Shown here: positions 1 to 64,000 of the stretch, piece after piece
How positions within the stretch are numbered: the stretch's first letter is position 1
Layout of the letters: each line of letters starts with the position of its first letter
NCBI GenBank assembly: GCA_964427615.1
Contig: CAYRUR010000003.1
Location: 44,062 to 108,061, forward strand
DNA length: 64,000 nt
Direction: 5' to 3'
DNA from: an uncultured Gammaproteobacteria bacterium
Lineage (GTDB): Bacteria > Patescibacteriota > Microgenomatia > Levybacterales > GWA1-39-11
Notes under the pieces: generated by a model
Seen by the model: the letters and a program-made list of their open reading frames with translations, nothing else
Databases searched by the model: none
Told to the model about the DNA's origin: nothing
Translations under genes and position numbers: made by a program

Positions 1-603
1 ATTGCCTATATCGGATTATTTGCTATCATTTTTGCTGAATCAGGTCTCTTGATTGGCTTTTTCTTACCTGGGGATAGTCTTCTTTTTACTGCCGGATTCT
101 TAGCTTCACAAGGACTGCTGGATATTTATATTCTAGTACCATTACTCTTTTTAGCAGCAGTATTGGGAGATAGCGCAGGCTATGCTTTTGGAGCCAAGGT
201 AGGAAAAAGACTTTTTCATAGAAAAGAATCTCTTCTTTTTCACAGACATAATTTAGAAAAAGCGCAGCAGTTCTATGAAAAACATGGAAAAAAGACCATC
301 ATTCTTGCTCGTTTTATGCCCGTTATTAGAACATTTGCGCCTATTGTTGCCGGAATCGGAGATATGAATTACAAGACGTTTATTACGTATAACGTTATTG
401 GAGGACTATTATGGGCAGTGTGTTTACCACTGGCTGGTTATTTCTTAGGAAGCTTAATTCCTAATGCAGATAAATATCTCCATTACATTATTGCGGTGAT
501 CATCTTTGTTTCTATATTGCCCCCAATAGTGCACGTTTTAAGAGAGAAGGAGAGCAGAGATAGTCTCATTAAATTAGCAAAACGCTTTGTACCTATAAAA
601 TAA
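1..603 (+). CDS. DedA/SNARE-associated (TVP38-like) family integral membrane protein, 5' end truncated by window start (listed ORF starts at 49 but the frame is open from base 1)
   Basis: Translation ...GDSLLFTAGFLAS...GDSAGYAFGAKVGKRLF... matches DedA family signature; multiple TM helices; reading frame open to position 1. Confidence 0.75.
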   Translation: MAYIGLFAIIFAESGLLIGFFLPGDSLLFTAGFLASQGLLDIYILVPLLFLAAVLGDSAGYAFGAKVGKRLFHRKESLLFHRHNLEKAQQFYEKHGKKTIILARFMPVIRTFAPIVAGIGDMNYKTFITYNVIGGLLWAVCLPLAGYFLGSLIPNADKYLHYIIAVIIFVSILPPIVHVLREKESRDSLIKLAKRFVPIK

Positions 604-779
604 AAACTCCTAACCTCGTTTTATATTCTAAAACTTCATTTAGCTAAAATATTCTTAGATAGAAAATTGGAGAGAACTAAGCCGAAGGTTACTTGATATA
701 AAAAACTGTTGTGTAAACACACCCTTTGCGCTTGCAAAGACAGTTTTTTTATTTCTTTCATCCTCCGGCCCTGTGTCGG

Positions 780-989
780 CTATTCAACCCAAATATGTTC
801 GCAGGAGAGACATCTTTTGTAGGTTTTCCCGGTGCTTGGGTCATGTTCAAGGATTTCTTCCTCTGGATGCCCTCTTTTGTGACACTCCTGTCGTTTCTTG
901 AGAACCTCAGGATCTAATTCCTGCTTGGTTTCACTCACATCTGTAGAGCTCATGCGTAACTCCTTCCAAAGAAACGAGTAAACCGACAA
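780..989 (-). CDS. small hypothetical protein with Cys/His cluster (possible zinc-ribbon)
   Basis: 69-aa ORF; motif CHKRGH...C-x2-C-EH; no family recognised. Confidence 0.3.
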   Translation of the reverse strand: MSVYSFLWKELRMSSTDVSETKQELDPEVLKKRQECHKRGHPEEEILEHDPSTGKTYKRCLSCEHIWVE

Positions 990-1067
990 TATTGGAAGAA
1001 ATTATACAAAATCAAAAACTAGAGAGCAATTTAAATGTAAATAAAGTATAAAAGTTTTTTCAAAACT

Positions 1068-1152
1068 CGTCATTCTGGGGAAGCTATGCGACTCCAGAAT
1101 CTGGAACGGAATAAAATTGATTCTGGATGCACTCCGTTTACCAGAATGACAA
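1068..1152. mobile_element. MITE-like palindromic element, copy 1 (termini CGTCATTCTGG ... CCAGAATGACA, internal CCAGAATCTGG and GATTCTGG...CCAGAATG sub-repeats)
   Basis: Terminal inverted repeats read directly; homologous copies at 26092-26199 and half-copy at 13316-13351. Confidence 0.55.
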
Positions 1153-1305
1153 AATTAAAAGAAGTTCTGAAATAAGGTGTAGTTTCTCGACTTAGCTCGA
1201 AACGTAAAGAAATATATTTTTCGACCAAGCGCAGTGCGTGGATAAAAACTACTATGCTTAATTAACTGTAACTCTGAAATATAAACAAAGTGAGAAGGAC
1301 GTAAT

Positions 1306-2019
1306 CTAATTAAATCGAAATTTGCGTACAAGCCCTACGACGATTCCCTGAATTTTTACATCTTTTGGATAAATGGGCTGCATAGTAGCGTTTGCTGGTT
1401 TTAGGACAACACGTCCGCTTTCTTTATAGAACCTTTTCAAAGTTGCTAAATTATCATCTACCAGTGCAACTACAATATCTCCGTCACTTGCTACTTCTGT
1501 TTTTTCTATGACTACATAATCTCCATCTAAAATGCCATCCTCTATCATAGAAGATCCTTTCACCTGTAACACGTAGGATGTCTTTTTACCGGAGATCATA
1601 GAGCTTGCAACATGAAAAGTAGCCTCAGGGTCAGAGTGAGGTTCTAGTGGACTGCCTGCTGCAATGTATCCCATGAGCGGAAGCGCAATAGAAGGGCCAA
1701 TTGCTGCCGGAGTAGCACCTATGAGGTTGCCAAGTGATTCTTTTTTGAGGATCTTGAGCGTTCTATTATTACCTTCTACTTTTTGTACATATCCTTTGTC
1801 TACTAATGATCTGATAAGCGCATGGATGGTAGAAGGACTTCTTCTATTCATAGCATCTGCCATTTCACGAAGAGTAGGAGAGTACCCATTTTGTTCTTGA
1901 AATTGGATGATGTAGTTGAGTAATTCGCGTTCTTTTTTATAGAGTACTGCTGGCATAAGAGTAAATATTAGGAAAATTAGATATAAGAAAAATATACGAA
2001 ATATTCTTGAACATTTCAA
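1306..2019 (-). CDS. lexA: LexA repressor (wHTH + S24 peptidase domain); annotated start probably too far upstream, likely true start at Met near 1956 (MPAVLYKKERELLNYI...)
   Basis: N-terminal HTH ...GYSPTLREMADAM...; C-terminal S24 fold with catalytic Ser (KGSSMIEDGI) and Lys (ATLKRF); hydrophobic 21-aa leader before internal Met is atypical. Confidence 0.85.
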   Translation of the reverse strand: MKCSRIFRIFFLYLIFLIFTLMPAVLYKKERELLNYIIQFQEQNGYSPTLREMADAMNRRSPSTIHALIRSLVDKGYVQKVEGNNRTLKILKKESLGNLIGATPAAIGPSIALPLMGYIAAGSPLEPHSDPEATFHVASSMISGKKTSYVLQVKGSSMIEDGILDGDYVVIEKTEVASDGDIVVALVDDNLATLKRFYKESGRVVLKPANATMQPIYPKDVKIQGIVVGLVRKFRFN

Positions 2020-2209
2020 GATGACAAACTATAGCAGACTATATAAAAATTTAAGCGTTTAGGGATTAGATTATTATTTAATAGCTATTAACAGGTTGAA
2101 AAGTACTTTTGATTAAATTGATATACCTTGATTTTGTCAATGGTTTATCTTAAAATGCTTAAAGCCAGGTACTTTAGTAGTCGAAGTACGTCAAGAAAGG
2201 AGGCAAAAC

Positions 2210-2542
2210 ATGCGTGTTGTTGCCTTGAAGCGTAAGACTGTAAGCCTCATGCTGGTCTTGCTGCTTAGCACAATGATGCTTGCAGCTTCGGTATTACCAG
2301 CACAAGCTGCGGCATGTTTCTCAGGTCGAGGTTTTGGCTGGAGGAACGGACACCACTACGTGTGGTTTACGGTAAACATGTCAGCTTCTCACTGGGACGT
2401 CACCGAGCCCTGGTACGTTCCAAATGCACAGCTCTGGGCACATCCGAATGATTCTGGGTATGCTGAGGCTGGATTTTCCTGGCCTGATGGTGTACCTATA
2501 CCGTTCTCAGCGAGCAATTATCAGTTGTGTGGATGGTCATAG
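2210..2542 (+). CDS. small secreted protein (signal peptide then ~80-aa Trp/Gly/Cys-containing mature domain), GC-rich relative to flanks; bacteriocin-like or cell-surface protein
   Basis: Strong RBS aggaggcaaaacATG; signal peptide MRVVALKRKTVSLMLVLLLSTMMLAASVLPAQA; coding GC clearly higher than neighbours. Confidence 0.5.
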   Translation: MRVVALKRKTVSLMLVLLLSTMMLAASVLPAQAAACFSGRGFGWRNGHHYVWFTVNMSASHWDVTEPWYVPNAQLWAHPNDSGYAEAGFSWPDGVPIPFSASNYQLCGWS

Positions 2543-2601
2543 CTCATTAGAGCGTAGTTCGTCGTAGTGGCGAATACTACGCTTTAAGGAGTATCTTATT
2601 G

Positions 2602-2673
2602 AGGTGACACCTTGTCATGCCTGGTTGGATTGGATAAAGGTCTTACTTAATCCTGTCCGACAAGGTGTCACCT
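2602..2673. repeat. long stem-loop: 15-bp perfect inverted repeat AGGTGACACCTTGTC ... GACAAGGTGTCACCT with ~42-nt loop, followed by TTTCTC; probable transcript 3' structure for the 2210-2542 gene
   Basis: Inverted repeat read directly in sequence. Confidence 0.5.
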
Positions 2674-2729
2674 TTCTCAGTATTTGACATAAGAGTTATG
2701 TTTAAGTATACTGGTTATGGAGCGAACAT

Positions 2730-2975
2730 ATGAAAACTAGTTTTAAACTAAAAATCACAGCTGGAATAGTCTTGCTGTTAGTGGCTGTAGCAAGTTTTGT
2801 GTTTAAAATTTATATTTGGGACTCTGCTAAATATACCTATTGTGTTACGCAATCTAGAGAAGAGTATCCAGAAAATACTGGTGCTCCTAGTGAAGAGCAA
2901 TTGACCTTTTTTGACGAATGTTACAAAAGTTTAAATGGACAAAAGACGATAGACCTTATATTTTCACGGAAATAA
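2730..2975 (+). CDS. hypothetical small membrane-anchored protein
   Basis: 81-aa ORF with N-terminal TM helix; no family recognised. Confidence 0.3.
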   Translation: MKTSFKLKITAGIVLLLVAVASFVFKIYIWDSAKYTYCVTQSREEYPENTGAPSEEQLTFFDECYKSLNGQKTIDLIFSRK

Positions 2976-3106
2976 ACAAAGTTGCTTTATGTGTTTTTGA
3001 GATTGATACATCTGTAACTAAGGAAAGAGTTATACACCTCTTAATGCTAGTTTGACCTTCTATTTTCAATTTTCGTTTTTCGATTTACGATCTAAGATTT
3101 CACCGT

Positions 3107-5110
3107 ATGGTACAATATGAGCGTATGCAATTTGAATTAGCTTCTGATTTTAAGCCTACCGGAGATCAGCCTCAAGCGATAGAAAAGCTTGAGAAGGGTT
3201 TGCAGCAAAATGTAAGAGACCAAGTGTTGCTTGGTGTAACTGGTAGTGGAAAAACATTTACTATTGCCAATGTTATCCAAAAAATCCAAAAGCCAACGTT
3301 GGTTATTTCACACAACAAAACACTAGCTGCACAACTGTATCAAGAGTTGCGTGATTTTTTTCCAAATAATGCAGTCTCTTATTTTGTATCCTACTATGAC
3401 TATTACCAGCCAGAAGCCTATATTCCTACCACTGATACATACATTGCCAAAGAAACCCAAATTAATGAAGAGATTGATAAACTGCGCCTGGCTGCTACTA
3501 CAAATATTTTGACCAGAAATGACACCATTGTCGTTGCCTCAGTATCTGCAATCTACAATTTAGGATCTCCTGAAGAATATGGAAATCGTTTTATAGCCTT
3601 GCAGGCAGGTGAAGCAGTAAATAGAAAAGATCTTCTAGAACAATTCTTAGATCTCATGTACTCTCGAAATGATTATGACTTCAAAAGAGCAACATTTCGG
3701 GTAAAAGGTGAAGTGATAGAAATTTTTCCTGCGTATGAGGACACGGTAGTAAGACTCGTATTGGATGCTGATGTACTTTCCAAAATTCAAATTTTAGATC
3801 CCATGACAGGAGAAATACGTGAATCACGCGAGCGAGTGGTTATTTATCCGGCAAAACATTACATCACAGAACGTTCTGTGTATGACACTGTTTTTAAACA
3901 AATACGGCATGATTTACAACTAAGAGTGGAAGAGCTGCAAAAACAAGGAAAGATGCTTGAAGCAGATAGACTCATGAAAAGGACAGAGTATGATCTCAAG
4001 ATGATGAAGGAAATTGGGTATGTCAATGGTGTTGAAAATTATTCCCGGTATTTTGATGGGAGAAAACCAGGAGAAGCACCTCATTCTTTACTAGACTTTT
4101 TTGAAAAAGCTGCAGGTAAAGATTGGCTGTTGGTAGTGGATGAGTCTCATATGACAATTCCGCAAATCAGAGGGATGTATAACGGAGACAGAGCCAGAAA
4201 AGAGGTTTTGATTAATTATGGTTTTAGATTGCCTTCTGCGTATGACAATAGGCCTCTCACTTTTGATGAATTCAGAGAAAGGATACACAGAACTATGTAT
4301 GTAAGTGCTACTCCGGCTGATTGGGAACTACAGGCAAGCGGAGAAAAGAATGTCATAGAGCAACTCATTAGACCAACGGGAATTGTAGATCCAGAAATTG
4401 AGGTGAGGTCTACTGACGGACAAATTCCTAACTTAATAGAAGAAATTAGAAAAACAATAGCCAAACAACAACGAGTGTTGGTAACTACCCTTACCAAACG
4501 TATGGCAGAGGATTTATCTGCCTTTTTGGAAGAAAAAGAAATAAAAGTAAATTATCTGCATTCAGAGATAGATACACTTGCAAGACAGGATGTTTTGGAT
4601 GATTTGCGGGAGGGAAAATATGATGTGGTCGTGGGAATCAATTTGTTACGAGAAGGTCTTGACTTGCCTGAAGTAGGGCTGGTGGCAATACTTGATGCTG
4701 ATAAAGAAGGATTTTTAAGAAGTAGATCTTCTCTTATCCAGATCATGGGAAGAGGTGCCAGAAGAGTAGACTCACGAGTATTGCTGTATGCGGATACGGT
4801 TACTAGATCCATGAGAGAAGCTATTGATGAGGTTGAAAGAAGAAGAGAATATCAACTTGCATATAATGAAAAGCATGGCATTACACCAAAAACAATTGAG
4901 AAAAGAATTCGTGAGAAATTGATAGAAAGAAAAGAAGAAGTCTCAGATGATATCAAACCACTCCTGGACAAAGAAGTATTATTGCCAGATGATAGAGAGA
5001 AAGTAGTAAAACGTTTGCGCAAAGAAATGCAGGAAGCAGCAAAAGCACTCGATTTTGAGACGGCGGCACTCTTGAGAGATAAAATTAGGTATCTGCAACA
5101 AGGAAGGTGA
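3107..5110 (+). CDS. uvrB: excinuclease ABC subunit B (UvrB)
   Basis: Walker A GVTGSGKTFT, helicase motifs, beta-hairpin region, C-terminal UVR domain (ALDFETAALLRDKIRYLQ); 667 aa. Confidence 0.95.
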   Translation: MVQYERMQFELASDFKPTGDQPQAIEKLEKGLQQNVRDQVLLGVTGSGKTFTIANVIQKIQKPTLVISHNKTLAAQLYQELRDFFPNNAVSYFVSYYDYYQPEAYIPTTDTYIAKETQINEEIDKLRLAATTNILTRNDTIVVASVSAIYNLGSPEEYGNRFIALQAGEAVNRKDLLEQFLDLMYSRNDYDFKRATFRVKGEVIEIFPAYEDTVVRLVLDADVLSKIQILDPMTGEIRESRERVVIYPAKHYITERSVYDTVFKQIRHDLQLRVEELQKQGKMLEADRLMKRTEYDLKMMKEIGYVNGVENYSRYFDGRKPGEAPHSLLDFFEKAAGKDWLLVVDESHMTIPQIRGMYNGDRARKEVLINYGFRLPSAYDNRPLTFDEFRERIHRTMYVSATPADWELQASGEKNVIEQLIRPTGIVDPEIEVRSTDGQIPNLIEEIRKTIAKQQRVLVTTLTKRMAEDLSAFLEEKEIKVNYLHSEIDTLARQDVLDDLREGKYDVVVGINLLREGLDLPEVGLVAILDADKEGFLRSRSSLIQIMGRGARRVDSRVLLYADTVTRSMREAIDEVERRREYQLAYNEKHGITPKTIEKRIREKLIERKEEVSDDIKPLLDKEVLLPDDREKVVKRLRKEMQEAAKALDFETAALLRDKIRYLQQGR

Positions 5111-5118
5111 GAGATAAA

Positions 5119-5140
5119 CCCCCGCAAAAAGAAGCGGGGG
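5119..5140. terminator. GC hairpin CCCCCGC-aaaaagaa-GCGGGGG between convergent uvrB and the 5160-5555 gene; likely bidirectional terminator
   Basis: 7-bp G/C stem read directly; U-rich tract on the minus-strand side. Confidence 0.5.
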
Positions 5141-5159
5141 CGTAAGATTCATTTGTGTC

Positions 5160-5555
5160 TTACTCTGTTACTCTAAAGTCCATCCTCCCTTCTGGAAGTG
5201 TTTGTCCCCATACTCGTACACGATAACCAGATTCTTCCAGCTTTAAGATGTGTACCTCAATTTCTTGAGTGCCTATGATGGTTTCTATATGCACATAGAC
5301 GATGTTGCCGGATTCATCGTAGTACCTCATTCTTTTGCTGTGAGGATACCATTTTTCTTCTTCTTCCCGTACTGCATAGTCCGGAAGATGCTTCTCTTTC
5401 CTCGATGAAATTTTAAGACTATATGCTGGCAGATATGAGAGGTTCCTAAAAATGAACCATTCTTCTAACTCTTTTAGAGTAATATCTTCTGTAAGAAACA
5501 AATCTATCCAATTAGCAGGTGTAATGAAGATCTTGAACATTTCTTTCTCCTTCAT
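5160..5555 (-). CDS. hypothetical protein
   Basis: 131-aa ORF, no recognisable family. Confidence 0.4.
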   Translation of the reverse strand: MKEKEMFKIFITPANWIDLFLTEDITLKELEEWFIFRNLSYLPAYSLKISSRKEKHLPDYAVREEEEKWYPHSKRMRYYDESGNIVYVHIETIIGTQEIEVHILKLEESGYRVRVWGQTLPEGRMDFRVTE

Positions 5556-5677
5556 TTACAAGGTGCCACGTTGTCTGTCGCAGTTGACAGATAGTAAATG
5601 TATTATAACTCTGTAAAGTGAAGGTGACAAGAAACAGATAGGAATGGGGTATAATGCTTAGTTATTCAGTTAATAGG

Positions 5678-5765
5678 TTACGAGTTAATGAGTTAACGAG
5701 TTTATTGTTAGTATTAAGTATAGAACGAAAGTTAAAAGGCAAAATTAAAAAATCAAAAGTATCCA
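5678..5765. repeat. intergenic motif block: GTTACGA-GTTAATGA-GTTAACGA array followed by a 7-bp-period decayed tandem array (agtatta/agtatag/aacgaaa/gttaaaa/ggcaaaa/ttaaaaa/atcaaaa)
   Basis: Periodicity visible by splitting the sequence in 7-mers; same unit types recur at 30035-30125. Confidence 0.5.
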
Positions 5766-5911
5766 TTCGACAAGCTCAGGATGCTGAGTTTACCGAAGCA
5801 CAATTAAAAAGTTAAAAGTTTGAAAACAAGCGTTTAGCGGTTAGGGTTGCGGAGCGAGTACGAATTTCGTACCCGCTCCAAGTTATCGCGTTGAGCTCTC
5901 CGTTAGTCTTG

Positions 5912-6130
5912 CTATTCTTCTTTCCATATTTTGTATATTAAATAGAGGGAAAAAAGAAGGGAAATAAGTCCCAGGGTAAGAAATTTTAACTGGAGTTCTC
6001 CAATTGAGAAAACTCCAACTGGGAAGGAAACGATGAAGGCTGCCTCTCGGTAAATTCTTTTTTTCGTGATCAGCCAAATAAGATAGAGGCCCAAAGCTAG
6101 ATCAAACGAGAATTGGAGCACTTCCAACAT
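5912..6130 (-). CDS. hypothetical small membrane protein (weak)
   Basis: 72-aa hydrophobic ORF in an otherwise long non-coding spacer. Confidence 0.2.
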   Translation of the reverse strand: MLEVLQFSFDLALGLYLIWLITKKRIYREAAFIVSFPVGVFSIGELQLKFLTLGLISLLFSLYLIYKIWKEE

Positions 6131-6329
6131 GTTTTTCTCTCTTTCCTCGAGAAACTCACAGAGACCCCTTCCGCCATTGGAAAAAGCTGTGAGTTCTAGT
6201 CAACTCAATGTGCGATAGTCTGTATTATACAAAAAAATGTCTGAATTTCAATACTATGAGACGTATGTTGTTGAAGATAAATAAAAAATGAGAATGAGTG
6301 TGGAGATTACGTTCTAAGATGAGTTAGAG

Positions 6330-7004
6330 TTACTCTTGCAGACGATAATAGGTTTCGTATAACCTTGCTGTTTGTATCAGTCCTTCACGAGGGAAATCTG
6401 CTGGGGGTGGAATATGTATGTGAAAAGGTGATGATGGATGATCTACATTTTTGACAATTGTTTCCAATGTAAGTATGCCAGAAGGGTCTTCTGTTTGTAG
6501 CTCTCGTAATAGTTCTTGTAGAGTTTTAGGACCATTTTGTGGAATTTGATAAAAGTGAGGATGGACTCCATTTTTGTGATATGGATAAGCAGATAGATCT
6601 ATCATGGTGGAAAAATCTTTTATACTTCTGTTATCCTCTGGTAGCGTTGATGCCACAAGGAGTCCCATGAGTCTTCTTCCTCCGAGAGATGCCTGATTTA
6701 GGGCGGTATGGTTTAGTCTTCGTTTTGATGTAGGTATATCTTCAACCCCAATTTCTTGTATTGCTCGTAAGTCAGTGTAAGTAAGTGCAGCTGAGGCTTC
6801 TAATAAGGAAGATCCATTTTGCACACCATGACTTATAAAAGGAAGTACCCTATCTCTATTGTTGTGTATTTCTTCTATAATTTCAGAAAACTTTTTTTGG
6901 ATATACTCTTTTCCTTCCCGAACTTCTTCTTCAGAAAACTCATCTTTTTCAGGATAATGAGAATATGGTTCATCAGATTCAATAGACATATTACTATTTA
7001 ACAA
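6330..7004 (-). CDS. hypothetical protein
   Basis: 224-aa ORF, acidic N-terminus, no family recognised. Confidence 0.4.
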   Translation of the reverse strand: MLNSNMSIESDEPYSHYPEKDEFSEEEVREGKEYIQKKFSEIIEEIHNNRDRVLPFISHGVQNGSSLLEASAALTYTDLRAIQEIGVEDIPTSKRRLNHTALNQASLGGRRLMGLLVASTLPEDNRSIKDFSTMIDLSAYPYHKNGVHPHFYQIPQNGPKTLQELLRELQTEDPSGILTLETIVKNVDHPSSPFHIHIPPPADFPREGLIQTARLYETYYRLQE

Positions 7005-7096
7005 ATATCTTTTTTGAACAATGTGAGAAGTTGATAAGAATTATGATTGAATTTTTACCTCATTTTAGGCTATAATAGTACACTTTGGGGAAAAGC

Positions 7097-7305
7097 GATG
7101 AATGAGTTAATGAGTGGCGCGTTAAAGAGTTAACGAGTTGAATTTTAGTATGAAGTATTAAGTATGGCAAGAAGAGTGTAGCAGTTTGACTTAAAATACT
7201 TACTGCTTAATACTAATTTAGATTTAAGATTTTTGAAAAAAGAGCTTTACAAACTTTATAACTTTGTAAACTCTTTAACCCGTTAACTCGTAACTCGTTA
7301 ACTAA
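7097..7305. repeat. symmetric motif block upstream of uvrA: GAGTTAATGAG..GCGTTAAAGAGTTAACGAGTT + AGTATGAAGTATTAAGTATGG ... mirrored as ATACTTACTGCTTAATACT + AACTCTTTAACCCGTTAACTCGTAACTCGTTAACT; includes an 8-bp-stem hairpin TTTACAAA-n9-TTTGTAAA
   Basis: Reverse-complement motif pairs read directly; fills the ~310-bp spacer before the uvrA start. Confidence 0.5.
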
Positions 7306-7313
7306 TAAAAATT

Positions 7314-10199
7314 ATGGCTGACGAGATTATTGTAAAAGGCGCGAGGGAACATAACCTCAAGAATATAGACCTGGAAATCCCAAAACAAAAATTAGTTGTT
7401 TTTACGGGATTGTCAGGTAGTGGAAAAAGCTCTTTAGCATTTGATACTATTTATGCCGAAGGACAAAGAAGGTATGTAGAGTCTCTTTCCTCATACGCCC
7501 GTCAATTTTTGGGCATCATGAAAAAACCAAATGTTGAGTATATCGAAGGTCTTTCCCCCTCTATCTCCATAGACCAGAAAAGCACGTCTCACAACCCACG
7601 TTCTACCGTAGGCACCGTTACTGAAATTTATGACTATTTACGTCTGTTATTTGCTCGTGTTGGTCATCCTCACTGTCCTAATTGCGGAACAGAAATTGCC
7701 AAAACCACCAAGGAAAAAATTGTAAATGAAATCACGGAAAAATATATTGAGATGACTCCTACCCGGGCTATGGTCTTAGCACCTTTAGTAAAGGGACGAA
7801 AAGGAGAATATCAGGATTTATTTAAAGACCTGCGCAAAAGAGGTTTTCAAAGAGTACGAATTGATGGACAACTATTTAATTTAGATGAAGATTTGGTACT
7901 TATAAAGACTAACAAACATACTATTGATGTAGTAGTAGACAGACTAATACTGGATAAGAATTACGAAAGACAGCGTATTTTGGAAGCAGTAGAACAAGCG
8001 CTAAGTATTGGAAATGGGGAAGTTATTATCTCCAAAGTAGAGGATAAAGGATTTACGTTTCCTGAAAAACCGAGCCAGATGCAAGATGAGCTTTTCTCAG
8101 AACGTTTTGCTTGTCCTAACTGTGGTACTTCAGTTGCCGCTGTAGAGCCCCGCTTATTTTCATTTAATTCTCCTTTTGGTGCCTGTCCATCTTGTAATGG
8201 ATTAGGATTGATTCATACAATAGATGAAGATTTGGTCTTTGCGCCTGAAATTAATATTGCAGAAGGTGGTATTCTGCCATTTTCAGACATTATTTCCAAA
8301 GACACATGGTTTGCCAGAACCGTCAGACAAGCTTTTAAAGAAAATGATATCTCGCTGTACATTCCTCTCAAAGACCTGCCTGAGGAAAAGAAAAAAATTA
8401 TTCTGGATGGTACTGGCAGTAGAGTGTACGAAGTAGCAGGAACCAATCGCTTTGGAGAAAAAACAACTATTTATGAATCATATCCAGGAGTTTTGCAGTT
8501 TTTGCTACAGCGGTATGCGGAAAGTGAGTCAGAACTGATAAAAAGAGAAGTGGAAAAGTACATGATGCCTACCATTTGTCAAAAGTGCGGAGGAGCAAGA
8601 CTGAAAGAAGAAGCTCTGGCAGTAACGGTGGGAGATAAAAACATTGCGCAAGTATCTCAGATGAGCATTGATGCCGTACATCAATTTATGTCAGGACTAG
8701 AACATACGCTGACCCTGAAAGAAAAAGAAATTGCCACAGTCATTTTGCGAGAGATACTGGCTCGACTTACGTTTTTGGTGGATGTAGGACTTTCCTATCT
8801 TTCTTTAGGACGTGAAGCCCAGACCTTATCGGGTGGAGAGGCACAACGTATTCGCCTTGCTTCTCAAATTGGAAGTGGTTTGTCCGGTGTATTGTATGTT
8901 TTGGATGAGCCATCTATTGGATTGCACCCCAGAGATAACACAAAACTAATCCAGACTCTTAAAACTTTGCGAGATATTGGCAACAGCGTATTAGTAGTAG
9001 AACACGATAAAGAGACGATGGAGGAGTCAGATTATATTTTTGATTTTGGGCCAGGTGCAGGTGAGTATGGAGGACAAATTATTGCCAAAGGTACCCCTGA
9101 AGAAATAAAAGAAGATGAGCATTCTATCACAGGACCGTATTTATCAGGGAAAAAAGATATCAATCTTAAGAAAAAAGAATTTTCTACTAAAAATACCTCT
9201 CATTTTTTAACGCTAAAGGGAGTATCAGAACACAACTTAAAGAATGTAGACATATCTATTCCGTTGGGAGCATTTGTATGTGTGACTGGTGTTTCTGGAA
9301 GCGGAAAATCAACACTTATTAATGACGTACTGTATCATGCCATTGCAGGAAAGAAAAACCCATTTCATAGACAAAAGCCAGGTGCGTTTCAAGGTTTGGA
9401 AGGGGATGAGCATATCAAACGTGTTTTTATGATAGACCAGTCTCCTATTGGCAGAACGCCACGCAGCAATCCTGCTACTTACACCGGAGTATTTAACTAT
9501 ATTAGAGAGATGTTTACGAATACACATGAAGCAAGACTCAGAGGATACAAACCAGGGCGTTTTTCTTTCAATGTAAAAGGTGGACGCTGTGAAACATGTG
9601 AAGGAGAAGGACAGCTAAAAATTGAGATGCAATTTTTACCGGATGTGTATATAGAGTGTGAATCATGTCATGGGACTCGTTATACACAGGATACGTTAGA
9701 GATTGAGTTTGAAGGTAAAAATATTGCAGAAGTGTTAAATATGAGTGTTGAGGAAGCATTGCCTTTCTTTTCATTTCATGAAGGGCTTTACAACAAGATT
9801 TTGACACTCAAAGAAGTAGGTCTATCTTACGTAAGGCTCGGACAACCAGCACCCACACTATCTGGTGGTGAAGCACAACGTATCAAATTAGCAACAGAAT
9901 TATCCAAAAAAGGAGCAGGAGGAAGTTTGTATCTGTTGGATGAGCCTACCACAGGACTGCATTTTGCAGATCTGGAAAAATTGATCAAAGTACTAAGACA
10001 GCTTGTTGATAAAGGAAATACAGTATTGGTAATAGAACACAACCTTGACGTAATCAAGAACGCTGATTATATAATAGACTTAGGTCCTGAAGGTGGAGAC
10101 AAAGGAGGAAATCTGGTAGCAGCAGGAACACCTCGCCAAGTAGCACAAGTTGCTGGGTCGTATACTGGTATGTACCTGAAAAAAGAACTCAATGTATGA
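7314..10199 (+). CDS. uvrA: excinuclease ABC subunit A (UvrA)
   Basis: Two ABC ATPase modules (GLSGSGKSSLAFDT; GVSGSGKSTLIND), signature LSGGEAQR twice, Cys-rich zinc-finger insertions; 961 aa. Confidence 0.95.
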   Translation: MADEIIVKGAREHNLKNIDLEIPKQKLVVFTGLSGSGKSSLAFDTIYAEGQRRYVESLSSYARQFLGIMKKPNVEYIEGLSPSISIDQKSTSHNPRSTVGTVTEIYDYLRLLFARVGHPHCPNCGTEIAKTTKEKIVNEITEKYIEMTPTRAMVLAPLVKGRKGEYQDLFKDLRKRGFQRVRIDGQLFNLDEDLVLIKTNKHTIDVVVDRLILDKNYERQRILEAVEQALSIGNGEVIISKVEDKGFTFPEKPSQMQDELFSERFACPNCGTSVAAVEPRLFSFNSPFGACPSCNGLGLIHTIDEDLVFAPEINIAEGGILPFSDIISKDTWFARTVRQAFKENDISLYIPLKDLPEEKKKIILDGTGSRVYEVAGTNRFGEKTTIYESYPGVLQFLLQRYAESESELIKREVEKYMMPTICQKCGGARLKEEALAVTVGDKNIAQVSQMSIDAVHQFMSGLEHTLTLKEKEIATVILREILARLTFLVDVGLSYLSLGREAQTLSGGEAQRIRLASQIGSGLSGVLYVLDEPSIGLHPRDNTKLIQTLKTLRDIGNSVLVVEHDKETMEESDYIFDFGPGAGEYGGQIIAKGTPEEIKEDEHSITGPYLSGKKDINLKKKEFSTKNTSHFLTLKGVSEHNLKNVDISIPLGAFVCVTGVSGSGKSTLINDVLYHAIAGKKNPFHRQKPGAFQGLEGDEHIKRVFMIDQSPIGRTPRSNPATYTGVFNYIREMFTNTHEARLRGYKPGRFSFNVKGGRCETCEGEGQLKIEMQFLPDVYIECESCHGTRYTQDTLEIEFEGKNIAEVLNMSVEEALPFFSFHEGLYNKILTLKEVGLSYVRLGQPAPTLSGGEAQRIKLATELSKKGAGGSLYLLDEPTTGLHFADLEKLIKVLRQLVDKGNTVLVIEHNLDVIKNADYIIDLGPEGGDKGGNLVAAGTPRQVAQVAGSYTGMYLKKELNV

Positions 10200-12058
10200 A
10201 GAGGATAGTTATTAGTTTTTTTATAGCCGTTTTTTGTTTTGGTATATCCTCGACTTCAACTACTCATGCTACAACTGAATTTGATACCTCTGTTACCAGT
10301 AGCTATCTTGCTCGTCAAGATGGATCCACTATTGTTACTCAAACTATAGAATTAAAAAATAACACAGAATATTACTACACACCTTCCTACACGCTTTCTA
10401 CTGGACTTCAGGATGTTAAAAATATCGCTGTCTATAACGCTGCCGGAGCTATTCCATTTGAAGAAATTGATAACAAAGAAGCAGGCAAATCTATAAAAAT
10501 ACAGTTTCAGGATAGAGTGGTTGGACTTGGCAAAGTAAATTATTTTACCATCACGTTTTCTACCAACAGCATTGCCAAAAAAATGGGAGATGTGTGGGAA
10601 GTAAGTATTCCTGGACTTGATAACCCTGATAGTTTTGCTGCATATCAAATAACGGTCCAAGTCCCTCAAGATTTTGGTAATGTTACTATCATAAAACCAC
10701 AAAAAACAGTTGCTGAAGGGAGCAGGACATTTTCCTTTACTAAAGATGAGATTACAAAGTCTGGTGTGATGCTTATATTTGGAAAAAACCAATATTATCG
10801 TCTCAATCTTGCCTATCACCTATCCAACAAAAATTTATTTCCTATCAAAACAGAGATAGCCCTTCCAGCCTCAACCAATTACCAAGAAGTGTTAATAGAG
10901 TCTATCAAAGAGAAGCCTATGAATACGTATAGAGACGACGATGGTAACTGGCTAGCCCTTTATTCTCTCAATCCTCAGGAAGAAAAGACCATTCATGTTA
11001 CAGCATTTGTCAAAATAGCACCTACGCCTGAGCAACAAGGACTATCTGATGAGCAAAAAAAATTGTATACACAAGAACTCTCCTATTGGGATACGAATGC
11101 AAAAATAAAAGAAGCTGCTAAAAAAATGCATTCAGCAAAAGATGTATATGAGTATGTTACGAAAAGCCTTACGTATAATTACGAACGTTTTTCTGAAAAA
11201 AGTGTGCGTTTAGGTGCAAAAAAAACCATAGAAAGTCCTGAAAATAGTGTGTGCCTGGAATTTACGGATCTTTTTATTAGTGTAGCAAGAGCAGCTGGAA
11301 TTCCTGCCAGAGCTGTGGAAGGATATGCATATACGCAAAATACAAAATTAAGACCTTTATCATTAGTAAAAGATGTGTTGCATGCATGGCCGGAATATTA
11401 TGATGAAGAGAAAAAAACATGGGTCATGGTAGATCCGACATGGGGTAATACAACAGGGGGGATAGATTATTTCTCAACCCTGGACTTTGCCCATATTGCT
11501 TTTATTACTAAAGGCAAAGATAGCACGTATCCAGTGCCAGCAGGAGGATACAAAGTGAGTGATACCTCTCAAGACGTGGTAGTAAACGTTATTACAGCAG
11601 AAGAGTTTGAAAAAAAATCAAAAAGCAGCTTTAGCGTGGATTTTGACTCTCAAGCAATAGCAGGATTTTCTATCAAAGGAATGTTAACGATTAAAAACAC
11701 TGGCTCAACTCCTTTGAAAGATAAATATATTCAAATAGACTCCACGCTCACTCCATCTCACCAAGAATACTATATTACAGACATTCCACCATTTGGTGAA
11801 AAGACGATTTTAGTCTCCTTTGATAAAACACCCTTTTTGACAAACAAAACATATAAGATTACAATTCACTTTGACGGAAAGAGTATTGAAAAATCTATTG
11901 CTGTTTCAATACTTCCTAATCCGTTATGGATTTTAATAGGAGGTGGTATCTTTGCAAGCTGTTTTATCATATCAATCATTGCCTACCGTTCCTGGCGTAT
12001 ATTTATTCAAAGACCAAAACCAAAAAATACTGTACGTCGGAAAAGCAAAAGATCTTAA
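10196..12058 (+). CDS. secreted/membrane-anchored transglutaminase-like cysteine protease domain protein (signal peptide, C-terminal TM helix)
   Basis: Core NSVCLEFTDLF...HAWPEYY...VMVDPTW matches the Cys-His-Asp transglutaminase-like triad; start overlaps uvrA stop (ATGA). Confidence 0.6.
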   Translation: MKRIVISFFIAVFCFGISSTSTTHATTEFDTSVTSSYLARQDGSTIVTQTIELKNNTEYYYTPSYTLSTGLQDVKNIAVYNAAGAIPFEEIDNKEAGKSIKIQFQDRVVGLGKVNYFTITFSTNSIAKKMGDVWEVSIPGLDNPDSFAAYQITVQVPQDFGNVTIIKPQKTVAEGSRTFSFTKDEITKSGVMLIFGKNQYYRLNLAYHLSNKNLFPIKTEIALPASTNYQEVLIESIKEKPMNTYRDDDGNWLALYSLNPQEEKTIHVTAFVKIAPTPEQQGLSDEQKKLYTQELSYWDTNAKIKEAAKKMHSAKDVYEYVTKSLTYNYERFSEKSVRLGAKKTIESPENSVCLEFTDLFISVARAAGIPARAVEGYAYTQNTKLRPLSLVKDVLHAWPEYYDEEKKTWVMVDPTWGNTTGGIDYFSTLDFAHIAFITKGKDSTYPVPAGGYKVSDTSQDVVVNVITAEEFEKKSKSSFSVDFDSQAIAGFSIKGMLTIKNTGSTPLKDKYIQIDSTLTPSHQEYYITDIPPFGEKTILVSFDKTPFLTNKTYKITIHFDGKSIEKSIAVSILPNPLWILIGGGIFASCFIISIIAYRSWRIFIQRPKPKNTVRRKSKRS

Positions 12059-13253
12059 AAAAAGAGTTTCCTCATACTTTAATAAGGGGAGGGCTCTTGA
12101 TGCCAAAACGATCAACTTGGTTGAAAAGATAGCCTCTATTTCCTATGTACCCGTAGCTTCGGAAATTGAAGCCTTTTTACTGGAAGCAGAGTACATCAAA
12201 GAATATCGGCCGTTTTATAACATAAAAATGGCTGATGACAAATCATTTCCCTATTTGGCCATAAGTAAAGGAGAGAATCCCCATATCACTATCACCCGCA
12301 AACGCAATCTAGAACAAGCGGATTATTTTGGTCCTTATCCTAATGTTACTGATTTAAAACTTGTCTTAAAACTCTTGAGAAAAATCTTTCCTTTTCAAAC
12401 AGTAAAGAATCATCCTAAAAAAGAATGCCTATATTATCACCTCAAACAATGTCCTTGTATTGCTGTGCATCCAGAACTGACAGATGAGTATACAAAAAAC
12501 CTGCGAAATATAAAGCTGTTTTTAAAAGGAAAAAAAGAAGCCATTATCAAAGACCTGGAAAAAGAGAGAGATACCTATGTAAAACAAGAAGCTTTTGAAA
12601 AAGCGCAGGAAATACAGAGAAAAATTGAGAAAATACTGTTGGTTAGCAGTGAACATTACAGCCCTTTTCGGTATCAAGAACGGCCTGATTTGTACTACGA
12701 AAGATTGCAAAAAGAGGTTGAATCATTAAAGTCCATTTTACAATCCCATCACCTGGACATAAAAAAACTGGAGAGAATAGAGTGTTATGATATTTCAAAT
12801 ATCCAAGGAAAAGAAGCAACGGGGTCTATGGTGGTACTTATAAATGGCGAAACAGCAAATAAAGAGTATCGCCGATTTAAAATCAAGTCAAAAAATACTC
12901 CAGATGATTTTCATATGATGAAAGAAGTAATAACACGCAGGATCAAAAACACGCAATGGCCGTATCCTGATTTATTTGTCATAGATGGAGGAAAAGGACA
13001 AGTAGGGAGTGTATTGCCAATCTTGAGACGCAACGGTATTCTCATTCCAGTTATTGGTCTTGCTAAAAGAGAGGAAATTATTGTTATTCCTCAAGAAATG
13101 CAGGAACATGAATTTGTGTATGAGGAAGTAAAATTACCAAAAGACACACCTGGTATCAATCTCCTGCGTAAAATAAGAGATGAGGCTCATCGTTTTGCTT
13201 TGACGTATCACCGGAATTTACGTAAAAAAAGACTATTGTCTTTGCTTGGGTAA
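11943..13253 (+). CDS. uvrC: excinuclease ABC subunit C, short form (GIY-YIG + UVR-like + RNase H-like endonuclease domain; lacks the C-terminal (HhH)2 domain); GTG start overlapping the upstream gene by ~115 bp, true start may be further in
   Basis: N-terminal GVYLFKD...ILYVGKAKDLKKRVSSYF (GIY-YIG); C-terminal YDISNIQG...PDLFVIDGGKGQ (UvrC endonuclease domain); only 436 aa. Confidence 0.75.
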   Translation: MVSLQAVLSYQSLPTVPGVYLFKDQNQKILYVGKAKDLKKRVSSYFNKGRALDAKTINLVEKIASISYVPVASEIEAFLLEAEYIKEYRPFYNIKMADDKSFPYLAISKGENPHITITRKRNLEQADYFGPYPNVTDLKLVLKLLRKIFPFQTVKNHPKKECLYYHLKQCPCIAVHPELTDEYTKNLRNIKLFLKGKKEAIIKDLEKERDTYVKQEAFEKAQEIQRKIEKILLVSSEHYSPFRYQERPDLYYERLQKEVESLKSILQSHHLDIKKLERIECYDISNIQGKEATGSMVVLINGETANKEYRRFKIKSKNTPDDFHMMKEVITRRIKNTQWPYPDLFVIDGGKGQVGSVLPILRRNGILIPVIGLAKREEIIVIPQEMQEHEFVYEEVKLPKDTPGINLLRKIRDEAHRFALTYHRNLRKKRLLSLLG

Positions 13254-13315
13254 CTTCAGTATACTACTTCGCTTTGTATACACAAAAAATAGTAATAGCT
13301 GATAGCATCTACTGG

Positions 13316-13351
13316 TTGATTCTGGTCGTACTCCGTTTGCCAGAATGACAA
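13316..13351. mobile_element. half-copy of the GTCATTCTGG/CCAGAATGAC MITE-like family (right arm only: TTGATTCTGGTCGTACTCCGTTTGCCAGAATGACAA)
   Basis: Near-identical to right half of copy at 1068-1152. Confidence 0.45.
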
Positions 13352-13449
13352 TATGTAAAAGACTTTTGAATTTGATTTTGAACTATACAAAGCTTCGTTA
13401 GGTATTATATATTGTATTTTGTAAGCAAAGGAGTATACAATTTATCTAT

Positions 13450-13851
13450 ATGAAGGATTTGCTCAAGAGTCTTTTTCTTAACTCCTTTGCACTTTATACA
13501 ACTGCTCTTTTGTGGGATGGTTTGCACATATACGGAGGATTATCAGTGATCCTGATTGTAGGCGTACTGCTAACCATCAGCAGAGCTGTTCTTGATCCAT
13601 TACTGCAATTTATAACCTTACCGTTACGAGTGTTAACACTTGGCCTTTCAAATGCTTTGACTTTTGGTCTTATCCTTTTTATACTATCATTCTTGTACAA
13701 AAAGATTGAGGTTACCAGCTTTACTTTTGAGGGGATATCATTATTTGGAGTGAGTATTCAGGGATTTTATGTCTCAATACTTTTGTCTTATATCATAATC
13801 TCTGTTACAATATACGTGATAACCAAAGGAGTTGAGTGGGTATTCAATTAA
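13450..13851 (+). CDS. DUF360/YvlD-like 4-TM membrane protein (phage holin IV superfamily-like)
   Basis: 4 TM helices, PLLQFITLPLRVLTLGL motif typical of DUF360. Confidence 0.5.
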   Translation: MKDLLKSLFLNSFALYTTALLWDGLHIYGGLSVILIVGVLLTISRAVLDPLLQFITLPLRVLTLGLSNALTFGLILFILSFLYKKIEVTSFTFEGISLFGVSIQGFYVSILLSYIIISVTIYVITKGVEWVFN

Positions 13852-13854
13852 TAT

Positions 13855-14067
13855 ATGAGCATTTTTACTATTATACAGATCGTTATTTCAGTATTATTGA
13901 TTATTTCTGTTGTTTTGCAGCAGAGAGGATCATCTATTGGCGTGGCATTTGGAGGTACAGGAGAAACATATAGAAGTAAAAGAGGAGTAGAAAAGTTACT
14001 TTTTTATGCCACTCTTATTCTTGCTGCACTATTTGCAGGAGTTTCGATTCTCGCGCTTGTTTCCTAA
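13855..14067 (+). CDS. secG: preprotein translocase subunit SecG
   Basis: 70 aa, two TM helices, LQQRGSSIGVAFGG...YRSKRGVEK pattern typical of SecG. Confidence 0.65.
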   Translation: MSIFTIIQIVISVLLIISVVLQQRGSSIGVAFGGTGETYRSKRGVEKLLFYATLILAALFAGVSILALVS

Positions 14068-14088
14068 TCATATTCAGTACTCATACTT

Positions 14089-15438
14089 ATGGCTCAAGTT
14101 AGAAGACGCTACTACATTTGGCTTTTGAGGGCATACATTAAAAAGTGGAAAAAAACTATTTTTACCTCGGTGATTATTGGTATCGGCATTTTTTTTGCAT
14201 TATTTAGTATTTTTAATTTTTACGTTCAACCTCTCATTACGAATAAAGCTCAGAGAATTGGATACGCAGGTGTATTTACTCCTCAAAGTATACCTGAAGA
14301 ACTACTTCGCAATATCAGTTTTGGACTTACAAAAGTTGAGAAAGATGGTAGTATTGCTCCTGCTGCCGCTTCAAAATGGGAGATAAAAGATAAAGGGAAA
14401 AAGTATGTGTTTCACCTTAAAAAGGGACAACGGTTTCATAACGGGAAGGAATTAACCAGTAAAACATTAAATCTTAATTTTAAAGACGTAAAAAGAGAAA
14501 ATATAGACGAGTACACTGTGGCATACACACTCAAAAGTCCGTATGCTCCTTTTTTATCAGCAGTTTCTCAGCCCATTTTAATTGATGGATTCTCAGGATT
14601 AGGGGATTATCAGCTAAAAAAACTTGAGTTAAATGCAGGTTTTGTCAAAACGATGATTTTACAAAGTAGACAAGATACATCCTACAAGAAAACTATTTTG
14701 TTTTATCCCACTCAGAGAGCAGTAAAACTAGCGTTTATGTTAGGAGAAGTTAACCAAATAAATGATGTTAACTCTCTTAAAGTTGACAACACAGATCTTG
14801 CAAGTTGGAAGAATCTAAAACCAGAAAAGAACACTTCTTATGCAGAGCTAGTAACTCTTTTTTATAATAACGCAGACCCCAACCTTTCCAATAAAAAACT
14901 CAGACAAGCACTTAACTATGCGCTTCCCAGTGTATTTGAAGAAGGTGAAAGAGCTTATTCATCTATTCCACCCACCTCTATCTATTTTTCTAAGGCTCCC
15001 AATTACGGTATTTCTGACCAGGAAATTGCCAAAAAGCTGTTGGAAAGTTCTGGAGCAGATCTAAAAGAAGGAGTAACGATAACTACCACAGATGAATACG
15101 TAGAACCGGCAAAAAAAATAAAACAAGCATGGGAGGGAATTGGAGTCAAAACAAACGTTGAGGTAGTGAATGCTTTTCCTTCAAAATTCCAGATTCTTTT
15201 GCAGCCGTTTACGTTACCTAAAGACCCTGATCAATATACTCTCTGGCATTCTGGACAGACCAATAATATTGTGCATTTTAAAAACTTGCGCATTGATAAG
15301 TTGCTTGAAGATGGAAGAGAAAAAGAAGTAAGTCAAAGCGACAGAATTAGTATTTATGCTGATTTCCAAAAATATTTATTAGATGAGGTGCCTGCTTCCT
15401 TTTTATACTTTCCGTACAAATTTACTCTTTCGAGGTAG
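14089..15438 (+). CDS. membrane-anchored extracellular solute-binding protein, family 5-like (peptide/nickel-type ABC substrate-binding protein)
   Basis: N-terminal TM anchor, ~400-aa periplasmic-type domain with SBP_bac_5-like segments; weak assignment. Confidence 0.4.
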   Translation: MAQVRRRYYIWLLRAYIKKWKKTIFTSVIIGIGIFFALFSIFNFYVQPLITNKAQRIGYAGVFTPQSIPEELLRNISFGLTKVEKDGSIAPAAASKWEIKDKGKKYVFHLKKGQRFHNGKELTSKTLNLNFKDVKRENIDEYTVAYTLKSPYAPFLSAVSQPILIDGFSGLGDYQLKKLELNAGFVKTMILQSRQDTSYKKTILFYPTQRAVKLAFMLGEVNQINDVNSLKVDNTDLASWKNLKPEKNTSYAELVTLFYNNADPNLSNKKLRQALNYALPSVFEEGERAYSSIPPTSIYFSKAPNYGISDQEIAKKLLESSGADLKEGVTITTTDEYVEPAKKIKQAWEGIGVKTNVEVVNAFPSKFQILLQPFTLPKDPDQYTLWHSGQTNNIVHFKNLRIDKLLEDGREKEVSQSDRISIYADFQKYLLDEVPASFLYFPYKFTLSR

Positions 15439-17794
15439 TGTCTTCTGCTGTACTATGTCTGGTAAAAACATAAAAATTATCTAGTTGATAGGTAATGGAA
15501 TAGGTATTGCTCTGGAGTAAATAGTGTAAAAGATCTGCCTCATAAGAGTTGTCTTCAATACTGCTATCCAGTAATATCATCACTTTTGCGACTTGATCCA
15601 GACCTCGAGGGACAACATAAATACCATCTCTATGTGAAAGATGCGCTCCTAAATTGTTAGATACTGCCAGTGGCATAGCAGCTGGAATAGTCTGTAAATA
15701 AGCGTTAATTAGTTCTTTATTAGGACGAGGTTGTGTCCAAATCTCTATAGAAGCATACCTAGCTCCTGGTAAAGGACCATACAACCATGCACTCAAAAAA
15801 GCAAAGAAGAGCAGATAGTAAAATACAAATAAAGGAGTTATAAAATGCCAGCGCAGTGCAAGAATTCTTTGTATACCAAAAACAGTAGCTATATACACAA
15901 ACGGTAGAATAACTGCTGCATAATGATACCAAATATCACGCAGATTACTGTTATTTGATAGCAGATTAATAGTGAGATCTGGAAGAGCAAAGATAAGAAA
16001 TAGAGGTGATAAGAGTGCTAAAAATCCGGTTGAAAGGAGTAAAGTAACTAAGTAGTGGAGACTATCCCAGGTAAGAAGTTTTGAAAACGTAAGGAAAGGA
16101 TTGAGGAAAATGGTGGTAATAATCTGGATAGTATTATCTCCAAAATCGCTGAGGTAAGAGAGCGCAAAATGGTGTGATCCACGTGCTTGAGGAATCAAAA
16201 AACGCATAAGGAGCAGAAAGATGGAAAGAGAAGTAATAGAAATAACGCCACCAAGTTTCTGATACCCTTTGACTATGACATACAGCCCAAAGAAGAAAGC
16301 AATCAAATACACATTTTCTTTCGTAAGCACTGCTAGGAAAAGAAAGAGTAAAAACCATTTGATGCTTCTGATGTACAAAAAGTAGAAAGCAGCAATTAAG
16401 AACGTGGTTGCAAACGTAACAGCATGAAAATCAAAGAGATTTTGTCTTTGTATCAGTGGGTTGAGCAAATAAGAAAGTGAAAGAGCAAGAGCAATATAAT
16501 TATTTTTTATAACTCGCTGTGCCAGTAAGTAAACAAAAATACTACCGAGAGCAATTACTACCGTCTGTAACACCAGAAGCATTCGAGCATCTGGCCAAAT
16601 AAAATAAAAAGGAGCTAACAAAATAAGCAAAAAATCAGCATGGACTGCCAAGCGTGAAATACTTTCTGTAGCATCAGGATTGGTTAGCATAAAAACTTTG
16701 CCGTGCATCGTATTCCATACTGTCTGATCCATGTTTCCCAGGTCAAAACGACCAGTGAAGAAATTATGATATTTTTGGACAGATACATACGTAAAGTAGC
16801 TAATATAGCTAATAACACTGGTAAGTAGTATCAGAAAAGAAGCAGGTATTTTCTTTACAAATGAATGGTTAGGAAATGTTATTTTAGTTAACGAAAAAGT
16901 AACTACCAAAAAGATTACTTCACTGGCAATAAAAGCAATACGCAATATAACAGAAAGCGCGGAAGCCAAAGATAGTGGTAGAAAAGGAGTAAGACCCAAT
17001 GTGAGTACTACTTCACGCACTCCCAAACCCATAGGAGTAACAAAAGAAAGATAACCAATTAGCCAGGAAAAAACAAAAAAGGAGGCAAACTGTACAAAGA
17101 ATACAGGACTGAGCGAAGTAAATGAGGCAGCAACTAAATAATTGCCAATACCAAAAAATATCCAAGCCAGTACAAAAATAAAAAAGATGTGGGTAAATTT
17201 AGCAAAAGAGAGAATGGAAATTCTTTTTTTCTTTAAAAAAGTAAGCATTGCTATGCCTGCAAAAAGTGAGATTATAAAAACTAATAGCAAGAGAATAATA
17301 GGTGAAATAGAAAGACGTTCTTCTACAAAGGCAAGAAGGCTTTGAGCGAAAAAGAAAATGCTTGGGATAGATACAACTGCACTTGAGAAAAGGAGCAAAA
17401 AAGATTCTACAACCAGTCCTTTAATCACTGTTTTCGAAGGGATGTCAAATTCCTTAAAATACTGGACTCTGGCAGCAAATGAAAAGATGTTGCCTGGAAT
17501 GTAGCGCTTTGTCTCTCCCAAAGAAAGGAGATAGTTGCTCTTTGTGTAAGGCACATCATGTCCTAATTTCTGAAGAATTAATTTCCAACAGATGGCTTTT
17601 AAGAGGAAAAAGAGCAGCATAAACCCTAAACCCAGCACAAGGCTAACCATATTTGCATGCAGTAAGTGGGTGCCTATGTCATCCTTTGCTTTATAAATAA
17701 TAGAACCGATAAAGTAAAAAGAAAGAAGAGTAAGTGGAATACCAAAGAAGAATTTAATAATCTTTTTGATATTTGGCTTATTTTTCAGAGGCAT
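15422..17794 (-). CDS. large polytopic membrane protein (about 20 TM helices; N-terminal UPF0104/LPG-synthase-TM-like region, C-terminal DUF2079/GT-C-like region); probable lipid-linked glycosyl carrier/transferase partner of the adjacent GT2
   Basis: 790 aa, highly hydrophobic; 17-bp overlap with GT2 gene suggests co-transcription. Confidence 0.45.
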   Translation of the reverse strand: MPLKNKPNIKKIIKFFFGIPLTLLSFYFIGSIIYKAKDDIGTHLLHANMVSLVLGLGFMLLFFLLKAICWKLILQKLGHDVPYTKSNYLLSLGETKRYIPGNIFSFAARVQYFKEFDIPSKTVIKGLVVESFLLLFSSAVVSIPSIFFFAQSLLAFVEERLSISPIILLLLVFIISLFAGIAMLTFLKKKRISILSFAKFTHIFFIFVLAWIFFGIGNYLVAASFTSLSPVFFVQFASFFVFSWLIGYLSFVTPMGLGVREVVLTLGLTPFLPLSLASALSVILRIAFIASEVIFLVVTFSLTKITFPNHSFVKKIPASFLILLTSVISYISYFTYVSVQKYHNFFTGRFDLGNMDQTVWNTMHGKVFMLTNPDATESISRLAVHADFLLILLAPFYFIWPDARMLLVLQTVVIALGSIFVYLLAQRVIKNNYIALALSLSYLLNPLIQRQNLFDFHAVTFATTFLIAAFYFLYIRSIKWFLLFLFLAVLTKENVYLIAFFFGLYVIVKGYQKLGGVISITSLSIFLLLMRFLIPQARGSHHFALSYLSDFGDNTIQIITTIFLNPFLTFSKLLTWDSLHYLVTLLLSTGFLALLSPLFLIFALPDLTINLLSNNSNLRDIWYHYAAVILPFVYIATVFGIQRILALRWHFITPLFVFYYLLFFAFLSAWLYGPLPGARYASIEIWTQPRPNKELINAYLQTIPAAMPLAVSNNLGAHLSHRDGIYVVPRGLDQVAKVMILLDSSIEDNSYEADLLHYLLQSNTYSITYQLDNFYVFTRHSTAEDTTSKE

Positions 17795-18731
17795 ATTTTA
17801 TCGGATATTCGTCTTCTTTTACTCCTGAATGAACAAAGAGATCAGCAAGTAATCCAGTAAATATAGTCTGTATTCCTGCTAATACAAATAGTATACCAAA
17901 TAACAATAATGGTCGTTGTCCAATGCTTGCTCCGTTGATTTTTAAAATAATAAGATATAAAAGACTAACAGCTCCAATGAAGAAGATAAAACCACCAACT
18001 TTCCCAAAGAAATGAAGCGGCCTTCTGGTGTACTTGGTAATAAAGTAAATAGTTACCAAATCAGGAATATCAGTAAATACTTTTGTCATTTTGTATTTTG
18101 ACTTTCCGTATTTTCGAGGATGATGTGTTGCTTCTTGTTCTCCTACCTTAAAACCCATTTCATTGGCAATAACAGGAATAAAACGATGCATGCCTCCATA
18201 GATATAAATATTTTTTGCTAAGTCTTTTTTAAAGATTTTAAGACCGCTATTCAAATCATGAACCTTCATATCAAATAAGAATGAGACCAGACCATTAAAA
18301 AATTTAGAGGTAAATCTTTTATACAAATTATCTTTTCTATTTTTTCTCCATCCAGTTACTAGATCAAAATTGCCTTTTACCATTTTTTCATGGAGTGCTT
18401 TGATATTTTTAGGATCATCTTGTAAGTCTGCGTCAAGGGTTACAATAAATGCTCCTCTAGCTTCCTTAAAACCCAACATCATTGCATTTGATTTCCCAAG
18501 ATTTCTTCTAAAAGAAAAAACTCGTATTTGCTCATACTGTTTTTCCAGTCTTTTCAAGATATCAAAAGAAGCATCAGTAGACCCATCATCTACAAAAATG
18601 ATTTCATACGGTGCTTTTAGTTTTGAAAATTGAGTGGAAATGCCTTGCAGCAACTCTTTCAAACTTTCTTCTTCATTGTATACGGGAATAACAATTGAAA
18701 ATTGTACAGTATTCATAATAAATTCTTTCAA
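17778..18731 (-). CDS. glycosyltransferase family 2 (polyprenyl-phosphate sugar transferase, DPM1/GtrB/ArnC-like) with C-terminal TM helices
   Basis: FSIVIPVYNEEESL...IFVDDGSTD...LDADLQDDP motifs of GT2; two C-terminal TM segments. Confidence 0.8.
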   Translation of the reverse strand: MKEFIMNTVQFSIVIPVYNEEESLKELLQGISTQFSKLKAPYEIIFVDDGSTDASFDILKRLEKQYEQIRVFSFRRNLGKSNAMMLGFKEARGAFIVTLDADLQDDPKNIKALHEKMVKGNFDLVTGWRKNRKDNLYKRFTSKFFNGLVSFLFDMKVHDLNSGLKIFKKDLAKNIYIYGGMHRFIPVIANEMGFKVGEQEATHHPRKYGKSKYKMTKVFTDIPDLVTIYFITKYTRRPLHFFGKVGGFIFFIGAVSLLYLIILKINGASIGQRPLLLFGILFVLAGIQTIFTGLLADLFVHSGVKEDEYPIKYASEK

Positions 18732-18815
18732 GAATTGCTTGTAAGTATATCAGAAATGAGGCTAATTCACAAAAGGAATTCTTCTTCTTTCTTCACCCTT
18801 TCCTAAGAGGAGAGA

Positions 18816-18912
18816 GTGGGGGTGAGGTTGAAAAAAGTATGTCTTTTGTAAATCGTATAGTTGGATGAATACTTCCTTTCTTTCACCCTCACCTTAGTCC
18901 TCTCCCTCAGGA
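18816..18912. repeat. imperfect long inverted repeat AGAGGAGAGAGTGGGGGTGAGG ... CACCCTCACCTTAGTCCTCTCCCTC (plus CCTC-agga-GAGG hairpin) upstream of tRNA pair
   Basis: Reverse-complement arms read directly, ~45-nt spacer. Confidence 0.35.
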
Positions 18913-18991
18913 GAGGAAATGTATATAATCTCTAAACCTGAAATAGGTGCGCATTGCTTTCTGTTTTCTGCTCACCGTTTTTTTCTCATTC

Positions 18992-19075
18992 CTGAATCTC
19001 AAATCTTGAATCATACATTCTGAATCTTGCCTTCATACTTAATACTTACTTCTTAATACTTTATTCTCTTTCTAA
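18992..19075. repeat. 7-bp-period decayed tandem array (cctgaat/ctcaaat/cttgaat/catacat/tctgaat/.../taatact/tacttct/taatact), 12 units
   Basis: T at every 7th position across 11 of 12 units; contains ATACTTAATACT motif shared with 5.7, 7.1 and 30.0 kb spacers. Confidence 0.5.
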
Positions 19076-19128
19076 CCTTTTGATTGAGTGTTATAGGGTT
19101 ATTTGGTACAATTGTGAGGAGTAAAGAT

Positions 19129-19201
19129 GCGCTCGTAGCTCAATGGATAGAGCACTGGTCTTCGGAACCAGTGGTTGGGGGTTCGAGTCCCTTCGAGCGC
19201 G
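19129..19201 (+). tRNA. tRNA-Arg (anticodon TCG), CCA not encoded
   Basis: Cloverleaf folded by hand: acceptor GCGCTCG/CGAGCGC, D GCTC-aatggata-GAGC, anticodon stem CTGGT/ACCAG loop cTTCGga, T-arm GGGGG-ttcgagt-CCCTT, discriminator G. Confidence 0.7.
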
Positions 19202-19306
19202 CATTTTAATACTGCATAATTTTTCTTCCGATTCCATTTTATCTAGTACTATCAATTTTCTTGCTTAGGTAAAGGTGAGATAGTATAATAGGGAAGTCCG
19301 AATCTC

Positions 19307-19379
19307 GGGCGACTAGCTCAATTGGCAGAGCAAGTGGCTCTTAACCACTAGGTTCAGGGTTCGAGTCCCTGGTCGCTCA
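19307..19379 (+). tRNA. tRNA-Lys (anticodon CTT)
   Basis: Acceptor GGGCGAC/GTCGCTC (one G-U), anticodon stem AGTGG/CCACT loop cTCTTaa, T-arm CAGGG-ttcgagt-CCCTG, discriminator A. Confidence 0.7.
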
Positions 19380-19636
19380 CAAATCATTACTTTTCACCAC
19401 GAACTTCTGGTTATAAAGTTCTCTTAATAAGTTCTGTGGAAGATTGAGGTGTATATCAATTCTTTCAGGAATCATTTGCCCGCTACAAAGAGCTTGGAGT
19501 GAACTTTAGACATATACTTGATAGCTATGTTGCATAAAGAGGGATTGTACTTTGTTGGTTTTCCCATAAGCATACTTTAATTATACCTTTTTGAAGGTAA
19601 AGTTAGTTAAGAATTAACCACTAAACACTCAATAAA

Positions 19637-20398
19637 GTGTCCATCGTTTTGATATACTCCTCTTGTATGAAAAAGACAAAGAAAATATTACGCAGCAAAT
19701 TAGAACACTATTCTCGTGATAAAAAGCAACTTACTCCACCATTTGCCACTATGAAGATGTCGCAGATTTTTTGGTATAGCGAGATGCTACCAGAGTTTAT
19801 TTGGATAGATTCATTGGTAAGTTACTATGGTGAGCTTGAAGCATCTATTTATTACAACAAGGTACTAGATATGCTTGATGAATATAACCTAGATAAGGAC
19901 AAAATACTTCTTGGTACTGTATCGTCATTCAATCAGATTGACCCTAAAAGCAGAAAGCTCATTACTGACAAGAATAAATTTCTTATAGAGGATGCACTTG
20001 TTAAACCTTTTGGGGCAATTATCAATCTTTATCCTGATATACCAATGAAATGGTTAATTAAAGGTCAACAAATCTATGGAAGCAAAGAAGATGCTATTAA
20101 AGAAGTAAGAGAAGCAATACTTCGTTTATTTCCAGCAAAGGATTCTCATAGTGGTTTTTGCCGTGCCGTTCCACTAAATCGCTTTTTTAAGCATAATAAG
20201 TTATTTATTACTCAGAATATGGAGGAAACTATTAAAGCTATTGAGGAATATCCTAATGGTGATAGGTATAGAGCTGAATCATTTGCACGAAATGTTATAA
20301 ATATGGAGTTTGAAAGAAGAAAGGCGGAGGACAACAATTTTATAAAATGGAGTAAGTATTTTTGGAATTATAATTATAGTCTTACTAAATGTATATGA
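19637..20398 (+). CDS. hypothetical protein (first gene of tRNA-adjacent island)
   Basis: 253-aa ORF; 10-bp overlap with next gene implies an operon; no family recognised. Confidence 0.4.
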   Translation: MSIVLIYSSCMKKTKKILRSKLEHYSRDKKQLTPPFATMKMSQIFWYSEMLPEFIWIDSLVSYYGELEASIYYNKVLDMLDEYNLDKDKILLGTVSSFNQIDPKSRKLITDKNKFLIEDALVKPFGAIINLYPDIPMKWLIKGQQIYGSKEDAIKEVREAILRLFPAKDSHSGFCRAVPLNRFFKHNKLFITQNMEETIKAIEEYPNGDRYRAESFARNVINMEFERRKAEDNNFIKWSKYFWNYNYSLTKCI

Positions 20399-21636
20399 AA
20401 GACGAAGCAAAGAAAAAAGAGATTATTGATTTTACTGGTAAAATCGCCTCTTTGGGGCGTGAACTGATTGATGAAGTTATTAAAGTAATTGAGGAACAGC
20501 AGAAAGAAATAAAAGTTGACTTATTTAGTCCAGAGAAAGACCAAGTAATTAATGGTTTATTTTTTAGAACTCTCCGCTTTTATCACTCATTCGTAATTAG
20601 CTTCCATTTTTGGTCAATGGATATGTCAGAAATAATTACGAGGTCAATGCTTGAAAGTAAGTACTATCTAAAGTTCCTATTAGATAATGATAAAGAAGAA
20701 TTTTATCAAGAGTTCGTTAAGTATGGTATAGGACAAGAGAAACTCTATAAATTACATTTAGCTCGTTTAATAGATGAGGGGAAAATTGAAAAAACAGATA
20801 GTCTTGTAGATTTTATTGATTCTCAAAGTGATGACGAAATATGGGACGAATTAGTTTCAATTAAATTAAAAAACTTTGATGATATTAGAAAAATAGCTGA
20901 TTCAATTGGTGAAAAGGATTCTTATTCACTTGAATACCAACCTTACTCAATTACAATACATGGCCAGTGGCCAGCACTTCGGAAGTTTTATTTGAGAAGA
21001 TGTGAAGACCCGTTGCATAGGTTTCACTACATTGGTACAACTCAACTTCCTCCATTAGACCCTCGTACTTTATTTCAAACAGAAGCTATTTTTTATGATA
21101 CCTACTTACTATGGATTAAGCATTATGGTTTAGAAGATAAAATCAAACCTCTACTAGATAATTATGCTAAAAAGTTAGATAGTATATTTAGTATGGAAGA
21201 AAAATTAAGAAAAGGCACAGTTTGTTTTATTCAAGACGGTAATAGTATACTTCTCGCTTTAATTGAATACGCTTCAACTGATAGAAAATGGAATGGTATT
21301 GGAGGTTTTGCAGAAGAAGGAGAATCTTTAGAAGAAGCTGTTGTTCGTGAAGCAAGTGAAGAAACTGAAATATCTCTTGATAAGAATGACTTAAAAAGGG
21401 TTGCGGAGCTAAACTTCTCACCATCTTTTCAATTAAATGTCTTTTTAGCAAGCAAATGGAGTGGTGAGCTTAATATAAAGGATAGTTCACTAAAAGAACT
21501 AAAATGGTTTCCCAAAAGTGATTTGCCTTATGAACAGATGCACGAAGGCAATAGAGATTGGCTAGAACCAACTCTAAAAGGCAAACTAGTTAGATTGGTT
21601 GACAATAAACTAGAAGAAGTAAGTTCTTTTGAGTAA
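20389..21636 (+). CDS. two-domain protein: uncharacterised ~270-aa N-terminal domain fused to a C-terminal NUDIX hydrolase domain
   Basis: Nudix box GGFAEEGESLEEAVVREASEETEI (GX5EX7REUXEEXGU) near C-terminus; N-terminal region has no recognisable family. Confidence 0.6.
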   Translation: MYMKDEAKKKEIIDFTGKIASLGRELIDEVIKVIEEQQKEIKVDLFSPEKDQVINGLFFRTLRFYHSFVISFHFWSMDMSEIITRSMLESKYYLKFLLDNDKEEFYQEFVKYGIGQEKLYKLHLARLIDEGKIEKTDSLVDFIDSQSDDEIWDELVSIKLKNFDDIRKIADSIGEKDSYSLEYQPYSITIHGQWPALRKFYLRRCEDPLHRFHYIGTTQLPPLDPRTLFQTEAIFYDTYLLWIKHYGLEDKIKPLLDNYAKKLDSIFSMEEKLRKGTVCFIQDGNSILLALIEYASTDRKWNGIGGFAEEGESLEEAVVREASEETEISLDKNDLKRVAELNFSPSFQLNVFLASKWSGELNIKDSSLKELKWFPKSDLPYEQMHEGNRDWLEPTLKGKLVRLVDNKLEEVSSFE

Positions 21637-21938
21637 TTAAGTTCTAGTTTTAGTATGAAGTTGGTGTAGTACAGCCATATCTGATGATTCAGTTGATATT
21701 ATATTGACCTTCAAGGACTTTACTGGTGATAGTGGTGACTTCTGGAATAAAATCGGCTCTGCCTGAAACTCCAATTTCCCCAACATAGTTCCAGGAGTCA
21801 TAAACTTTGGTAGTATTTCTTCCAGAAGACTGTATTCTTTGTTACTGCATACTTGATTTTCATATATTCATATTCTACCAGGTAATATTAATTATTGTTA
21901 ACTACAGGTTAAGGGTTTATAATACTAAATTATCTACA

Positions 21939-22640
21939 AATATGAAAAGTGTCAGGGATTGGGAACATCAACAAATGCAGAATACCCCTCGTCCAGAAAC
22001 TCAAATTATAACCTTACTTACAGAACACTTAGAAAGTATTGGTAACCTGCGTAGCGAGGAAAATAGGGAAAGCTCAATAGCTTTTGAAGAGTGGCAATCA
22101 AGTGTTGATTCTATTTTAAGGAGAATATTCGGTGAAAAAAGTCCAGAAAGAGAAAAGTTTAATGAAATAAATTATTATCCGACAGTTGGGAGTATTAATG
22201 AATATGTAGATTATACGGCAGATTATATTAAAGCATATAATGATGGTCTGGATAAAGCTTCTGGACAACTCCGAAGTATTATAAAAATGCTTCAATCACT
22301 GGGCATGCCAGTATCTCAGCCTGTAATTAAAAAAACTGGTACCACGATTAGTGTAAATCCTATTTTTAATCAAAACCAGAACAACGAAATGAAACAAGAA
22401 CAACATCAAGAGGTAAATATTACCTTAGAACAAGCGTTGGATAATTCATTATCATATATTAAACAACACCACACGGAAGAGACTATTAAAAACGCAGAGG
22501 ATGTTCTACAACCTTTAAAAGAAAAAGATGTGACTTGGCCACAAGTTCAAAAAGCTATAATGTTTTTTCTGGGTTTAGGACGAGAAGCTTTTTTCGCTTT
22601 TGCTCCTGTACTATATCAGATGGCAATGACTAAACCTTAA
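21939..22640 (+). CDS. hypothetical protein (ORF extends to 21807 but upstream part is hydrophobic/low-complexity; Met at 21939 more plausible)
   Basis: ORF only; no homology recognised. Confidence 0.35.
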   Translation, partial: NMKSVRDWEHQQMQNTPRPETQIITLLTEHLESIGNLRSEENRESSIAFEEWQSSVDSILRRIFGEKSPEREKFNEINYYPTVGSINEYVDYTADYIKAYNDGLDKASGQLRSIIKMLQSLGMPVSQPVIKKTGTTISVNPIFNQNQNNEMKQEQHQEVNITLEQALDNSLSYIKQHHTEETIKNAEDVLQPLKEKDVTWPQVQKAIMFFLGLGREAFFAFAPVLYQMAMTKP

Positions 22641-23029
22641 TTGAATGTTTTTTTATAGGTAATTGGCCATAAAGTACTTATTCTTTTGAGCTTTATTTTT
22701 ACCAATTCTAATAAGTTTACTATCCATTTTATATTGTGAAATGACTAATCTATATTTATCATAATAGTCGATAGGTATAATATAATCATTAGGTAGTTCC
22801 TGGTGAGAATTAATGTCTGACTCGATATTAATACGCCAAACCTACTGCAGACAATAAATAATAGTGTGGTTTTAGTACTACCTTTAGTCCACATCATGTT
22901 GCAAGATTAATAAAATTAAATTGGAATCCCCATTATTGTATTCTTAGTAATAAAGCAATTCCTTCATTTATTAAGTAGTATTACAAGAAGTTTAATAGAA
23001 ATTAGGTGAGTATTGAAGCAATTTTGTAA

Positions 23030-24484
23030 ATGGTTTATGCTAAGAATGTGAGAAAAAAGAAAGTACAAAACAAACTGTACGTTTTACCATCTTCTGCAGG
23101 AAAAATAGAACTAGCCTTTATCCTTTTGCTCGGTGCGCTTATTTTTGGTGCTGCTATGATGGGAGGGCTTATTGGAAAGAAAAAACTATCAGAAACAGCA
23201 ACTCCTATGTCAACAGAAACCAATGTTGTATGTTGTGATACAGGGGATGGAGATGCTTGCAAACCACAAACAGGAGAAAATCAGAAAATTACTTACAATG
23301 GAGTAGAATATGGACTGATTAAATCGGATGTTCAATTTATAGAAGGAAATTTACATTTACAAGACTCAGGTCAAAAAGCAAATGGTAATCCAATTATTAT
23401 CAATCCTTCAGAAGGTCATGGATTGAGGATCCCACAAGTACAATCTGGCTGTGAGCGTCCTAATCCTGTGAGCCAGAAAAAAGATCTTTATTTTGCAAAA
23501 ACCCCACCTGATCCATACATGTTTATGAAACCCGGTTGGACTTATAACCAAATGCAAACTTATTGTACCTCTATACCTGATGATCAAATGGTTTTTGTGT
23601 GTAAAAAGGATTGCCAACCACAAGCCTGCTCTATTGGGAGCTCTGACCATACTATCAAGTGTTACGGCACTACCAATAGTGTGTATGACGTATATTTCAG
23701 GCTTAATGATTTCCCTTCTCCTGGTATTCCTGACTTTATTAAGTATTGTGACAAAACAGCAATTCCCAATCAAAAATCAAATGAGGAGATAAAACAGAAA
23801 ATTGTAGTACCAACAGGTGAAGGGGGAGATAAAAAAGAATCATTACAACTAAAGACCTTTTCTATTATTGGCCAACGAGCTGCCAGTCCTGTTTTTTCAC
23901 CTCTTTGTAAACCTGCTATTTATCTCTATCCTCCTCAAAAAACAAATATCAATGTACAGGTACATCCAGAAGGTCCCATGACACTTACTATTCCTCCCTA
24001 TCCTGCAAATGGATGGAATGTTACCGCATATCCTGATGGAAGAATTATAAGTGGTACAAATACATTTGACTATTTATACTATGAAGCAGAAATTCCGGAT
24101 GAGTTTGTCTCAGAAGGAGATACTGGATACGTGGTAGAACAGAAAAATATAGAAAGTTTTCTTAATACAATACTACCCAAACTGGGATTAAATGAGAATG
24201 AAACAAAAGCATTTGTAGAATATTGGGTAAAAGCGCTTAAAACATCACCATATTTCGCTGTGCGAATAGTTTCAGATGATGACTTACATGCTATGGCTCC
24301 TCTGACTATTTCTCCTAAACCCGATACGGTCATCCGCGTTACATTGCTTTTTACTCCCTTAGAAAAGAAGATATCCTTGAAAGAGCCAACTATTTTGCCA
24401 AAAATTCGTAAAGGATTTACGGTCGTCGAATGGGGCGGACTCTACAAACAAGATAAAGACCACCCCTTCACCTGTTTTATGTAA
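23030..24484 (+). CDS. hypothetical membrane-anchored extracellular protein with Cys-rich N-terminal region
   Basis: TM helix near N-terminus (LAFILLLGALIFGAAMMGGLIG), multiple Cys pairs, 484 aa. Confidence 0.45.
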   Translation: MVYAKNVRKKKVQNKLYVLPSSAGKIELAFILLLGALIFGAAMMGGLIGKKKLSETATPMSTETNVVCCDTGDGDACKPQTGENQKITYNGVEYGLIKSDVQFIEGNLHLQDSGQKANGNPIIINPSEGHGLRIPQVQSGCERPNPVSQKKDLYFAKTPPDPYMFMKPGWTYNQMQTYCTSIPDDQMVFVCKKDCQPQACSIGSSDHTIKCYGTTNSVYDVYFRLNDFPSPGIPDFIKYCDKTAIPNQKSNEEIKQKIVVPTGEGGDKKESLQLKTFSIIGQRAASPVFSPLCKPAIYLYPPQKTNINVQVHPEGPMTLTIPPYPANGWNVTAYPDGRIISGTNTFDYLYYEAEIPDEFVSEGDTGYVVEQKNIESFLNTILPKLGLNENETKAFVEYWVKALKTSPYFAVRIVSDDDLHAMAPLTISPKPDTVIRVTLLFTPLEKKISLKEPTILPKIRKGFTVVEWGGLYKQDKDHPFTCFM

Positions 24485-24547
24485 AAAAGAAGAGCGTTTA
24501 GCGTATAGTGTATAGCGCTTAGATTTTAGGAAAAACTATTAAACAGA

Positions 24548-24638
24548 CGTCATTGCGATCCTGAGCTTGTCGAAGGAGAAGCAATCCCCTTACGAAAAAA
24601 GATCGCCACAGGAACTAGCGTTCCTTCGCGATGACAAT
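24548..24638. mobile_element. MITE-like element, variant family (termini CGTCATTGCGATC ... TTCGCGATGACAA) preceded by GCGTTTAGCGTATAG heptamer motifs
   Basis: Imperfect terminal inverted repeat with same GTCAT...ATGAC ends as the 1068/26092 family. Confidence 0.4.
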
Positions 24639-24768
24639 ACAGTTTTCCCTTTAGAATTTCGAATTTAGTGCTTAGAATTTAATCCTCATTTTCTTACTTG
24701 ACTTTATTTATGAGCAGCAAGTAATATATCCCTCGCGCTTGTTGTAAGAAAGCCGTAAGAATAGCTCT

Positions 24769-26076
24769 ATGATATCTGCCCTGCCCAAAAAAACCTTCAA
24801 AAAAATTGCGAGTTTACACCAGAAAATGCAATCATTACCCAATGAAATACGGCATTTGATATATGCCAATGCTATGCTTTCATTTGGCATGGGAGTAAGC
24901 TCTCTCTTCTTAAATATTTATCTCTGGAAACAGAGCAGCGGTCTACAAGACATCGTAACCTTTAATCTCATTCAGTATCCTGCGATTCTTTTTGCATTTA
25001 TTGTTGTAGGGATTATCAAAACTTCAGTAAAACTAAAACAAATGATGGGATTTGGATTTTTACTGTATATTGCCGGTTATGCATTGCTGATGATGTTAGG
25101 GAAACATGCAGTTGAGTACCTTCTTCCTCTTGGTTATTTATTTGGTATTGCAACTGGTTTTTATTGGGCTGGCAATAATACACTCACTTTTCTTTCAACA
25201 AAGGAAAAAAATAGAGATACTTTTTATGCACTCAATGCCTCAATTGGTTCATTTATATCAGTACTTACACCTCTTGTCAGTATGCTTGTTTTTTCTCAAT
25301 TTTTATTGCATACCCAAAGTGAATACACCCGTTATTTTTTACTTTTCTCTGTAGCCATTCTTATTTTTAGCTTTGGACTGTACTACTCGCTCAAACTGCC
25401 AAGTACACATGTGCCTAAAATTCGAGCGCGAGATACTATTAACCCCTTAAAGGATAGAATGTGGCAGATCGTTTCACTTTCACTTTTTTTTGAGGGATTT
25501 AAGGGAGGATCAGCAGGATTTATTGCATCCATCCTTACTTTCCAAGTTTTGACAACAGAGTTTGATATGGGATTATACAACAGCATTTTTGCCTTGTTAA
25601 GTGCAGCTGTTGCTTACAAGATGGCAGGGCGTTTGAATAAAAAAAATAGGATGAAGTTTGGATTTGTAGGTGCTACGTTATTTTTATTCTCTAATATTTT
25701 TTTTATAGGCATGTTTTCCTCAACTGGAATTTTAATTAGCTCTGCTATTGCTCTTTTTGCCAACCCTCTCTTTAGTGTAGGACTGGCTTCATCATTTTTC
25801 AGAGCTATAGACCACAATCCCAATCATAAAGAAGAATATTATAAATACATAACGTTTAGAGAGTTGATTCTTACTGTAGGTAGATTCTGTGGTGCATCTT
25901 TCTTTCTACTATTCTTAAATATCGGCAGCCAACTCACTATGGCAAAAGTATGGTATTTATTCTTAGGAGTTATTCCTCTGATTTATTTTCTGCTGACCCG
26001 CCATTTTGAGAAAATGATAGAAAAAGAATTAGCGTTTCAAAGTACCTCATTGCTTGAAGAAGAAGCTCAGAACTAG
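24769..26076 (+). CDS. major facilitator superfamily-like transporter (12 predicted TM helices)
   Basis: 435 aa, polytopic membrane protein with two 6-TM halves; weak MFS loop motifs. Confidence 0.5.
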   Translation: MISALPKKTFKKIASLHQKMQSLPNEIRHLIYANAMLSFGMGVSSLFLNIYLWKQSSGLQDIVTFNLIQYPAILFAFIVVGIIKTSVKLKQMMGFGFLLYIAGYALLMMLGKHAVEYLLPLGYLFGIATGFYWAGNNTLTFLSTKEKNRDTFYALNASIGSFISVLTPLVSMLVFSQFLLHTQSEYTRYFLLFSVAILIFSFGLYYSLKLPSTHVPKIRARDTINPLKDRMWQIVSLSLFFEGFKGGSAGFIASILTFQVLTTEFDMGLYNSIFALLSAAVAYKMAGRLNKKNRMKFGFVGATLFLFSNIFFIGMFSSTGILISSAIALFANPLFSVGLASSFFRAIDHNPNHKEEYYKYITFRELILTVGRFCGASFFLLFLNIGSQLTMAKVWYLFLGVIPLIYFLLTRHFEKMIEKELAFQSTSLLEEEAQN

Positions 26077-26091
26077 AAGTTATTTCAAAAC

Positions 26092-26199
26092 TGTCATTCT
26101 GGTAAGCCAATAGGCGCATCCAGAATCTCGATTGGTTCATAAATTGATTCTGGGCAAGTCCTTCGACCATGAGCTCAGGACCGAATGGCCAGAATGACT
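26092..26199. mobile_element. MITE-like palindromic element, copy 3 (CTGTCATTCTGG ... CCAGAATGACTA), 108 bp
   Basis: Same termini and internal CCAGAATCT / AATTGATTCTGG blocks as copy at 1068-1152; extra CCAGAATCAG fragment at 26238-26248. Confidence 0.55.
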
Positions 26200-26262
26200 A
26201 AATAAGGAGGTTTTGAAATGAGTTCTAGGTAACTTGTCCAGAATCAGAAAAGAGTTTATAAT

Positions 26263-27003
26263 TTGGCTTTGATTATGGACTTTATATATGCTCTTGGTAT
26301 CCCACTAGCCATTTTTTTATTAAAAACACTAAAAAAGGCAAAAGCAGGGAGGCGGTTAGGTATTACCAAAAAAAATGAAGTATTTCTGTATTTATTCTTA
26401 TTTTTAGTGTCATTTGTTCTAGTTACTTTTTTCCCAAAAGAGTTAGACCAGTTCCTTTCTTCTTTCACGGCAGGCAATCAGCAGTCCACTTCTGAAACAA
26501 AACAGCAAATATCACAAAATACAACAGTTACCCGTGTTATAGATGGCGATACAGTAGAAATACAAGGAGGAGCAAAAGTGAGATATATAGGCATAGATAC
26601 CCCGGAGTCAGTCAAACCAAATACACCTATTCAATGTTTTGCCAAAGAAGCTTCTGAGAAAAATAAAGAACTAGTATTAGGCAAAGAAGTAAGGCTTGAA
26701 AAAGATGTTTCAGAGACTGATAAATACGGAAGACTATTGCGATATGTGTATGTAGGAGACACCATGATAAATGAAGTACTAGTAAAAGAAGGATATGCAC
26801 ATGCGGTCTCATATCCTCCAGATGTTAAATATCAAGAAAAGCTACGATTTGCAGAGCAGTTTGCTCGGGAAAATAATAAAGGACTATGGAATTCATGTAA
26901 TCAAGAAAGTACTTTTAATTCACAACCCATAAATGCAGTTTTTCAGTCTCCTATTATAGAAGCAGGTAGTTCGGCAAAAAAAAGGATTCTGGGAAATGTA
27001 TAA
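26263..27003 (+). CDS. membrane-anchored thermonuclease (staphylococcal nuclease/SNase homologue)
   Basis: VTRVIDGDTVEI...RYIGIDTPE...YGRLLRYVYV...EGYAH motifs of SNase fold; N-terminal TM. Confidence 0.8.
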   Translation: MALIMDFIYALGIPLAIFLLKTLKKAKAGRRLGITKKNEVFLYLFLFLVSFVLVTFFPKELDQFLSSFTAGNQQSTSETKQQISQNTTVTRVIDGDTVEIQGGAKVRYIGIDTPESVKPNTPIQCFAKEASEKNKELVLGKEVRLEKDVSETDKYGRLLRYVYVGDTMINEVLVKEGYAHAVSYPPDVKYQEKLRFAEQFARENNKGLWNSCNQESTFNSQPINAVFQSPIIEAGSSAKKRILGNV

Positions 27004-27128
27004 TACAAAGTATGGACTTGGCTCAAGAAGTGTTTGTTATTTTACTTCCTATTTTTCTATTTGTTACTACTATTATTGGAATCCTGGCAATTATTTTTGC
27101 AAGAAAGAATACTAAAAAGTGAGACACT

Positions 27129-28370
27129 TTACAAATGAGAGTATTCTTTTCGTATTTCCTCACGTTGATACTTGTCTGCTAGAAACCCATTTGGTTTTGT
27201 GGGTAATTTAGGTGCGTATGCCAAATATCCATTGCGCACTATATGTCCCCCATACTTTTTATTGAGACTATCTACCGCTTTTAAGAGTTTGTCTTGACGG
27301 GGATCTTCAAAAAGAGAGTAAGTAGTAACTTTTTTGTCTTCAATACTGCTCACCCAAATACTTATTTGCCGTACCATCCATTGCCAATTCCATTTTTGAT
27401 ATAAAAAGTAACATACTTCAAAAATATCTTGTCCTTTATCCATATACCTATCAGTCGTTTTTCTGCCTTGCATACTTTTTTCTCCCGCCAGAGAAAGTCC
27501 TACTGTTTTGGCTTTTTTATCTAGTTTGCGCAACTTTAATGCTACTTCTTCGCATAATTCATACATGATTTGTAAAATTCTTTCCTGGCTATATTCATTT
27601 TGAGGAAGACAATAGTTCCTGCCCACAGACTTAACTGTTTCCTGATGAGTGAAATGACGTACTAGACTCACATCTTTTCCATACGCAATATCTTTGAGAT
27701 GTAAAGCGCATACATTGCCAAATTCTTTTTTTAAATGAAAAAGAGGGTAGTCTCGTAAAGTAAGTAAATTTGTGATTCCCAGACAATACAGTCTCTTTTT
27801 CAATCGTTCTCCAATACCACACACTGTAGTCAGTTTGATTTGTGCATAAATAGTATCTAAATTTTTCTCATTAATTTCAGCAAAGCCATCTGGTTTATCA
27901 AGACCTGAGGCTAATTTTGCCAATAGTTTGTTGTGAGAAAGACCCACAGATACCGTAACCACAGGTCCAATTTCATTTCTAATGTCTGCTTTAATGCGTT
28001 CTACTACGCTAAAAATAGAAGGGTATAGATGCATGACAGGAGTCAAATCCATAAAAAGCTCATCCAAAGAAAAGAGTTCTACTATAGGACTATAACGACT
28101 GCAAATATCCAAAAACTTTTTGGTGATATCAAGATACCGGTCAAAATCAGCGGGGATAAAGATGATTTCAGGACAGATATTAACCGCTTCCCACGTACGC
28201 ATGCCTGTTTTTATGCCTTTTTTCTTTGCTTCGCGAGAAGCAGCAATAATACAAGTTCTGCCATTTGTTGCCGTAACACCAATAGGGTGATTACGTAAAT
28301 TAGGATTAAAATGTTGTTCACAGCTAGCAAAATAAGAATCAAAATCAATACAAAGAATAGTGCGTTTCAT
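27129..28370 (-). CDS. dinB: DNA polymerase IV (Y-family translesion polymerase)
   Basis: ILCIDFDSYFASCE... and SLDE motifs, little-finger domain; 413 aa. Confidence 0.85.
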   Translation of the reverse strand: MKRTILCIDFDSYFASCEQHFNPNLRNHPIGVTATNGRTCIIAASREAKKKGIKTGMRTWEAVNICPEIIFIPADFDRYLDITKKFLDICSRYSPIVELFSLDELFMDLTPVMHLYPSIFSVVERIKADIRNEIGPVVTVSVGLSHNKLLAKLASGLDKPDGFAEINEKNLDTIYAQIKLTTVCGIGERLKKRLYCLGITNLLTLRDYPLFHLKKEFGNVCALHLKDIAYGKDVSLVRHFTHQETVKSVGRNYCLPQNEYSQERILQIMYELCEEVALKLRKLDKKAKTVGLSLAGEKSMQGRKTTDRYMDKGQDIFEVCYFLYQKWNWQWMVRQISIWVSSIEDKKVTTYSLFEDPRQDKLLKAVDSLNKKYGGHIVRNGYLAYAPKLPTKPNGFLADKYQREEIRKEYSHL

Positions 28371-28545
28371 GCTGTTTTACGTTCACTTCAAGAGTACTTT
28401 ACCGTTAGAGTAAAATCCAAAACAAGTACATTTTTATCACTTTTTTAAGGGCAGTAGGAATCATAGGTGTAATAACTATATGAGAAAAATACTAGAAAAT
28501 CAATTGAATAAAAATAGAAATAACTATGACAAAATAGAGCAATTT

Positions 28546-29964
28546 TTAAGAGGAGGGAAGATCAGAAAAACGCACCTGTACTCCTTCTGTTTTTTTGTTT
28601 TTTAAAAGAGTAGAAGAAAGTATTTTATACGCATCATAGTCGAAAGAGTAATCATATGTTTTTACTTCCTGCGTATATTCAGAAATAATAGTGCGCTGGA
28701 TAATACACCATTTATCTATTAAAAATATCTCTTTATTTCCTTCATCATCTTTCTCTTCAAAAAAAATAGGGCCCGCAAACGGCCATTTTTTTATTTTGTA
28801 GTCATAGAATGCTTGCAAAAAACGGATGTTATAAAACAAGGCCTTTTCTTTTCCTACACATGCTCCTTTACACCATCCTAATTGATGCGCAAAGCAAGAT
28901 CCATTAGTGCTTTGCAAACCTAATATTTTTTGACACAATCCTCTTTCTTTAACTAAATTATTTAGTAAGTCTTTGGCTTGCTTTTTAGAACGAAAAACTC
29001 CCAAAACATTTTCAATTTCATCAACTGTTATACTCTTTTTGTGTTCTAAAACCACTGTGTCATACCCATTTTTGTCTGTTGTTTTTTTAAGATAGGTAAG
29101 GAGTCTTTTTTCACGCAATTTTCTATTGTGTAATGGCTGCATTTTTTTGATCAATTGGCTTTCTAATAATTGTGCTCCTAAGTCTCCACATGTTTTGATA
29201 GTCTCGATATGTTTTACTTCCTGAGTAAGCTGCATTTCTTTGGAAGAAGTGTAATCGCTTGAGAAATGGGAAAGCACTCTTTCTCTGATATTCTTGCTTT
29301 TTCCAATATAAAGCGGAGTAGATACATCTCCGTAAAAAATATATACACCAGGACTTTCAGGTAAGTCATTGAGTTTTTTTTCTGAAAGGTGGAGTGGAAT
29401 AGTAGGTTTTTTCAACACGTAGGAAATAGCCTCCGATATTCTCCTGTCCGGAAATTCAGTTTGCAGTTTTTTGTAAAACTCCCATACAACCTTAGCATCA
29501 TCAAATGCCCTGTGTCGTGCTTGACAAGAAATATCAAAACGTTCCATAAGGCTATCTAAGTTATGTCGAGTATGCTGAGGATATAAAAAACGGGAAAGCT
29601 TTACCGTACACAGATGTTTGCTGGTAAAAGAAATACTATGTCTTCTGAATTCATTGCGTAAAAATCCGTAATCAAAGCGCACGTTATGTGCCACAAAAAT
29701 ACATCCTGCAAGCATTTGTAAAATTTCTTCTTTTTTGTCTTCAAAAAAAGGAGCTCTTTCTAAATCTTGTTTTGAAATACCAGTAAGACTTTCAATAAAA
29801 GGAGAAACATGCATACCAGGGTTCAGAAGCGTTGAAAACTGGTCTATAACTTTATTTTCCTCAACTCGCAGGATGCCTATTTCAATAATTTTGTCATACA
29901 CAGGGCTATTTCCTGTGGTCTCTATATCAACAAAAGCAAGAGAAGAAGGAAGATCTTTTACCAT
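28546..29964 (-). CDS. fusion protein: N-terminal DEDDh 3'-5' exonuclease (DnaQ-like) + C-terminal GIY-YIG nuclease domain
   Basis: FVDIETTGNSP...HNVRFDYGFL...RHRAFDDA (Exo I-III); GVYIFYGD...LYIGKSKNIRERVLSHF (GIY-YIG). Confidence 0.75.
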   Translation of the reverse strand: MVKDLPSSLAFVDIETTGNSPVYDKIIEIGILRVEENKVIDQFSTLLNPGMHVSPFIESLTGISKQDLERAPFFEDKKEEILQMLAGCIFVAHNVRFDYGFLRNEFRRHSISFTSKHLCTVKLSRFLYPQHTRHNLDSLMERFDISCQARHRAFDDAKVVWEFYKKLQTEFPDRRISEAISYVLKKPTIPLHLSEKKLNDLPESPGVYIFYGDVSTPLYIGKSKNIRERVLSHFSSDYTSSKEMQLTQEVKHIETIKTCGDLGAQLLESQLIKKMQPLHNRKLREKRLLTYLKKTTDKNGYDTVVLEHKKSITVDEIENVLGVFRSKKQAKDLLNNLVKERGLCQKILGLQSTNGSCFAHQLGWCKGACVGKEKALFYNIRFLQAFYDYKIKKWPFAGPIFFEEKDDEGNKEIFLIDKWCIIQRTIISEYTQEVKTYDYSFDYDAYKILSSTLLKNKKTEGVQVRFSDLPSS

Positions 29965-30034
29965 AAGAAAAGTACCACCATACTAGCAAAAGAGGCATCT
30001 CATTAGCAAGCAATTAAATCTAAAACTAGTATAA

Positions 30035-30125
30035 AGTATGAAGAAGTAAGTAGTAAGTATAGAAAGAAATTAAAAAATAAAAAGTCAAAAAGCAAAAGTA
30101 GATGGCAAAAGTAAAAAGTTTTAAG
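30035..30125. repeat. 7-bp-period decayed tandem array, 13 units (agtatga/agaagta/agtagta/agtatag/aaagaaa/ttaaaaa/.../gcaaaag/taaaaag)
   Basis: Same unit vocabulary as 5710-5765 array. Confidence 0.5.
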
Positions 30126-30318
30126 ATTCTGTATATACTACATACTATATACTAAATACCCACTTTTAACTCTTTAACGCGCAATCCATTAACTTACTTG
30201 TACTTAAGCCCTAACCACTCAACGATACCGGCCCTGTACCAGACGGTACGGGACGGGCTTCGTAACCGTTTACCAAAAATCAATCCTCCTCATGGATCCT
30301 GAATTAAATTCAGGATGA

Positions 30319-30560
30319 CAAGCTTTGGTAGTTTTATATTTTTTCTAAACGCTAAACGCTTCTCTTTCTGGATCCTAAATCCCTCCTTTGTCAAGGCTTC
30401 GGAAGGGCACAGCAAGTTCCTCCGATTTGATTGCAGTTCAGGCCTAGGCTCTGAAGAGCCTTCAAGTAAAAGATACTGTAAGTGCTCGTAGAGATGACAC
30501 ATTTGTGGTGGTTTTAGTAATTTTTTCTAAACGCTAAACCCTATACGCTAAACGCTTGCT
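30319..30560. repeat. pair of ~45-bp direct repeats (GGT..TTTT..ATTTTTTCTAAACGCTAAAC(G/C)CT...) ~190 bp apart, each containing (CTAAACG)x2; between them hairpins ATCCTGAATT/AATTCAGGAT and AGGCTCT-ga-AGAGCCT
   Basis: Read directly; the annotated minus-strand 70-aa ORF 30290-30502 lies wholly in this repeat region and is probably spurious. Confidence 0.4.
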
Positions 30561-30595
30561 CTCTGTTTACTGTTTTCTGTTCTCTGCCTTCTTCT

Positions 30596-30623
30596 TAATT
30601 CCTAATTCATAATTCTTAATTCG
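30596..30623. repeat. tandem heptamer array (TAATTCN)x4: ttaattcc taattca taattct taattcg
   Basis: Read directly. Confidence 0.55.
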
Positions 30624-30669
30624 TACCTTCCAACTCGTTAACCCGTTAATAACCAATAAAGAATAATTT

Positions 30670-30706
30670 CTAAACCCTAAACCCTAAGCCCTAAACGCTA
30701 AACGCT
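30670..30706. repeat. tandem heptamer array (CTAAACS)x5: ctaaacc ctaaacc ctaagcc ctaaacg ctaaacg (telomere-like CCCTAAA-type motif)
   Basis: Read directly; same heptamer also at 30345-30360, 30527-30556 and reverse-complemented at 5823-5850 and 24493-24520. Confidence 0.6.
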
Positions 30707-30793
30707 CCATACTCACACACCTCCCTCCTTTTTCTCACCTTATCCTTACATTTTGTACCTACAATAGAGTTTCATTATTCTTATTGCATTATT

Positions 30794-31678
30794 ATGGATA
30801 ACCCAGAGCCTTATATCATTGAAAAAAAGGAAACTGATAAAGAGAATGAGATAGAAGAAATAATAAAACCTGAAGGTATTTACTCTATCTTGTATGGAGT
30901 TCACATCCTACCTACAGATCCCAATCTTTTACCCCAAAACGTATCAGCAGTATTTCTAGAAACAGGCATGATTAAGTGGGAAGATTACAGCATGGATTCT
31001 CTCAATTATTTGCGTAACCATAGGCAATACAAAGAAATCTTTGAGCAAATGGAAAAAAAGAAAATAACGCTTTTGTTAGGAGATGTAAATTATAGGTTTT
31101 CCTGGCTTATTCCATTTCTTGATATTGCAGTTTTACAAGCAGAGGCAAGTATGGGTATGAAATTACTAAAAAATAGTTTGGCAACCTTCAATAAAAATGA
31201 AAAACTTTCAAAAAAAGATATAGCAAAAATAATGGGAGGATCAGCAGCAGGATTATGGCTTTTATTGCCCATGCTTCCTGATTTAGTAAGAGCTGTATCC
31301 GTACTTACTAATGCAGGACTGAAAAAAAGTGCTACCCTACAAAAAGCAGTGTATAAATTACATCCTGAGTTATTTTTACTTCTAAAAACAATAAGAGAGG
31401 CAGTAATAGCTGAAAAAGAGCAAAAGCTTATGGAACATATAGGTAATAGACCTCATTTTGCAACTATAATGGGAGGAGCGCATACCGGTCTGGAAGATCA
31501 AATACTGGCAACACGTGAAGAAAGGCTTAAAACACTACAAAGATTAAAACCAGTCATCAAATTACTGGTAGTTCCTGAATCCTTCTACCAATTGGCACAG
31601 TGGAACTTTAATGGAAATGAGTGGGAGCTAACACGGATATACAATTTACCTGAATTAAGAGAGGTTGTGGAAGAATAA
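30794..31678 (+). CDS. hypothetical protein
   Basis: 294-aa ORF, acidic N-terminus, one internal hydrophobic segment; no family recognised. Confidence 0.4.
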   Translation: MDNPEPYIIEKKETDKENEIEEIIKPEGIYSILYGVHILPTDPNLLPQNVSAVFLETGMIKWEDYSMDSLNYLRNHRQYKEIFEQMEKKKITLLLGDVNYRFSWLIPFLDIAVLQAEASMGMKLLKNSLATFNKNEKLSKKDIAKIMGGSAAGLWLLLPMLPDLVRAVSVLTNAGLKKSATLQKAVYKLHPELFLLLKTIREAVIAEKEQKLMEHIGNRPHFATIMGGAHTGLEDQILATREERLKTLQRLKPVIKLLVVPESFYQLAQWNFNGNEWELTRIYNLPELREVVEE

Positions 31679-32030
31679 ACAGAAGCTTATTTTAAAGCCT
31701 CATATCTTAGCTTTACATATCAATTATCAATCTGTTTTTCCTTCTGCACCTTCCAAGATAAAGGTGTTCATATCCTGTTCATTTATGACATTTTTTCTCC
31801 CTTTGAAGACTTTGTGAAATCAGATATCATATGAAAATAAAGAAGTTCTTTCACTTGTTTTAGCGATCCCTTTTCCAAAGAATTGACTATGCCTGCCCCA
31901 TCCGACCAAAAAGATCTTTCTGAAAGATGATGAAAAGTAAAAAATAAAACAATCCAGAAGTTTTTTCCCCAATTGCTTAAAGAACATACTTTTATTATGC
32001 TATATTTGCGTTTGATATAATAAACAAAAT

Positions 32031-32831
32031 ATGACAGAAGATATTATCTCATTGTTAGAAACTATTAACGATGTTGCACAAGATACGTTTGATGAAGTAA
32101 TAAAAAAAGGTAATTACCAGAAAATTGGAGATCTTTCTACCAATGAAATAGTAAGGTATATAGCAGAATCCTTGACTTCACGTAAAGATAATAAACCCCA
32201 TATTACCGCACAATTTCTCGGCTCACCTGGATCAGGAAAATCACAACTGGCTACTCTCACGCGACAAAAACTAGAGAGAGCAATTATCATTCCTGTTGAT
32301 GATTATAATAAGGGCACCAGAGAGGATAGAAGGAAAATAATAAGAGAAGGGAGTACACCTCTTGATGAAAAAGATTTTGCGCAATTAAGAGAAGATGTAC
32401 TAATGCTGCGAAAATTAAAAACTGGAGAGTCTTCACATCTTCCAGAAGCAATTGATCTCAATACTGGCAATGCTCTCGTAAGAGAAATATACAAAAGAGT
32501 AACAGGTCCTTTTGAGTTTATATTGGTTGATGGCAATTTTTATGTGGGAGACAAACAAGTATGTGGACTAGATCTTGATATGCTCATTTATCTGCATATG
32601 GATGATAAAACACGGCTTCAAACGAGACTTTTGAGAGACTTAGTACCAGGTAAAATGAGAGGAAAAGATGCAGATGAAATTGTAGAACAATTTTTAACTC
32701 GTCGTGAATCTCAAGATAAAGCCTTTACTATCCCATTTATGGATAAAGCAGAAATCTTAATTACCACTCATCCTCATTTTTCTTCAAATGCTATTACCGA
32801 TTTTACGTATACTGTTTTTAGAAAAAAATAA
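32031..32831 (+). CDS. P-loop nucleoside/nucleotide kinase-like protein (uridine kinase/phosphoribulokinase-type fold)
   Basis: Walker A FLGSPGSGKSQLA followed by IIIPVDDY and FILVDGNFY segments resembling the uridine kinase family. Confidence 0.45.
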   Translation: MTEDIISLLETINDVAQDTFDEVIKKGNYQKIGDLSTNEIVRYIAESLTSRKDNKPHITAQFLGSPGSGKSQLATLTRQKLERAIIIPVDDYNKGTREDRRKIIREGSTPLDEKDFAQLREDVLMLRKLKTGESSHLPEAIDLNTGNALVREIYKRVTGPFEFILVDGNFYVGDKQVCGLDLDMLIYLHMDDKTRLQTRLLRDLVPGKMRGKDADEIVEQFLTRRESQDKAFTIPFMDKAEILITTHPHFSSNAITDFTYTVFRKK

Positions 32832-32896
32832 TCTCGAATAATATATTGATCTCACTAGAGTTCTACTCAAATTTACTACATTACAATTACAACACT

Positions 32897-33550
32897 TTAT
32901 TCTTCAGCTAATGATTGAGTGTAACCTAATTTAACAAGTTCTTCATACGCAGACCACACATCTTCTGGTATATCCTGAGGAATTTGATATCCCTTTTCTG
33001 CATATAATTTGATGCGTTGCAAATCACCTACCATAGATTGTATCGAAGCATCTTTACCTCTAGGAGAGGTATTCATATATTCATCATAGGAAACTTGGGG
33101 AGAGCTCATGATTACTTCTACTTCTGGCCATTGTTTTTTTATAGTCGCATATGTTCTTCTTTCTATATATGGCTTTTGAACAACAATAATGCGTTTTGCA
33201 TGAATTCCATGCTTTTCTAGTAAAGCTTTTGTAAAAAGCGTATTTTCACCTGAATTTTTTGTTTGAGTCTCTAATAGTACATTTTCTTTTGGTAACCCAA
33301 ATTCCTGAGCTGCTTCAGATAATGTCTCTGCTTCTGTCTTATCCCAAGAAGCAGTGGAATCACTTTTATGACCTGAAAAAACAACAATCGGAGCATAGCC
33401 TTGTAAAAAAAGTTCTGCTGCTCGTTTGCCAATGGTGGGATTATAGCTGCCAAATACCACAATCGCATCTGCCTTTTTTAAAGTATGATGCATGAGGCTA
33501 TAATTCCAGATCCTCTTTGCAAGATTATCTATATATTCTCTTGAGGGCAT
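32897..33550 (-). CDS. DUF218 (YdcF/SanA/ElyC-like) domain protein, copy 1
   Basis: AIVVFGS...VVFSG...ENTLFTKALL pattern; 217 aa; ~92% aa identity to paralogue at 38840-39493. Confidence 0.5.
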   Translation of the reverse strand: MPSREYIDNLAKRIWNYSLMHHTLKKADAIVVFGSYNPTIGKRAAELFLQGYAPIVVFSGHKSDSTASWDKTEAETLSEAAQEFGLPKENVLLETQTKNSGENTLFTKALLEKHGIHAKRIIVVQKPYIERRTYATIKKQWPEVEVIMSSPQVSYDEYMNTSPRGKDASIQSMVGDLQRIKLYAEKGYQIPQDIPEDVWSAYEELVKLGYTQSLAEE

Positions 33551-33568
33551 GAGTAGATTATAGTATAA
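32897..33568. repeat. direct repeat A (~670 bp, ~90% nt identity to 38840-39547) bounding the copper cassette
   Basis: Nucleotide alignment by eye from stop codon through ~18 bp beyond start (CATGAGTAGATTATAGTA shared). Confidence 0.6.
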
Positions 33569-33762
33569 AAGTTGAATATGATGAAAATCATCGAGAGTAT
33601 ACGTTAAAAATCAAATACCTATCTCAGTATGGGAGAGTATTTATTGTCCTCTCCTTTCCTCAAGCTAAAAAATAATGTAAATCGTACATTACATTGATTT
33701 TAGCAGTAATACAAGAAAGCAGCACATCACCTAAATGCAGATATTTTTCAATTCTATAACTG

Positions 33763-34086
33763 TTGCTTGACATGAAGATTGATCTAGTGGTAATATCCCT
33801 CATAGGGGGATATATGGCATACAGACCAAAAGACACTCACGAAAGAATTACTCACCGCCTCAAAATTGCAAGAGGACACCTTGATAAAGTAATCAAAATG
33901 ATGGAAGAAGATGCTTATTGTATTGATGTAATGCATCAAATACAGGCAGTTGAGTCTGGATTAAAAGAAACTGGCAATCTACTTCTAGAAAATCATCTTA
34001 AATCCTGTGTAGCTGATGCAATTAGTAAGGGTAAGACAGATGAGTCTATTGCTGAAATAATGCAGGTATTTAAGAAAAAAACTTAA
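33763..34086 (+). CDS. csoR: CsoR/RcnR-family metal-sensing transcriptional repressor (likely true start at Met ~33814)
   Basis: RLKIARGHLDKVIKMMEEDAYCIDVMHQIQAVESGL...HLKSCV: conserved Cys/His/Cys of the CsoR family (DUF156). Confidence 0.7.
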   Translation: MLDMKIDLVVISLIGGYMAYRPKDTHERITHRLKIARGHLDKVIKMMEEDAYCIDVMHQIQAVESGLKETGNLLLENHLKSCVADAISKGKTDESIAEIMQVFKKKT

Positions 34087-34103
34087 TATGAGGAGGTGAT
34101 CAT

Positions 34104-34748
34104 ATGAAGAATGAAACTTTGAAATATCTATTAGGTGGAGTACTAGTTGGTGGTATTGCTGTATGGGTTATTACAATCTCAGCTATTAATTCTAATAATA
34201 CGAAAATGATGCAAATGATGGGAATAAGAGCAACAAACGGACAAAACACTCCTCAAAACCCAGATAATATAGACGCACATTTCATTGAGCAAATGATTCC
34301 TCATCATGAAGATGCAATCACCATGGCGAAACTTGCACAAACAAAAGCACAACATCCAGAGGTGAAGCAACTAGCAGATAACATCATTGAATCTCAAGGG
34401 AAAGAAATAAATCAAATGAAAGAGTGGTATAAGAATTGGTTTGGAAAAGAGGTTCCCACAGGAGACCAAATCATGAACCAACATGGAATGATGAGAGGAA
34501 ATGGTATGCATATGGGGATGGGTGATGAGACTGATATGGCACGACTTGAGCAGGCGGAAGAATTCGATAAAGCATTTATTGAAGAAATGATACCTCATCA
34601 CCAAATGGCAGTTATGATGGCAAGTATGCTTAAAAGTGGAACACAAAGACCAGAAATGAAAAAACTTGCTGACGATATAATAACTGCTCAAACTAATGAG
34701 ATAAACCAAATGAGACAATGGTATTCTGCTTGGGGATACAACCAGTAG
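34104..34748 (+). CDS. DUF305 family protein (copper-resistance associated, two His-rich MIPHH-type repeats), N-terminal TM anchor
   Basis: Two copies of FIEQMIPHH/FIEEMIPHHQ motif and Met/His-rich linker. Confidence 0.65.
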   Translation: MKNETLKYLLGGVLVGGIAVWVITISAINSNNTKMMQMMGIRATNGQNTPQNPDNIDAHFIEQMIPHHEDAITMAKLAQTKAQHPEVKQLADNIIESQGKEINQMKEWYKNWFGKEVPTGDQIMNQHGMMRGNGMHMGMGDETDMARLEQAEEFDKAFIEEMIPHHQMAVMMASMLKSGTQRPEMKKLADDIITAQTNEINQMRQWYSAWGYNQ

Positions 34749-34795
34749 TCTTTTTAAGAGGTGCAATACATGTGCTTCTTCTGAGAACATAACGT

Positions 34796-35153
34796 ATGGA
34801 AATTGATAAATTACTTGTCGCCTTATTCAGTGTTGGTGGAGTGGCTTTAACCTATTGGTTTTTTCTCACGAAAAAAGATGAAGAAGTTGTGGTGGTAAAG
34901 ACTAACACCGTAGATGTTACTGTAGAGGGCGGATATTCTCCTCATGTTATTTCTATCCCAAAAGGTAAAACAACAACAATAAATTTTTTTCGTAAAGACC
35001 CAAGCTCATGCCTTGAAGAGGTTGTTCTTCCAGATTTTAAAGTACGAAAGTATCTGCCTCTCAATAAAATGACATCTATTTCAATTACTCCTAAAAAAGA
35101 AGGTACGTATGAATTCTCGTGTGGTATGAATATGTTTCATGGAAAAATAAAAG

Positions 35154-35161
<8 letters not shown>
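34796..35161 (+). CDS. small membrane-anchored cupredoxin-like copper-binding protein
   Basis: C-terminal [14 protein letters not shown] resembles cupredoxin Cys/Met/His copper site; paralogous to C-terminus of the 37389-38525 product. Confidence 0.45.
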
Positions 35162-37385
<2,224 letters not shown>

Positions 37386-37388
37386 AGT

Positions 37389-38525
37389 ATGAATATTAAG
37401 GTTAAAAAACAAACATTATTGATTTCTGCAGTACTTACATCACTTTTTCTCATTGGTTTTCTTTTCTTAAAAATTAATGCTCTGGAAAATGCATCTCCTT
37501 CAGCACCAACACCTCAGGATATCAATCTTTGGGCGATATTTCTTACTGGACTACTTACAGGTGGATTAACGTGCCTCGCTGTGCAGGGAGGATTATTAGC
37601 AGCAACTATTGCCCAAAGAGAAGAGGAAAAACTAAAAGAAAAAACGAAACAGTCAGGCAATGCGCTTCCTATTTTAGCTTTTCTTGTAGCAAAACTTATC
37701 GCCTATACTGCTCTTGGATTTCTTCTTGGATGGTTTGGCTCACTATTTCAGTTATCCCTTATGGCTCAAATTATTATGCAAGTAGCAGTTGCGGTGTTCA
37801 TGATCACAACAGCACTAAATATTCTGAATGTGCATCCAATTTTTAGATATGTGGTAATTCAACCTCCTAAGTTTTTAACTCGACTTGTCCGTAATCAATC
37901 TAAAAGTAAAAGTTTATTTGCACCTGCATTACTCGGAGCTTTTACCGTATTTATCCCTTGTGGTACTACTCAGGCAATGATGGCATTAGCAATTGCTTCA
38001 ACAAGCCCATTTTTGGGAGCAGCAGTACTATTTGCCTTTGTATTAGGCACATCTCCTTTATTTTTTACACTCGGCTATTTTGCTACTAGGCTAGGAGAAT
38101 CTTTGCAACAAAAATTTATGAAAGTAGCTGCTTTTGCACTCATACTATTAGCTTTTTTTAATCTGAATAATGTTCTTGCTTTGTCAGGAAGTTCATGGAC
38201 ACTGGATAGTATATTTAAACAATTTGAAGTAAAAAACACCCTATCCCACACTGCTCCTAAACAACACGTTGTTATCTCAGTACAAAATAGTGGTTACAAT
38301 CCTAATGTCATCACAGTTAAAGCTGGAACAAATGTTTCATTCACAATAGAAAACAGAGGGGTTTATACTTGTGCTTCAGCTTTTACTATTCCTTACTTTA
38401 ATTTTCAAAAGGTTATCCAAGCAGGAAAATCTGAAACTATCGCTTTAAAAATGCCTGACAAACCAACACAAATTCCATTCATGTGTAGCATGGGAATGTA
38501 TAGGGGGGTGATTAACGTAATATGA
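37389..38525 (+). CDS. polytopic membrane protein with conserved TM cysteines and C-terminal cupredoxin-like domain (copper handling; exact family uncertain)
   Basis: TM Cys in GGLTCLAVQGG and FIPCGTTQAM; C-terminal ...FMCSMGMYRGVINV like cupredoxin site. Confidence 0.45.
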   Translation: MNIKVKKQTLLISAVLTSLFLIGFLFLKINALENASPSAPTPQDINLWAIFLTGLLTGGLTCLAVQGGLLAATIAQREEEKLKEKTKQSGNALPILAFLVAKLIAYTALGFLLGWFGSLFQLSLMAQIIMQVAVAVFMITTALNILNVHPIFRYVVIQPPKFLTRLVRNQSKSKSLFAPALLGAFTVFIPCGTTQAMMALAIASTSPFLGAAVLFAFVLGTSPLFFTLGYFATRLGESLQQKFMKVAAFALILLAFFNLNNVLALSGSSWTLDSIFKQFEVKNTLSHTAPKQHVVISVQNSGYNPNVITVKAGTNVSFTIENRGVYTCASAFTIPYFNFQKVIQAGKSETIALKMPDKPTQIPFMCSMGMYRGVINVI

Positions 38526-38734
38526 AAAAAATAAAACTAATAATTGAAGGCATGCACTGTACCACTTGTGCTATGAATATTGATGGTGAGTTAGAGGATA
38601 CAGAAGGAATTAAAAGTGCCAGTACTAATTATGCGAAACAAGAGACTGAAGTTGAATTTGATGAAAATAAAGTTGATGATAAGAAAATAGTTGAAATAAT
38701 TAAAGAAGTTGGATATTCAGCAACCATCAAATAA
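38522..38734 (+). CDS. copZ: copper chaperone, heavy-metal-associated domain protein (CopZ-like)
   Basis: GMHCTTCAMNI metal-binding motif, 70 aa ferredoxin-like fold. Confidence 0.75.
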   Translation: MKKIKLIIEGMHCTTCAMNIDGELEDTEGIKSASTNYAKQETEVEFDENKVDDKKIVEIIKEVGYSATIK

Positions 38735-38839
38735 ATTTTTTTGTGGAGTAGTACTTTCCAAGTATTCTTCTAACTAAAACCCATCTTTATTTCTTAAACT
38801 ATCAAGTTGTTTAATGTTTTAGTTAACATTTAAGATGTC

Positions 38840-39493
38840 TCATTCTTCAGCTAATGATTGATCATAACCCAGTTTAACCAACTCTTCATATGCTTCCCAA
38901 ACATCTTGTGGTATTTCCTGAGGAATTTGGTATCCTTTTTCTGCATATAATTTGATCCGTTGCAAATCACCTACCATAGATTGTATTGATGCATCTTTTC
39001 CTCTGGGAGAAGTATTCATGTATTCATCATAGGAAACTTGGGGAGAGCTCATGATTACTTCTACTTCTGGCCATTGTTTTTTGATAGTAGCATATGTTCT
39101 TCTTTCTATGTATGGCTTTTGAACAACAATAATACGTTTTGCATAAATTCCATGCTTTTCCAGTAAAGCTTTTGAAAAGAGCGTATTTTCACCTGAATTT
39201 TTTGCTTGAGTCTCTAACAATATATTTTCTTTTGGCAACCCAAACTCCTGGGCTGCTTCAGATAATACTTCTGCCTCTGTTTTATCCCAAGAAGCTGTAG
39301 AATCACTTCTATTACCTGAGAAAACAACAACCGGAGCATATTCTCGTAGAAAAAGTTCTGCTACTCGCTTAGCAACAATAGGATTATAACTACCAAATAC
39401 CACAATAGCATCTGCCTTTTTTAGCTCATGATGCATGAGACTATAATCCCAAATCTTTTTAGCAAGATTGTCTATGTATTCTTCTGAGGACAT
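38840..39493 (-). CDS. DUF218 (YdcF/SanA/ElyC-like) domain protein, copy 2 (ORF extends to 39529 but start at Met 39493 aligns with copy 1)
   Basis: Near-identical to 32897-33550 product. Confidence 0.5.
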   Translation of the reverse strand: MSSEEYIDNLAKKIWDYSLMHHELKKADAIVVFGSYNPIVAKRVAELFLREYAPVVVFSGNRSDSTASWDKTEAEVLSEAAQEFGLPKENILLETQAKNSGENTLFSKALLEKHGIYAKRIIVVQKPYIERRTYATIKKQWPEVEVIMSSPQVSYDEYMNTSPRGKDASIQSMVGDLQRIKLYAEKGYQIPQEIPQDVWEAYEELVKLGYDQSLAEE

Positions 39494-39547
39494 GAGTAGA
39501 TTATAGTAGAAAACCCACACAAGGAGCAATTTACTAGGCGATACTAG
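38840..39547. repeat. direct repeat B (partner of 32897-33568)
   Basis: See repeat A. Confidence 0.6.
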
Positions 39548-39610
39548 AATTTACTTTTCAACGATTGCATAGCATCTCTATGAAACTTTATAACTCTACA
39601 TAAAATTAAA

Positions 39611-40636
39611 TTGTATAATAAAATTATGAATAATCCTTTGGAATGGGATGAAGCTGATTTGCTAAAATTAATAGAATTCAAAATTCAGGAGAGTTTAGAG
39701 TTAGATTATAAAGCATGTGGCGCTCTAGATAAACTGAATAATGGGAAAAAGAACATTGTTAAAGAAATAAGCAAAGATGTTTCTGCTTTTGCTAATTCAG
39801 CAGGTGGAGTAATTGTGTATGGTATTCTGGAAAAAGATAACTTACCCATTGATTTAGATATTGGTTTTGACCCTAAAATTATTTCAAGAGAATGGCTAGA
39901 GCAAGTTATAAACTCAAATATTCAAAGAAGAATAAGTGGAGTAAGGATTAATCAAATTGAACTAAGTGGAGAAAGAAAAGGTAGAGTTGCCTACGTAGTA
40001 TCGATTCCACAAAGCATACATGCACCACATCAGGCTGCAGATAAAATATTTTACAAAAGATTTAATTATCTATCTGTTGCAATGGAAGAGTATGAAATAA
40101 GGGACATATCTAGAAGGAATAGTTCTCCTGATCTCGAATTGGACGTTTTGTTGTATGGAAATGGAGATTTAGCAAAAGATACAAATGGTCATCCATTCAT
40201 TGAACTTCAAGGTCTTATAACAAACCTATCTCAAACTGCTGCTGAGTATGCTGTTATCTCTATATTTATAGATGATAGGTTAGAAATTAAAGAAACAGGA
40301 GGTATGAAGGATTATCCTACCTTCATGCCATTTGGTAATAATAAAACTCTATATGTAAACAGACTAGAGCTAGAATGGTACATACCACAAAAGATGCCAA
40401 TATTTAACGGCCACTCATATCACGTCACAGAAGATAGAAAGTTTATAAAGTTGAATTTACCAGCAAATGCATTTGAAATGAACGAAAAATTTCTACTTGC
40501 TTCCAACATAAAGGCTCCAGGTATGACCGAAAGATACAAAAAATATATTATTCAAATAAGCAAAGGTGTAGCTGAAATAAAAGAAGTCGAGGATATCAGC
40601 GAATATTTTTCAATTAAAAACTTACACTTAACCTAA
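39611..40636 (+). CDS. AlbA_2 (Schlafen-like, divergent AAA/ATP-binding) domain protein
   Basis: N-terminal E...LELDYK ... AFANSAGGVIVYGI pattern characteristic of Pfam AlbA_2; 341 aa. Confidence 0.45.
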   Translation: MYNKIMNNPLEWDEADLLKLIEFKIQESLELDYKACGALDKLNNGKKNIVKEISKDVSAFANSAGGVIVYGILEKDNLPIDLDIGFDPKIISREWLEQVINSNIQRRISGVRINQIELSGERKGRVAYVVSIPQSIHAPHQAADKIFYKRFNYLSVAMEEYEIRDISRRNSSPDLELDVLLYGNGDLAKDTNGHPFIELQGLITNLSQTAAEYAVISIFIDDRLEIKETGGMKDYPTFMPFGNNKTLYVNRLELEWYIPQKMPIFNGHSYHVTEDRKFIKLNLPANAFEMNEKFLLASNIKAPGMTERYKKYIIQISKGVAEIKEVEDISEYFSIKNLHLT

Positions 40637-40761
40637 TTAGGTTAATTATCGAATCTCCATTTGAGGTAGTCTACCGAATGATGTTCAAACTTGCTTTAGT
40701 AGATAAAGATTGCATATAAGACATTCAACAAATTGAAACAGCAATGGAATAAATACGAAAC

Positions 40762-41322
40762 TTATACCGTCGTTTGTGTCGGGTCGAGGAGTACCCAATT
40801 ATTCGATACAGAAGGTTCGCTACAGAGATTGCGATTAAAACAACATGGCCTTCTCATTCCTTTGTTGAGTTTGGATAGTGCAACTTCAATATGCTTTTGG
40901 CGTGTTTCCGGAGTTTTGACAGCTCGTATCCAGCGAATCCAATCCCAACGTGCCATAGGAGTTATATCCAACCAAAGCGCTTGTGCCTTTGGGTGAGCAG
41001 CCAAGGCTTTTTGTAAATCATCAGGCACCTCAGGTTCTATCCATTCTTTCGTCGGTTCTAGCTCTACAGTAATCGTGTCGCCCACATCAGCATGAGCGTT
41101 ATCAAGCAACTTTTCATCAGGTCTGAACCAGTGACTCGATTTTTTCCCTGGTGCATACCTCCCATCCGGCTCAAGCAAGGCTTTAAAAGAAGCGCCATTG
41201 ATAGTTCCCTTAACCATTGTCATTCCTCGTGAGGGGAGTTTTGCACTCACTTCTGGAGGAAGCCTAAGAATGGTCCAAGAGCCGATTTTAAAAAGTTTTG
41301 TTTTAAAATGGATTTTTGACAT
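40762..41322 (-). CDS. DUF1905 + YdeI/OmpD-associated family protein; noticeably GC-richer than surroundings
   Basis: KLFKIGSW..LRLP...GDTITVEL (DUF1905) and AHPKAQALWLDITPMARWDWIRWI...PETRQKHIE (YdeI-like). Confidence 0.5.
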   Translation of the reverse strand: MSKIHFKTKLFKIGSWTILRLPPEVSAKLPSRGMTMVKGTINGASFKALLEPDGRYAPGKKSSHWFRPDEKLLDNAHADVGDTITVELEPTKEWIEPEVPDDLQKALAAHPKAQALWLDITPMARWDWIRWIRAVKTPETRQKHIEVALSKLNKGMRRPCCFNRNLCSEPSVSNNWVLLDPTQTTV

Positions 41323-41450
41323 ATCTCCTTGCTCCTTGATTGCTCTTATGGTATTTATTATACCAAGTCTTCACTTTTTGCTCGAAGACGACTATTTAAG
41401 ATTCTACATATGAAGAGATTATGACAAAGGTTGGAATTTGACCCCTTTTT

Positions 41451-42083
41451 TTACAACGAAGAACGAAATCCAATTAACACAAGAAAAATCACTGCTATTG
41501 CTGGAGTTAGCAACATTAGCAGAATATTAATTCCTAAGTTAGAAATAAGACTCCATGCAATGTCATCTCTCTTAAGCTTAAATAAAGATAATACAATTAT
41601 TAGGAAGACATTCCCCACTATCCAGATTAAATAACCGTACTTTAAAGATGTTAGATTTAAAAAGTGGGCTGCAATAATCTCAAGTGGGTTGTAGAAAATT
41701 GTACTCAGCTCACCTGAAAAAAGGATCCAAACAAGAAATAGTGTGCTGGTAACTAAGTAAGCTAGCAATAAGTTAGGAACAATACTCAATGCACTGTTCT
41801 CTCTCTTAAGTTTAAATAAAGATAATACAATTGTTAGAAAAATATTTCCCACCATCCAGCTTAGATAACCGTACTTAAAGGTCATTAGAATGAAAAAGTA
41901 GGCTACAATAATCATAAGTGGATCGTAGTTACCCAGATTACTCAGTTTATCCCGATCACCTGAAGAAAGCGTCCAGACAAAAGACATCCAGACAAGAGGT
42001 AGCGTGTTGGTAACTAAGTAAGCTAGCACCCCAAATTTAATATGTTTTAATATTCTTCTCACAGAATGTACATTATTATACAC
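41451..42083 (-). CDS. hypothetical membrane protein built from an internal tandem duplication (~80-aa 2-TM unit x2)
   Basis: Repeat units AYLVTNTLPLVW...KYGYLSWMVGNIFLTIVLSLFKLKRE and AYLVTSTLFLVW...KYGYLIWIVGNVFLIIVLSLFKLKRD; nucleotide-level duplication visible (~41556-42020). Confidence 0.4.
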   Translation of the reverse strand: MYNNVHSVRRILKHIKFGVLAYLVTNTLPLVWMSFVWTLSSGDRDKLSNLGNYDPLMIIVAYFFILMTFKYGYLSWMVGNIFLTIVLSLFKLKRENSALSIVPNLLLAYLVTSTLFLVWILFSGELSTIFYNPLEIIAAHFLNLTSLKYGYLIWIVGNVFLIIVLSLFKLKRDDIAWSLISNLGINILLMLLTPAIAVIFLVLIGFRSSL

Positions 42084-42138
42084 AAAATAGGGTAGATCAA
42101 GCTAAACTGGATTTTTACGGACTCAAAATGTAATTGTG

Positions 42139-42211
42139 GGTGGCTGACGGGATTCGAACCCGCGGCCGCCGGTACCACAAACCGGTGCTCTACCGCTGAG
42201 CTACAGCCACC
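42139..42211 (-). tRNA. tRNA-His (anticodon GTG) with encoded G-1
   Basis: Reverse complement folds as cloverleaf: G-1, acceptor GTGGCTG/CAGCCAC, anticodon loop uuGUGgu, T-arm GCGGG-ttcgaat-CCCGT. Confidence 0.7.
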
Positions 42212-42264
42212 ATGCAGATCTCATGTATTATACAAAAAATGAGGGTGAATTACTACAAATGGGG

Positions 42265-42942
42265 TTAGCCAACAATTTCTCCTTCTATGTATCCTCTTTC
42301 TTTTTTATCTTTCATAGCCCTTGCATACAGTACTCCGACTACAAAGCCTGCTATATGTGCCCAGAAAGCAATTCCTCCTTCTTCTCCCATTCCCATCTGT
42401 AGTGAAAATGCACCTGAGATAAGTTGGATAAAAAACCAGTAAAAAAGATATAAAACTGCCGGAATCTCTACAATAGTAATAAAGAAAAAGATAATTAAAA
42501 GCGTCTTTATGCGCGAGTGAGGAAAAAGTATATAGTAAGCTCCCAATACTCCTGAAACAGCACCAGATGCACCCAGCATTGGAATAGGGGAGTCTGTCAT
42601 CAGAAAAAACTGGGTAAGATTACCAATAATGCCTGCAACCAGAAAGAATAATAAAAAGCGAATTTTACCAAAATAATCCTCTACATCATCTCCAAAAATC
42701 CATAAAAACCACATATTAGATATGATATGCAAAATAGAACCATGCAAAAACATGGCTGTAACAAATGGAATAAGAGATGAAAAGTCAGCAAAATTTACTT
42801 TCTGAGGGGTAAGCGCATATTGCAGCGTGAATGTCTCAGGAGACGTAATTTGAAAGTAATACAGTACTGCATTGATTATGATAAAAAAGATAGTAAGAAT
42901 GGGAAATGAACGTGATTTTACAGAATCAGAAATCGGGAACAT
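42265..42942 (-). CDS. rhomboid family intramembrane serine protease
   Basis: GASGAVSGVLGAYY (GxSG catalytic Ser) and AHIAGFVVG (catalytic His) in TM helices; 6 TM. Confidence 0.75.
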   Translation of the reverse strand: MFPISDSVKSRSFPILTIFFIIINAVLYYFQITSPETFTLQYALTPQKVNFADFSSLIPFVTAMFLHGSILHIISNMWFLWIFGDDVEDYFGKIRFLLFFLVAGIIGNLTQFFLMTDSPIPMLGASGAVSGVLGAYYILFPHSRIKTLLIIFFFITIVEIPAVLYLFYWFFIQLISGAFSLQMGMGEEGGIAFWAHIAGFVVGVLYARAMKDKKERGYIEGEIVG

Positions 42943-43101
42943 ATTTTATTTAGCAATTGTATCAGTGAAGAGAAAAATTGGCAATTTATTAGGGTAATAG
43001 ATACGTAAGAATGCGCTTTATTATTCAAACTAAACGTAAACTATAACTGGTAAAATAAGGCTTTAAATTATATCTGGCGAAGCCAGGTGCAGACTTGTAC
43101 C

Positions 43102-43177
43102 TGGCGCCCCTGGAGGGAATCGAACCCCCAACCTTTTCCTTAGAAGGGAACTGCTCTGTCCGTTGAGCTACAGAGGC
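43102..43177 (-). tRNA. tRNA-Arg (anticodon TCT), CCA encoded
   Basis: Reverse complement: acceptor GCCTCTG/CAGGGGC (one U-G), D GCTC-aacggaca-GAGC, anticodon stem TTCC/GGAA loop cTTCTaa, T-arm GGGGG-ttcgatt-CCCTC, then GCCA. Confidence 0.65.
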
Positions 43178-43214
43178 GAATGTACGGAGATAGGATATAC
43201 CAAAAATATAACCT

Positions 43215-43457
43215 ATGTCAAGCTCAACGGATTATAACAATAAGCAAAACAGAAAACAACCCATAGCATGGGGAGACCTATCAAAAGAACAGCAAAACAT
43301 CATTATTGATCTTCTTTCCTTGGTTAAGATTATTAACAAATTCGCTGCTACCTCTGACTTTGCAGAGAAGTTTTCTACTCATTCACAAACAATAGAATAT
43401 CAGGCCAGAAAAAGAATAAATGCCTACGAAAAGGCTAGAAAGGAAACGATTAAATAA
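43215..43457 (+). CDS. hypothetical protein (first ORF of phage-derived region)
   Basis: 80-aa ORF. Confidence 0.3.
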   Translation: MSSSTDYNNKQNRKQPIAWGDLSKEQQNIIIDLLSLVKIINKFAATSDFAEKFSTHSQTIEYQARKRINAYEKARKETIK

Positions 43458-43458
43458 T

Positions 43459-44106
43459 ATGAAGCCTAAGTACATGAGAAGTATAGGTGGTAGTAGGGAA
43501 AGATTCGTAGAGTTTATGCTCGATACTCCATACCCATTAATCATATTCTTTTTCCTAGCTCTTATAGCTGCAGCTATCGTAAGAGGCATTACCTTACATG
43601 AAGAGGGACTAGTAAAGAGTGCAGAAGCACAAGAGTTGCTAAGTCCTATTCCAACACCAACCATAACACCAACTCCTACTGCAACGCCTACACCTACAGA
43701 AGAACCTAAGAATGAGAGGGTTCAAAAGTTGAAGAGCTTTTTGATAGAGCAAAAATCACCTCTTGCTCCTTATGCAGAACTGATTGTAGAGCAAGCAGAT
43801 AAATATGACATCTCATGGACATTAGCAACATCCATCTCTGGTAAGGAGTCATCTTTCGGTAAAGAGATTAAACCAGGATCTTACAACGCATGGGGAGTGA
43901 TGGCATGGGACGCAAACGGTAAGAGATATATTAGAAGCTTTAACTCATGGGAAGAAGGAATTATTTTTGAAACTAAGCTTATCTCTAAACATTATAGAGA
44001 GAACATGAACAAGGCTATACAAGAAAAATACTGCCCTAGCTTTGAATGCTCACCAACATGGGTACAGACCGTAACAGAATTTCAGGAGGCTATCAACAAT
44101 GAATAA
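43459..44106 (+). CDS. membrane-anchored peptidoglycan hydrolase-like protein (glucosaminidase/FlgJ-type domain) with PT-rich linker; frame opens at 43420
   Basis: TM helix, (PT)n linker, then ...DISWTLATSISGKESSFGKE...NAWGVMAWD...FNSWEEGI resembling Pfam Glucosaminidase. Confidence 0.4.
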   Translation: MKPKYMRSIGGSRERFVEFMLDTPYPLIIFFFLALIAAAIVRGITLHEEGLVKSAEAQELLSPIPTPTITPTPTATPTPTEEPKNERVQKLKSFLIEQKSPLAPYAELIVEQADKYDISWTLATSISGKESSFGKEIKPGSYNAWGVMAWDANGKRYIRSFNSWEEGIIFETKLISKHYRENMNKAIQEKYCPSFECSPTWVQTVTEFQEAINNE

Positions 44107-44234
44107 ATTTATAGAAATTACAGAAATAATGAACAGACTTATCGCAAGCACAAAACTAGATTTAATTAAGAGTTGGGTTCTTCTTAATCAAAGTCTAGAA
44201 GTCTTACCAGAAGTAAGGCACGGCTTAGAGGAGG

Positions 44235-44465
44235 ATGCAGAAAATGAATGATAAAGATTTTTACGATACTACATTTTTATACGACACGCTCTATTTATTA
44301 GAGAATCATTTAACTGATTTAACTCAGTGGAGTGTATATAACGAAGACGTATGTGAGGAAGACATTTTAGAGTTGAGAGAAAAATTTGAACAAGTAAAGA
44401 AAATACTCTTTTTAGTAGGAAAAACGCTTGATAGTGATACTGAAATGGAAGGAGAAAATGAATAA
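44235..44465 (+). CDS. hypothetical phage protein
   Basis: 76-aa ORF. Confidence 0.3.
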   Translation: MQKMNDKDFYDTTFLYDTLYLLENHLTDLTQWSVYNEDVCEEDILELREKFEQVKKILFLVGKTLDSDTEMEGENE

Positions 44466-44670
44466 AAAACTTATAACAATCAAACTGATGGACCGTATTA
44501 GTGAGATTTATGACGACCAAAGAATTACTGCTGAGGAGGCACTAGACCTGATGCACATGGTATCGGAGTTATCCCGACTGGCACAGCACAAAGGCATAGA
44601 CGGACTGAACGGCGAGGAAGAAGCCAAACCACTGGCCTCAATTAGTCAGGAAGGGGGAAGGGTTTTATGA
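44428..44670 (+). CDS. hypothetical phage protein
   Basis: 80-aa ORF overlapping neighbours by a few codons. Confidence 0.3.
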   Translation: MIVILKWKEKMNKKLITIKLMDRISEIYDDQRITAEEALDLMHMVSELSRLAQHKGIDGLNGEEEAKPLASISQEGGRVL

Positions 44671-45227
44671 GAGAAATCAAGTTTAGAGCGTGGGATAAAA
44701 AAACAAAACAGATTATTAAATATGTTACTCCGATAAATAATGAGTGGTGTATCACCTTTGTTAATAGATTTGGGATGACCGATACTTTTGACGGGGACTT
44801 GGAGTATATGCAATACACCGGCCTCAAGGACAAGAATGGGAAAGAGATATATGAAGGGGATATTGTGCGAGTCAAGCACGGTATCGGAGACGATGGAGAG
44901 GACTACTACTCAGAGGGATACTATCAGGTTTTTATAAGTAGCCTTTACGGGATCGAGTTGCGTTTTAAGCGGTTGATCAATAAGGATAAGCGAAATCAGT
45001 ACCCTATCTACACCACTCTCAGCTCTTATTACAACTCATTGGGTATTGATTATATGAGTCAATCCTTTGATCAGTTGGCAGTTTTGGGTACGTGGGGGGA
45101 GAACCATATTTCAGGCAATAGATGGAAGGAGAATCACTATTCAAACGACATTAAGGTCATTGGCAACATCTACGAGAACCCAGAGTTATCTAATAGCACA
45201 GAAGCATACGTAAGAGAAGAAAAATAG
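44667..45227 (+). CDS. YopX family phage protein
   Basis: N-terminus MREIKFRAWDKKTKQ is the YopX hallmark. Confidence 0.6.
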   Translation: MREIKFRAWDKKTKQIIKYVTPINNEWCITFVNRFGMTDTFDGDLEYMQYTGLKDKNGKEIYEGDIVRVKHGIGDDGEDYYSEGYYQVFISSLYGIELRFKRLINKDKRNQYPIYTTLSSYYNSLGIDYMSQSFDQLAVLGTWGENHISGNRWKENHYSNDIKVIGNIYENPELSNSTEAYVREEK

Positions 45228-45283
45228 TATGGACAATTATCAGAATTATCGCAATTTAGGAGAATACGACAACATCGACACTG

Positions 45284-46195
45284 ATGAGTGTGAAGATGAA
45301 GGAGAAGATCATGAGTAACTTATCAATTACACAATACGTAAACAACGACATTATCTTGAAAAACATTCAAGATGTTTTAAAAGACAGAACACCACAGTTT
45401 ATAACCTCTGTTGTGTCTTTAGTAAACAGCAGTGATGCATTAAAAGAGGCTGATAAAAAATCAGTACTAGGTGCATGTTTAACTGCAGCATCTTTGAATT
45501 TGCCAATTAACCAAAATCTGGGCTATGCCTATATCATTCCTTACAAAGATAACAAAAAAGGCGTAACAGTAGCTCAATTCCAGATGGGCTACAAAGGGTA
45601 TATCCAGCTCGCTATGAGAAGCGGACAATTTCAAACACTGAATGTTACAGACGTAAGAGAAGGAGAACTTAAAGAAGTAGATAGATTATCAGGGGAAATG
45701 AAATTTGAATGGGCTACTGAGAAAAGAGATTCACTTCCTGTTGTTGGGTATGTTGGCTACTTCAGACTTATAAACGGATTTGAGAAAAAGCTATATATGA
45801 CATCTGAGGAATTAAAAAAGCATGGTGTTAGATTCTCAAGCTCATATAAGAGGGGTTACGGACTCTGGAAAGATGACTTTGATGCAATGGCTAAAAAGAC
45901 GGTTATCAAGCTTCTGTTATCGAAATACGCTCCCATGAATACAGAGATGACTCAAGCTCAGGAAGCAGATCAAGCTTTAGTAACTGATAACGGATATGAG
46001 TATATCGATAACCAGAAACTTACTCCTGAAGAAGAAGCAGATATCAAAGAAAAGGAAAGAATAAAGAAGTTTATAACAGAAGCAAAAACACTTAAAAATC
46101 TAGAAGCTTGCAACACTGCTGTATATGACTCAACAGACCAAGAATTAATTGACATGTATGAAGCAAGAGTGAAGGAATTGGAGGGTAAAAAATAA
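45284..46195 (+). CDS. recT: RecT-family single-strand annealing protein (phage recombinase)
   Basis: ...SVLGACLTAASLNLPIN...GYAYIIPYKD...AQFQMGYKGYIQLAMRSGQF matches RecT family core. Confidence 0.7.
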   Translation: MSVKMKEKIMSNLSITQYVNNDIILKNIQDVLKDRTPQFITSVVSLVNSSDALKEADKKSVLGACLTAASLNLPINQNLGYAYIIPYKDNKKGVTVAQFQMGYKGYIQLAMRSGQFQTLNVTDVREGELKEVDRLSGEMKFEWATEKRDSLPVVGYVGYFRLINGFEKKLYMTSEELKKHGVRFSSSYKRGYGLWKDDFDAMAKKTVIKLLLSKYAPMNTEMTQAQEADQALVTDNGYEYIDNQKLTPEEEADIKEKERIKKFITEAKTLKNLEACNTAVYDSTDQELIDMYEARVKELEGKK

Positions 46196-46258
46196 TGGAC
46201 CACGATAGGTACTTAGAAATTGAGGCAGAAAGATTTACAGGAGAATATTACGACTTAG

Positions 46259-46489
46259 GTGATGAGGAGGAAGAAAATAATGAATAACTACTATTTTACA
46301 TTTGGACAAGTACATACACATTCTGTAAACGGAAAAACATTTGATAAGGACTGCGTGGTTTCAATAAAAGCTGGTTCTAGTGACTCAGCTCGTAGAAAAA
46401 TGTTTGATACGTTTGGACAGAAATGGGCTTCTCAATATGAAACTCAACCAGATATGAGATTTTACCCAGGAGGAATAATAACACTATGA
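46259..46489 (+). CDS. hypothetical phage protein
   Basis: 76-aa ORF between recT and exonuclease genes. Confidence 0.3.
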   Translation: MMRRKKIMNNYYFTFGQVHTHSVNGKTFDKDCVVSIKAGSSDSARRKMFDTFGQKWASQYETQPDMRFYPGGIITL

Positions 46490-47175
46490 ACACAATAGAC
46501 TTTACAAATTACAAATTCAGATCAAGCTCTTTACCTAACTTAATGGTTAAATCTCGCAGTAAATCAGATCCTTTATCTGAGACTACTAAAGCATATCTTA
46601 GAGAACTATGGATTAAAGAAATGTTTAAGCGTGAGAAGTACGACACAAAAAACAAGTTTACCGATAAAGGCATTGCTTGTGAGTCAGATAGTCTTGATTT
46701 AGTACAAATCGTTACTAAACAGACTTACTTTAAAAACAGAAAGGAACTATCAAATGATTTCATTACTGGCACACCTGATGTTATTTTAGAAGACTCAATT
46801 ATCGATATTAAAACTTCTTGGGATATCTGGACATATGGTAGCACCACAGAGGACAGCGCTAGAAAGACATACTACTATCAACTCTTAGGGTACATGTGGC
46901 TTACCAATACTAAAAAAGCAAGCCTTATGTACTGCCTAGTAAACACGCCAGAGGATATCATGAATGATGAGTTATATCGCTTGAGTTTTAGATATCCAGA
47001 AATTAATGAAAGTGATGAAAAGGCCAATAAGTACAAAAGAAACTATATCTTTGATGATATAGATCACACTCTGAGACTTAAAAAATATGACTTTGAATTT
47101 GTAGAAGAAGATATCAACGAATTGCAAAACAAAATTGTACTTGCCCGTGAGTACATGAATGGTTTGAGTTTGTAG
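46486..47175 (+). CDS. YqaJ-like PD-(D/E)XK recombination exonuclease (partner of RecT)
   Basis: FITGTPDVILEDSIIDIKTS = D...E.K nuclease motif; position immediately after recT. Confidence 0.55.
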   Translation: MNTIDFTNYKFRSSSLPNLMVKSRSKSDPLSETTKAYLRELWIKEMFKREKYDTKNKFTDKGIACESDSLDLVQIVTKQTYFKNRKELSNDFITGTPDVILEDSIIDIKTSWDIWTYGSTTEDSARKTYYYQLLGYMWLTNTKKASLMYCLVNTPEDIMNDELYRLSFRYPEINESDEKANKYKRNYIFDDIDHTLRLKKYDFEFVEEDINELQNKIVLAREYMNGLSL

Positions 47176-47214
47176 ATTTATAAAAACTGTCCTAGCTTTT
47201 TTGGGAAGCTAAAT

Positions 47215-47484
47215 ATGAATAACTTGCCGCCACTCAGAGGTAAACAAAAAGTAATTTACCGTCTCATTCAAGAGGCGGGAGAAAAGGGAATTAACGCTAA
47301 TGACCTTAGACGTACTACCTATACTGTAGACGTGCCTAAAGTTGTATCAGAGTTAAACAAGAAAGGGTACAGCATTTTCTCTAAAAGAGAGAAAGACGGC
47401 ACAGCAACTTATTCACTTACCACACTTCCACAGAAGCCTAGAACGTATATTTTTGAAGGTAATAGGGCTATACCTATTTATTAA
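47215..47484 (+). CDS. hypothetical small phage protein (possible DNA-binding)
   Basis: 89-aa basic ORF. Confidence 0.3.
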   Translation: MNNLPPLRGKQKVIYRLIQEAGEKGINANDLRRTTYTVDVPKVVSELNKKGYSIFSKREKDGTATYSLTTLPQKPRTYIFEGNRAIPIY

Positions 47485-47486
47485 AT

Positions 47487-48356
47487 ATGAAATGGTTTAA
47501 ACACGAAGCAGACGCTTCACAAAATAAAAAGGTCAGAAAGTTGAAGAGAATGTACGGGGCTGAAGGCTATGCAGTATATTTTCAAATCGCTGAGTTTATA
47601 GCAGAAGACATTGAAAAAGACAATGTTAATGATTGGGGATTCTTACCTCATGAGTATGACGATATGGAATTCTTAGCAGATGAAGTAGGTATAGAAGATG
47701 TGGAGAAATTAAAAGAAATTATAGAGTTCTGCTGCAGCAATCCAGTGAATTTATTTGAGAAAAGAGAGGGAAGAATTTATTGTGAAAGAGTATTAGAACA
47801 GGCAGATGAATATACTCAGAAATTAATTAAACAAGCGAAAGGTAATTTAGGTGAAAAATCGGGAGAAAGTGAGGCTAAAGAAGAGACTGAATCAGAAGTG
47901 AATCGGGATAGTATCGGGAGTAAATCGGGAGACAATCAAGAGTCAGTCGGGCATAAGAAGAAGAAAGAGAAAGAGAATCAGAATGAGAAAAAGAAAGAGA
48001 ATGAAAAAGAAGAAAAGGATTTAAAAAAATCCATTGCTTATTTGTCTAGTTTTCCTTTAGAAGATTTTGCAGAGATTGATATTACGGAAAAACAACTGAG
48101 ATTAGAGGCTCAAAAAGCGCTCAACTGGCTCAAGTCAGAAGGCAAAAGAAAGAAAGATTATCAAGCATTTTTTGTTAATTGGATTCTAAGAAACTACAAA
48201 ATGAAGTCAGAGGTAGTACTTTTCCCTGAGCATAAAAAAGTTCCACCAGAACAGCGAGTCTCAAACGAAAAAATGCAACAGCTCAGGCAACAGTTAACAG
48301 GAATCGCAAAATCTAAGTCAGTCAATGGAGAGGAGGTGAAAAACAATGGAGGATAA
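47487..48356 (+). CDS. Lin1244/Lin1753-like (DUF4373) N-terminal domain protein, phage replication initiation/organiser-type; K/E-rich low-complexity middle
   Basis: N-terminus MKWFKHEADASQNKKVRKLKRMYGAEGYAVYFQIAEFIAE matches DUF4373. Confidence 0.55.
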   Translation: MKWFKHEADASQNKKVRKLKRMYGAEGYAVYFQIAEFIAEDIEKDNVNDWGFLPHEYDDMEFLADEVGIEDVEKLKEIIEFCCSNPVNLFEKREGRIYCERVLEQADEYTQKLIKQAKGNLGEKSGESEAKEETESEVNRDSIGSKSGDNQESVGHKKKKEKENQNEKKKENEKEEKDLKKSIAYLSSFPLEDFAEIDITEKQLRLEAQKALNWLKSEGKRKKDYQAFFVNWILRNYKMKSEVVLFPEHKKVPPEQRVSNEKMQQLRQQLTGIAKSKSVNGEEVKNNGG

Positions 48357-48515
48357 ACAGATTATACGAGTAGTGGAAGCAGCCCCTGAGTATCAGAAAA
48401 AGATGTCTTGGGGAGGAGTAACCAAAAACGGTTATATCCACTACGAGTTATCTAACGGAGAAAAAGTAACTGCACCGTTACAAAAGAAATAAAGCAGTCT
48501 TAGGCAGACTAGTAA

Positions 48516-48821
48516 ATGAAAGGAGGTGAAAATAAAAATATGAAAAGTAAAAAAACAAGTAAAACAAAAAAAATAGAGAAAGTTGAAGAAAAAGTTCAGA
48601 AAGAAAAACCAGTGAGATTTATTGTTACTGGTGCAAAAACTAAAGACTCTTATTTTAGATACGCTTTTTTTGAACCAGTAAGCGAGACATATGGATTCTC
48701 TACCAAAGAAAAGCTTCTTAAGTGGCTTGAGAATGAATGTTCTAACCCTAGAGAAGTAGAAATCTACTCAGTAGGCGAAAGACTTAGTGTAAAAGGAAAC
48801 TTTGAGTTGGTCTTGAAGTAG
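48516..48821 (+). CDS. hypothetical phage protein
   Basis: ORF only. Confidence 0.3.
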   Translation: MKGGENKNMKSKKTSKTKKIEKVEEKVQKEKPVRFIVTGAKTKDSYFRYAFFEPVSETYGFSTKEKLLKWLENECSNPREVEIYSVGERLSVKGNFELVLK

Positions 48822-48995
48822 ATTATCTCTTGTTCGTTGGCTTGAAGGCGTAGGCAGCTTCAGGCTAACAAAGAATAGATAACAAAAACATATGAATAAA
48901 GAAGATTTAATTGTTTTATTAATTGTAACAGCAGGCTATATAGCCTCAGTGATATTGTTTGGGTACTTTGTGCTGTCGGGAGGGAAATTTTAAAG

Positions 48996-49508
48996 ATGAA
49001 AAGAAAAAATAAAAAAAGTGAATTCGGAAGAGGTTTTATATATTGCTTAACTATGTTTGCTATTCATTTTGAAAACAGTCAAGCAAAGAACATTAGGAAC
49101 AGACATTTCTTAATGACTAAAGAAAACAGGACAGAGTACTTAACTGATTCTCCACCAATTAATAAAGATTATGGATTTAACGAGGATGTTAAGTGGTGGT
49201 ATGAGAAAATCGTTCCCATTTATGGATCATGGGAAAAAGCACTGTCCTCAGATATCGAGACATGGGCAAATGGTGCATCAGACCACCTATACGAAATTGA
49301 AACTCCTAAAAAATGGAGAGGAACAGAAATAGAAAGAAAAGTGCTAGAGTTACAAGATTTTGGGCTAGAGATAGGGCATGGTTTTACTGGAAAGACATAC
49401 ACAATTGATGATTTTAATAAATTAAAGAAGTTAGTTAGTGAGATAACTAAGTTAGTAGATGAAAAATTAGGGGTTGAACAAATAGACGCAATATATGGAG
49501 AGCTTTAA
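48996..49508 (+). CDS. hypothetical phage protein
   Basis: 170-aa ORF. Confidence 0.35.
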   Translation: MKRKNKKSEFGRGFIYCLTMFAIHFENSQAKNIRNRHFLMTKENRTEYLTDSPPINKDYGFNEDVKWWYEKIVPIYGSWEKALSSDIETWANGASDHLYEIETPKKWRGTEIERKVLELQDFGLEIGHGFTGKTYTIDDFNKLKKLVSEITKLVDEKLGVEQIDAIYGEL

Positions 49509-49520
49509 GTTTTACTAGAT

Positions 49521-49886
49521 ATGAAACTAAAAACACATAAAACAGAAACAAGTATAGTGCATAGCCTAATAGAGTTTCTTAACTATAACGGGTTTGCAGT
49601 ATGGAGACAAAATACAGGAGGAAGAACAGAAAAAAATAAAGACGGTTCCGAAAGATACATCAAATTTGGCATGACAGGACAAAGCGATATTATCGGTATC
49701 TATAGAAAAACTGGCAGATTCGTAGCTATAGAGGTTAAAAAGCCTGGAAAGATAGATACCGTCACACCAGCACAACAGAGCTTTTTAGATTATGTTTTTT
49801 GGGCTAAGGGTATCGCTTTTGCAACAACTAGTATTGAAAATACTGTACACCAGTTAAGGAATTTTGGAATAGATATAGAAGCCTAA
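49521..49886 (+). CDS. VRR-NUC domain nuclease
   Basis: ...GQSDIIGIYRKTGRFVAIEVKKPGK...TPAQQSFLDYV pattern (PD-(D/E)XK, VRR-NUC). Confidence 0.55.
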   Translation: MKLKTHKTETSIVHSLIEFLNYNGFAVWRQNTGGRTEKNKDGSERYIKFGMTGQSDIIGIYRKTGRFVAIEVKKPGKIDTVTPAQQSFLDYVFWAKGIAFATTSIENTVHQLRNFGIDIEA

Positions 49887-50035
49887 TATGACAGACAAAC
49901 AACTAAAAATCATTGTACGTGAGATAGCTTATCTAAAAGAATTCAAGGATAGAGCTGCAAGAAGTAACTACACAGAAGCATGGCAGTTTGAAGAAGAATT
50001 GCTTCAAGAATTGAAGGAGACAGAAGAAAAATAAT

Positions 50036-50623
50036 ATGAAAATCTTATACATAGACACAGAAACAACAGGACTAGATCCAAAAATTAACGACATCATTCA
50101 ATTATCAGGAATGATTGAAATAAACGGGGAAATTAAAGAGACATTTAACTTTGATGTAAGACCTGTAAATATAGAAGCTATCTCAGAAGAAGCACTTAAA
50201 GTCACAGGTAAAACAAAAGAAGAGATACTAGCCTACCCTGAAGCAAGTGAGATATACCACAAGTTTGTCAGAATGCTTGATAGATATGTCTCCAAATACG
50301 ATAGAACAGACAAGATGTATGTTGCAGGATATAATGTGCGGTTTGATGTTGAGTTCCTAAAGTCTTTCTTTGATAAAGCAAATAATCCTTATTTTGGCTC
50401 ATACATCAACTGGAAGACTGTTGATCCTATGCCCATTATGCACTTCTTAGAGTACATAGGGATGTTGTCACTTGAGAATTATAAGTTAAGTACGGTGTGT
50501 GAATACTTTAAGATTCCACTTCAAGCGCATGACGCTATGAGCGATATTGAGGCTACAAGGGCATTGTTAAAACATTTGGAAGGTGGATTTTTAGTGAGGG
50601 ATTTTGAGGAGGTGCAGGGATGA
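50036..50623 (+). CDS. DEDDh 3'-5' exonuclease (DnaQ/DNA pol III epsilon-like)
   Basis: LYIDTETTGLDP (Exo I), GYNVRFDVEFL (Exo II), HDAMSDIEAT (Exo III). Confidence 0.7.
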   Translation: MKILYIDTETTGLDPKINDIIQLSGMIEINGEIKETFNFDVRPVNIEAISEEALKVTGKTKEEILAYPEASEIYHKFVRMLDRYVSKYDRTDKMYVAGYNVRFDVEFLKSFFDKANNPYFGSYINWKTVDPMPIMHFLEYIGMLSLENYKLSTVCEYFKIPLQAHDAMSDIEATRALLKHLEGGFLVRDFEEVQG

Positions 50624-50937
50624 AAGTAGAAACATTTATTAAAAAATTAAAACTTATAGAGAATTATCATATACAAACTTTTTTTGATAAGGAATATGGC
50701 GGTGCTTGTCCTTGCTTCTCAGGCAGTAAAACAATTGACGGTAAAAAGTTATATGTGTGGGGAAGGTGTTGGAGAGTCTCGGATAGTTTTGGTGCTCAAG
50801 AGCTTCATGTAGGCGGAGAACTTGATAAAAAGACTATTAGAGTTATTGCAAAGATCATTAAAAAAGCTCTTGATGCTCAAAAATGGTACAACACTTATCG
50901 TATTTATTACCATGATTTAGATTTTTTTAGGAAGTGA
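50620..50937 (+). CDS. hypothetical phage protein
   Basis: 105-aa ORF, start overlaps previous stop. Confidence 0.35.
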   Translation: MKVETFIKKLKLIENYHIQTFFDKEYGGACPCFSGSKTIDGKKLYVWGRCWRVSDSFGAQELHVGGELDKKTIRVIAKIIKKALDAQKWYNTYRIYYHDLDFFRK

Positions 50938-51094
50938 TTATGAAAGTATATAAAGACAAAAATATAAATGTTTGGCTAGTTGATTTAGGCATATTTCATG
51001 TTCTGTTTTATAAATGGGGTTTTGGATTAGATAAGCGTGAGTATCTTAAAGAATTTAATGTTATAGGTTATAAGAATATTTTTAGAATTAGAAT

Positions 51095-51769
51095 ATGAAC
51101 GACTTAAAACCATTTAAACATGGACAGGAAGGAACACATTACGCCTGTGTTGAGATGATAAAAAAGTACGGTAGTAAGGTTGGGTGTTGTGGATGCAATA
51201 AACATATGTGTGACGCTTATCCTTGGGAAATAACAACGCTAGAACCACGTCTAGCAGACGAACAAACCAAACAAGAAAAAGGAGGATTCTTAATTGATGA
51301 TCGTCCTGGTGTTATTCCCAAAAAAGCAGCTTTGAAAATGAAGAGGATGTTAGAGAAAAAGGGGTATGAGGTTAGCTTAGTTTCTGAGATAGATATGGAA
51401 GAAAAACAAAACAAAAATAACACAACTGATTGGGAAAAGCTTATGAGCAAACCGTATCACGAATGGAAAAATGACGAGGACATTATTGTTAGAACGATTT
51501 ACTTCATAAATCAACTTTCGCCACATAACCTGTGGAAAGGGTATGAAGCAGTACAAGACCTTCTCAAAAAACGAGATGAACAATACGCTATGGAAATAGC
51601 AACGTATGAATCGAATGAAGAACAACGGATGACTGTATACAAGGCAGGGTTGATAGAAGAAATTGAGGGTATGAAAAAGAAAATGTGTTGTGATGAATGC
51701 GATTCATTTGACGATAAAAATCAAACATTATCACATGTTATTGAGCGCATAAAGAAATATGGAAAATAA
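51095..51769 (+). CDS. hypothetical phage protein with Cys-rich N-terminus
   Basis: CVEMIKKYGSKVGCCGCNKHMCD and C-terminal CCDECD motifs; 224 aa. Confidence 0.4.
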   Translation: MNDLKPFKHGQEGTHYACVEMIKKYGSKVGCCGCNKHMCDAYPWEITTLEPRLADEQTKQEKGGFLIDDRPGVIPKKAALKMKRMLEKKGYEVSLVSEIDMEEKQNKNNTTDWEKLMSKPYHEWKNDEDIIVRTIYFINQLSPHNLWKGYEAVQDLLKKRDEQYAMEIATYESNEEQRMTVYKAGLIEEIEGMKKKMCCDECDSFDDKNQTLSHVIERIKKYGK

Positions 51770-51947
51770 GAAAAAAATAATTATTGTTTACATACCAAAC
51801 GAACAACACGCAGACCATGTAGGTGAACCAGTGATAGAAAGTTTTGTTTCTAAGGAAAAAGCATTTATAAGAAGTGTGGAGTTAAAAGAAAGGTTACAAG
51901 ACCATCAGATATATCAAAGAATTGATTTAACAATAAAAGTTGATTAA
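51759..51947 (+). CDS. hypothetical small phage protein
   Basis: ORF only. Confidence 0.25.
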   Translation: MENKKKIIIVYIPNEQHADHVGEPVIESFVSKEKAFIRSVELKERLQDHQIYQRIDLTIKVD

Positions 51948-52022
51948 TTATGGAAATTATAAGTTATATATTATTTTTAACTCTATGTGCAATCATAGGT
52001 TGGGAGTTAGGAAGAAGATGAT

Positions 52023-52238
52023 ATGAAACAAATAATGTATGCTCTCTACACAACTAAAAACTCTAAAATGCCCAGACATATTTATGCACGAGCAAAAGAT
52101 GCGAAAAGTGAGCTTTTTGCATTACGCAAAGTAGGAATTACATGGGGAATAATTGAAAGGGTAGAAGTAACCAAAAAAAACGAGACTGCTTATGATATTT
52201 GTCACCATGAGTACAGAAAGGAGAAGCATGAAAAATAA
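52023..52238 (+). CDS. hypothetical small phage protein
   Basis: ORF only. Confidence 0.25.
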   Translation: MKQIMYALYTTKNSKMPRHIYARAKDAKSELFALRKVGITWGIIERVEVTKKNETAYDICHHEYRKEKHEK

Positions 52239-52521
52239 ACAAGAAGTAAAACAAGCAGTGAGAGATATTCTTTGGATGGCGAGGAGATACGCTGATGGGA
52301 GAAAAACGTATGCACCTCATTTATTTAACGATGCCTACGACACATTAAGAGATGAATTTGGAGATGAGATTGATCCTTATACAGCTGGAGACAAGGAAAG
52401 TGCTTTAATGCTAGATCCAATGATAGAACATAGCCATATTCATCCTTACGCCTTGTATGGAGATAATTCTGAAATAGATACAAATGTGAGGCTCAAAGAA
52501 AGGAAGTATTATGGAAAGTAA
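52192..52521 (+). CDS. hypothetical phage protein
   Basis: ORF only; alternative start near 52225. Confidence 0.3.
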   Translation: MIFVTMSTERRSMKNKQEVKQAVRDILWMARRYADGRKTYAPHLFNDAYDTLRDEFGDEIDPYTAGDKESALMLDPMIEHSHIHPYALYGDNSEIDTNVRLKERKYYGK

Positions 52522-52783
52522 AAAGAAAGAATTACTAGATCAGTTTGATGAGGTGGCTTATAACGAAGTTGTATATGGTAATCCTACGGGTACTGAAGAG
52601 GGATTCGTAAAATGTAAAAATTTTATTTCTCATGCTTTCGATGTGATTGCTGAGGAGGCATATCGAGAAGTAAATGAGGTCTTATTGCAAGGTGAAGATA
52701 CGGAGGAAACTACAAGAAGATTTATACGAGTGAAAAGCTTTTTAGTAAATAAATTAGATTCTAGTAAGGAGAAAAAAGAATGA
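52511..52783 (+). CDS. hypothetical phage protein
   Basis: ORF only. Confidence 0.3.
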   Translation: MESKKKELLDQFDEVAYNEVVYGNPTGTEEGFVKCKNFISHAFDVIAEEAYREVNEVLLQGEDTEETTRRFIRVKSFLVNKLDSSKEKKE

Positions 52784-53037
52784 AAATCTTAGGTTATATT
52801 TTGTGGACATATTTCTATTTCGGGCTTGCAAGCATGATTGTTAATGGGAGAACGAACTTTGACAAATCTGCTGGCATATTTCTGTTTGGAGCTATGACGA
52901 TTTTAACGACTGTGTCACTTTTAAAACCCAATACAGAATCGGGAGTAAGAGAATGTAATTGTGATTGTCACATGATGATAGGAAACCCAAATCAACCAGA
53001 GCATTGTAGTATTTGTGAGGAGGAGAAAAAAGGATGA
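52780..53037 (+). CDS. hypothetical small membrane protein with C-terminal Cys cluster (CNCDCH...CSICEEE)
   Basis: ORF, one TM. Confidence 0.3.
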   Translation: MKILGYILWTYFYFGLASMIVNGRTNFDKSAGIFLFGAMTILTTVSLLKPNTESGVRECNCDCHMMIGNPNQPEHCSICEEEKKG

Positions 53038-53144
53038 CCTGTAAAAACTGTAAAAAATTAGCACGAATAGTTAATAGGGATAGTTTGTGTAGCCGTTGCT
53101 TTGTATTGCAGGGGTTTGATGATTGTAGAAAAGAAAGGAGGTGA
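53034..53144 (+). CDS. possible 36-aa zinc-ribbon peptide (MTCKNCKK...CSRCFVL), not in supplied ORF track
   Basis: ATGA overlap with upstream stop, two CxxC pairs, RBS-like aggagg just downstream belongs to the next gene. Confidence 0.25.
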   Translation: MTCKNCKKLARIVNRDSLCSRCFVLQGFDDCRKERR

Positions 53145-53464
53145 GTAAGATGAAAATACAAATTGATACAGACCATAAGACAATAAAAATTGAGAATGAT
53201 GTTTCTATCGAAAAACTGCTCAATACATTAAAAAAACTTTTTCCTAACAATGAGTGGAAAGAATTTACATTACAGACTAATACAGTTATCGAGCGTTTCC
53301 ATAGTCCTATCGTAGTTGAGAAGTGGAGAGAACCATATTATCCCTGGTGGAGTACTCGTTACTATTCACAAAATATGGATCATTCGCTTTCATCTAAGCT
53401 TATGGCTAAATCTGATGATAACCGTTTCTCTTTAAAGTCTGGAGTTTTTAATGTAGAGGCGTAG
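53141..53464 (+). CDS. hypothetical phage protein
   Basis: 107-aa ORF preceded by aaggaggtga RBS. Confidence 0.35.
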   Translation: MSKMKIQIDTDHKTIKIENDVSIEKLLNTLKKLFPNNEWKEFTLQTNTVIERFHSPIVVEKWREPYYPWWSTRYYSQNMDHSLSSKLMAKSDDNRFSLKSGVFNVEA

Positions 53465-54353
53465 TCTTTTGCTGGTAGGGACATTCATGCCCTTACCAAG
53501 AGAAGATTAAGATAGTTGCTCTTTGATATCTTTTTGCGAGAGTGGCGCACCAAAGATGGTGAATAAGCAGGTTGGGTGAAAACCCTTCATCAGTTTATAG
53601 ACTGAGAAACCTGACGAATGAATAGGTAGACGCTAGGACTTTGGCTGGTAACTGGAGTCTGAATTATACATAAGTGGAAGTCCTTTGGGAAATGACCGAG
53701 TATACCACGGCTAGAACCATAAAAAGGTGTAAGGTGACGGACGGCTATCCAGCTTCTGCTGGTGTGTACCGCAAATCCTTGCCTCTCGCAACAAGCTATT
53801 AAGGAAAGTTCTTTGATAATTTACTGCTGAGGAGATATCTATGGGCAGACAATTAGGGATGGACGAGTTCCACTATCGGTCAATAGTGGATTGCTTAGAC
53901 TCCATAACTACTCTTCTACGGAAAGGACCAATCCGTATCATCAAATTTCTAAAACTTGTGTCACGGAAAAATAACAGATTCTCCTCAGCAATAAGTTATT
54001 AAGGATGTTTTTAGGAAGAAATAGTTATGAAAGAATACATGTTTTTATTACATAGACAATCAAACTGCCGAATACTTAAGATTACAGAGTTTCGGTAAAT
54101 AGGTTTGATTGGACTGAAGTTGAGCTTTGGTGTTGGAGAATTGTCATAAATTTATCTGGTTCACAACACAAGATCCTGCCGCATCGAAGCTCAACTCGCT
54201 TACTTTTGTTATAATGCAAAATATGGAAGAAATTAAACAAAAACTCGAAGCATGGGTTGGGGAAATGATAAAGGATACGTTACTGAGTACAAGGTGTGGA
54301 GAGGAAAGTATTACTTAGTTAAAGAATATGACTTTTAGTAGATAAGAGATTAT
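53465..54353 (+). ncRNA. candidate large structured non-coding RNA (or ORF-less self-splicing intron): ORF-free, GC-elevated, many nested perfect helices including a GGGU-GAAA-ACCC tetraloop hairpin
   Basis: Helices read directly: 53473-53499; 53574-53585 (GAAA loop); 53745-53758; 11-bp long-range TGCTGAGGAGA/TCTCCTCAGCA 53824-53834 with 53980-53990; 7-bp CCACTAT/ATAGTGG 53870-53889; 9-bp CAATCAAAC/GTTTGATTG 54058-54111 enclosing 5-bp CCGAA/TTCGG; 10-bp AGTTGAGCTT/AAGCTCAACT 54117-54196 enclosing GTGTTG/CAACAC. Strand uncertain. Confidence 0.45.
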
Positions 54354-54743
54354 ATGCAAACAACAACTTTAGAAACATCAAAATTATTGAAAGAGGCGGG
54401 GTTTCCGCAGGAAACAGAGCATTGTTATGTAGAAAGAACTTATGAACCTGGTCTTGTGGGGAATAATCCAGATATTGAGCTTATACGTTCAGAAACCATA
54501 AATAAACATTACTATCATAAGGTGTCTGATGAAATGATTGCTTACTCACCTACCGCAGATGAAATACTAGATGAGTTGCCACATTCTATTGAGTTAGAGG
54601 GTGAAGTCTACAATCTAAGGATAAGTAAATTCATAGATGGATACGGTTTATCTTATAGTTGGCGTGACGATTGCTACAATGAATCCCTAGCCGAAGCAGC
54701 AGCAAAGATGTATTTTTACTTGAGAAAGGAAGGGATTATATGA
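54354..54743 (+). CDS. hypothetical phage protein
   Basis: 129-aa ORF. Confidence 0.35.
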   Translation: MQTTTLETSKLLKEAGFPQETEHCYVERTYEPGLVGNNPDIELIRSETINKHYYHKVSDEMIAYSPTADEILDELPHSIELEGEVYNLRISKFIDGYGLSYSWRDDCYNESLAEAAAKMYFYLRKEGII

Positions 54744-54994
54744 AAGAAGAAAATACTAAAAAATGTAGTTTTGAGCCATTTGATACGTATAAAGGAAAAA
54801 CATTATTTTTTACACTAGGAATACAACCGTCCTATTTTAGACCATTACTTGCAAGATGTAAAAAGTGTAAAACTAATCATGTTTTTAGTTATAAAGAGGC
54901 GTGTGAGAGGGATCAAGAACCAGCTATTGACACGAATTATGTAGGTGTACTTACCCATCCTGATAGTGGTGGGTTTCCAGCATACAATGAGTAA
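54740..54994 (+). CDS. hypothetical phage protein
   Basis: 84-aa ORF, overlapping start. Confidence 0.3.
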   Translation: MKEENTKKCSFEPFDTYKGKTLFFTLGIQPSYFRPLLARCKKCKTNHVFSYKEACERDQEPAIDTNYVGVLTHPDSGGFPAYNE

Positions 54995-55076
54995 TATGAA
55001 AAAAGAAAAAAATCAATATAAATAGATTAAAAAATAATTTTTACACACTTTGAGAAAGTATAAAAAACATTAAACA

Positions 55077-55373
55077 ATGAAGCAACACATAACTATACAA
55101 CAATTTAACGAAACATCAGAAAAAGGTAAAAGAGTAATAAGAAAATGGTGGTACTCTAAAGGGTATCAATATAATGACTTTGATGCTGACGGAAATGAGA
55201 TAGAAGATCCTCTTATGTCAATTGGTCAAATGATCGAATTTTTAGGTGAGGACTGGGTGGATTACGTTTTTGTAGCAATGAAAGATGGAAGTATATTGTT
55301 TAATTTCCAAGGTGAGTTATGTGATGCACTTTATGAGGTTGTGAAGAAGGTAGCAGAAAGCGATATTAAATGA
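55077..55373 (+). CDS. hypothetical phage protein
   Basis: 98-aa ORF. Confidence 0.35.
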   Translation: MKQHITIQQFNETSEKGKRVIRKWWYSKGYQYNDFDADGNEIEDPLMSIGQMIEFLGEDWVDYVFVAMKDGSILFNFQGELCDALYEVVKKVAESDIK

Positions 55374-55444
55374 TTTATAACAGTAGTGAAGAGATGATAT
55401 AATAAAGATAGATAAAACGTTGTGGGAACTATTAGCAACGTTTT

Positions 55445-56161
55445 ATGCAATTTAACCCAACCGACAAAAGCAAGAGTATAATAGCCGATATAGATTTTCT
55501 CCTCTTCGGCTCTGGTGAAACCTTTAACAATGACTATTCCCTTCCTGACAGAACGAGAAATGTTAATATCTCTTGGGATGAGGCAGTCGCAGAACTCTAC
55601 AAAGCCGACCCAAACTATAAGTGGGATGATACTACAAACGCTGATTTTCCCATTGCCACCATTGACTTAGAAGCAGGACAAGACCACTATACACTCCTTG
55701 ATACAGCTCTTGTAATTCATAGAGTACGTGTTAAAGACAGAAATGGCGAGTATAAAACGCTTACTCCTGCTCTGCGAAGCGAATTAACAGACAGCGAACT
55801 AAATGCAACAGGTACACCTGATAAATATTACAAAATGGGTGGTGCTGTATTTCCTGTGCCTGTACCTGATTATGGTGCAGCAGAGGGTGTAGAACTTGAA
55901 TTCCAGAGAGGAGCAAATCATTTCTCCACTACAGACACCGATAAATCTCCTGGCTTTAACCCACAATTTCACCAATTTCTATCAATTGGCGCAGCTTTGC
56001 GTTATGCGTTAGCTAATGGGATGGGTAAAAAAGTATCTCAATTAAGTGCTTATAAAGAGGCAATTAGAGCCTCTATTAAAGAACACTACGAACGTAGAAG
56101 CCCTGATGAAAAGCCAAGATTAAAGTTAAGAAGAGAGAATCCAAGGAGGTTTGGGCTATAA
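55445..56161 (+). CDS. hypothetical phage structural-module protein
   Basis: 238-aa ORF at the head of a run of tightly packed large ORFs. Confidence 0.4.
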   Translation: MQFNPTDKSKSIIADIDFLLFGSGETFNNDYSLPDRTRNVNISWDEAVAELYKADPNYKWDDTTNADFPIATIDLEAGQDHYTLLDTALVIHRVRVKDRNGEYKTLTPALRSELTDSELNATGTPDKYYKMGGAVFPVPVPDYGAAEGVELEFQRGANHFSTTDTDKSPGFNPQFHQFLSIGAALRYALANGMGKKVSQLSAYKEAIRASIKEHYERRSPDEKPRLKLRRENPRRFGL

Positions 56162-56163
56162 CT

Positions 56164-57951
56164 ATGGCAAAAGAAATACAATCATCATTGTTTAAGCGAA
56201 TTGAGAGTGAGATTAATACATATATCTCTGGTAGAGTTGAATTAAGTCCTGGTGTATTTTTCTCTCAATATAAAACGATTAATAGAATATATAGGTTTAA
56301 GAACCGTGATCTTTCCGGATCTAAGATCAACTCAGACCTTTCTTATAACTACTACTTTGATATTATTTCTCCCCGTGTTGATAGTGAAGTAAAAAACTTA
56401 CGGTTTGATACAAAGCATATTCTTGTGTTCTCCGAAGATCCACGTAAAGACTTTGCTGCAGTGTTTCTTGCCAATGCTTCTCTAAAAAGCTGGATGGCCG
56501 AAAACGGTGAAGACGAGAAATTAAAAGAAGCAGTTGAGGAGTTTTCAGGGAATGGCAATATCGGATTTAAAAAGGTAGCAGGAGGATATGAGATTGTTGA
56601 CGCTCAAAACACCTACATTACCAACCAAATAGCAAAAACTGTTGATGAAACAGATATTATAGAACGTCACGAAATGAGTCCTTCACAAATTAAAAGGATG
56701 ACCGAATGGGATCAGGACATTGCAGATGTGGTGATTAAAGACCTTGGTGACAAGAGCTTTACTTCCTCTAAGGACACAACACCGATTTCAACGACAGGGA
56801 AAAAGTATGAAATCTTTGAATTTACCGGAGAAGTTTCAGAAAAAGAGTTTAATGAAGTTAAGGGTCTTGAAGGTGGAGATCCAAATAAATACTTTCTTGC
56901 AAAAGTTATTGTTGCAGGTCTAAGTCAAGAGGGTAAGGGAGAAAAATATCCGTTGTTCGTTGAAAAACTAAAAGGAAAGATGTCTGATTACTACAAGTAT
57001 GCGCATAGAGGCCGATATGAGGGAAGATTCTGGAGAGTAGGAGTGTATGAGTTACTATTTGACCACCAGATTAGGGCTAATGAAATAGGTAATCAATTAT
57101 CTCGTGGACTTGAATGGGCTTCAAAAGTAATCTTTCGAAGTAGAGACTCTAAAGTATTACAAAATATAAGGGCGGACCTTGACAATGGGGACGTAATAAT
57201 CACAGACGATCTTACCCAAGTTAATGTTAGGCTGCAGGGGCTTGACCAATTAATTGCTGATTGGAATAGGCTCATGAACGATGCTGATAGACTTGCTAAC
57301 TCAATGGAGGTTACACGAGGTGAATCTTTACCTTCCGGTACTCCGTTTCGTATGGGGATTCTTTTAGACCAGAACGCAGGAAAGATATTCTCACACATAA
57401 GACAGAAACTCACACTCCCCTATAGGAGTGTCTTTAGAGAGTGGGTTATTCCTGAACTACTTAAAGACATGAAAGCTAAAGAAGTTTTTCAGTTTTTAAA
57501 CGATCAGACAATTATTGAACAGTTACAAGAAATACTGGTGCAGTCTTGGTATATGAATAATCTAGTCGCTATTGGACCACATACTCAAGAAGTGGCTGAG
57601 GCTATTAAGCAACAGAAATTAGAAGAGATAAAAAAGAAAGACATAACTATTAAAAACGTCAAAGAGATATGGGCAAACATTAGACCTAGAGTGTTTGTTA
57701 CTATCACTGGTGAGAATTACGACTTGCAAGATCAACTGCAAGACCTTGTAAGCTTCCTAAACCTTGAACAAGATCCAAGAAGAATTGAGTGGATTCTGGA
57801 TACTATCTACAAAACTAGAGGCATTCCAATCCCTCCAAAACAAGAGCAACAACCAATAGAAAACCAATTAACAGGGAATACACCCACACAAACTAGACCA
57901 GAAAGACAGTCCCCAGAACAAAGAGAGGCAGAACAGCCGATGATCCAATAA
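56164..57951 (+). CDS. large phage protein (595 aa), possibly portal or other virion protein; family not recognised
   Basis: Size and position in late-gene-like block only. Confidence 0.4.
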   Translation: MAKEIQSSLFKRIESEINTYISGRVELSPGVFFSQYKTINRIYRFKNRDLSGSKINSDLSYNYYFDIISPRVDSEVKNLRFDTKHILVFSEDPRKDFAAVFLANASLKSWMAENGEDEKLKEAVEEFSGNGNIGFKKVAGGYEIVDAQNTYITNQIAKTVDETDIIERHEMSPSQIKRMTEWDQDIADVVIKDLGDKSFTSSKDTTPISTTGKKYEIFEFTGEVSEKEFNEVKGLEGGDPNKYFLAKVIVAGLSQEGKGEKYPLFVEKLKGKMSDYYKYAHRGRYEGRFWRVGVYELLFDHQIRANEIGNQLSRGLEWASKVIFRSRDSKVLQNIRADLDNGDVIITDDLTQVNVRLQGLDQLIADWNRLMNDADRLANSMEVTRGESLPSGTPFRMGILLDQNAGKIFSHIRQKLTLPYRSVFREWVIPELLKDMKAKEVFQFLNDQTIIEQLQEILVQSWYMNNLVAIGPHTQEVAEAIKQQKLEEIKKKDITIKNVKEIWANIRPRVFVTITGENYDLQDQLQDLVSFLNLEQDPRRIEWILDTIYKTRGIPIPPKQEQQPIENQLTGNTPTQTRPERQSPEQREAEQPMIQ

Positions 57952-57955
57952 TAAT

Positions 57956-59389
57956 ATGCAAGATGTAGATTTCAAAATTGAGTTAGATCAATTCAATGAG
58001 GGTCTTAGTCCCTTAGCTCATGTTGATGATAAAACATTTATAGGAAACAGGGGACAGGCAAGCGAGATGAAAGCGGATATTATCTCAAAGCCCGGATTTA
58101 TTACTCAAAGCCCTGCACTAGCAGACCTTACCAATGGCAATCAAGCAGGAGTGGTTGACCAGCTTATTAGACACATACTCGATAAACCAACAGCAGTAGA
58201 TACTACCTACGCTGTAGGCACTACAAAATTGTTTAAGCTCTCATCGACAGAGGTTATAAGCGGTGGTACTCCTTCATGGCCTCAAACAATTGCAAATATG
58301 GTAGAGGGCGAGAGTGTTATAAGACTTAAAGCTAACTTATTTACCTTCTATAACAAAGCATCAGGTGGTGATATCGCAGCAATGCCTTTATCTACAGAAG
58401 TTATTGACGCAACATGGGGGAGTGTTACGGATCAAGCACTTGAAAAAGCACCACATCCATCAGCTGCTAAAGAAGATGTTATGGTGTTTGGTAATGGAAG
58501 ATATTTAGGGGTATATGTTGAAGGATTGAATATACTTGATACCCAAAAACTAGACTTTGGTGAGGGAAGTGAGGTAGCAGACGTAGTATTCCACTCAAAT
58601 GTTTGGTGGATAGCCGTTAATTACGGAGAAGGAAAGAGAGGGCAAATATATCTTTACGATGGATCTGCAGCTTCTAACATTTTATCTGATGAAGCAGGTG
58701 TAGGGGACCAGAGAATAGGCTTTCTTTATGTTCTGAATGGTGTAATTTTTGTCTCTTACGAATCTAAAAGCTCTGATGGGTATAGTATAGGCTATCTATC
58801 AGGGAAAATCATTAAACCTCTAAGGTATTTTACTGGCAGTTTACCAGACCATAGGCAAAAGGCTTTATATAAAAATACAATAATCTCTGTATCCGGCCAA
58901 GATATCTACTCGTGTGGTGCTTCTGTCGGACAACTACCTATCCAAATATCAAGATTAGCAGACGGAGGACACGCAAATATAGGAGGTATTGCTGCTCCTT
59001 TTGGTACTCCACTTATTGCCTCAAGCGATGGCGACACCAATCATAGACTTGCTAAGTTTGACGGTTTTTCAACTGACTCTAACTGGAAGAGTATCTTTTT
59101 AGATACTGCTCGTGGCGTAGATTTAGGGAAGATTGTCAAAGTAATCGTCCAAACAAAACCTCTTGCGCTAAATGCACGATGCGATATCACTCTAGAGGGG
59201 GATCAAGGAGCTGAAACATCAAGTGCCCTAGTAGTATCGGGAGAAGGCAAAACATGGCATGTTTTTAAGAGCATCGATCTAAAAGCAGTCCCAAACGTAA
59301 GAGTGGTAATTAATTATGCCAACGGGGACACGATAAATGATTGTCCGGTTAGGAAAATAACGTTACTTGGTAATTTTGTAGAAAGGTAA
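57956..59389 (+). CDS. phage structural-like protein (477 aa), Gly/Ser-rich beta-type composition
   Basis: ORF, composition typical of tail/baseplate proteins; no family recognised. Confidence 0.4.
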   Translation: MQDVDFKIELDQFNEGLSPLAHVDDKTFIGNRGQASEMKADIISKPGFITQSPALADLTNGNQAGVVDQLIRHILDKPTAVDTTYAVGTTKLFKLSSTEVISGGTPSWPQTIANMVEGESVIRLKANLFTFYNKASGGDIAAMPLSTEVIDATWGSVTDQALEKAPHPSAAKEDVMVFGNGRYLGVYVEGLNILDTQKLDFGEGSEVADVVFHSNVWWIAVNYGEGKRGQIYLYDGSAASNILSDEAGVGDQRIGFLYVLNGVIFVSYESKSSDGYSIGYLSGKIIKPLRYFTGSLPDHRQKALYKNTIISVSGQDIYSCGASVGQLPIQISRLADGGHANIGGIAAPFGTPLIASSDGDTNHRLAKFDGFSTDSNWKSIFLDTARGVDLGKIVKVIVQTKPLALNARCDITLEGDQGAETSSALVVSGEGKTWHVFKSIDLKAVPNVRVVINYANGDTINDCPVRKITLLGNFVER

Positions 59390-59393
59390 AAAT

Positions 59394-59753
59394 ATGAAAA
59401 AAAGCATCGTCATACCAATTCTTAACAATGAGTACAAAGCTGTCGTGTGTTGGGGTGATCTTAAATACCTTAGAAAGTTAATGAGAGATTGGGGGTATGA
59501 GGAGCCAGCAGAGCAAAATGACTTGGATGAGAGAAGAGGGGTCTGTTTTTCTCACAAAGATTGTGCTCCGATTATTGCTTTACCAAGATATCCCAAAACA
59601 GCAGAGGAGATAGGAACACTGGCACATGAGGCTTTCCATGCCGTAGACCATATCTTTGACAAAATACGAGCATATAAAAGTGATGAAGTATTTGCTCACT
59701 CTGTAGGAGCTATTGTAAGGCAAGTATTAGAGCTTAAAGAAAGGAAGAAATAG
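59394..59753 (+). CDS. hypothetical phage protein
   Basis: 119-aa ORF. Confidence 0.35.
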   Translation: MKKSIVIPILNNEYKAVVCWGDLKYLRKLMRDWGYEEPAEQNDLDERRGVCFSHKDCAPIIALPRYPKTAEEIGTLAHEAFHAVDHIFDKIRAYKSDEVFAHSVGAIVRQVLELKERKK

Positions 59754-60071
59754 TATGAAAAGAATCAGTATTAATTTTAATGAGTATGGCAGGTTTTTTA
59801 AACTGGTTATCAACCACTGTGGGATAAGGTTTTTGATAGGTATCGCAGTTCCTTATCCTTGGTATGGGAAATATGTAACCCCGTGTAGGTTTGAAGAGCC
59901 TAAAACGAAATTTCACATCAGATATAAAGTTTTACTTTTTAATTTTTAACATGGCAAAAGCAATAAAAGATAGGAAAAGAAAATCTGGAGCCTGCTCAAT
60001 CTGCACTGGAGAATGTATGTTGCATATCAAATTCTGGTTTATAGATATAGTGTTTGACTAGGATAAGCAGT

Positions 60072-60410
60072 ATGGCAAAAACAAAAGATATAACACCACA
60101 ATTTAGATTAATGACAGCTGAAGAAGAACTTGCAATGCCTTTTGTGCAAGAATCAATGGGAATGTCTATGGGAGGACTGTCTATGTACTCTAACTCTTTT
60201 AAGAGGGGGTATGGAGACAATGTATTTGGATCAAATGAGCAGGGAATATGGTTAGGTGCTGCAGATTACGAAAACGCACCACTTAAGATGGGTATGGACG
60301 GAAAAATAAATATCTCCGGTAGTAATGGTGTAAACTCCTCTCTCCTTACCGAGAAAGGGTTAATTTTGTACAAAAATGATCTCCCTCAAGTTGTTATTGC
60401 AATAATTTAA
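60072..60410 (+). CDS. hypothetical phage protein (Gly/Met-rich); frame opens at 60054
   Basis: ORF. Confidence 0.35.
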   Translation: MAKTKDITPQFRLMTAEEELAMPFVQESMGMSMGGLSMYSNSFKRGYGDNVFGSNEQGIWLGAADYENAPLKMGMDGKINISGSNGVNSSLLTEKGLILYKNDLPQVVIAII

Positions 60411-60412
60411 CT

Positions 60413-61627
60413 ATGCAAAATATTACAAGAATCGCTCTTCCTGGATATAACGCCCTAACAGATACAAATAGAGATCACTATAGTGTATTTGCTGATGAGG
60501 ATAATATTCTTATTAAAGAACTGCTTTCTGATGAAAGAAGCATTGCTGAATACAATGTTCTAGCAACAATCCCTCATAATTTAGGATACATACCTCTAGC
60601 GTTTGTTTGGGGAAACTTGTACTCAAGTGAAACAACCTGGCAATTGATTACAAATCAATTTAATGCTGTTACGGTGCCTCAAGTAATTCAGGCTGTAGAT
60701 ACAAAAAATTTATACATTTACAATTTTGGCGGTAGAGGATCAGACCTACCTACGTACTCACGAATTTTCTATGATGATATGTCTGAATTAGGAAATCCCG
60801 AAATAACAGAAGATTCAAACGTAGTTAAAATTGCCAGACCCGGTAAAAGTGCAGATTCTTTAAACCCTAATGACTACATCATTCACTCTTCTTTGAATAA
60901 TTTAAAAATACTTTACCAGGGTAAAAAGACTATAAGCCTTAATCCTGACTTAAATTCATTTCCTCATGATGCTAATATCGATAGTCCATTTCAATGTTTG
61001 GTTTTTGTAAAGTTTCCCGATGGTAAGACCACACTAGCTGGATACCCCCCTACAATGTCTTATGACGAAAGTAAGGGCGTTACTGTGCGTGTAGACGGAA
61101 CAAACATATATGTTGTTTCTTCTGGAAGCTTTACAGCTGAGTTTAGTTACTTTTTCTTTGGGAAAGGAAAGGATGGGTTAATTACTCTAGGAGGACCAAC
61201 TATATCAGTAGCAAAAGACGGTATTAATGCTCTAACTAATACTAACCCAGACAACTTTAATTTTCATAGTCATTTTCCAACTCTTAAGTATTATATGTCA
61301 GACAAGTATGACATGGGTTCAGTCAGTACTACAACTGTCAAGCTCATTCCTCACGGTTTGGGGTATACTCCTTTTTTTGCTGGGTACGTGAGTGATCTTT
61401 ATCAGTTTAATGTGTTTAATAATAATAGTGAGCCAGTATATGCCTTAACCCCATACTATTTAGGAAGATCAACGTTTGGAAGTCCAAATAAAGACGTAGG
61501 TGCTTTTATTTATGCAGATAGTGATTATCTCTACCTGAAAGCGTACTTTCAACCCAATGCATTAGGCACCAATTTTCCATTTAATAAGTTTTTTTATAAG
61601 ATATTTAGAAACAACCTGAACTTATAA
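60413..61627 (+). CDS. phage tail fibre/receptor-binding-like protein with internal two-fold repeat (ALPGYNALTDTNRDHY... / AKDGINALTNTNPDNF...)
   Basis: Internal duplication read in translation; no family recognised. Confidence 0.4.
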   Translation: MQNITRIALPGYNALTDTNRDHYSVFADEDNILIKELLSDERSIAEYNVLATIPHNLGYIPLAFVWGNLYSSETTWQLITNQFNAVTVPQVIQAVDTKNLYIYNFGGRGSDLPTYSRIFYDDMSELGNPEITEDSNVVKIARPGKSADSLNPNDYIIHSSLNNLKILYQGKKTISLNPDLNSFPHDANIDSPFQCLVFVKFPDGKTTLAGYPPTMSYDESKGVTVRVDGTNIYVVSSGSFTAEFSYFFFGKGKDGLITLGGPTISVAKDGINALTNTNPDNFNFHSHFPTLKYYMSDKYDMGSVSTTTVKLIPHGLGYTPFFAGYVSDLYQFNVFNNNSEPVYALTPYYLGRSTFGSPNKDVGAFIYADSDYLYLKAYFQPNALGTNFPFNKFFYKIFRNNLNL

Positions 61628-61693
61628 GTGCAAATAGATGATATAATAAAAACATACCAATAAAACGTTGTGGAACACATTTCATAACGTTTT

Positions 61694-63088
61694 ATGGCAT
61701 ATACCGCACAACAACTAGGATTAACAGCGCCAGCAGGAGGGTTTGAGGATGGAGGTTGGTATGGTGGACATAATTACGATGCTGCTACCCAAACCTTTGG
61801 AGAAAAAAACCAAATCTGGTCTAAATCTCTTCCTAGCTCTGGACAACAAGTATCCCAAGAAGTAAGACAGCAATCAGCAGACGCTCAAGGGGTCTCGCTA
61901 CAAGACTTTGACACCTTTCTTTTTGGGGCTAACGCTAGTAATCTGCAGGGAAACCAAAACGTTCCTTTCTCTTCAGGAGCGAATGAAGAATATCTTAAAG
62001 GGATTAGTGCTCAAATGGAGGCAGCCCGTAAAGCACTTGAGGACTCACTGAGAAAACAGAGAGAAGAAAACGATTCAAGACTTGCAGAACTAAGGAAGAA
62101 AGAGCAAGAAACACTTGGTAAAGTTGATGAACTTACTACTCCATTCCGTGAAGACCTAGAAAATACAGAGCGAGAGCGCTTACACATAAATAAGAATTTT
62201 GAAGAAAATCAAAAATTGGTTGATGAGTTAGATAAACTCTTGACCGAAGGAAATGAATATATCCGCCAACAAAAAGAAGTTACCGGACTTGCTGCAATAC
62301 GCAATCCAAGAGTACAAAAAGCAATGGAAGACGTAATAGCCCGTGTGGGTGTTATCGAAGCTGTAATTAATGCCCGAAACGGCCAAATAGCTCAGGCTGA
62401 AAATATGATTGACCGTACTGTTAATGCTATAACGCAAGACAGGATGGATAGAATCTCTTACTACGAAACTGTCTTAAACCTCAACAATCGTGATATCGTA
62501 TCGCTTGATGCAGATAATAAGAGAATTGCTGAAGAACAACTAAATATTCTCAAAGTAGATCTCTCACGTGCACAGGCAACAGTTGATTTCATAAAAGAAA
62601 AGATGGTTGACCCTCAATTTGCTTCACTAATGGGAGAAGCTGGTGTGTCCTTGAATATGAGTGTGGGTGAAATAAACTCCAGACTAACGCAAGCTCAAAT
62701 AAATCGTGAGATTAGAGAGCAGGCAAACAAAATAGCTTTGCAAGGTGGAGTTGCTGTAGCAGATCCTTCTTTGGTACCAGAAGATCAATTGGTAAGCTTC
62801 ACTGACTCACGTGGACAGGTTCACTACTATAAATTACCAGCAAGCAGTGGTGGAAGCGGTAAGGTTAGCGAGACTGACTATGTTGAAGCCTTAAAGCAAG
62901 ATGCAAGAAGTGGACTAACACTAAGTCAAATATTTGCAATTTACTCAGGGTATCTTGATCCCGACCAAATTTATCAACTATACAATGCAAGCAGTATATA
63001 TGGACCAGATAAAGGAAACGTTTCAAACCTTGCAAAGTTTGGTGTTACCCAACCTAAGTCAAGTGATTCGGACGAGGATCTTTTCTAA
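61694..63088 (+). CDS. phage protein with long central coiled-coil region and Gly-rich N-terminus
   Basis: Heptad-rich stretch ~100-330 aa; 464 aa. Confidence 0.4.
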   Translation: MAYTAQQLGLTAPAGGFEDGGWYGGHNYDAATQTFGEKNQIWSKSLPSSGQQVSQEVRQQSADAQGVSLQDFDTFLFGANASNLQGNQNVPFSSGANEEYLKGISAQMEAARKALEDSLRKQREENDSRLAELRKKEQETLGKVDELTTPFREDLENTERERLHINKNFEENQKLVDELDKLLTEGNEYIRQQKEVTGLAAIRNPRVQKAMEDVIARVGVIEAVINARNGQIAQAENMIDRTVNAITQDRMDRISYYETVLNLNNRDIVSLDADNKRIAEEQLNILKVDLSRAQATVDFIKEKMVDPQFASLMGEAGVSLNMSVGEINSRLTQAQINREIREQANKIALQGGVAVADPSLVPEDQLVSFTDSRGQVHYYKLPASSGGSGKVSETDYVEALKQDARSGLTLSQIFAIYSGYLDPDQIYQLYNASSIYGPDKGNVSNLAKFGVTQPKSSDSDEDLF

Positions 63089-63090
63089 AT

Positions 63091-64000
63091 ATGACAGTAA
63101 GTTCAGGTTTTTTAAAACATAGAGCTAGAGTGTTAGGGCTCAACGACGAAGAAAAGGAAGAAAAAATAAAACAAGAGTTTTCAAGGCTTGGAAAGGGTTT
63201 CTTGGAAAATAGACAGCAAGTTCTCAGCACAGCAACAAGGAAATCCCCACCTAAAAAACAGGTTATACAGGACGAGAAGCCAATAGTTAAGGAGGAAGAT
63301 GAACCAGGGGGGATTATTCAGGGAATTACGGATATAGTTAGAACAGTAACTCAGGAGGTTGTAAAACATTTCGAAGAGAAAGCACCAATCACAGCTTTAC
63401 TTCAAGGGAAACCACAGGAAGCTCTGTCAAGGCTAGATAGAACCGTAAGAGAATCTAATCTTGCAAGACTCACGCCAGAAATTGACTCTCAGACTGGAAA
63501 AATTAAAAGAGAGTCTGTTGAAGGTGCTATTGAAGGCGTAATGGATTTTGCAACTCTTGGAGTAGGGACAATCACAAAAAAGAGTTTTGAGGCTATTGCT
63601 AAAGCAACTGATCCAAAAACGATTAAAACAATTCTAAACACTGAAATATTCAAAAACGCTCCTGATGACTTAGTTAACGAGATTGCAAAACGATTCTCAA
63701 AAATCAATGATCCAAAAGTAATACAAAATGAATTAGATGAATTTAAGAAAATCAGCGATCAAAAGATTCCTTTGGAGAAGCAGGTTGACGTTCTGGATGA
63801 GGGGTCTTTGATTCACGACCAGCGTACACTCCTAGAAAAAGCACCAAAAGCAAAAACCCCAGAAACAGAAGTCCCCGCAGGTTTAGATCTTTCCGGTCAA
63901 CCTCTCCAATCATCATCCCAAAAAAGAGGACTGCCCCAATCCCAAGAAGGGTTAGAATTACAATCTCAAACATCCAATAGATTATACAACGAAGATCCAA
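63091..64000 (+). CDS. phage protein, 3' end beyond window (not in supplied ORF track because no stop within window)
   Basis: Frame starting ATG 63091 translated by hand to window end without stop (MTVSSGFLKHRARVLGLNDEEKEEK...). Confidence 0.4.
   Translation, partial: MTVSSGFLKHRARVLGLNDEEKEEKIKQEFSRLGKGFLENRQQVLSTATRKSPPKKQVIQDEKPIVKEEDEPGGIIQGITDIVRTVTQEVVKHFEEKAPITALLQGKPQEALSRLDRTVRESNLARLTPEIDSQTGKIKRESVEGAIEGVMDFATLGVGTITKKSFEAIAKATDPKTIKTILNTEIFKNAPDDLVNEIAKRFSKINDPKVIQNELDEFKKISDQKIPLEKQVDVLDEGSLIHDQRTLLEKAPKAKTPETEVPAGLDLSGQPLQSSSQKRGLPQSQEGLELQSQTSNRLYNEDP

What the first reader, a model, noticed from the sequence alone, without database searches (positions are those of the whole stretch)
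32897..39547. Copper-homeostasis cassette bracketed by ~670-bp direct repeats (duplicated DUF218 gene, ~90% nt identity)
The cassette is csoR, DUF305, small cupredoxin, copA, a membrane-cupredoxin protein and copZ. It is flanked on both sides by same-orientation paralogues of a DUF218 gene. The repeats are near-identical from the stop codon to ~18 bp past the start. Direct repeats of this size allow RecA-mediated excision, amplification or loss of the cassette. The arrangement looks like a recombination-mobilisable resistance module rather than core chromosome.
Basis: seen in the sequence. Interest (0 to 1): 0.6.

Follow-up and report, generated by a model that had tools for sequence, protein, structure and literature searches.

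The report
Copper operon between old duplicated ydcF genes
A six-gene copper-export operon in an uncultured Levybacteria-like bacterium sits between two copies of a small housekeeping-type gene, but the copies are 12% diverged and both conserved, so this looks like an old, stable arrangement and not an actively jumping resistance module.

Summary
Two same-orientation YdcF/DUF218 genes (32897-33570 and 38840-39513, minus strand) form a 674-bp ungapped direct repeat 5,943 bp apart. Between them lies csoR, copM (DUF305), a cupA-like cupredoxin, copA, a DsbD_2-cupredoxin fusion and copZ.

The copies are not near-identical. They share 87.8% nucleotide and 89.4% amino-acid identity, with dS about 0.49 and dN/dS about 0.13. 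Both accumulate changes at equal rates, so this is an old duplication with both copies kept by selection. Homology stops at the stop codon and about 5 nt upstream of the -10 box, and the flanks share nothing.

The cassette type does behave as shared accessory DNA. It recurs from the csoR promoter to copZ in five unrelated contexts in other Microgenomates, twice next to large serine recombinases. Its CopA is more widely conserved than the core protein UvrB.

None of those cassettes is flanked by this ydcF gene, and none of 27 ydcF loci carries copper genes. I found no deleted or amplified hybrid form, and composition is native.

Recombination between the repeats is mechanically possible, because there is one 62-bp perfect run, but nothing shows it happening. 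Verdict: an ordinary CsoR-controlled copper-efflux operon in an unusual but old bracket. Interest is low to moderate.

The parts
32897..33570 (-). Repeat copy a: ydcF_a (DUF218) CDS 32897-33550 plus 20 bp upstream containing TATAAT-CTACTC-ATG, a likely leaderless promoter
   Evidence: Pfam DUF218 E=1e-15. PDB 3CA8 E. coli YdcF E=3e-7. Equals P0001 at 100%. Boundaries.
33078..33139 (.). Longest perfect identity run (62 bp) shared with 39021-39082. It is the only run well above MEPS and the most likely crossover site. It also causes the k=31 assembly break.
   Evidence: run lengths 62, 29, 25, 23; the Logan contig ends 30 nt inside this run on each side. Codon-shuffle P=0.023.
33571..33766 (.). 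Unique spacer between ydcF_a and the cassette. It is not shared with the other repeat flank or with foreign cassettes.
   Evidence: cassette homology begins at 33767-33793. (no homology to 39514-39610).
33767..33796 (+). csoR operon promoter: TTGACA, 18-nt spacer, TG-extended TAATAT
   Evidence: Best intergenic sigma-70-like site, 10 of 12 matches. Sequence.
33793..33813 (+). CsoR operator, the pseudo-palindrome ATATCCCTCATAGGGGGATAT, overlapping the -10 box and abutting the csoR ATG
   Evidence: Invariant in 4 aligned cassettes. Exactly one per cassette in 6 cassette loci and none in 35 other loci.
33814..34086 (+). csoR, Cu(I)-sensing repressor (90 aa) with Y35, C36, H61, C65 and E81
   Evidence: Pfam Trns_repr_metal E=4e-25. 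Residues. 88-95% identical in foreign cassettes.
34104..34748 (+). copM (DUF305), a secreted or anchored Met/His-rich copper-binding protein with two HH motifs and an N-terminal hydrophobic segment
   Evidence: Pfam DUF305 E=4e-46. NCBIfam CopM 115 bits against a cut-off of 90. Motifs. CopM function from PMC4335983.
34796..35161 (+). cupA-like membrane-anchored cupredoxin Cu(I) chaperone (C72, C109-x-M111-x-M113)
   Evidence: PDB 2MRY/4F2E CupA E=3.3e-21. Motifs and N-terminal TM segment.
35163..37385 (+). copA, P1B-1 Cu(I)-exporting ATPase (N-terminal CxxC HMA domain, CPC, DKTGT, YNx4P, MxxSS)
   Evidence: TIGR01511 650 bits against a cut-off of 397. Pfam. Motifs. Equals P0121.
37389..38525 (+). 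Six-TM DsbD_2 membrane domain fused to a C-terminal CupA-like cupredoxin (C328, C366-x-M-x-M)
   Evidence: Pfam DsbD_2 E=3e-32 and Cupredoxin_1 E=1e-14. TM segments and motifs. Its homologue is paired with an HMA gene on Deinococcus and Chlorohelix megaplasmids.
38522..38734 (+). copZ, HMA-domain Cu(I) chaperone (MHCTTC)
   Evidence: Pfam HMA E=3e-14. Motif.
38735..38839 (.). Unique spacer between copZ and ydcF_b
38840..39513 (-). Repeat copy b: ydcF_b CDS 38840-39493 plus 20 bp upstream with the same TATAAT-CTACTC-ATG
   Evidence: Pfam DUF218 E=1e-16. Equals P0002. Sequence. Sister to copy a in the tree.

Best explanation
What it is. The region holds a complete, single-promoter copper-detoxification operon. 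Its genes are csoR, copM, cupA-like, copA, a DsbD_2-cupredoxin fusion and copZ. It lies in an accessory stretch of a Levybacteria-like (Microgenomates/CPR) chromosome, between two old paralogues of a ydcF (DUF218) gene.

How it works (inferred from family knowledge). Without copper, CsoR binds the ATATCCC-N5-GGGGGATAT operator, which overlaps the -10 box, and represses the operon. Cu(I) binding at C36/H61/C65 releases it. CopZ and the membrane-anchored CupA-like protein then hand Cu(I) to the P1B-1 ATPase CopA for export. CopM and the fusion protein's external cupredoxin domain bind or buffer copper outside the membrane.

The cassette type. The csoR-to-copZ module circulates among Microgenomates, and elsewhere it is sometimes carried on serine-recombinase islands.

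The bracket. The bracketing repeat is a lineage-specific duplication of the minimal ydcF gene, running from the -10 box to the stop codon. It is old (dS about 0.49), and both copies are kept functional by selection. The direct repeats could in principle support rare RecA- or prophage RecT-mediated deletion or amplification through the 62-bp identical run. The divergence shows instead that the arrangement has been stably inherited for a long time, so it is not a recently formed or actively cycling unit.

What is shown and what is inferred. Shown: the anatomy, motifs, operator conservation, divergence statistics and comparative contexts. Inferred: the regulation, the copper-handling route, and how the bracket arose. 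It could have arisen by a tandem gene duplication with later insertion, or by gene-limited concerted evolution, and the data cannot tell these apart.
For: - Repeat statistics: 674 bp, 87.8% identical, dS 0.49, dN/dS 0.13. Derived amino-acid changes are 12 versus 10.
- The two copies are sister to each other. The next relative is 76% identical among 5.8 billion proteins.
- Both copies keep an identical -10 box and ATG.
- Every diagnostic Cu(I) motif is present.
- There is one conserved operator per cassette, abutting csoR, with a promoter over it. Gene gaps are -4 to 47 nt on one strand.
- The cassette recurs with different flanks in L028, L029, L030 and L033/L034, and homology always runs from 33767/33793 to 38661/38704. 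Large serine recombinases abut csoR in L030 and L033.
- Among the top 119 hits, all CopA hits are at or above 75% and 35 are at or above 80%. For UvrB, 5 are at or above 75% and 3 at or above 80%.
- No ydcF orthologue locus (27 loci) carries cassette genes.
- No hybrid YdcF protein is on record, and the P0001 and P0002 clusters are singletons.
- Composition is native.
- Context: uvrABC core genes at 3-13 kb, then an accessory stretch bounded by tRNAs, then a prophage.
- An independent assembly matches window 33110-39050 exactly.
Against: - The homology is confined exactly to the functional gene with no residual flank similarity, even though the test had 66-90% power at K=0.49. A simple segmental duplication does not predict this. 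A Campbell-type integration predicts it better.
- No genus-level relative with this locus could be examined, so I never saw the empty-site or ancestral state.
- The evidence for horizontal transfer is indirect. The nearest sampled cassettes are saturated at synonymous sites (dS 1.1-2.2), and strong constraint on CopA could mimic part of the CopA-above-UvrB pattern.
- Population heterogeneity (rare deletions or amplifications) cannot be seen without reads. A k=31 graph is blind to it.
- Regulation and copper export are inferred from homology and were not tested.
Confidence: 0.6

Rival explanations
1. Homologous-recombination-mobilisable module. A circular molecule carrying ydcF' plus the cassette, for example a circularised fragment taken up by transformation, integrated by a single Campbell-type crossover into the resident ydcF. 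This created two hybrid ydcF copies that flank the insert. The same repeats can excise it as a 5,943-bp circle, delete it or amplify it.
For: - Direct repeats in the same orientation flank the whole insert.
- Homology is restricted exactly to the gene with unrelated flanks, as expected if only ydcF was shared between the circle and the chromosome.
- Divergence is spread fairly evenly along the gene.
- The 62-bp perfect run exceeds MEPS (PMC8918686).
- The cassette type is evidently transferable.
- The outer flanks look like a single ydcF locus split by the insert.
- A prophage RecT plus exonuclease lies 6 kb away.
Against: - The two copies are each other's closest relatives. A donor would have to be a sister lineage at dS 0.49, and none is sampled.
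- None of the five foreign cassettes has this ydcF next to it, and no ydcF locus has the cassette.
- No hybrid, deleted or amplified form is on record.
- 12% divergence strongly depresses RecA recombination. It also shows that no homogenising or excising event has happened for a long time.
- A 5.9-kb circle with no replication or recombination gene only pushes the origin problem back one step.
Confidence: 0.2
2. Functional linkage. YdcF/DUF218 proteins work with the copper cassette, for example in envelope or cofactor chemistry under copper stress. Under this reading, selection for co-location or dosage explains DUF218 genes on both sides, and recombination history does not.
For: - DUF218-family genes lie within a few genes of the cassette in 3 of 5 contexts: the window, L029 (both sides) and L030 (directly after copZ).
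- Both window copies are under purifying selection.
Against: - The DUF218 genes near the foreign cassettes are only 27-32% identical to the window's ydcF and to each other, so no subfamily is associated with the cassette.
- L028 and L033 have none.
- The 27 loci with ydcF orthologues have no copper genes and sit in dnaE/ndk/mraY-like housekeeping contexts.
- ydcF is transcribed from its own promoter on the opposite strand, and no CsoR operator lies near it.
- The sample of contexts is tiny.
Confidence: 0.07
3. Assembly ambiguity. The true state in the sample is a single hybrid ydcF in the chromosome plus a separate 5.9-kb circular or tandemly amplified unit, or a mis-join between two strains. 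The contig would then show only one of several paths through the repeat.
For: - In a k=31 graph, the integrated form and the combination of deleted chromosome plus circle are indistinguishable.
- The independent Logan contig is exactly one repeat period minus 2 bp, and it ends inside the shared 62-bp run.
Against: - The Logan contig physically links a-type sequence (33110-33570) and b-type sequence (38840-39050) to the cassette, and it is 100% identical to the window.
- The 129.7-kb NCBI contig runs through both copies with distinct variants.
- Repeats that are 12% diverged are easily resolved by reads of 100 nt or more.
- A replicon-less circle is implausible as a stable entity.
- Both copies are intact and evolve symmetrically.
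Confidence: 0.05

Closest known systems
CsoR-regulated copZA operon of Bacillus subtilis and the cso operon of Mycobacterium tuberculosis
   Same: CsoR has the C36/H61/C65 Cu(I) site plus Y35 and E81. A G/C-tract pseudo-palindromic operator overlaps the promoter. There is a P1B-1 CopA and an MxCxxC CopZ.
   Different: csoR is the first gene of the same transcription unit. Three extra extracytoplasmic or membrane partners are inserted (CopM, a CupA-like protein and a DsbD_2-cupredoxin fusion). The host is a CPR bacterium.
Streptococcus pneumoniae cop operon (copY-cupA-copA)
   Same: A membrane-anchored cupredoxin-fold Cu(I) chaperone lies immediately upstream of copA. It is homologous to CupA (PDB 2MRY/4F2E, E=3e-21) and the Cys...CxMxM ligands are conserved.
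   Different: The regulator is CsoR, not CopY. CopA carries a classical HMA N-terminal domain, not a cupredoxin one. A second CupA-like domain is fused to a DsbD_2 membrane protein.
Synechocystis CopM (DUF305) copper-resistance protein
   Same: It has the DUF305/CopM fold with two HH motifs, is Met/His-rich and has an N-terminal export signal-like segment. It passes the NCBIfam CopM cut-off (PMC4335983).
   Different: It is encoded in a CsoR/CopA operon, not in copMRS with a two-component system.
Direct-repeat-flanked amplifiable or excisable units (IS26-type translocatable units, composite transposons, RecA-driven tandem amplification between repeated genes)
   Same: A resistance cassette is bracketed by same-orientation repeats several hundred bp long, and one identical run is above MEPS.
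   Different: The repeats are a housekeeping-type gene, not an IS, and there is no transposase. The repeats are 12% diverged, not near-identical. No circular, deleted or amplified form and no second occurrence of the unit was found.
Serine-recombinase genomic islands carrying the same cassette in other Microgenomates (L030, L033)
   Same: The same csoR-to-copZ module with the same operator, 75-77% nucleotide and 81-95% amino-acid identity.
   Different: The window has no recombinase, methylase or FtsK/DUF87-type genes nearby, and no remnants of them.

Membership tests
CsoR/CopA/CopZ copper-efflux operon | CsoR-family repressor with the x-C-H-C Cu(I) ligand set | tested here: met
   PF02583 E=4e-25. 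Y35, C36, H61, C65 and E81 are present.
CsoR/CopA/CopZ copper-efflux operon | P1B-1 ATPase signature (CPC in TM6, YNx4P, MxxSS, DKTGT, N-terminal CxxC) | tested here: met
   TIGR01511 650 bits against a cut-off of 397. All motifs were located.
CsoR/CopA/CopZ copper-efflux operon | G/C-tract inverted-repeat operator overlapping the promoter | tested here: met
   ATATCCCTCATAGGGGGATAT at 33793-33813 is invariant across cassettes and occurs once per cassette. Protein binding was not tested.
CsoR/CopA/CopZ copper-efflux operon | Copper-inducible expression and a copper-tolerance phenotype | not testable with these tools
   This needs an experiment. The organism is uncultured.
S. pneumoniae-type CupA/CopA system | CupA cupredoxin chaperone with Cys...CxMxM ligands | tested here: met
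   PDB CupA E=3.3e-21. C72 and C109-G-M-N-M are present.
S. pneumoniae-type CupA/CopA system | CopY regulator and a cupredoxin-type N-terminal domain on CopA | tested here: not met
   The regulator is CsoR. The CopA N-terminus is an HMA domain, PF00403.
Active direct-repeat-flanked amplifiable or excisable unit | Same-orientation repeats bracketing the cargo | tested here: met
   674-bp repeats at an offset of 5,943 bp.
Active direct-repeat-flanked amplifiable or excisable unit | Repeats (near-)identical, as expected for a recent or recurrently recombining unit | tested here: not met
   87.8% identity and dS 0.49. Only one run is above 30 bp.
Active direct-repeat-flanked amplifiable or excisable unit | Alternative forms (deleted, circular, amplified) present in populations or relatives | tested here: inconclusive
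   Ten predicted hybrid YdcF proteins are absent and the parental clusters are singletons. However, the organism is known from one MAG and two read sets, and reads were not available. The k=31 graph is uninformative.
Active direct-repeat-flanked amplifiable or excisable unit | The same unit (repeat plus cargo) found in more than one genome or context | tested here: not met
   0 of 27 ydcF loci have the cassette, and 0 of 5 foreign cassettes have this ydcF.
Composite transposon / IS-bounded unit | Flanking repeats encode a transposase or have terminal inverted repeats | tested here: not met
   The repeats are DUF218 genes. No inverted repeats were found, and there are no recombinase hits in the window.
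Serine-recombinase integrative island | Large serine recombinase gene at the island edge | tested here: not met
   It is present in L030 and L033 but absent from the window, with tblastn at E up to 1 finding nothing.
Campbell-type (single-crossover) integration product | Duplication limited to the segment shared by the circle and the chromosome, with unrelated flanks | tested here: met
   Homology ends at the stop codon and at -20. Flank alignment gives P=0.89-0.98, with 66-90% power. Gene-limited concerted evolution also explains this.
Campbell-type (single-crossover) integration product | Donor molecule or empty target site observed | tested here: not met
   None was found in the genome, protein or Logan look-ups. 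The metagenome scan failed.

The most novel reading that the evidence does not exclude
The ydcF-cassette-ydcF structure is a recombinase-free mobile unit. It spreads among competent CPR bacteria by circularising through its own direct repeats and then re-integrating by a single homologous crossover into the conserved ydcF gene of a new host. In effect it uses a housekeeping gene as a portable attachment site.
Probability: 0.1. Interest if true: 0.6.

Novelty: new member of a known kind. Interest (0 to 1): 0.25.

Why it matters
If the ordinary reading holds, the value is descriptive in three ways.

- It documents a well-equipped, CsoR-controlled copper-export cassette (CopM, a CupA-like chaperone, CopA, a DsbD_2-cupredoxin fusion and CopZ). 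This cassette is shared at unusually high identity across Microgenomates, a group whose metal homeostasis is hardly described. My literature searches found nothing specific.
- It gives a clean operator sequence for that regulon.
- The bracket of diverged gene copies shows that direct repeats around a resistance cassette do not by themselves indicate current mobility. Synonymous divergence of the repeats is a quick way to tell old, stable brackets from active ones.

Only if junction reads or further occurrences turned up would it become an example of homology-driven cassette mobility in ultra-small bacteria.

Tried and rejected
1. Exact-protein look-ups of both window YdcF copies returned nothing, so I reached the source contig only through P0001, P0002 and P0121.
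No large survey of cassette contexts was possible.
3. A viral-contig scan found only one 44%-identical CopA, which was not informative.
4. L029 looked like a second case of a cassette bracketed by DUF218 plus abhydrolase. The pairs are only 24-32% identical, lie in mirror order and share no DNA repeat, so I rejected it.
5. I rejected the idea that one DUF218 subfamily travels with the cassette, because all pairs are 27-32% identical.
6. The closest YdcF relatives (L032 at 76%, L023 at 73%) share no flank with the window apart from a dinB-like gene about 4.5 kb away in L023. I therefore recovered no empty site.
7. The gene-conversion test gave only a weak signal. The longest run has P=0.023, and synonymous changes are few in codons 121-160. 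I did not pursue it further.
9. My first operator pattern had the wrong spacer length and missed the true site. I corrected it.
10. The source organism's name could not be retrieved. I inferred the lineage from named UvrB and CopA hits (Levybacteria).

Full report

Yes. ORF listing and Pfam give two DUF218 genes on the minus strand, at 32897-33550 and 38840-39493. Between them, on the plus strand, lie six genes:
- a CsoR-family repressor
- a DUF305 protein
- a small cupredoxin
- a P-type ATPase
- a DsbD_2-cupredoxin fusion
- an HMA chaperone

The repeat finder, a MAFFT alignment and an in-register comparison define one ungapped homologous unit of 674 bp, 32897-33570 versus 38840-39513, at an offset of 5,943 bp. 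It is 87.8% identical. A whole-window self-BLAST shows exactly two copies.

Identity collapses to background within 20 bp outside the stop codon on one side. On the other side it collapses about 20 bp beyond the ATG. The conserved 20 bp contain TATAAT-CTACTC-ATG in both copies, which looks like a leaderless promoter.

'~90%' is slightly generous, and 'near-identical' is wrong. There are 82 differences, and the longest perfect runs are 62, 29 and 25 bp.

**2. Is the assembly trustworthy?**

The window comes from a 129,677-bp NCBI contig that carries both copies as distinct proteins, P0001 and P0002.

An independent Logan assembly of run SRR7082976 contains a 5,941-bp contig that equals window 33110-39050 exactly. 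Its ends lie 30 nt inside the 62-bp run shared by the two copies, which is where a k=31 de Bruijn graph must break.

This confirms that a-type and b-type ydcF sequence are both physically joined to the cassette. It cannot distinguish the integrated form from a mixture containing deleted or circular forms.

**3. How old is the duplication?**

- Amino-acid identity is 89.4%.
- Differences by codon position are 20, 13 and 48.
- Nei-Gojobori dS is 0.49, dN is 0.062 and dN/dS is 0.13.
- With ten outgroups, derived amino-acid changes split 12 (copy a) to 10 (copy b). Both copies evolve under purifying selection and neither is decaying.
- In a neighbour-joining tree of the 35 best hits among 5.8 billion proteins, the two copies are sisters. 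The next relative is 76% identical.

So this is a lineage-specific and old duplication, or an older one partly homogenised by gene conversion. A codon-shuffle test of the 62-bp run gives only P=0.023.

The flanks outside the unit keep no detectable homology. Smith-Waterman scores fall below the shuffle means (P=0.89-0.98). Simulated neutral flanks at K=0.49 would be detected in 66-90% of trials. The homologous unit is therefore the minimal functional gene.

**4. What is the cassette?**

- **csoR (33814-34086).** It has Y35, C36, H61, C65 and E81.
- **The DUF305 protein.** It passes the NCBIfam CopM cut-off, and it has two HH motifs, 22 Met and an N-terminal hydrophobic segment. CopM is a secreted copper-binding resistance protein in Synechocystis (PMC4335983).
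- **The small cupredoxin.** It is a clear homologue of S. pneumoniae CupA (PDB 2MRY/4F2E, E=3.3e-21) and conserves Cys72 and Cys109-x-Met-x-Met.
- **CopA (35163-37385).** It passes TIGR01511 and has CxxC, CPC, DKTGT, YNx4P and MxxSS.
- **The fusion protein.** It has six predicted TM segments of DsbD_2 type and a C-terminal CupA-like domain with the same CxMxM motif. Homologues about 46% identical are paired with an HMA gene on Deinococcus and Chlorohelix megaplasmids, where they are annotated as TauE/SafE.
- **CopZ.** It has MHCTTC.
- **Operon structure.** The genes are spaced -4 to 47 nt apart on one strand.
- **Promoter and operator.** The promoter TTGACA-18-TAATAT (33767-33796) is the best intergenic site. 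A pseudo-palindrome, ATATCCCTCATAGGGGGATAT (33793-33813), overlaps the -10 box and touches the csoR ATG. It is invariant in four aligned cassettes. It occurs exactly once in each of six cassette loci and nowhere in 35 other loci.

The inferred mechanism is CsoR de-repression by Cu(I). Chaperones (CopZ in the cytoplasm, the CupA-like protein at the membrane) then deliver Cu(I) to CopA for export, and CopM and the fusion protein's cupredoxin domain bind copper outside the membrane. This rests on homology to characterised families and was not tested here.

**5. Is the cassette mobile or accessory?**

Evidence in favour:
- CopA has 119 cluster representatives at 75.5-85% identity, 35 of them at or above 80%. 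Named hits include Levybacteria, Daviesbacteria and a Limnocylindrales bin.
- The normally more conserved core protein UvrB from the same window has only 3 hits at or above 80% and 5 at or above 75%.
- YdcF has none above 76% apart from its own paralogue.
- Two CopA/UvrB hit pairs have matching contig lengths (125,626 and 44,379 bp). They give CopA 80% against UvrB 73%, apparently within the same genomes.
- In five foreign contexts the module is the same but the flanks are unrelated. DNA homology to the window always starts at 33767-33793 and ends at 38661-38704.
- In L030 and in L033, a 592-kb contig, a large serine recombinase abuts csoR. The two recombinases are only 28% identical to each other. 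Restriction-modification, methylase, DUF87, FtsK-gamma and Xre genes lie nearby.
- Several Logan contigs of the L033-type cassette stop about 30 nt after copZ, which suggests the assembly graph branches at the cassette edge.

Evidence against recent transfer into this genome:
- The nearest cassettes are saturated at synonymous sites (dS 1.1-2.2).
- GC, GC3, codon usage (rank 23 of 39 equal-sized blocks) and tetranucleotide profile are typical of the window.
- The window holds no recombinase or remnant of one.

The locus does lie in an accessory stretch. The genes uvrB, uvrA and uvrC at 3-13 kb are core. From the tRNAs at 19 kb to those at 42-43 kb the genes are miscellaneous: MFS, SNase, dinB, an exonuclease with a GIY-YIG domain, a kinase-like gene, Schlafen/AlbA_2 and YdeI. 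A prophage-like block starts at 44.6 kb.

**6. Do the repeats mobilise it?**

Structurally they could. One perfect run of 62 bp exceeds the bacterial MEPS of at most 30 bp (PMC8918686), and a RecT plus exonuclease pair sits 6 kb away.

Every test for activity or portability was negative or blind:
- None of the 27 loci holding ydcF orthologues (40-76% identical) has any cassette gene. The closest ones are single-copy, some beside dnaE, ndk and mraY-like genes.
- None of the five foreign cassettes is next to this ydcF. The DUF218 genes near L029 and L030 are 27-32% identical paralogues, unrelated to each other and not repeats.
- Ten hybrid YdcF proteins expected from crossovers in the five longest difference-free intervals, in both polarities, are absent from 15 billion proteins.
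- The 90% clusters of P0001 and P0002 each contain one sequence, so no recombinant of any breakpoint has been assembled.
- 12% divergence that has persisted long enough to reach dS 0.49 means the two copies have not recombined or been homogenised across most of their length for a long time.

**7. How did the bracket arise?**

This is unresolved. I considered three routes:
- (a) A Campbell-type single crossover of a circular ydcF'-cassette molecule. This neatly explains the gene-limited homology, but it needs an unsampled sister-lineage donor.
- (b) A short tandem duplication of ydcF, followed by insertion of the cassette at the junction.
- (c) Older paralogues whose coding regions alone were kept similar by selection and occasional conversion.

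I rank the 'old, stable bracket around an ordinary operon' reading at about 0.6. I put the recombination-mobilisable reading at about 0.2, a functional ydcF-copper link at about 0.07 and assembly ambiguity at about 0.05.

**8. Comparison with known systems, and verdict**

Functionally this is a CsoR/CopA/CopZ operon (B. subtilis and M. tuberculosis type) enriched with a pneumococcal-type CupA chaperone, a cyanobacterial-type CopM and a DsbD_2-cupredoxin fusion. It meets the sequence-level membership criteria of the CsoR/CopA/CopZ family.

It fails the CopY and cupredoxin-MBD criteria of the pneumococcal system.

As a mobile element it meets only the 'flanking direct repeats' criterion. It fails on repeat identity, on transposase or recombinase content, and on recurrence of the unit.

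It is a new member of a known kind. Interest is about 0.25.

The most novel reading I cannot exclude is a recombinase-free cassette that uses ydcF as a portable homologous attachment site. I give it about 0.1.

Noticed in passing
window 29965-30793: An intergenic stretch of about 800 bp made of a chain of different 7-nt tandem arrays: AAGTAGT, AAAGTAA, ATACTAA, CTAAACG (at two or more places), TCTCTGT, TTCTTAA and CTAAACC. The last unit resembles a plant telomere repeat. I have no explanation for it.
   Followed up: partly
window ~44600-64000: A prophage-like block, all on the plus strand, with strong positive GC skew. It holds YopX (44667), RecT (45284), Lin1244_N (47487), an RNase_T-type exonuclease (50036) and an SU10 head-tail adaptor (55445). 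It lies next to tRNA-Arg(tct) at 43102-43177 and tRNA-His at 42138-42210. A prophage with a RecT recombinase in a CPR genome may be worth its own look.
   Followed up: partly
window 41451-42083 (-): A 210-aa membrane protein with no Pfam match that contains an internal tandem duplication. DNA repeats 41535-41767 and 41769-42028 are about 73-84% identical.
   Followed up: no
window 40762-41322 (-): A YdeI/OmdA plus DUF1905 gene with GC 0.446 and GC3 0.38. This is well above the window background of 0.363 and 0.29, so it is a better compositional candidate for recent acquisition than the copper cassette.
   Followed up: no
L033 6978-20646; L030 1-7571: In other Microgenomates the same copper cassette abuts large serine recombinases that are only 28% identical to each other. 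It sits among type I R-M, N6/N4 methylase, DUF87 ATPase, FtsK-gamma and Xre genes, which look like integrative islands carrying the cassette as cargo.
   Followed up: partly
L034, L036, L037, L038 (3' ends): Logan contigs from several samples that carry the L033-type cassette all terminate about 30 nt after copZ. This suggests the assembly graph branches at the cassette boundary, meaning the cassette sits in more than one context in those communities.
   Followed up: no
L029 6430-7032 and 16162-16989; L030 13839-14450: Distant DUF218 paralogues (27-32% identical) lie near the cassette in 2 of 4 foreign genomes, and L029 also has an abhydrolase on each side. This is probably chance given how common DUF218 is, but the sample is too small to tell.
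   Followed up: partly
L040 6016-7263; L041 5758-7279: The DsbD_2-cupredoxin fusion, annotated 'sulfite exporter TauE/SafE family protein', is followed by an HMA-domain gene on Deinococcus and Chlorohelix megaplasmids, next to two-component and mer genes. The pair looks like a conserved metal-handling submodule that is mis-annotated.
   Followed up: partly
window 27129-28370 (-) and L023 5222-6433: A dinB-like (IMS) gene lies about 4.5 kb from ydcF, in the same relative orientation, both in the window (next to copy a) and in L023, the closest long-contig relative. This is a weak hint that copy a occupies the ancestral position.
   Followed up: partly
tool behaviour: The metagenome-contig scan failed with 'unexpected contig name' when the query was given as protein id P0121. 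It was still counted against the cap, which blocked the planned survey of cassette contexts.
   Followed up: no

Follow-up and report, generated by a model that had tools for sequence, protein, structure and literature searches.

A probable complete-looking temperate prophage of short-tailed type beside a tRNA-Arg gene in a low-GC, probably Patescibacteria, chromosome

The locus

The stretch of DNA analysed here, which we call the window, is 64,000 nucleotides long. Its left part is host DNA of 36% GC with genes such as those for UvrB, UvrA and a P-type ATPase, and the last clear host gene, which encodes a rhomboid protease, is followed by an intact tRNA-Arg(TCT) gene that forms the left junction zone (Table 1). 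As the preliminary description had observed, it is the 5' end of this tRNA gene (43177) that faces the phage block, whose first ORF opens at 43215, and there is no integrase at this end; the classical arrangement, with a prophage downstream of a tRNA 3' end and an integrase adjacent to it, is thus not what we find. On the minus strand, TTGACA-18-TATCCT at 43221-43192 forms a promoter-like site for the tRNA that overlaps the intervening spacer, GC skew and AT skew both climb from about 43 kb, and the left-junction sequence has no informative repeat within 41-64 kb.

From 43215 to 64000 the long ORFs are all on the plus strand, with short minus-strand ORFs nested within them, and seven start/stop overlaps of 4 nt (at 44667, 46486, 50620, 50934, 51095, 52780 and 54740) bear out the tight packing that had been claimed from the sequence. 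The five left-end ORFs (43215-44670) have no homologue in IMG/VR or among GenBank phages. One of them encodes a 228-aa protein that combines a transmembrane segment and a PT-rich linker with a glucosaminidase-like domain of weak score (26.9 bits against PF01832, under the cut-off of 30.2). Only packing and strand place these ORFs with the phage, and they may be a moron or host DNA; since the leftmost 0.9-1.5 kb lack phage homologues, the left boundary may be off by as much.

The early genes form a module of recombination and replication. A RecT-family annealase is followed 290 nt downstream by an exonuclease, which together make up a RecET/Red-like module. This exonuclease also matches the RecE-like PHROG 434 weakly (1.7e-6), has no Pfam match and is not a member of the YqaJ Pfam family at E <= 0.01. 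Hence the functions first proposed for YopX, RecT, the DUF4373 protein and the DnaQ-like exonuclease all stand, the VRR-NUC nuclease stands as a borderline case, and the RecT partner is indeed an exonuclease but not a YqaJ one by Pfam. The VRR-NUC protein has homologues in two IMG/VR relatives (38-40% identical), and the Lin1244_N protein, whose score is over the cut-off of 25 bits, also matches the 'replication initiation protein' PHROG 2562 (6e-10). Of the nine small to medium ORFs that follow, a PHROG search with three (50620-50937, 51095-51769 and 52192-52521) gave no match, and a Pfam search with 51095-51769 gave none either. An ORF-poor gap then divides the early from the late block; its first 376 nt are predicted to fold more stably than shuffled controls (z = -3.59), and the gap has no Rfam match at E <= 1 and is not conserved among the relatives that were fetched.

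The late block opens with three small ORFs, one without a Pfam match (54354-54743) and another without a Pfam or PHROG match (55077-55373), and then turns to the virion. The adaptor, which belongs to the SU10 family, is encoded directly upstream of the portal, and homologues 63-71% identical lie beside the portal in IMG/VR relatives. The portal itself is diverged: 25 of the 75 members of its family match PF23899 (SU10_portal), and the family profile finds the 'Portal protein' of PDB 9vyf at 8.8e-4. Judged from its AlphaFold model (pLDDT 86.2, pTM 0.81), the protein is a portal with the portal fold of Caudoviricetes: the best Foldseek match is the SU10 portal (7z44, 2.4e-13), followed by the portals of T7, Pa223, VP1, A4 and N4, and each of the top 50 matches is either the portal chain of a phage or a tail complex that includes a portal. 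Six large ORFs had been called unassignable, and for two of them, the adaptor and the portal, this no longer holds.

What lies downstream of the portal is harder to name. The 477-aa protein is 70-75% identical in three IMG/VR contigs that keep the same synteny (adaptor, portal and 477-aa protein, 63-75% identity overall), has no Pfam, PHROG or PDB assignment and gave an unusable single-sequence model (pLDDT 36); coming behind adaptor and portal, it is a candidate nozzle or tail-hub protein. PHROG 1365, which the 119-aa protein matches, is a family of unknown function. The 118-aa and 404-aa proteins have no Pfam or PHROG match, and relatives match this region partially, at about 30-46% identity spread over several ORFs; in the tail module the 404-aa protein is the part that varies, and it is a candidate for receptor binding. 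The 464-aa protein has 20 homologues in relatives, and its profile gives only coiled-coil noise against the PDB. Finally, the full 1203-aa ORF that runs off the window, read on a 100%-identical contig, matches PF18857 (LPD38, 79.5 bits) and PHROG 14770 (1.6e-91), and may encode a protein that is ejected from the virion or lies inside it.

Table 1. Features of the host flank, the phage block and its extension (positions are those of the window, or window-equivalent where stated)
Feature	Position	Strand	Evidence or remark
UvrB (host)	3107-5110		
UvrA (host)	7314-10199		
P-type ATPase (host)	35154-37385		
tRNA-His(GTG)	42138-42210	-	tRNA call
Rhomboid protease (host)	42265-42942	-	PF01694, E 1e-34
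tRNA-Arg(TCT), intact, CCA encoded	43102-43177	-	ARAGORN; Rfam tRNA 65 bits
37-nt spacer, tRNA-Arg 5' end to first plus-strand ORF	43178-43214		
Left-end ORFs of 80, 228, 50, 76 and 80 aa	43215-44670	+	overlapping ORFs
YopX-family protein	44667-45227	+	PF09643, E 2e-18
RecT single-strand annealing protein	45284-46195	+	PF03837, E 7.5e-46
Recombination exonuclease, RecT partner	46486-47175	+	PHROG 5715 'exonuclease', 9e-44
Replication initiation/organiser protein, Lin1244_N (ex-DUF4373)	47487-48356	+	PF14297, 34 bits
VRR-NUC nuclease, borderline	49521-49886	+	PF08774, 24.0 bits, cut-off 23.8
DnaQ/RNase T-like 3'-5' exonuclease	50036-50623	+	PF00929, E 3e-20
Nine small to medium ORFs, 54-224 aa	50620-53464	+	
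ORF-poor gap, ~890 nt, early/late block divider	53465-54353		no gene in Logan annotation
Three small ORFs (129, 84 and 98 aa)	54354-55373	+	
Head-to-tail adaptor, SU10 type	55445-56161	+	PF24175 SU10_adaptor, 37.4 bits, cut-off 27
Portal protein, 595 aa	56164-57951	+	profile, AlphaFold and Foldseek
477-aa conserved virion protein, strand-rich	57956-59389	+	relatives' synteny
119-aa protein	59394-59753	+	PHROG 1365, 2e-5; HEAFH (HExxH) motif read in translation
118-aa and 404-aa proteins	60054-61627	+	
464-aa coiled-coil virion protein	61694-63088	+	conserved across whole phage group
LPD38 'large polyvalent' type protein	63091-64000	+	first 303 codons of 1203 aa; runs off window
TerS	extension		PF16677
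TerL	67935-69416 (window-equivalent)		PHROG 38, 1.6e-99; PF03237, 65.5 bits
Major capsid protein	extension		sequence match to 'major head protein' PHROGs 267, 283 and 544
Collagen-like fibre	extension		PHROG 5073
Lysin	extension		PF13529 Peptidase_C39_2 and PF03412

Beyond the edge of the window

The Logan contig SRR7082966_1091 is 100% identical to the window and carries it on to window-equivalent 78,074, so that 34.9 kb of the element, counted from its left end, can be read. Past the window come first a single moron on the minus strand and the terminase genes TerS and TerL, next a scaffold-like protein, the major capsid protein and an HNH endonuclease, and after these a collagen-like fibre, a holin-like protein, a lysin of the C39 peptidase type and a small membrane protein. 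TerL supplies the large terminase subunit of a member of the Caudoviricetes, and the capsid assignment is a match of sequence, not of fold, with values from 8.5e-14 (PHROG 267) to 1.7e-5.

This changes the picture that the window alone had given. The reported lack of integrase, terminase and capsid genes is correct for the window itself, but four genes, from TerS to that of the major capsid protein, occupy window-equivalent 67.5-72.6 kb, and for terminase and capsid the absence is therefore an artefact of truncation at the window edge. The preliminary description had proposed to look for portal, terminase and capsid among the ORFs at 55445-63088; profile and structure searches do find the portal there, along with the adaptor, and terminase and capsid lie farther on. 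The central claim, that a phage genome is joined to host DNA and runs off the window, is borne out by the junction, the gene identities and the extension.

Relatives, known and uncultured

The virion module is common to more than 50 contigs in IMG/VR, all of this number carrying the major capsid protein, and to one GenBank record, none of them from a cultured phage. Its presence in so many viral contigs and in a circular genome disposes of the notion that these are conserved chromosomal genes. The suspicion that the phage type is poorly sampled was half right, in that it has no cultured relatives and its TerL reaches no more than 36.5% identity with that of any GenBank phage, whereas metagenomic relatives are numerous.

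Only one phage record in GenBank shares these virion proteins: MW202577.1 (Caudoviricetes sp. ctPCi537), an uncultured, circular viral genome of 39.6 kb from Manatee Spring, with identities of 45% for the portal, 53% for the major capsid protein, 32% each for the adaptor and the scaffold-like protein and 41% for the 464-aa protein. Its order is canonical (TerS, TerL, portal, scaffold, major capsid protein, adaptor), with the portal homologue directly after TerS and TerL, while the present element has adaptor and portal upstream of them (adaptor, portal, ..., TerS, TerL, ..., major capsid protein). Its TerL has no detectable similarity to ours, and its early genes are different and on the opposite strand, with no integrase annotated.

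Another close comparison is with Escherichia phage SU10 (Kuravirus; PMC9509320). The present adaptor scores above the gathering score of PF24175, and the SU10 portal is the best structural match of our portal model at a sequence identity of only ~12%; this pairing of SU10-type portal and adaptor implies a short-tailed virion. We recognise no SU10-type nozzle, needle or fibre in the element, and SU10 is a lytic coliphage, whereas ours is integrated in a genome of low GC that is probably of the CPR.

Two related prophages are, like the present element, integrated in chromosomes. One lies on a 1.2-Mb contig (loci L006 and L007, identical to L010, which is contig DBDU01000027.1 of Patescibacteria group bacterium UBA924), and the other (L012) is in CAZYTL010000001.1, from a MAG titled Gammaproteobacteria. 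The first shares TerL (72% identical) and the major capsid protein (59%) with the present element; the second shares the major capsid protein (67%), its locus stopping short of TerL on the left. Scaffold-like and 147-aa proteins are common to all three and the N-terminal C39-type domain of the lysin is 58-63% identical, but they have other fibres and another C-terminal lysin part. In both, a PF00589 tyrosine integrase lies on the minus strand just after the lysis genes, in the order lysin, small transmembrane ORFs, integrase, host DNA. Identity between the two integrases is only 33%, and neither a tRNA nor a piece of one is detectable at the integrase-proximal junctions.

What kind of element is it?

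We consider it very probable that the element is a complete-looking temperate prophage of a short-tailed member of the Caudoviricetes with a podovirus-type connector, in a low-GC chromosome that is probably of the Patescibacteria/CPR. The region from 43.2 to 64 kb would then be the left ~60% of the prophage, and the gene order would run from tRNA-Arg through a few ORFs, the recombination and replication module, small ORFs, the 890-nt non-coding gap, adaptor and portal to five tail or internal-protein genes, the 1203-aa LPD38 protein and the genes of the extension. By analogy with the two related prophages, a tyrosine integrase that integrates and excises the element would lie on the opposite strand slightly past 78 kb, which makes the earlier idea of an integrase beyond 64 kb plausible. 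The total length would be ~38-42 kb, judged from relatives of 37.8-41.7 kb that leave 3-7 kb past 78,074, and the virion would be short-tailed. As for the host, a CPR member is the probable choice by analogy and fits, because one of the related prophages is in UBA924, on a 1.2-Mb contig, although the other, L012, in a MAG titled Gammaproteobacteria, speaks against it; the standard genetic code of the element places the host outside the code-25 lineages.

A more adventurous version of this idea, which we think rather unlikely, is that the element is a temperate offshoot of otherwise mostly integrase-less, uncultured Patescibacteria podophages. It would insert at tRNA-Arg(TCT) or within the 5' part of that gene, with a polarity opposite to the canonical one, and would supply the promoter or 5' segment of the tRNA; its lineage would also have uncoupled the portal gene from the terminase genes. 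In classical integration of the lambdoid or P4 type, a tRNA gene contains the att core in its 3' part and has the integrase beside it. The present element resembles this in having a tRNA gene at the prophage boundary, but it is the tRNA 5' end that abuts the phage, and the integrase would, by the relatives' analogy, be at the far end.

It is also conceivable, if improbable, that tRNA-Arg(TCT) is carried by the phage at the end of its genome, the true junction falling in the 160-nt interval between the rhomboid and tRNA genes (42943-43101). A tRNA of this type is frequently phage-borne, only 37 nt separate it from the first phage ORF, its promoter-like site overlaps the start of that ORF, and AGA is the dominant Arg codon of the phage (57%). 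However, AGA is also the top Arg codon of the host (44%), which would itself need tRNA-Arg(TCT), the gene lies on the strand opposite to every phage gene in the window, and tRNA genes are present in none of 11 relatives' loci.

A still less probable alternative is that the element has no integrase and is defective or domesticated, having entered without a site-specific recombinase of its own and lost excision. Indeed, no integrase is found in the window or in the whole 34.9 kb up to 78,074, nor is an excisionase, repressor or att repeat seen there. A close relative (IMGVR 3300037722_000170, 37.8 kb) has no integrase in the ~96% of the contig read, its lysis genes passing straight into plus-strand early genes, so the integrase is not constant in the group, and a jackhmmer search of 55 IMG/VR loci found none. 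In addition, the Logan contigs are unbranched across the left junction, with no excised form evident in those runs. Against all this, the essential genes of morphogenesis, packaging and lysis are all long, unbroken ORFs, and the two related prophages have their integrase exactly where the present sequence stops, with the 3-7 kb expected from relatives' lengths still to come.

That the join is an assembly chimera, with a phage that is free or from another organism in the sample, is very hard to believe even for a metagenome assembly and a tRNA gene, a common point of misassembly: the join recurs in the Logan assembly, which is independent and built from k-mers, on a 4.1-kb contig (rhomboid, tRNA-Arg and YopX; 4116 nt, 100% identical) found in two sequencing runs and unbroken at the tRNA, so that the junction to the host chromosome is not peculiar to one assembly, and phage and host are alike in GC (0.367 and 0.360) and codon usage (r = 0.93).

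What the finding means

The main value of this work is a correction, namely that the missing terminase, capsid and portal do not mark an unusual element, the apparent lack having arisen because of the window edge and because the proteins are too diverged to be recognised by eye. The reversed polarity of the tRNA would be a small but real curiosity, if it is true that an integration mechanism underlies it. Temperate prophages of ~40 kb have already been documented in ultra-small Patescibacteria genomes, including Paceibacteria (a prophage of ~44 kb), Saccharibacteria, Gracilibacteria and Absconditabacteria (PMC12455944), and our likening of the present element to them is one of description, not of sequence. 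The element is an apparently intact case, anchored in a chromosome, to set beside the few temperate phages of bacteria that are ultra-small and probably of the CPR, and it furnishes a phage group otherwise met in metagenomes with portal and adaptor functions and with a likely link to a host.

The phage block and its junction with the host

The plus-strand block that begins beside tRNA-Arg(TCT) is apparently an ordinary, intact prophage with a podovirus-type connector, cut by the window. The DNA to the left of the tRNA genes is ordinary chromosome throughout, with genes for a transglutaminase-like protein, a DUF2079 membrane protein, a Schlafen/AlbA_2 protein and an OmdA/DUF1905 protein in addition to those listed in the table. 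One host ORF of no known function (41451-42083, minus strand, 210 aa) contains two internal direct repeats at 41535-42028, of 160 nt at 82% and 50 nt at 84% identity, with a spacing of 234-261 nt. That the join between host and phage is an assembly chimera is unlikely: positions 41191-45306, which take in the rhomboid, tRNA-Arg and YopX genes, recur unbroken and at 100% identity in a 4116-nt Logan contig from run SRR7082966, itself duplicated in a second run; GC content matches on the two sides (0.360 in the host part, 0.367 in the phage part), and their codon usage is highly correlated (r = 0.93).

From 43215 to the end of the window all long ORFs are on the plus strand, the minus-strand ORFs being short and nested within them, and seven 4-nt start/stop overlaps bear out the tight packing that the preliminary description had reported from 43.2 kb; both GC skew and AT skew step upwards at about 43 kb. 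The YopX, RecT, Lin1244_N (that is, DUF4373) and RNase_T/DnaQ-like exonuclease genes named there were all recovered, as was VRR-NUC, at a borderline 24.0 bits against a cut-off of 23.8. For the 'YqaJ-like' exonuclease, the exonuclease assignment stood (PHROG match, 9e-44) and the family name found no Pfam match. A stretch of about 890 nt without ORFs (53465-54353) separates the early from the late block; the fold of its first part (53465-53840) is more stable than that of shuffled controls (z = -3.6), and the stretch contains an inverted repeat (53805-53835 / 53980-54010). A structured RNA is one candidate for this gap, and a regulatory, ori or pac function another; it has no Rfam match and is not conserved among the fetched relatives.

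Virion genes inside and beyond the window

The large late ORFs open with an adaptor, which matches Pfam SU10_adaptor at 37.4 against a gathering score of 27. The 595-aa ORF behind it has no direct match in Pfam, PHROG or the PDB, and it is on several independent lines that we identify it as the portal. Its relatives number 677 in an exhaustive HMMER search; Pfam SU10_portal is matched by 25 of the 75 aligned family members (best 9e-13), and among solved structures the family profile finds the portal protein 9vyf (8.8e-4). Structure prediction on the late ORFs, a check proposed in the preliminary description, gave a confident AlphaFold model from the family alignment (pLDDT 86.2, pTM 0.81), for which Foldseek returned portals of short-tailed phages from the PDB, the best being that of SU10 (7z44, 2.4e-13), followed by those of T7, Pa223, VP1, cyanophage A4 and N4. 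In MW202577.1, an uncultured Caudoviricetes genome and the sole relative in GenBank, the homologue is 45% identical and lies directly after TerS-TerL, the classical position of a portal gene.

The 477-aa and 464-aa ORFs are conserved among relatives, and the 404-aa ORF is the variable large ORF of the late block, as would be expected of a receptor-binding protein. None of the three could be assigned by searching families or the PDB; PDB queries with the 477-aa and 464-aa proteins, as single sequences or as profiles, returned nothing or noise alone, and a single-sequence AlphaFold model of the former was unusable. The 119-aa ORF of the tail module has a metallopeptidase-like HEAFH (HExxH) motif and a sole match to PHROG 1365, of unknown function.

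Past the window edge, the Logan contig SRR7082966_1091 (26,201 nt) is 100% identical to positions 51874-64000 and, in the same numbering, runs on to 78,074; both Logan contigs of the extension break off at this one base, and a look-up of the identical lysin led to the Logan sequence alone. The genes for TerS, TerL and the major capsid protein lie on this identical extension, just beyond the window, and the absence of terminase and capsid noted earlier thus comes from where the window ends. The ORF left open at 64000 encodes 1203 aa in all, including an LPD38 domain, and its product matches the C-terminal regions of phage proteins of very large size (PHROG 14770, 1.6e-91). Between it and TerS lies the gene for the Cys-rich membrane protein of 206 aa, the sole opposite-strand gene in the roughly 35 kb read, which looks like a moron, for example one encoding a lysogenic-conversion or exclusion protein. 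The extension ends in the start of a gene for an 85-aa membrane protein, which is also present on the 129,677-nt NCBI source contig. An exact DNA pattern taken from the extension had no match in a search of genome contigs.

Features of the host flank, the late block and its extension (positions in window numbering, continued past 64000; L004 is the extension locus)
Feature	Position	Strand	Details
UvrB	3107-5110		host chromosome
UvrA	7314-10199		host chromosome
P-type ATPase	35154-37385		host chromosome
tRNA-His(GTG)	42138-42210	minus	ARAGORN and Rfam
Rhomboid protease	42265-42942		final clear host gene before phage block
tRNA-Arg(TCT)	43102-43177	minus	ARAGORN and Rfam
Adaptor	55445-56161	plus	SU10_adaptor
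Portal	56164-57951	plus	595 aa
477-aa ORF	57956-59389	plus
119-aa ORF	59394-59753	plus	tail module
404-aa ORF	60413-61627	plus
464-aa ORF	61694-63088	plus
1203-aa ORF	from 63091	plus	LPD38
206-aa protein	66721-67341 (L004 9199-9819)	minus	N-terminal TM segment, Cys-rich C-terminus
TerS	after 206-aa gene		PF16677
TerL	after TerS		PHROG 38, 1.6e-99; PF03237; followed by small ORFs, one with SAP domain
Scaffold-like protein	after small ORFs		charged, 220 aa
Major capsid protein (MCP)	after scaffold-like protein		PHROG 267, 8.5e-14
HNH/NUMOD3 endonuclease	after MCP
Collagen-like tail fibre	after endonuclease		625 aa, CBM_5_12 domain
Holin-like TM protein	after collagen-like fibre
Peptidase_C39_2 lysin (P0121)	76809-77993 (L004 19287-20471)		394 aa
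85-aa membrane protein (P0214)	end of extension		start of gene

In the lysin, a cysteine peptidase of the Peptidase_C39_2/YvpB type is extended at its C-terminus by a long coiled coil, and distant homologues occur in many Chloroflexi chromosomes. The same N-terminal domain acts as lysin in unrelated phages, including a circularly permuted one of 42.7 kb that encodes GroEL/GroES. As a group marker the lysin was rejected, because what the IMG/VR matches and this GroEL-encoding phage share with the element is the lysin alone.

Relatives and gene order

The phage origin proposed in the preliminary description would have been in doubt had these been conserved chromosomal genes; homologues of the virion genes fall instead in IMG/VR contigs and in MW202577.1, and the genes are thus viral. 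Searching IMG/VR with the 477-aa protein retrieved three contigs of 37.8-41.7 kb that share with the element, at 63-75% identity, the order adaptor, portal, 477 aa, ..., 464 aa, TerS, TerL, ..., MCP, and a search with the MCP alignment found 76 IMG/VR loci, in about 50 of which the MCP is 42-76% identical. Among GenBank phages the nearest TerL, from Pseudanabaena phage Pam1, is 36.5% identical, and MCP and portal searches matched MW202577.1 alone. The RecT query retrieved only unrelated phages at 34-48% identity. The group is thus metagenomically well represented, with no cultured member.

The group has two arrangements of these genes: in one, that of our element, adaptor and portal precede TerS-TerL, and in the other the order is the canonical portal, scaffold, MCP, adaptor. 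The difference amounts to a block rearrangement inside one virion-gene family. In the element's lineage the portal follows the adaptor about 10 kb apart from TerS-TerL (55445-57951, compared with MW202577.1 and the viral loci L135-L155), and sister contigs retain the order TerL, portal, scaffold, MCP, adaptor.

Integrase and attachment site

No recombinase is present among the genes of the 34.9 kb available of the element. TerS and lysin searches led to two related prophages, one on a 1.2-Mb contig (ERZ761592 NODE_1 / JGI 3300005673; TerL 72% and MCP 59% identical), whose sequence also occurs in a 'Patescibacteria group bacterium UBA924' contig, and the other on the 295-kb contig CAZYTL010000001.1 (MCP 67% identical). 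In both, the lysin is followed by one or two small TM ORFs, a minus-strand tyrosine integrase and then host genes, and by analogy we lean towards an integrase module within a few kilobases past 78 kb in our element as well. At only 33% identity to one another, the two integrases suggest that modules have been exchanged. A close IMG/VR relative (the 37.8-kb contig) shows no integrase in the roughly 96% of its length that the fetched loci cover, its lysis genes running straight into plus-strand early genes, and an iterative search of 55 IMG/VR loci found none. A 3.9-kb JGI contig carries a homologue of the 85-aa membrane protein and, after it, a run of small minus-strand genes for which no Pfam annotation is recorded and all of which are too short for an integrase. 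In the prophage of the 1.2-Mb contig, the direct repeat CCTAGCCGGGGAG occurs twice (12451-12463 and 12611-12623 of locus L006) in the 465 nt that separate the start of the integrase from the next gene; these could be arm-type sites of the integrase.

As described earlier, the 5' end of tRNA-Arg faces the phage genes, the first phage ORF being 37 nt away, and the start codon of that ORF shares sequence with a promoter-like site for the tRNA whose -35 hexamer, TTGACA, is perfect. An integrase at the far end would place the intact tRNA at the integrase-distal junction, its 5' end pointing into the element, an arrangement that differs from classical tRNA integration. The crossover may have taken place at, or within, the 5' region of tRNA-Arg, or the tRNA may be phage-borne, with the junction 160 nt further left. 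Possibly the tRNA is a mere neighbour and the att site lies elsewhere; since phage homologues are lacking for the first 0.9-1.5 kb, that site might be as far right as about 44.1-44.7 kb. The 228-aa protein of the left end found no relatives in IMG/VR or GenBank phages. The integrase-proximal junctions of the related prophages carry no tRNA or fragment (ARAGORN; Rfam at E <= 10), and a 'GGGGGTTCGAATC' string in the prophage of the 1.2-Mb contig was rejected as a tRNA fragment on manual inspection, since it forms no T-arm. The full tRNA-Arg sequence had no exact match in JGI metagenomes, and neither this search nor the RecT query revealed an empty site.

Host and significance

A CPR host is probable, with indirect support: the nearest related prophage belongs to a Patescibacteria MAG and lies on a contig of 1.2 Mb, GC is low in the host part, and the standard genetic code fits. 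Prophages of Patescibacteria have been reported before (PMC12455944). The contig CAZYTL010000001.1 is filed in a MAG titled 'uncultured Gammaproteobacteria', and CAYLKT010000003.1 (31 kb) in that of an 'uncultured Thermoplasmatales archaeon'. Both bear genes of the phage group or its lysin, and these labels probably reflect mis-binning of viral or CPR contigs; in the former case the fault may also be one of labelling. The element belongs to an uncultured, metagenomically common lineage, and what remains of interest is the geometry of its integration at tRNA-Arg(TCT) and its probable CPR host.

Follow-up and report, generated by a model that had tools for sequence, protein, structure and literature searches.

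Mimicry of tRNA recurs among RNAs, with plant-virus TLS, tmRNA, Y RNAs and mascRNA as examples, and the tRNA 'elbow' is formed by D-arm, T-stem and both T-loop halves. The mascRNA at the 3′ end of MALAT1 is a tRNA-shaped processing signal where the ends of the RNA are set by RNase P and RNase Z. A coding module and G3-U70 characterise tmRNA, and YrlA RNA, which adjoins rsr, has a permuted order of parts with its ends exiting via the anticodon-side stem. Plant mitochondrial t-elements are described as tRNA-shaped, non-decoding elements within longer transcripts, whose ends are defined by RNase P and RNase Z (PMC1920247), and YrlA-type RNAs are placed in phages as well (PMC4201824). The large ornate RNA GOLLD can carry tRNAs in its linker (PMC12286853).

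Here we describe the region 53465-54353 of a 64,000-nt stretch of DNA (hereafter the window), which lies where, in a rare prophage, the early/replication genes meet the structural genes. A preceding sequence-only reading had proposed for it one large structured ncRNA of about 0.9 kb, perhaps of a new class, or a self-splicing intron.

Results

Structure of the intergenic region

As the sequence-only reading had it, the region holds no convincing ORF, the longest being of 63 aa (54127-54318, without protein-family signal), 53 aa (53841-54002) and 42 aa. The six-frame stop-to-stop fragments of 53465-54353 gave no match better than E=0.08 against Pfam and PHROG, by which a pseudogene was rejected. 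The GC content is likewise raised over the surroundings, 0.44 versus about 0.33 (0.44-0.45 at 53450-53900 and 0.29-0.37 in the flanks). The nine helices that had been picked out by eye were all recovered on the + strand to within 1 nt, namely UGGUAGGG/CCUUACCA (53473-80/53491-98), GGGU-GAAA-ACCC (53574-85) and CCAGC-UUCU-GCUGG (53749-62), and three that enclose another, i.e. UGCUGAGGAGA/UCUCCUCAGCA (53825-35/53980-90) around UCCACUAU/AUAGUGGA, CAAUCAAAC/GUUUGAUUG (54057-65/54103-11) around GCCGAA/UUCGGU, and AGUUGAGCUU/AAGCUCAACU (54118-27/54187-96) around GUGUUG/CAACAC.

Folding of the whole region yielded -253.3 kcal/mol, with z=-5.57 on the + strand and -3.27 on the - strand versus shuffles, against a background of 137 windows of 300 nt from the phage region with a mean z of -0.28 (sd 1.2, minimum -3.63). 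By per-domain scoring (200 dinucleotide shuffles each), z was -4.29 on the + strand versus -1.77 on the - strand for the core (53516-53809) and about 0 for the tail (54200-54353), the final ~150 nt being without structure. The region consists of successive RNA domains on the + strand, each closed on its own, and does not make up one continuous nested fold. Of the structured ncRNA proposed earlier, the + strand-specific structure is real; the idea of one ~0.9-kb RNA was not supported, homologues being found only for 53520-53805.

The Rfam 15 scan (gathering score or E≤10) gave no match in the region, group I and II introns, tRNA, GOLLD, ROOL, HEARO, OLE, raiA and the other Rfam large RNAs included, and the same scan does detect ROOL in two other contigs (L030 and L043). 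An ORF-free, GC-rich and highly structured stretch of phage DNA with a GNRA loop may suggest a self-splicing group I or group II intron, but its probability is close to nil: no intron family matched even at E≤10, the flanking genes are complete and unrelated to each other (the upstream ORF is complete by comparison with its protein family, and the downstream gene has full-length homologues that begin at the gene's own ATG), and the core is tRNA-derived and its ends, in contrast to those of group I introns, are joined by a 23-bp helix.

The phage RNA family of the core

The family to which the core belongs was found via a homologue that shares 44% identity with the upstream gene (locus L019), after which an ORF-poor, GC-rich stretch has two exact 13-mers and one 8-mer in common with the core, in the same order; k-mer anchoring was used for this comparison, a global MAFFT alignment of the window and L019 being uninformative. 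The search pattern GAATAGGTAGACGN{85,115}AAGGTGAC matched 12 viral, 8 genome and 64 metagenome stretches, and 63 members (53 distinct) had a complementary 7-mer pair exactly flanking UGGCG...CCUUGC. As the pattern fixed 21 nt, the apparent conservation of the D- and T-loops is partly built in and more divergent members are left out; the true family is probably much larger than the 53 distinct copies. BLASTN, a route proposed earlier, gave no match for the region in INPHARED phages or PLSDB plasmids. When GGTTGGGTGAAAACCCTT, its 24-mer extension and GCAAYAAGYTATTAAGGA were used for exact-match scans, only chance matches in coding DNA or nothing came back; these probes lay in the D-loop insert peculiar to the window copy and in the stem arms, neither of which is conserved.

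Throughout the family, a 7-bp acceptor-like helix is followed by UG, an exact tRNA-Leu D-arm (GGCGGAAUAGGUAGACGC), a variable domain and a T-arm of the form GYAAGG-UGAC...CAAAU-CCUURC. The variable domain is hypervariable and of 82-112 nt, with no conserved 7-nt anticodon loop in the family, and a helix that stops 2 nt short of the T-stem is more frequent than in shuffles (47% versus 15%). Type B members are marked by a hairpin inside the T-loop and a stem extended by the leader and trailer. The members do not encode CCA, and their discriminator position varies and, in type B, takes part in pairing. The identical D-arm 20-mer is present in real tRNA-Leu genes at two loci (L032 and L033). Judged from its sequence, the family is recognisably derived from tRNA-Leu, the retained tRNA parts being the acceptor-like helix, the U8-G9 linker, the D-arm, the T-stem and both T-loop halves.

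Covariation, named earlier as the check on a structured RNA, proved strong in the core family. In 40 type B cores, 89.4% of the cells were paired versus 65.4% in shuffles and 38-45% in slid controls, and the covariation score of 0.608 (0.161 shuffled) was reached by 0/500 shuffles. Leader and trailer of type B pair over a median of +10 bp, compared with 2 in mismatched controls, with 80% of the cells of this helix paired and 10/10 of its pairs covarying; the basal helix of the T-loop hairpin showed covariation at 5/5 pairs across the family, and neither helix had played a part in member selection. Frequent G-U pairs in the 40 cores, taken with the far better folding of the + strand, point to the core acting as RNA rather than DNA.

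With its perfect 7-bp acceptor, tRNA-Leu D-arm, T-stem and A at position 73, the core could be taken for an intron-interrupted tRNA-Leu gene or a decaying tRNA-Leu pseudogene. We hold this to be very improbable, since ARAGORN and the Rfam tRNA model (RF00005) are silent at the core and in every member, a conserved anticodon stem-loop is absent, the T-loop is non-canonical and of at least 8 nt, and the discriminator varies and is paired; decay in particular is unlikely because compensatory changes preserve every helix in over 50 distinct copies. The family is absent from Rfam by the Rfam 15 scan and was not found in the literature searched; the earlier suggestion of a new class is not supported in the sense of a wholly new kind of RNA, the core being recognisably tRNA-Leu-derived.

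Nearly all distinct members (52/53) are intergenic, 20/30 are co-directional with both neighbours, and most are 145-250 nt long and sit in short intergenic gaps. They come from phage contigs and from MAGs, with the MAG labels Succinivibrio, Aquaspirillum and Cytophagales. Some phage tRNA arrays contain type A copies, and in two unrelated contigs (L030 and L043) a member lies immediately beside ROOL, in agreement with the earlier remark that ornate phage RNAs live near tRNAs. The upstream 104-aa protein adjoins the RNA in the window, L019 and L089 but does not do so in L017 or L104-L110, by which a fixed pairing of protein and RNA was rejected as a rule. The relatives reached via the downstream gene and the portal (L001-L008) have tightly packed ORFs in place of the region and no homologue of it; since relatives of the phage lack it, the region is an acquired module. 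An identical phage is carried by the samples of SRR7082966 and SRR7082976.

The window copy

The core (53520-53805) is a heavily expanded, type B member of this phage RNA family mimicking the upper half of tRNA-Leu, with expansions at the D-loop, the anticodon/variable position and the T-loop. Its leader strand (53520-53535) forms an extended basal helix with 53790-53805, pairing at 14/16 positions including 2 G-U, which adds 14 further pairs beyond the acceptor helix. The next segment (53536-53547) comprises the acceptor-like 5′ strand GCGAGAG (53536-42), complementary 7/7 to CUCUCGC (53783-89), and directly after it UGGCG (53543-47), i.e. UG and the D-stem 5′ strand GCG; this order of acceptor 5′ strand and UGGCG is the same in 62/62 other parsed members. 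A 72-nt D-loop insert follows (53548-53619, pair probabilities 0.93-0.99), consisting of a hairpin CACCA/UGGUG (53548-61) and a three-way junction CAGGUU/AACCUG (53568-613) that holds the GGGU-GAAA-ACCC and UCAGUU/GACUGA hairpins. This insert is present only in the window copy, UGGCG joining GAAUAGG directly in 62/62 other members, and no homologue of it was found in the flanks of 53 distinct members. The D-loop and D-stem 3′ strand GAAUAGGUAGACGC (53620-53633) is identical to that of genuine actinobacterial tRNA-Leu genes. Membership had been tested by GAAUAGGUAGACGC joined directly to UGGCG, and 72 nt lie between the two in the window copy, which with its separated D-arm block is treated as a family variant and not excluded from the family.

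A 95-nt variable domain (53634-53728), with a possible helix AGGACUU/AAGUCCU (53635-41/53679-85) inside, replaces the anticodon and variable arms. The T-arm (53729-53782) has the stem GUAAGG/CCUUGC (53729-34/53777-82) and the T-loop halves UGAC (53735-38) and CAAAU (53772-76), between which a 33-nt hairpin (53739-71) with the tip CCAGC-UUCU-GCUGG is inserted; the acceptor-like 3′ strand, the discriminator A (53790) and the trailer strand complete the core (53783-53805). In a local search with the family covariance model, 53728-53782, essentially the T-arm, was the top match across the whole 64-kb window (E=0.0065). Its three inserts keep the window copy from being aligned by the model over its full length (15.6 bits, E=0.079, 5′ half misaligned), and the parse of this half is a direct reading with 12 nt in register. 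The cloverleaf-like fold of the core costs only 3.5 kcal/mol over the MFE alternative, which has GGCUGG/CCAGCU (-92.3 versus -95.8).

Flanking modules

Upstream of the core, the hairpin H0 (53466-53505, 5+8 bp, pair probability 0.86-0.89) begins 2 nt past the stop codon of the upstream gene and is without a U-tract; z for 53465-53506 was -3.52 on the + and -2.64 on the - strand, and no homologue of H0 was found. On the other side lies domain 2 (53806-54013, P 0.92-0.99), whose 29-bp closing helix (53810-40/53976-54005) surrounds about 135 nt with three hairpins and is directly followed by UGUUUUUA (54006-13). A terminator scan found none here, though the 29-bp stem precedes UGUUUUUA; the stem encloses 135 nt. 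The outer arms of domain 2 are direct repeats of the core leader and trailer; domains 1 and 2 as duplicated units were rejected, as the arms align but the interiors do not. Domain 2 showed no match to the family covariance model and no nucleotide homologue in the flanks of the 53 distinct members, and z for 53806-54010 was -5.59 on the + strand and -6.49 on the - strand. Its helix sequesters the GAGGAG and ATG of an orphan 53-aa ORF (53841-54002), which was rejected as a real gene when an exhaustive HMMER search of 1.84e9 representatives returned only repeat proteins. The 53-aa peptide is not hydrophobic, and the antisense promoter-like sites that turned up are only weak.

Further downstream, the 20-bp hairpin H3 (54057-54111, 10+6+4 bp, P 0.95-0.97) gave z of -4.57 on the + and -2.35 on the - strand (54050-54115), and the imperfect hairpin H4 (54118-54196), with a 10-bp base and the inner helix GUGUUG/CAACAC, gave z of only -2.7 and -2.3 and a low pair probability in the global fold; no homologues of H3 or H4 were found. 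By direct reading, a promoter-like extended -10 TGTTATAAT (54207-15), omitted by the promoter scan for lack of a -35, precedes the unstructured tail (to 54318 in this segment), which has a possible 31-34 aa ORF (ATG 54214 or 54223, stop 54318) with a weak PHROG match (E=0.14).

That the whole 0.9 kb forms a single large ornate ncRNA, a new class like GOLLD and ROOL of which the tRNA-like part would be one domain, accords with the z of -5.57 for the entire region, with the related arms of domains 1 and 2, with the GOLLD precedent of tRNAs in a linker and with the closest relative, L019, where the element also lies within about 600 nt of GC-rich, ORF-poor sequence. We nevertheless give it a slim chance: conservation between the window and L019 is limited to the tRNA-like part, the other parts match no flanks of the 53 distinct members and had no homologues in 80+ related loci, most members are 145-250 nt long, and the domains of the region close independently.

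Domain 2, H3 and H4 might instead act as DNA, i.e. as a site of recombination, inversion, packaging or replication, or domain 2 might be a small-protein cassette, a gene locked in translation by a sequestered Shine-Dalgarno sequence in the manner of a type I toxin. The strong z of domain 2 on both strands (-5.6 and -6.5), the 31-nt inverted repeats flanking 144 bp and the position of the site just upstream of the structural module would fit a DNA-level role, and GAGGAG-N6-ATG of the 53-aa ORF within a helix would fit the cassette. Both are rather improbable, given that the scanned neighbours hold no recombinase or terminase-small-subunit signal, that the window has no second copy and that H3 clearly favours the + strand (-4.57 versus -2.35), and, for the cassette, that the peptide is not hydrophobic and finds only repeat proteins among the 1.84e9 representatives.

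Discussion

We consider it fairly likely that the region is made of + strand RNA modules, whose tRNA-Leu-derived core punctuates or stabilises a transcript or yields a tRNA-like RNA. The core element would be transcribed together with the flanking genes, and a type B element would be embedded in a longer transcript without free tRNA ends, because the acceptor helix continues into the leader/trailer duplex. The conserved elbow could be read by host machinery specific for tRNA shape, RNase P and RNase Z being the foremost candidates, and the core duplex (at least 21 bp) is a plausible RNase III substrate; the element may thereby punctuate and stabilise a polycistronic transcript, or yield a stable tRNA-like RNA, and type A copies in phage tRNA arrays may be released by the same processing. 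Cleavage and punctuation are what we infer from shape and context. Domain 2, with its 29-bp stem and U-tract, H3 and H4 most likely form a structured end of the early transcript, serving termination, processing or protection, a role that rests on a single sequence, and the promoter-like TGTTATAAT downstream of them would drive the downstream genes. Against this explanation, RNase P should be impeded by the unbroken pairing across the acceptor end, and neither strand of domain 2 folds better than the other.

The core could also act in trans as a tRNA mimic, either drawing off, as decoy or sponge, host factors specific for the tRNA elbow or acceptor, or serving ROOL-type RNA assemblies as partner or cargo; tRNA-targeting anti-phage nucleases, modification enzymes, the CCA-adding enzyme and LeuRS were considered as targets. 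The strong retention of D-loop and T-loop sequences while the rest varies freely favours such mimicry, as do the type A copies in tRNA arrays and, in two unrelated contigs, beside ROOL. Because the anticodon is not read by LeuRS, the top half of tRNA-Leu is chargeable in principle. Yet the discriminator varies and in type B is base-paired, CCA is not encoded, the T-loop reads UGAC..CAAAU and not UUCRANY, and type B would have to be processed before it could offer a free 3′ end; we regard a trans-acting core as unlikely. The broader view, of a widespread, hitherto undescribed phage RNA class in which an elbow-forming tRNA-Leu top half with hypervariable arms acts in trans, for example as a decoy for tRNA-recognising host enzymes or for defences that target tRNA, or as a partner of ROOL-type assemblies, and of which the window copy is the most elaborate known member, is one we hold tentatively, at somewhat under even chances.

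Conserved tRNA-Leu top halves inside DNA-phage operons make up a family absent from Rfam 15, and its adjacency to tRNA arrays and ROOL gives a handle on why ornate phage RNAs cluster with tRNAs. The family further shows how much inserted sequence the D-loop and T-loop can take up. In annotation, such elements are currently missed by tRNA finders.

Among known systems, ROOL and GOLLD are likewise encoded by phages or prophages near tRNA islands, but share no sequence or structure match with the family, whose conserved unit is of about 100 nt versus a fold of 580-800 nt. The phage RNase III sites (T7 R1-R5, lambda) are, like the core (23 bp), domain 2 (29 bp) and H3 (20 bp), long near-perfect intergenic duplexes; the known sites are simple hairpins without a tRNA-like cap, and those in the window are putative. 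YrlA and the tRNA-like domain of tmRNA are also non-coding and keep the tRNA elbow and acceptor with the anticodon arm replaced. Neither Rfam nor ARAGORN matches them at the core, no Ro-like gene stands among the Pfam-scanned neighbours, and the ends of the window RNA would exit via the acceptor helix, unlike those of YrlA. With t-elements and mascRNA the window element has in common that it is tRNA-shaped, intergenic and co-directional, its cleavage being putative; it differs in the fully paired leader and trailer of type B, the much stronger retention of the D- and T-loops and the phage hosts. Compared with bacterial class II tRNA-Leu, the family is without an anticodon arm and has a hypervariable domain of 82-112 nt instead, a T-loop UGAC(+hairpin)CAAAU in place of UUCRANY, no CCA and a variable, paired discriminator; like tRNA-Leu, it has the 7-bp acceptor, the U8-G9 linker, a D-arm identical over 20 nt, the T-stem and the A-rich 3′ half of the T-loop, in the same order acceptor-D-(arms)-T-acceptor.

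Independent domains between two phage genes

The segment 53465-54353 of the prophage lies between ORFs of 104 aa (53150-53464) and 129 aa (54354-54743), and a sequence-only reading had proposed it as a GC-elevated stretch with no convincing ORF, forming either a large structured noncoding RNA or a self-splicing intron. Its composition is as described, the longest internal ORFs being of 63, 53 and 42 aa and GC reaching 0.44–0.45 at 53450-53900 versus 0.29–0.37 in the surroundings. The whole segment folded better than shuffled controls (−253.3 kcal/mol, z = −5.57 on the plus strand; z = −3.27 on the minus strand). With 200 dinucleotide shuffles for each domain, the plus- and minus-strand z-scores were −3.52 and −2.64 for 53465-53506, −4.29 and −1.77 for 53516-53809, −4.57 and −2.35 for 54050-54115, −2.7 and −2.3 for 54113-54200, and about 0 on both strands for 54200-54353. 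For 53806-54010 they were −5.59 and −6.49, and the inverted repeat of this domain (domain 2 below) may possibly have a DNA-level role. As 137 background windows of the phage region gave a mean z of −0.28 (sd 1.2, minimum −3.63), the structure is real and beyond chance. Two plus-strand windows elsewhere, 47251-47550 (z = −3.59, just upstream of the replication-initiator gene) and 61651-61950 (z = −3.63), also fold unusually well.

Repeat analysis and base-pair probabilities recovered all the helices listed earlier, at most 1 nt off, as a chain of domains closing independently rather than one nested fold. The chain comprises hairpin H0 (53466-53505), domain 1 (53520-53805, 23-bp closing helix), domain 2 (53810-54005, 29-bp closing helix, then UGUUUUUA), hairpins H3 (54057-54111) and H4 (54118-54196), and a promoter-like extended −10, TGTTATAAT (54207-15). 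The outer arms of domain 1 recur as direct repeats in domain 2 (TCTTTGATA... and ...TATTAAGGA), and the interiors of the two domains do not align.

Against Rfam 15, the region matched no family at gathering score and, at E ≤ 10, gave only one chance match and no intron; ARAGORN called neither tRNA nor tmRNA. The intron proposal is further contradicted by both flanking genes being complete: full-length homologues of the downstream gene begin at its own ATG, and the upstream ORF, one of a small family, is likewise complete. A pseudogene was rejected because six-frame fragments carried no Pfam or PHROG signal. The 53-aa ORF is not a conserved small gene, its matches among 1.84 billion representatives being spurious ones to repeat proteins. 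This phage is a rare one: among 5.8 billion proteins, either flanking protein has a single identical cluster and otherwise only distant relatives. Relatives with 62–71% portal identity lack a homologue of the region and carry packed ORFs at the corresponding place, and a nucleotide search of public phage and plasmid records gave no match.

Domain 1 belongs to a family of tRNA-Leu-like phage RNAs

The closest relative, ENA contig L019, encodes a 44%-identical homologue of the 104-aa protein, likewise followed by a GC-rich, ORF-poor stretch, which has three words in common with domain 1, arranged as they are there: GAATAGGTAGACG, AAGGTGAC and CAAATCCTTGCCT. The search pattern GAATAGGTAGACGN{85,115}AAGGTGAC matched 12 IMG/VR, 8 genome and 64 metagenome loci. 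Two of the eight genome matches are genuine actinobacterial tRNA-Leu genes with the identical D-arm GGTGGCGGAATAGGTAGACGCG, which identifies the first common word as a tRNA-Leu D-arm. The family order, found in 63 stretches (53 distinct), is a 7-nt strand, UGGCG, GAAUAGGUAGACGC, 82–112 hypervariable nt, GYAAGG, UGAC, an optional hairpin, CAAAU, CCUURC and the complement of the first 7-mer. ARAGORN and RF00005 recognise no member as a tRNA, and the members match no other family in Rfam.

Two forms were distinguished. In type A, frequent in phage tRNA arrays, the T-loop is short (UGACAAAU or UGACAGAAAUUCAAAU) and leader/trailer pairing is scant. Type B carries a 26–105 nt hairpin within the T-loop, usually UAUA-CGAG...CUCG-U, and its acceptor-like helix runs on into the flanks by a median of 10 extra pairs versus 2 with flanks swapped between members. 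Loci L070 and L098 have an extra ~23-nt insert in the T-stem 3′ strand (AGGAAYCCGTCT..ACGGTACT between CAAATC and TGCC), so inserts are tolerated at one more position. The variable domain of L077 holds hammerhead-like core words (CUGAUGAG ... CGAAAC), with no Rfam hammerhead match at gathering score.

Covariation was counted on a gap-free alignment of 40 type B cores. Standard pairs filled 89.4% of cells versus 65.4% in shuffles and 38–45% with slid partners, and the covariation score of 0.608 (0.161 when shuffled) was reached by none of 500 shuffles. The acceptor-like helix was 98.9% paired, with both sides changing in 6 of 7 pairs; since acceptor complementarity was used in member selection, cleaner evidence comes from the leader/trailer helix (80% paired, 10 of 10 pairs covarying) and the T-loop hairpin helix (77.5%, 5 of 5). 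Frequent G-U pairs and the strand asymmetry of folding point to selection on the plus-strand RNA. A helix ending 2 nt before the T-stem, the variable-arm position, was enriched (47% versus 15% in shuffles), and the variable-domain interior otherwise has no architecture common to the family.

An unusually ornate copy in the window

In the window copy, the acceptor-like 5′ strand GCGAGAG (53536-42) is followed by the linker and D-stem 5′ strand UGGCG (53543-47), a 72-nt D-loop insert (53548-53619), the D-loop and D-stem 3′ strand GAAUAGGUAGACGC (53620-33) and a 95-nt variable domain (53634-53728). The T-arm consists of GUAAGG (53729-34), UGAC (53735-38), a 33-nt hairpin (53739-71), CAAAU (53772-76) and CCUUGC (53777-82), after which come the acceptor-like 3′ strand CUCUCGC (53783-89) and A at the discriminator position (53790). 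With leader 53520-35 paired to trailer 53790-805, the copy is type B. Its D-loop insert, unique among family members, contains a CACCA hairpin and a three-way junction, one arm of which is the GAAA-tetraloop hairpin noticed earlier; the CCAGC-UUCU-GCUGG noticed with it is the tip of the T-loop hairpin. The family-consistent fold is no more than 3.5 kcal/mol above the unconstrained MFE. The covariance model built from the 40 cores has its best match in the whole 64-kb window at the T-arm of this copy and fails to bridge the three inserts, so the 5′-half assignment rests on the 12-nt match of the acceptor 5′ strand plus UGGCG in register. The words GTAGAGGCG..CTTTTGCTGGTA and CTGGTAGG recur near elements (window 53453-53477 versus 53626-53650; L019 1221 and 1680; the upstream flank of L027), and may be what is left of additional tRNA-like D-arms.

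Genomic context of the family

Outside any ORF of at least 80 aa lie 52 of the 53 distinct members. For 30 members both neighbours are visible, and in 20 of these cases both run in the same direction as the element; genes of the early region, YopX-like ones among them, often lie close by. Contig L063 (3812-5480, minus strand) holds an array of such elements within a phage tRNA island, four covariance-model matches being interleaved with tRNA-Gln, tRNA-Thr and tRNA-Pro genes. ROOL RNA (RF03087) immediately neighbours a type A element in two unrelated contigs, L030 (552-1337, minus strand, 290.9 bits) and L043 (1-709, minus strand, 157.6 bits), the element lying 3′ of ROOL in one and 5′ in the other. 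The main functional rival to a role within the transcript is that the core may be a trans-acting tRNA mimic, as a decoy or ROOL partner.

The 104-aa protein, whose N-terminal half matches phrog_31330, has co-directional homologues adjoining the RNA in three loci (window 53150-53464, L019 802-1122, L089 10-282) and homologues not adjacent to it in L017, L018 and L104-L110, so no partnership is claimed. On the left of the prophage, around 42138-43177 and 43420-44106, tRNA-His and tRNA-Arg genes immediately precede the first phage-like gene, a glucosaminidase, and no integrase was seen on that side.

Domain 2 and the downstream hairpins

The family and its strong covariation cover the core; for domain 2, H3 and H4 no homologues were found. 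Judging from where they lie, from the U-tract that follows domain 2 and from the extended −10 downstream, they may form the structured terminus of the early transcript, in front of a late promoter. The extended −10 overlaps ATG 54214, and the next in-frame ATG (54223) would lie at about its expected transcription start, from which a leaderless 31-aa ORF could possibly be read (54207-54318; weak PHROG 32862 match, E = 0.14). One of two identical Logan assemblies, L004, breaks inside H4 (starting at ~54132), and both contigs share a right-hand end about 14 kb beyond the window; coverage could account for this, as could an end that is physical or variable.

A proposed tRNA-like module in phage transcripts

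The structured RNA foreseen from the sequence is thus borne out. It is not a new large class: the core is an expanded copy of a phage RNA whose family is widespread and derived from tRNA-Leu, and the hairpins after it are lineage-specific. tRNA mimicry is of a known kind; the tRNA-Leu-like phage family appears uncatalogued, as neither a model in Rfam nor a description in the literature searched was found, and it may be present, unnamed, among the phage structured-RNA candidates of a large screen from 2023 (PMC10690425).

The family keeps the elbow-building part and acceptor helix of tRNA and discards the anticodon end; position 73 varies and is base-paired, and CCA is not encoded, which argues against decoding or leucine charging as the primary role. 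In tRNAs, the elbow and acceptor helix are the parts recognised by the shape-reading enzymes RNase P and RNase Z. Both enzymes are candidate readers of the conserved parts here, the type B coaxial duplex of at least 21 bp would be a plausible RNase III substrate, and type A copies might be released from arrays in the manner of tRNAs. Given these parts, the duplex and the position between co-directional genes, we infer, as the most economical model, that the element is a tRNA-like module for punctuating and stabilising phage polycistronic RNA; it would be analogous to the plant mitochondrial t-elements and to mascRNA.
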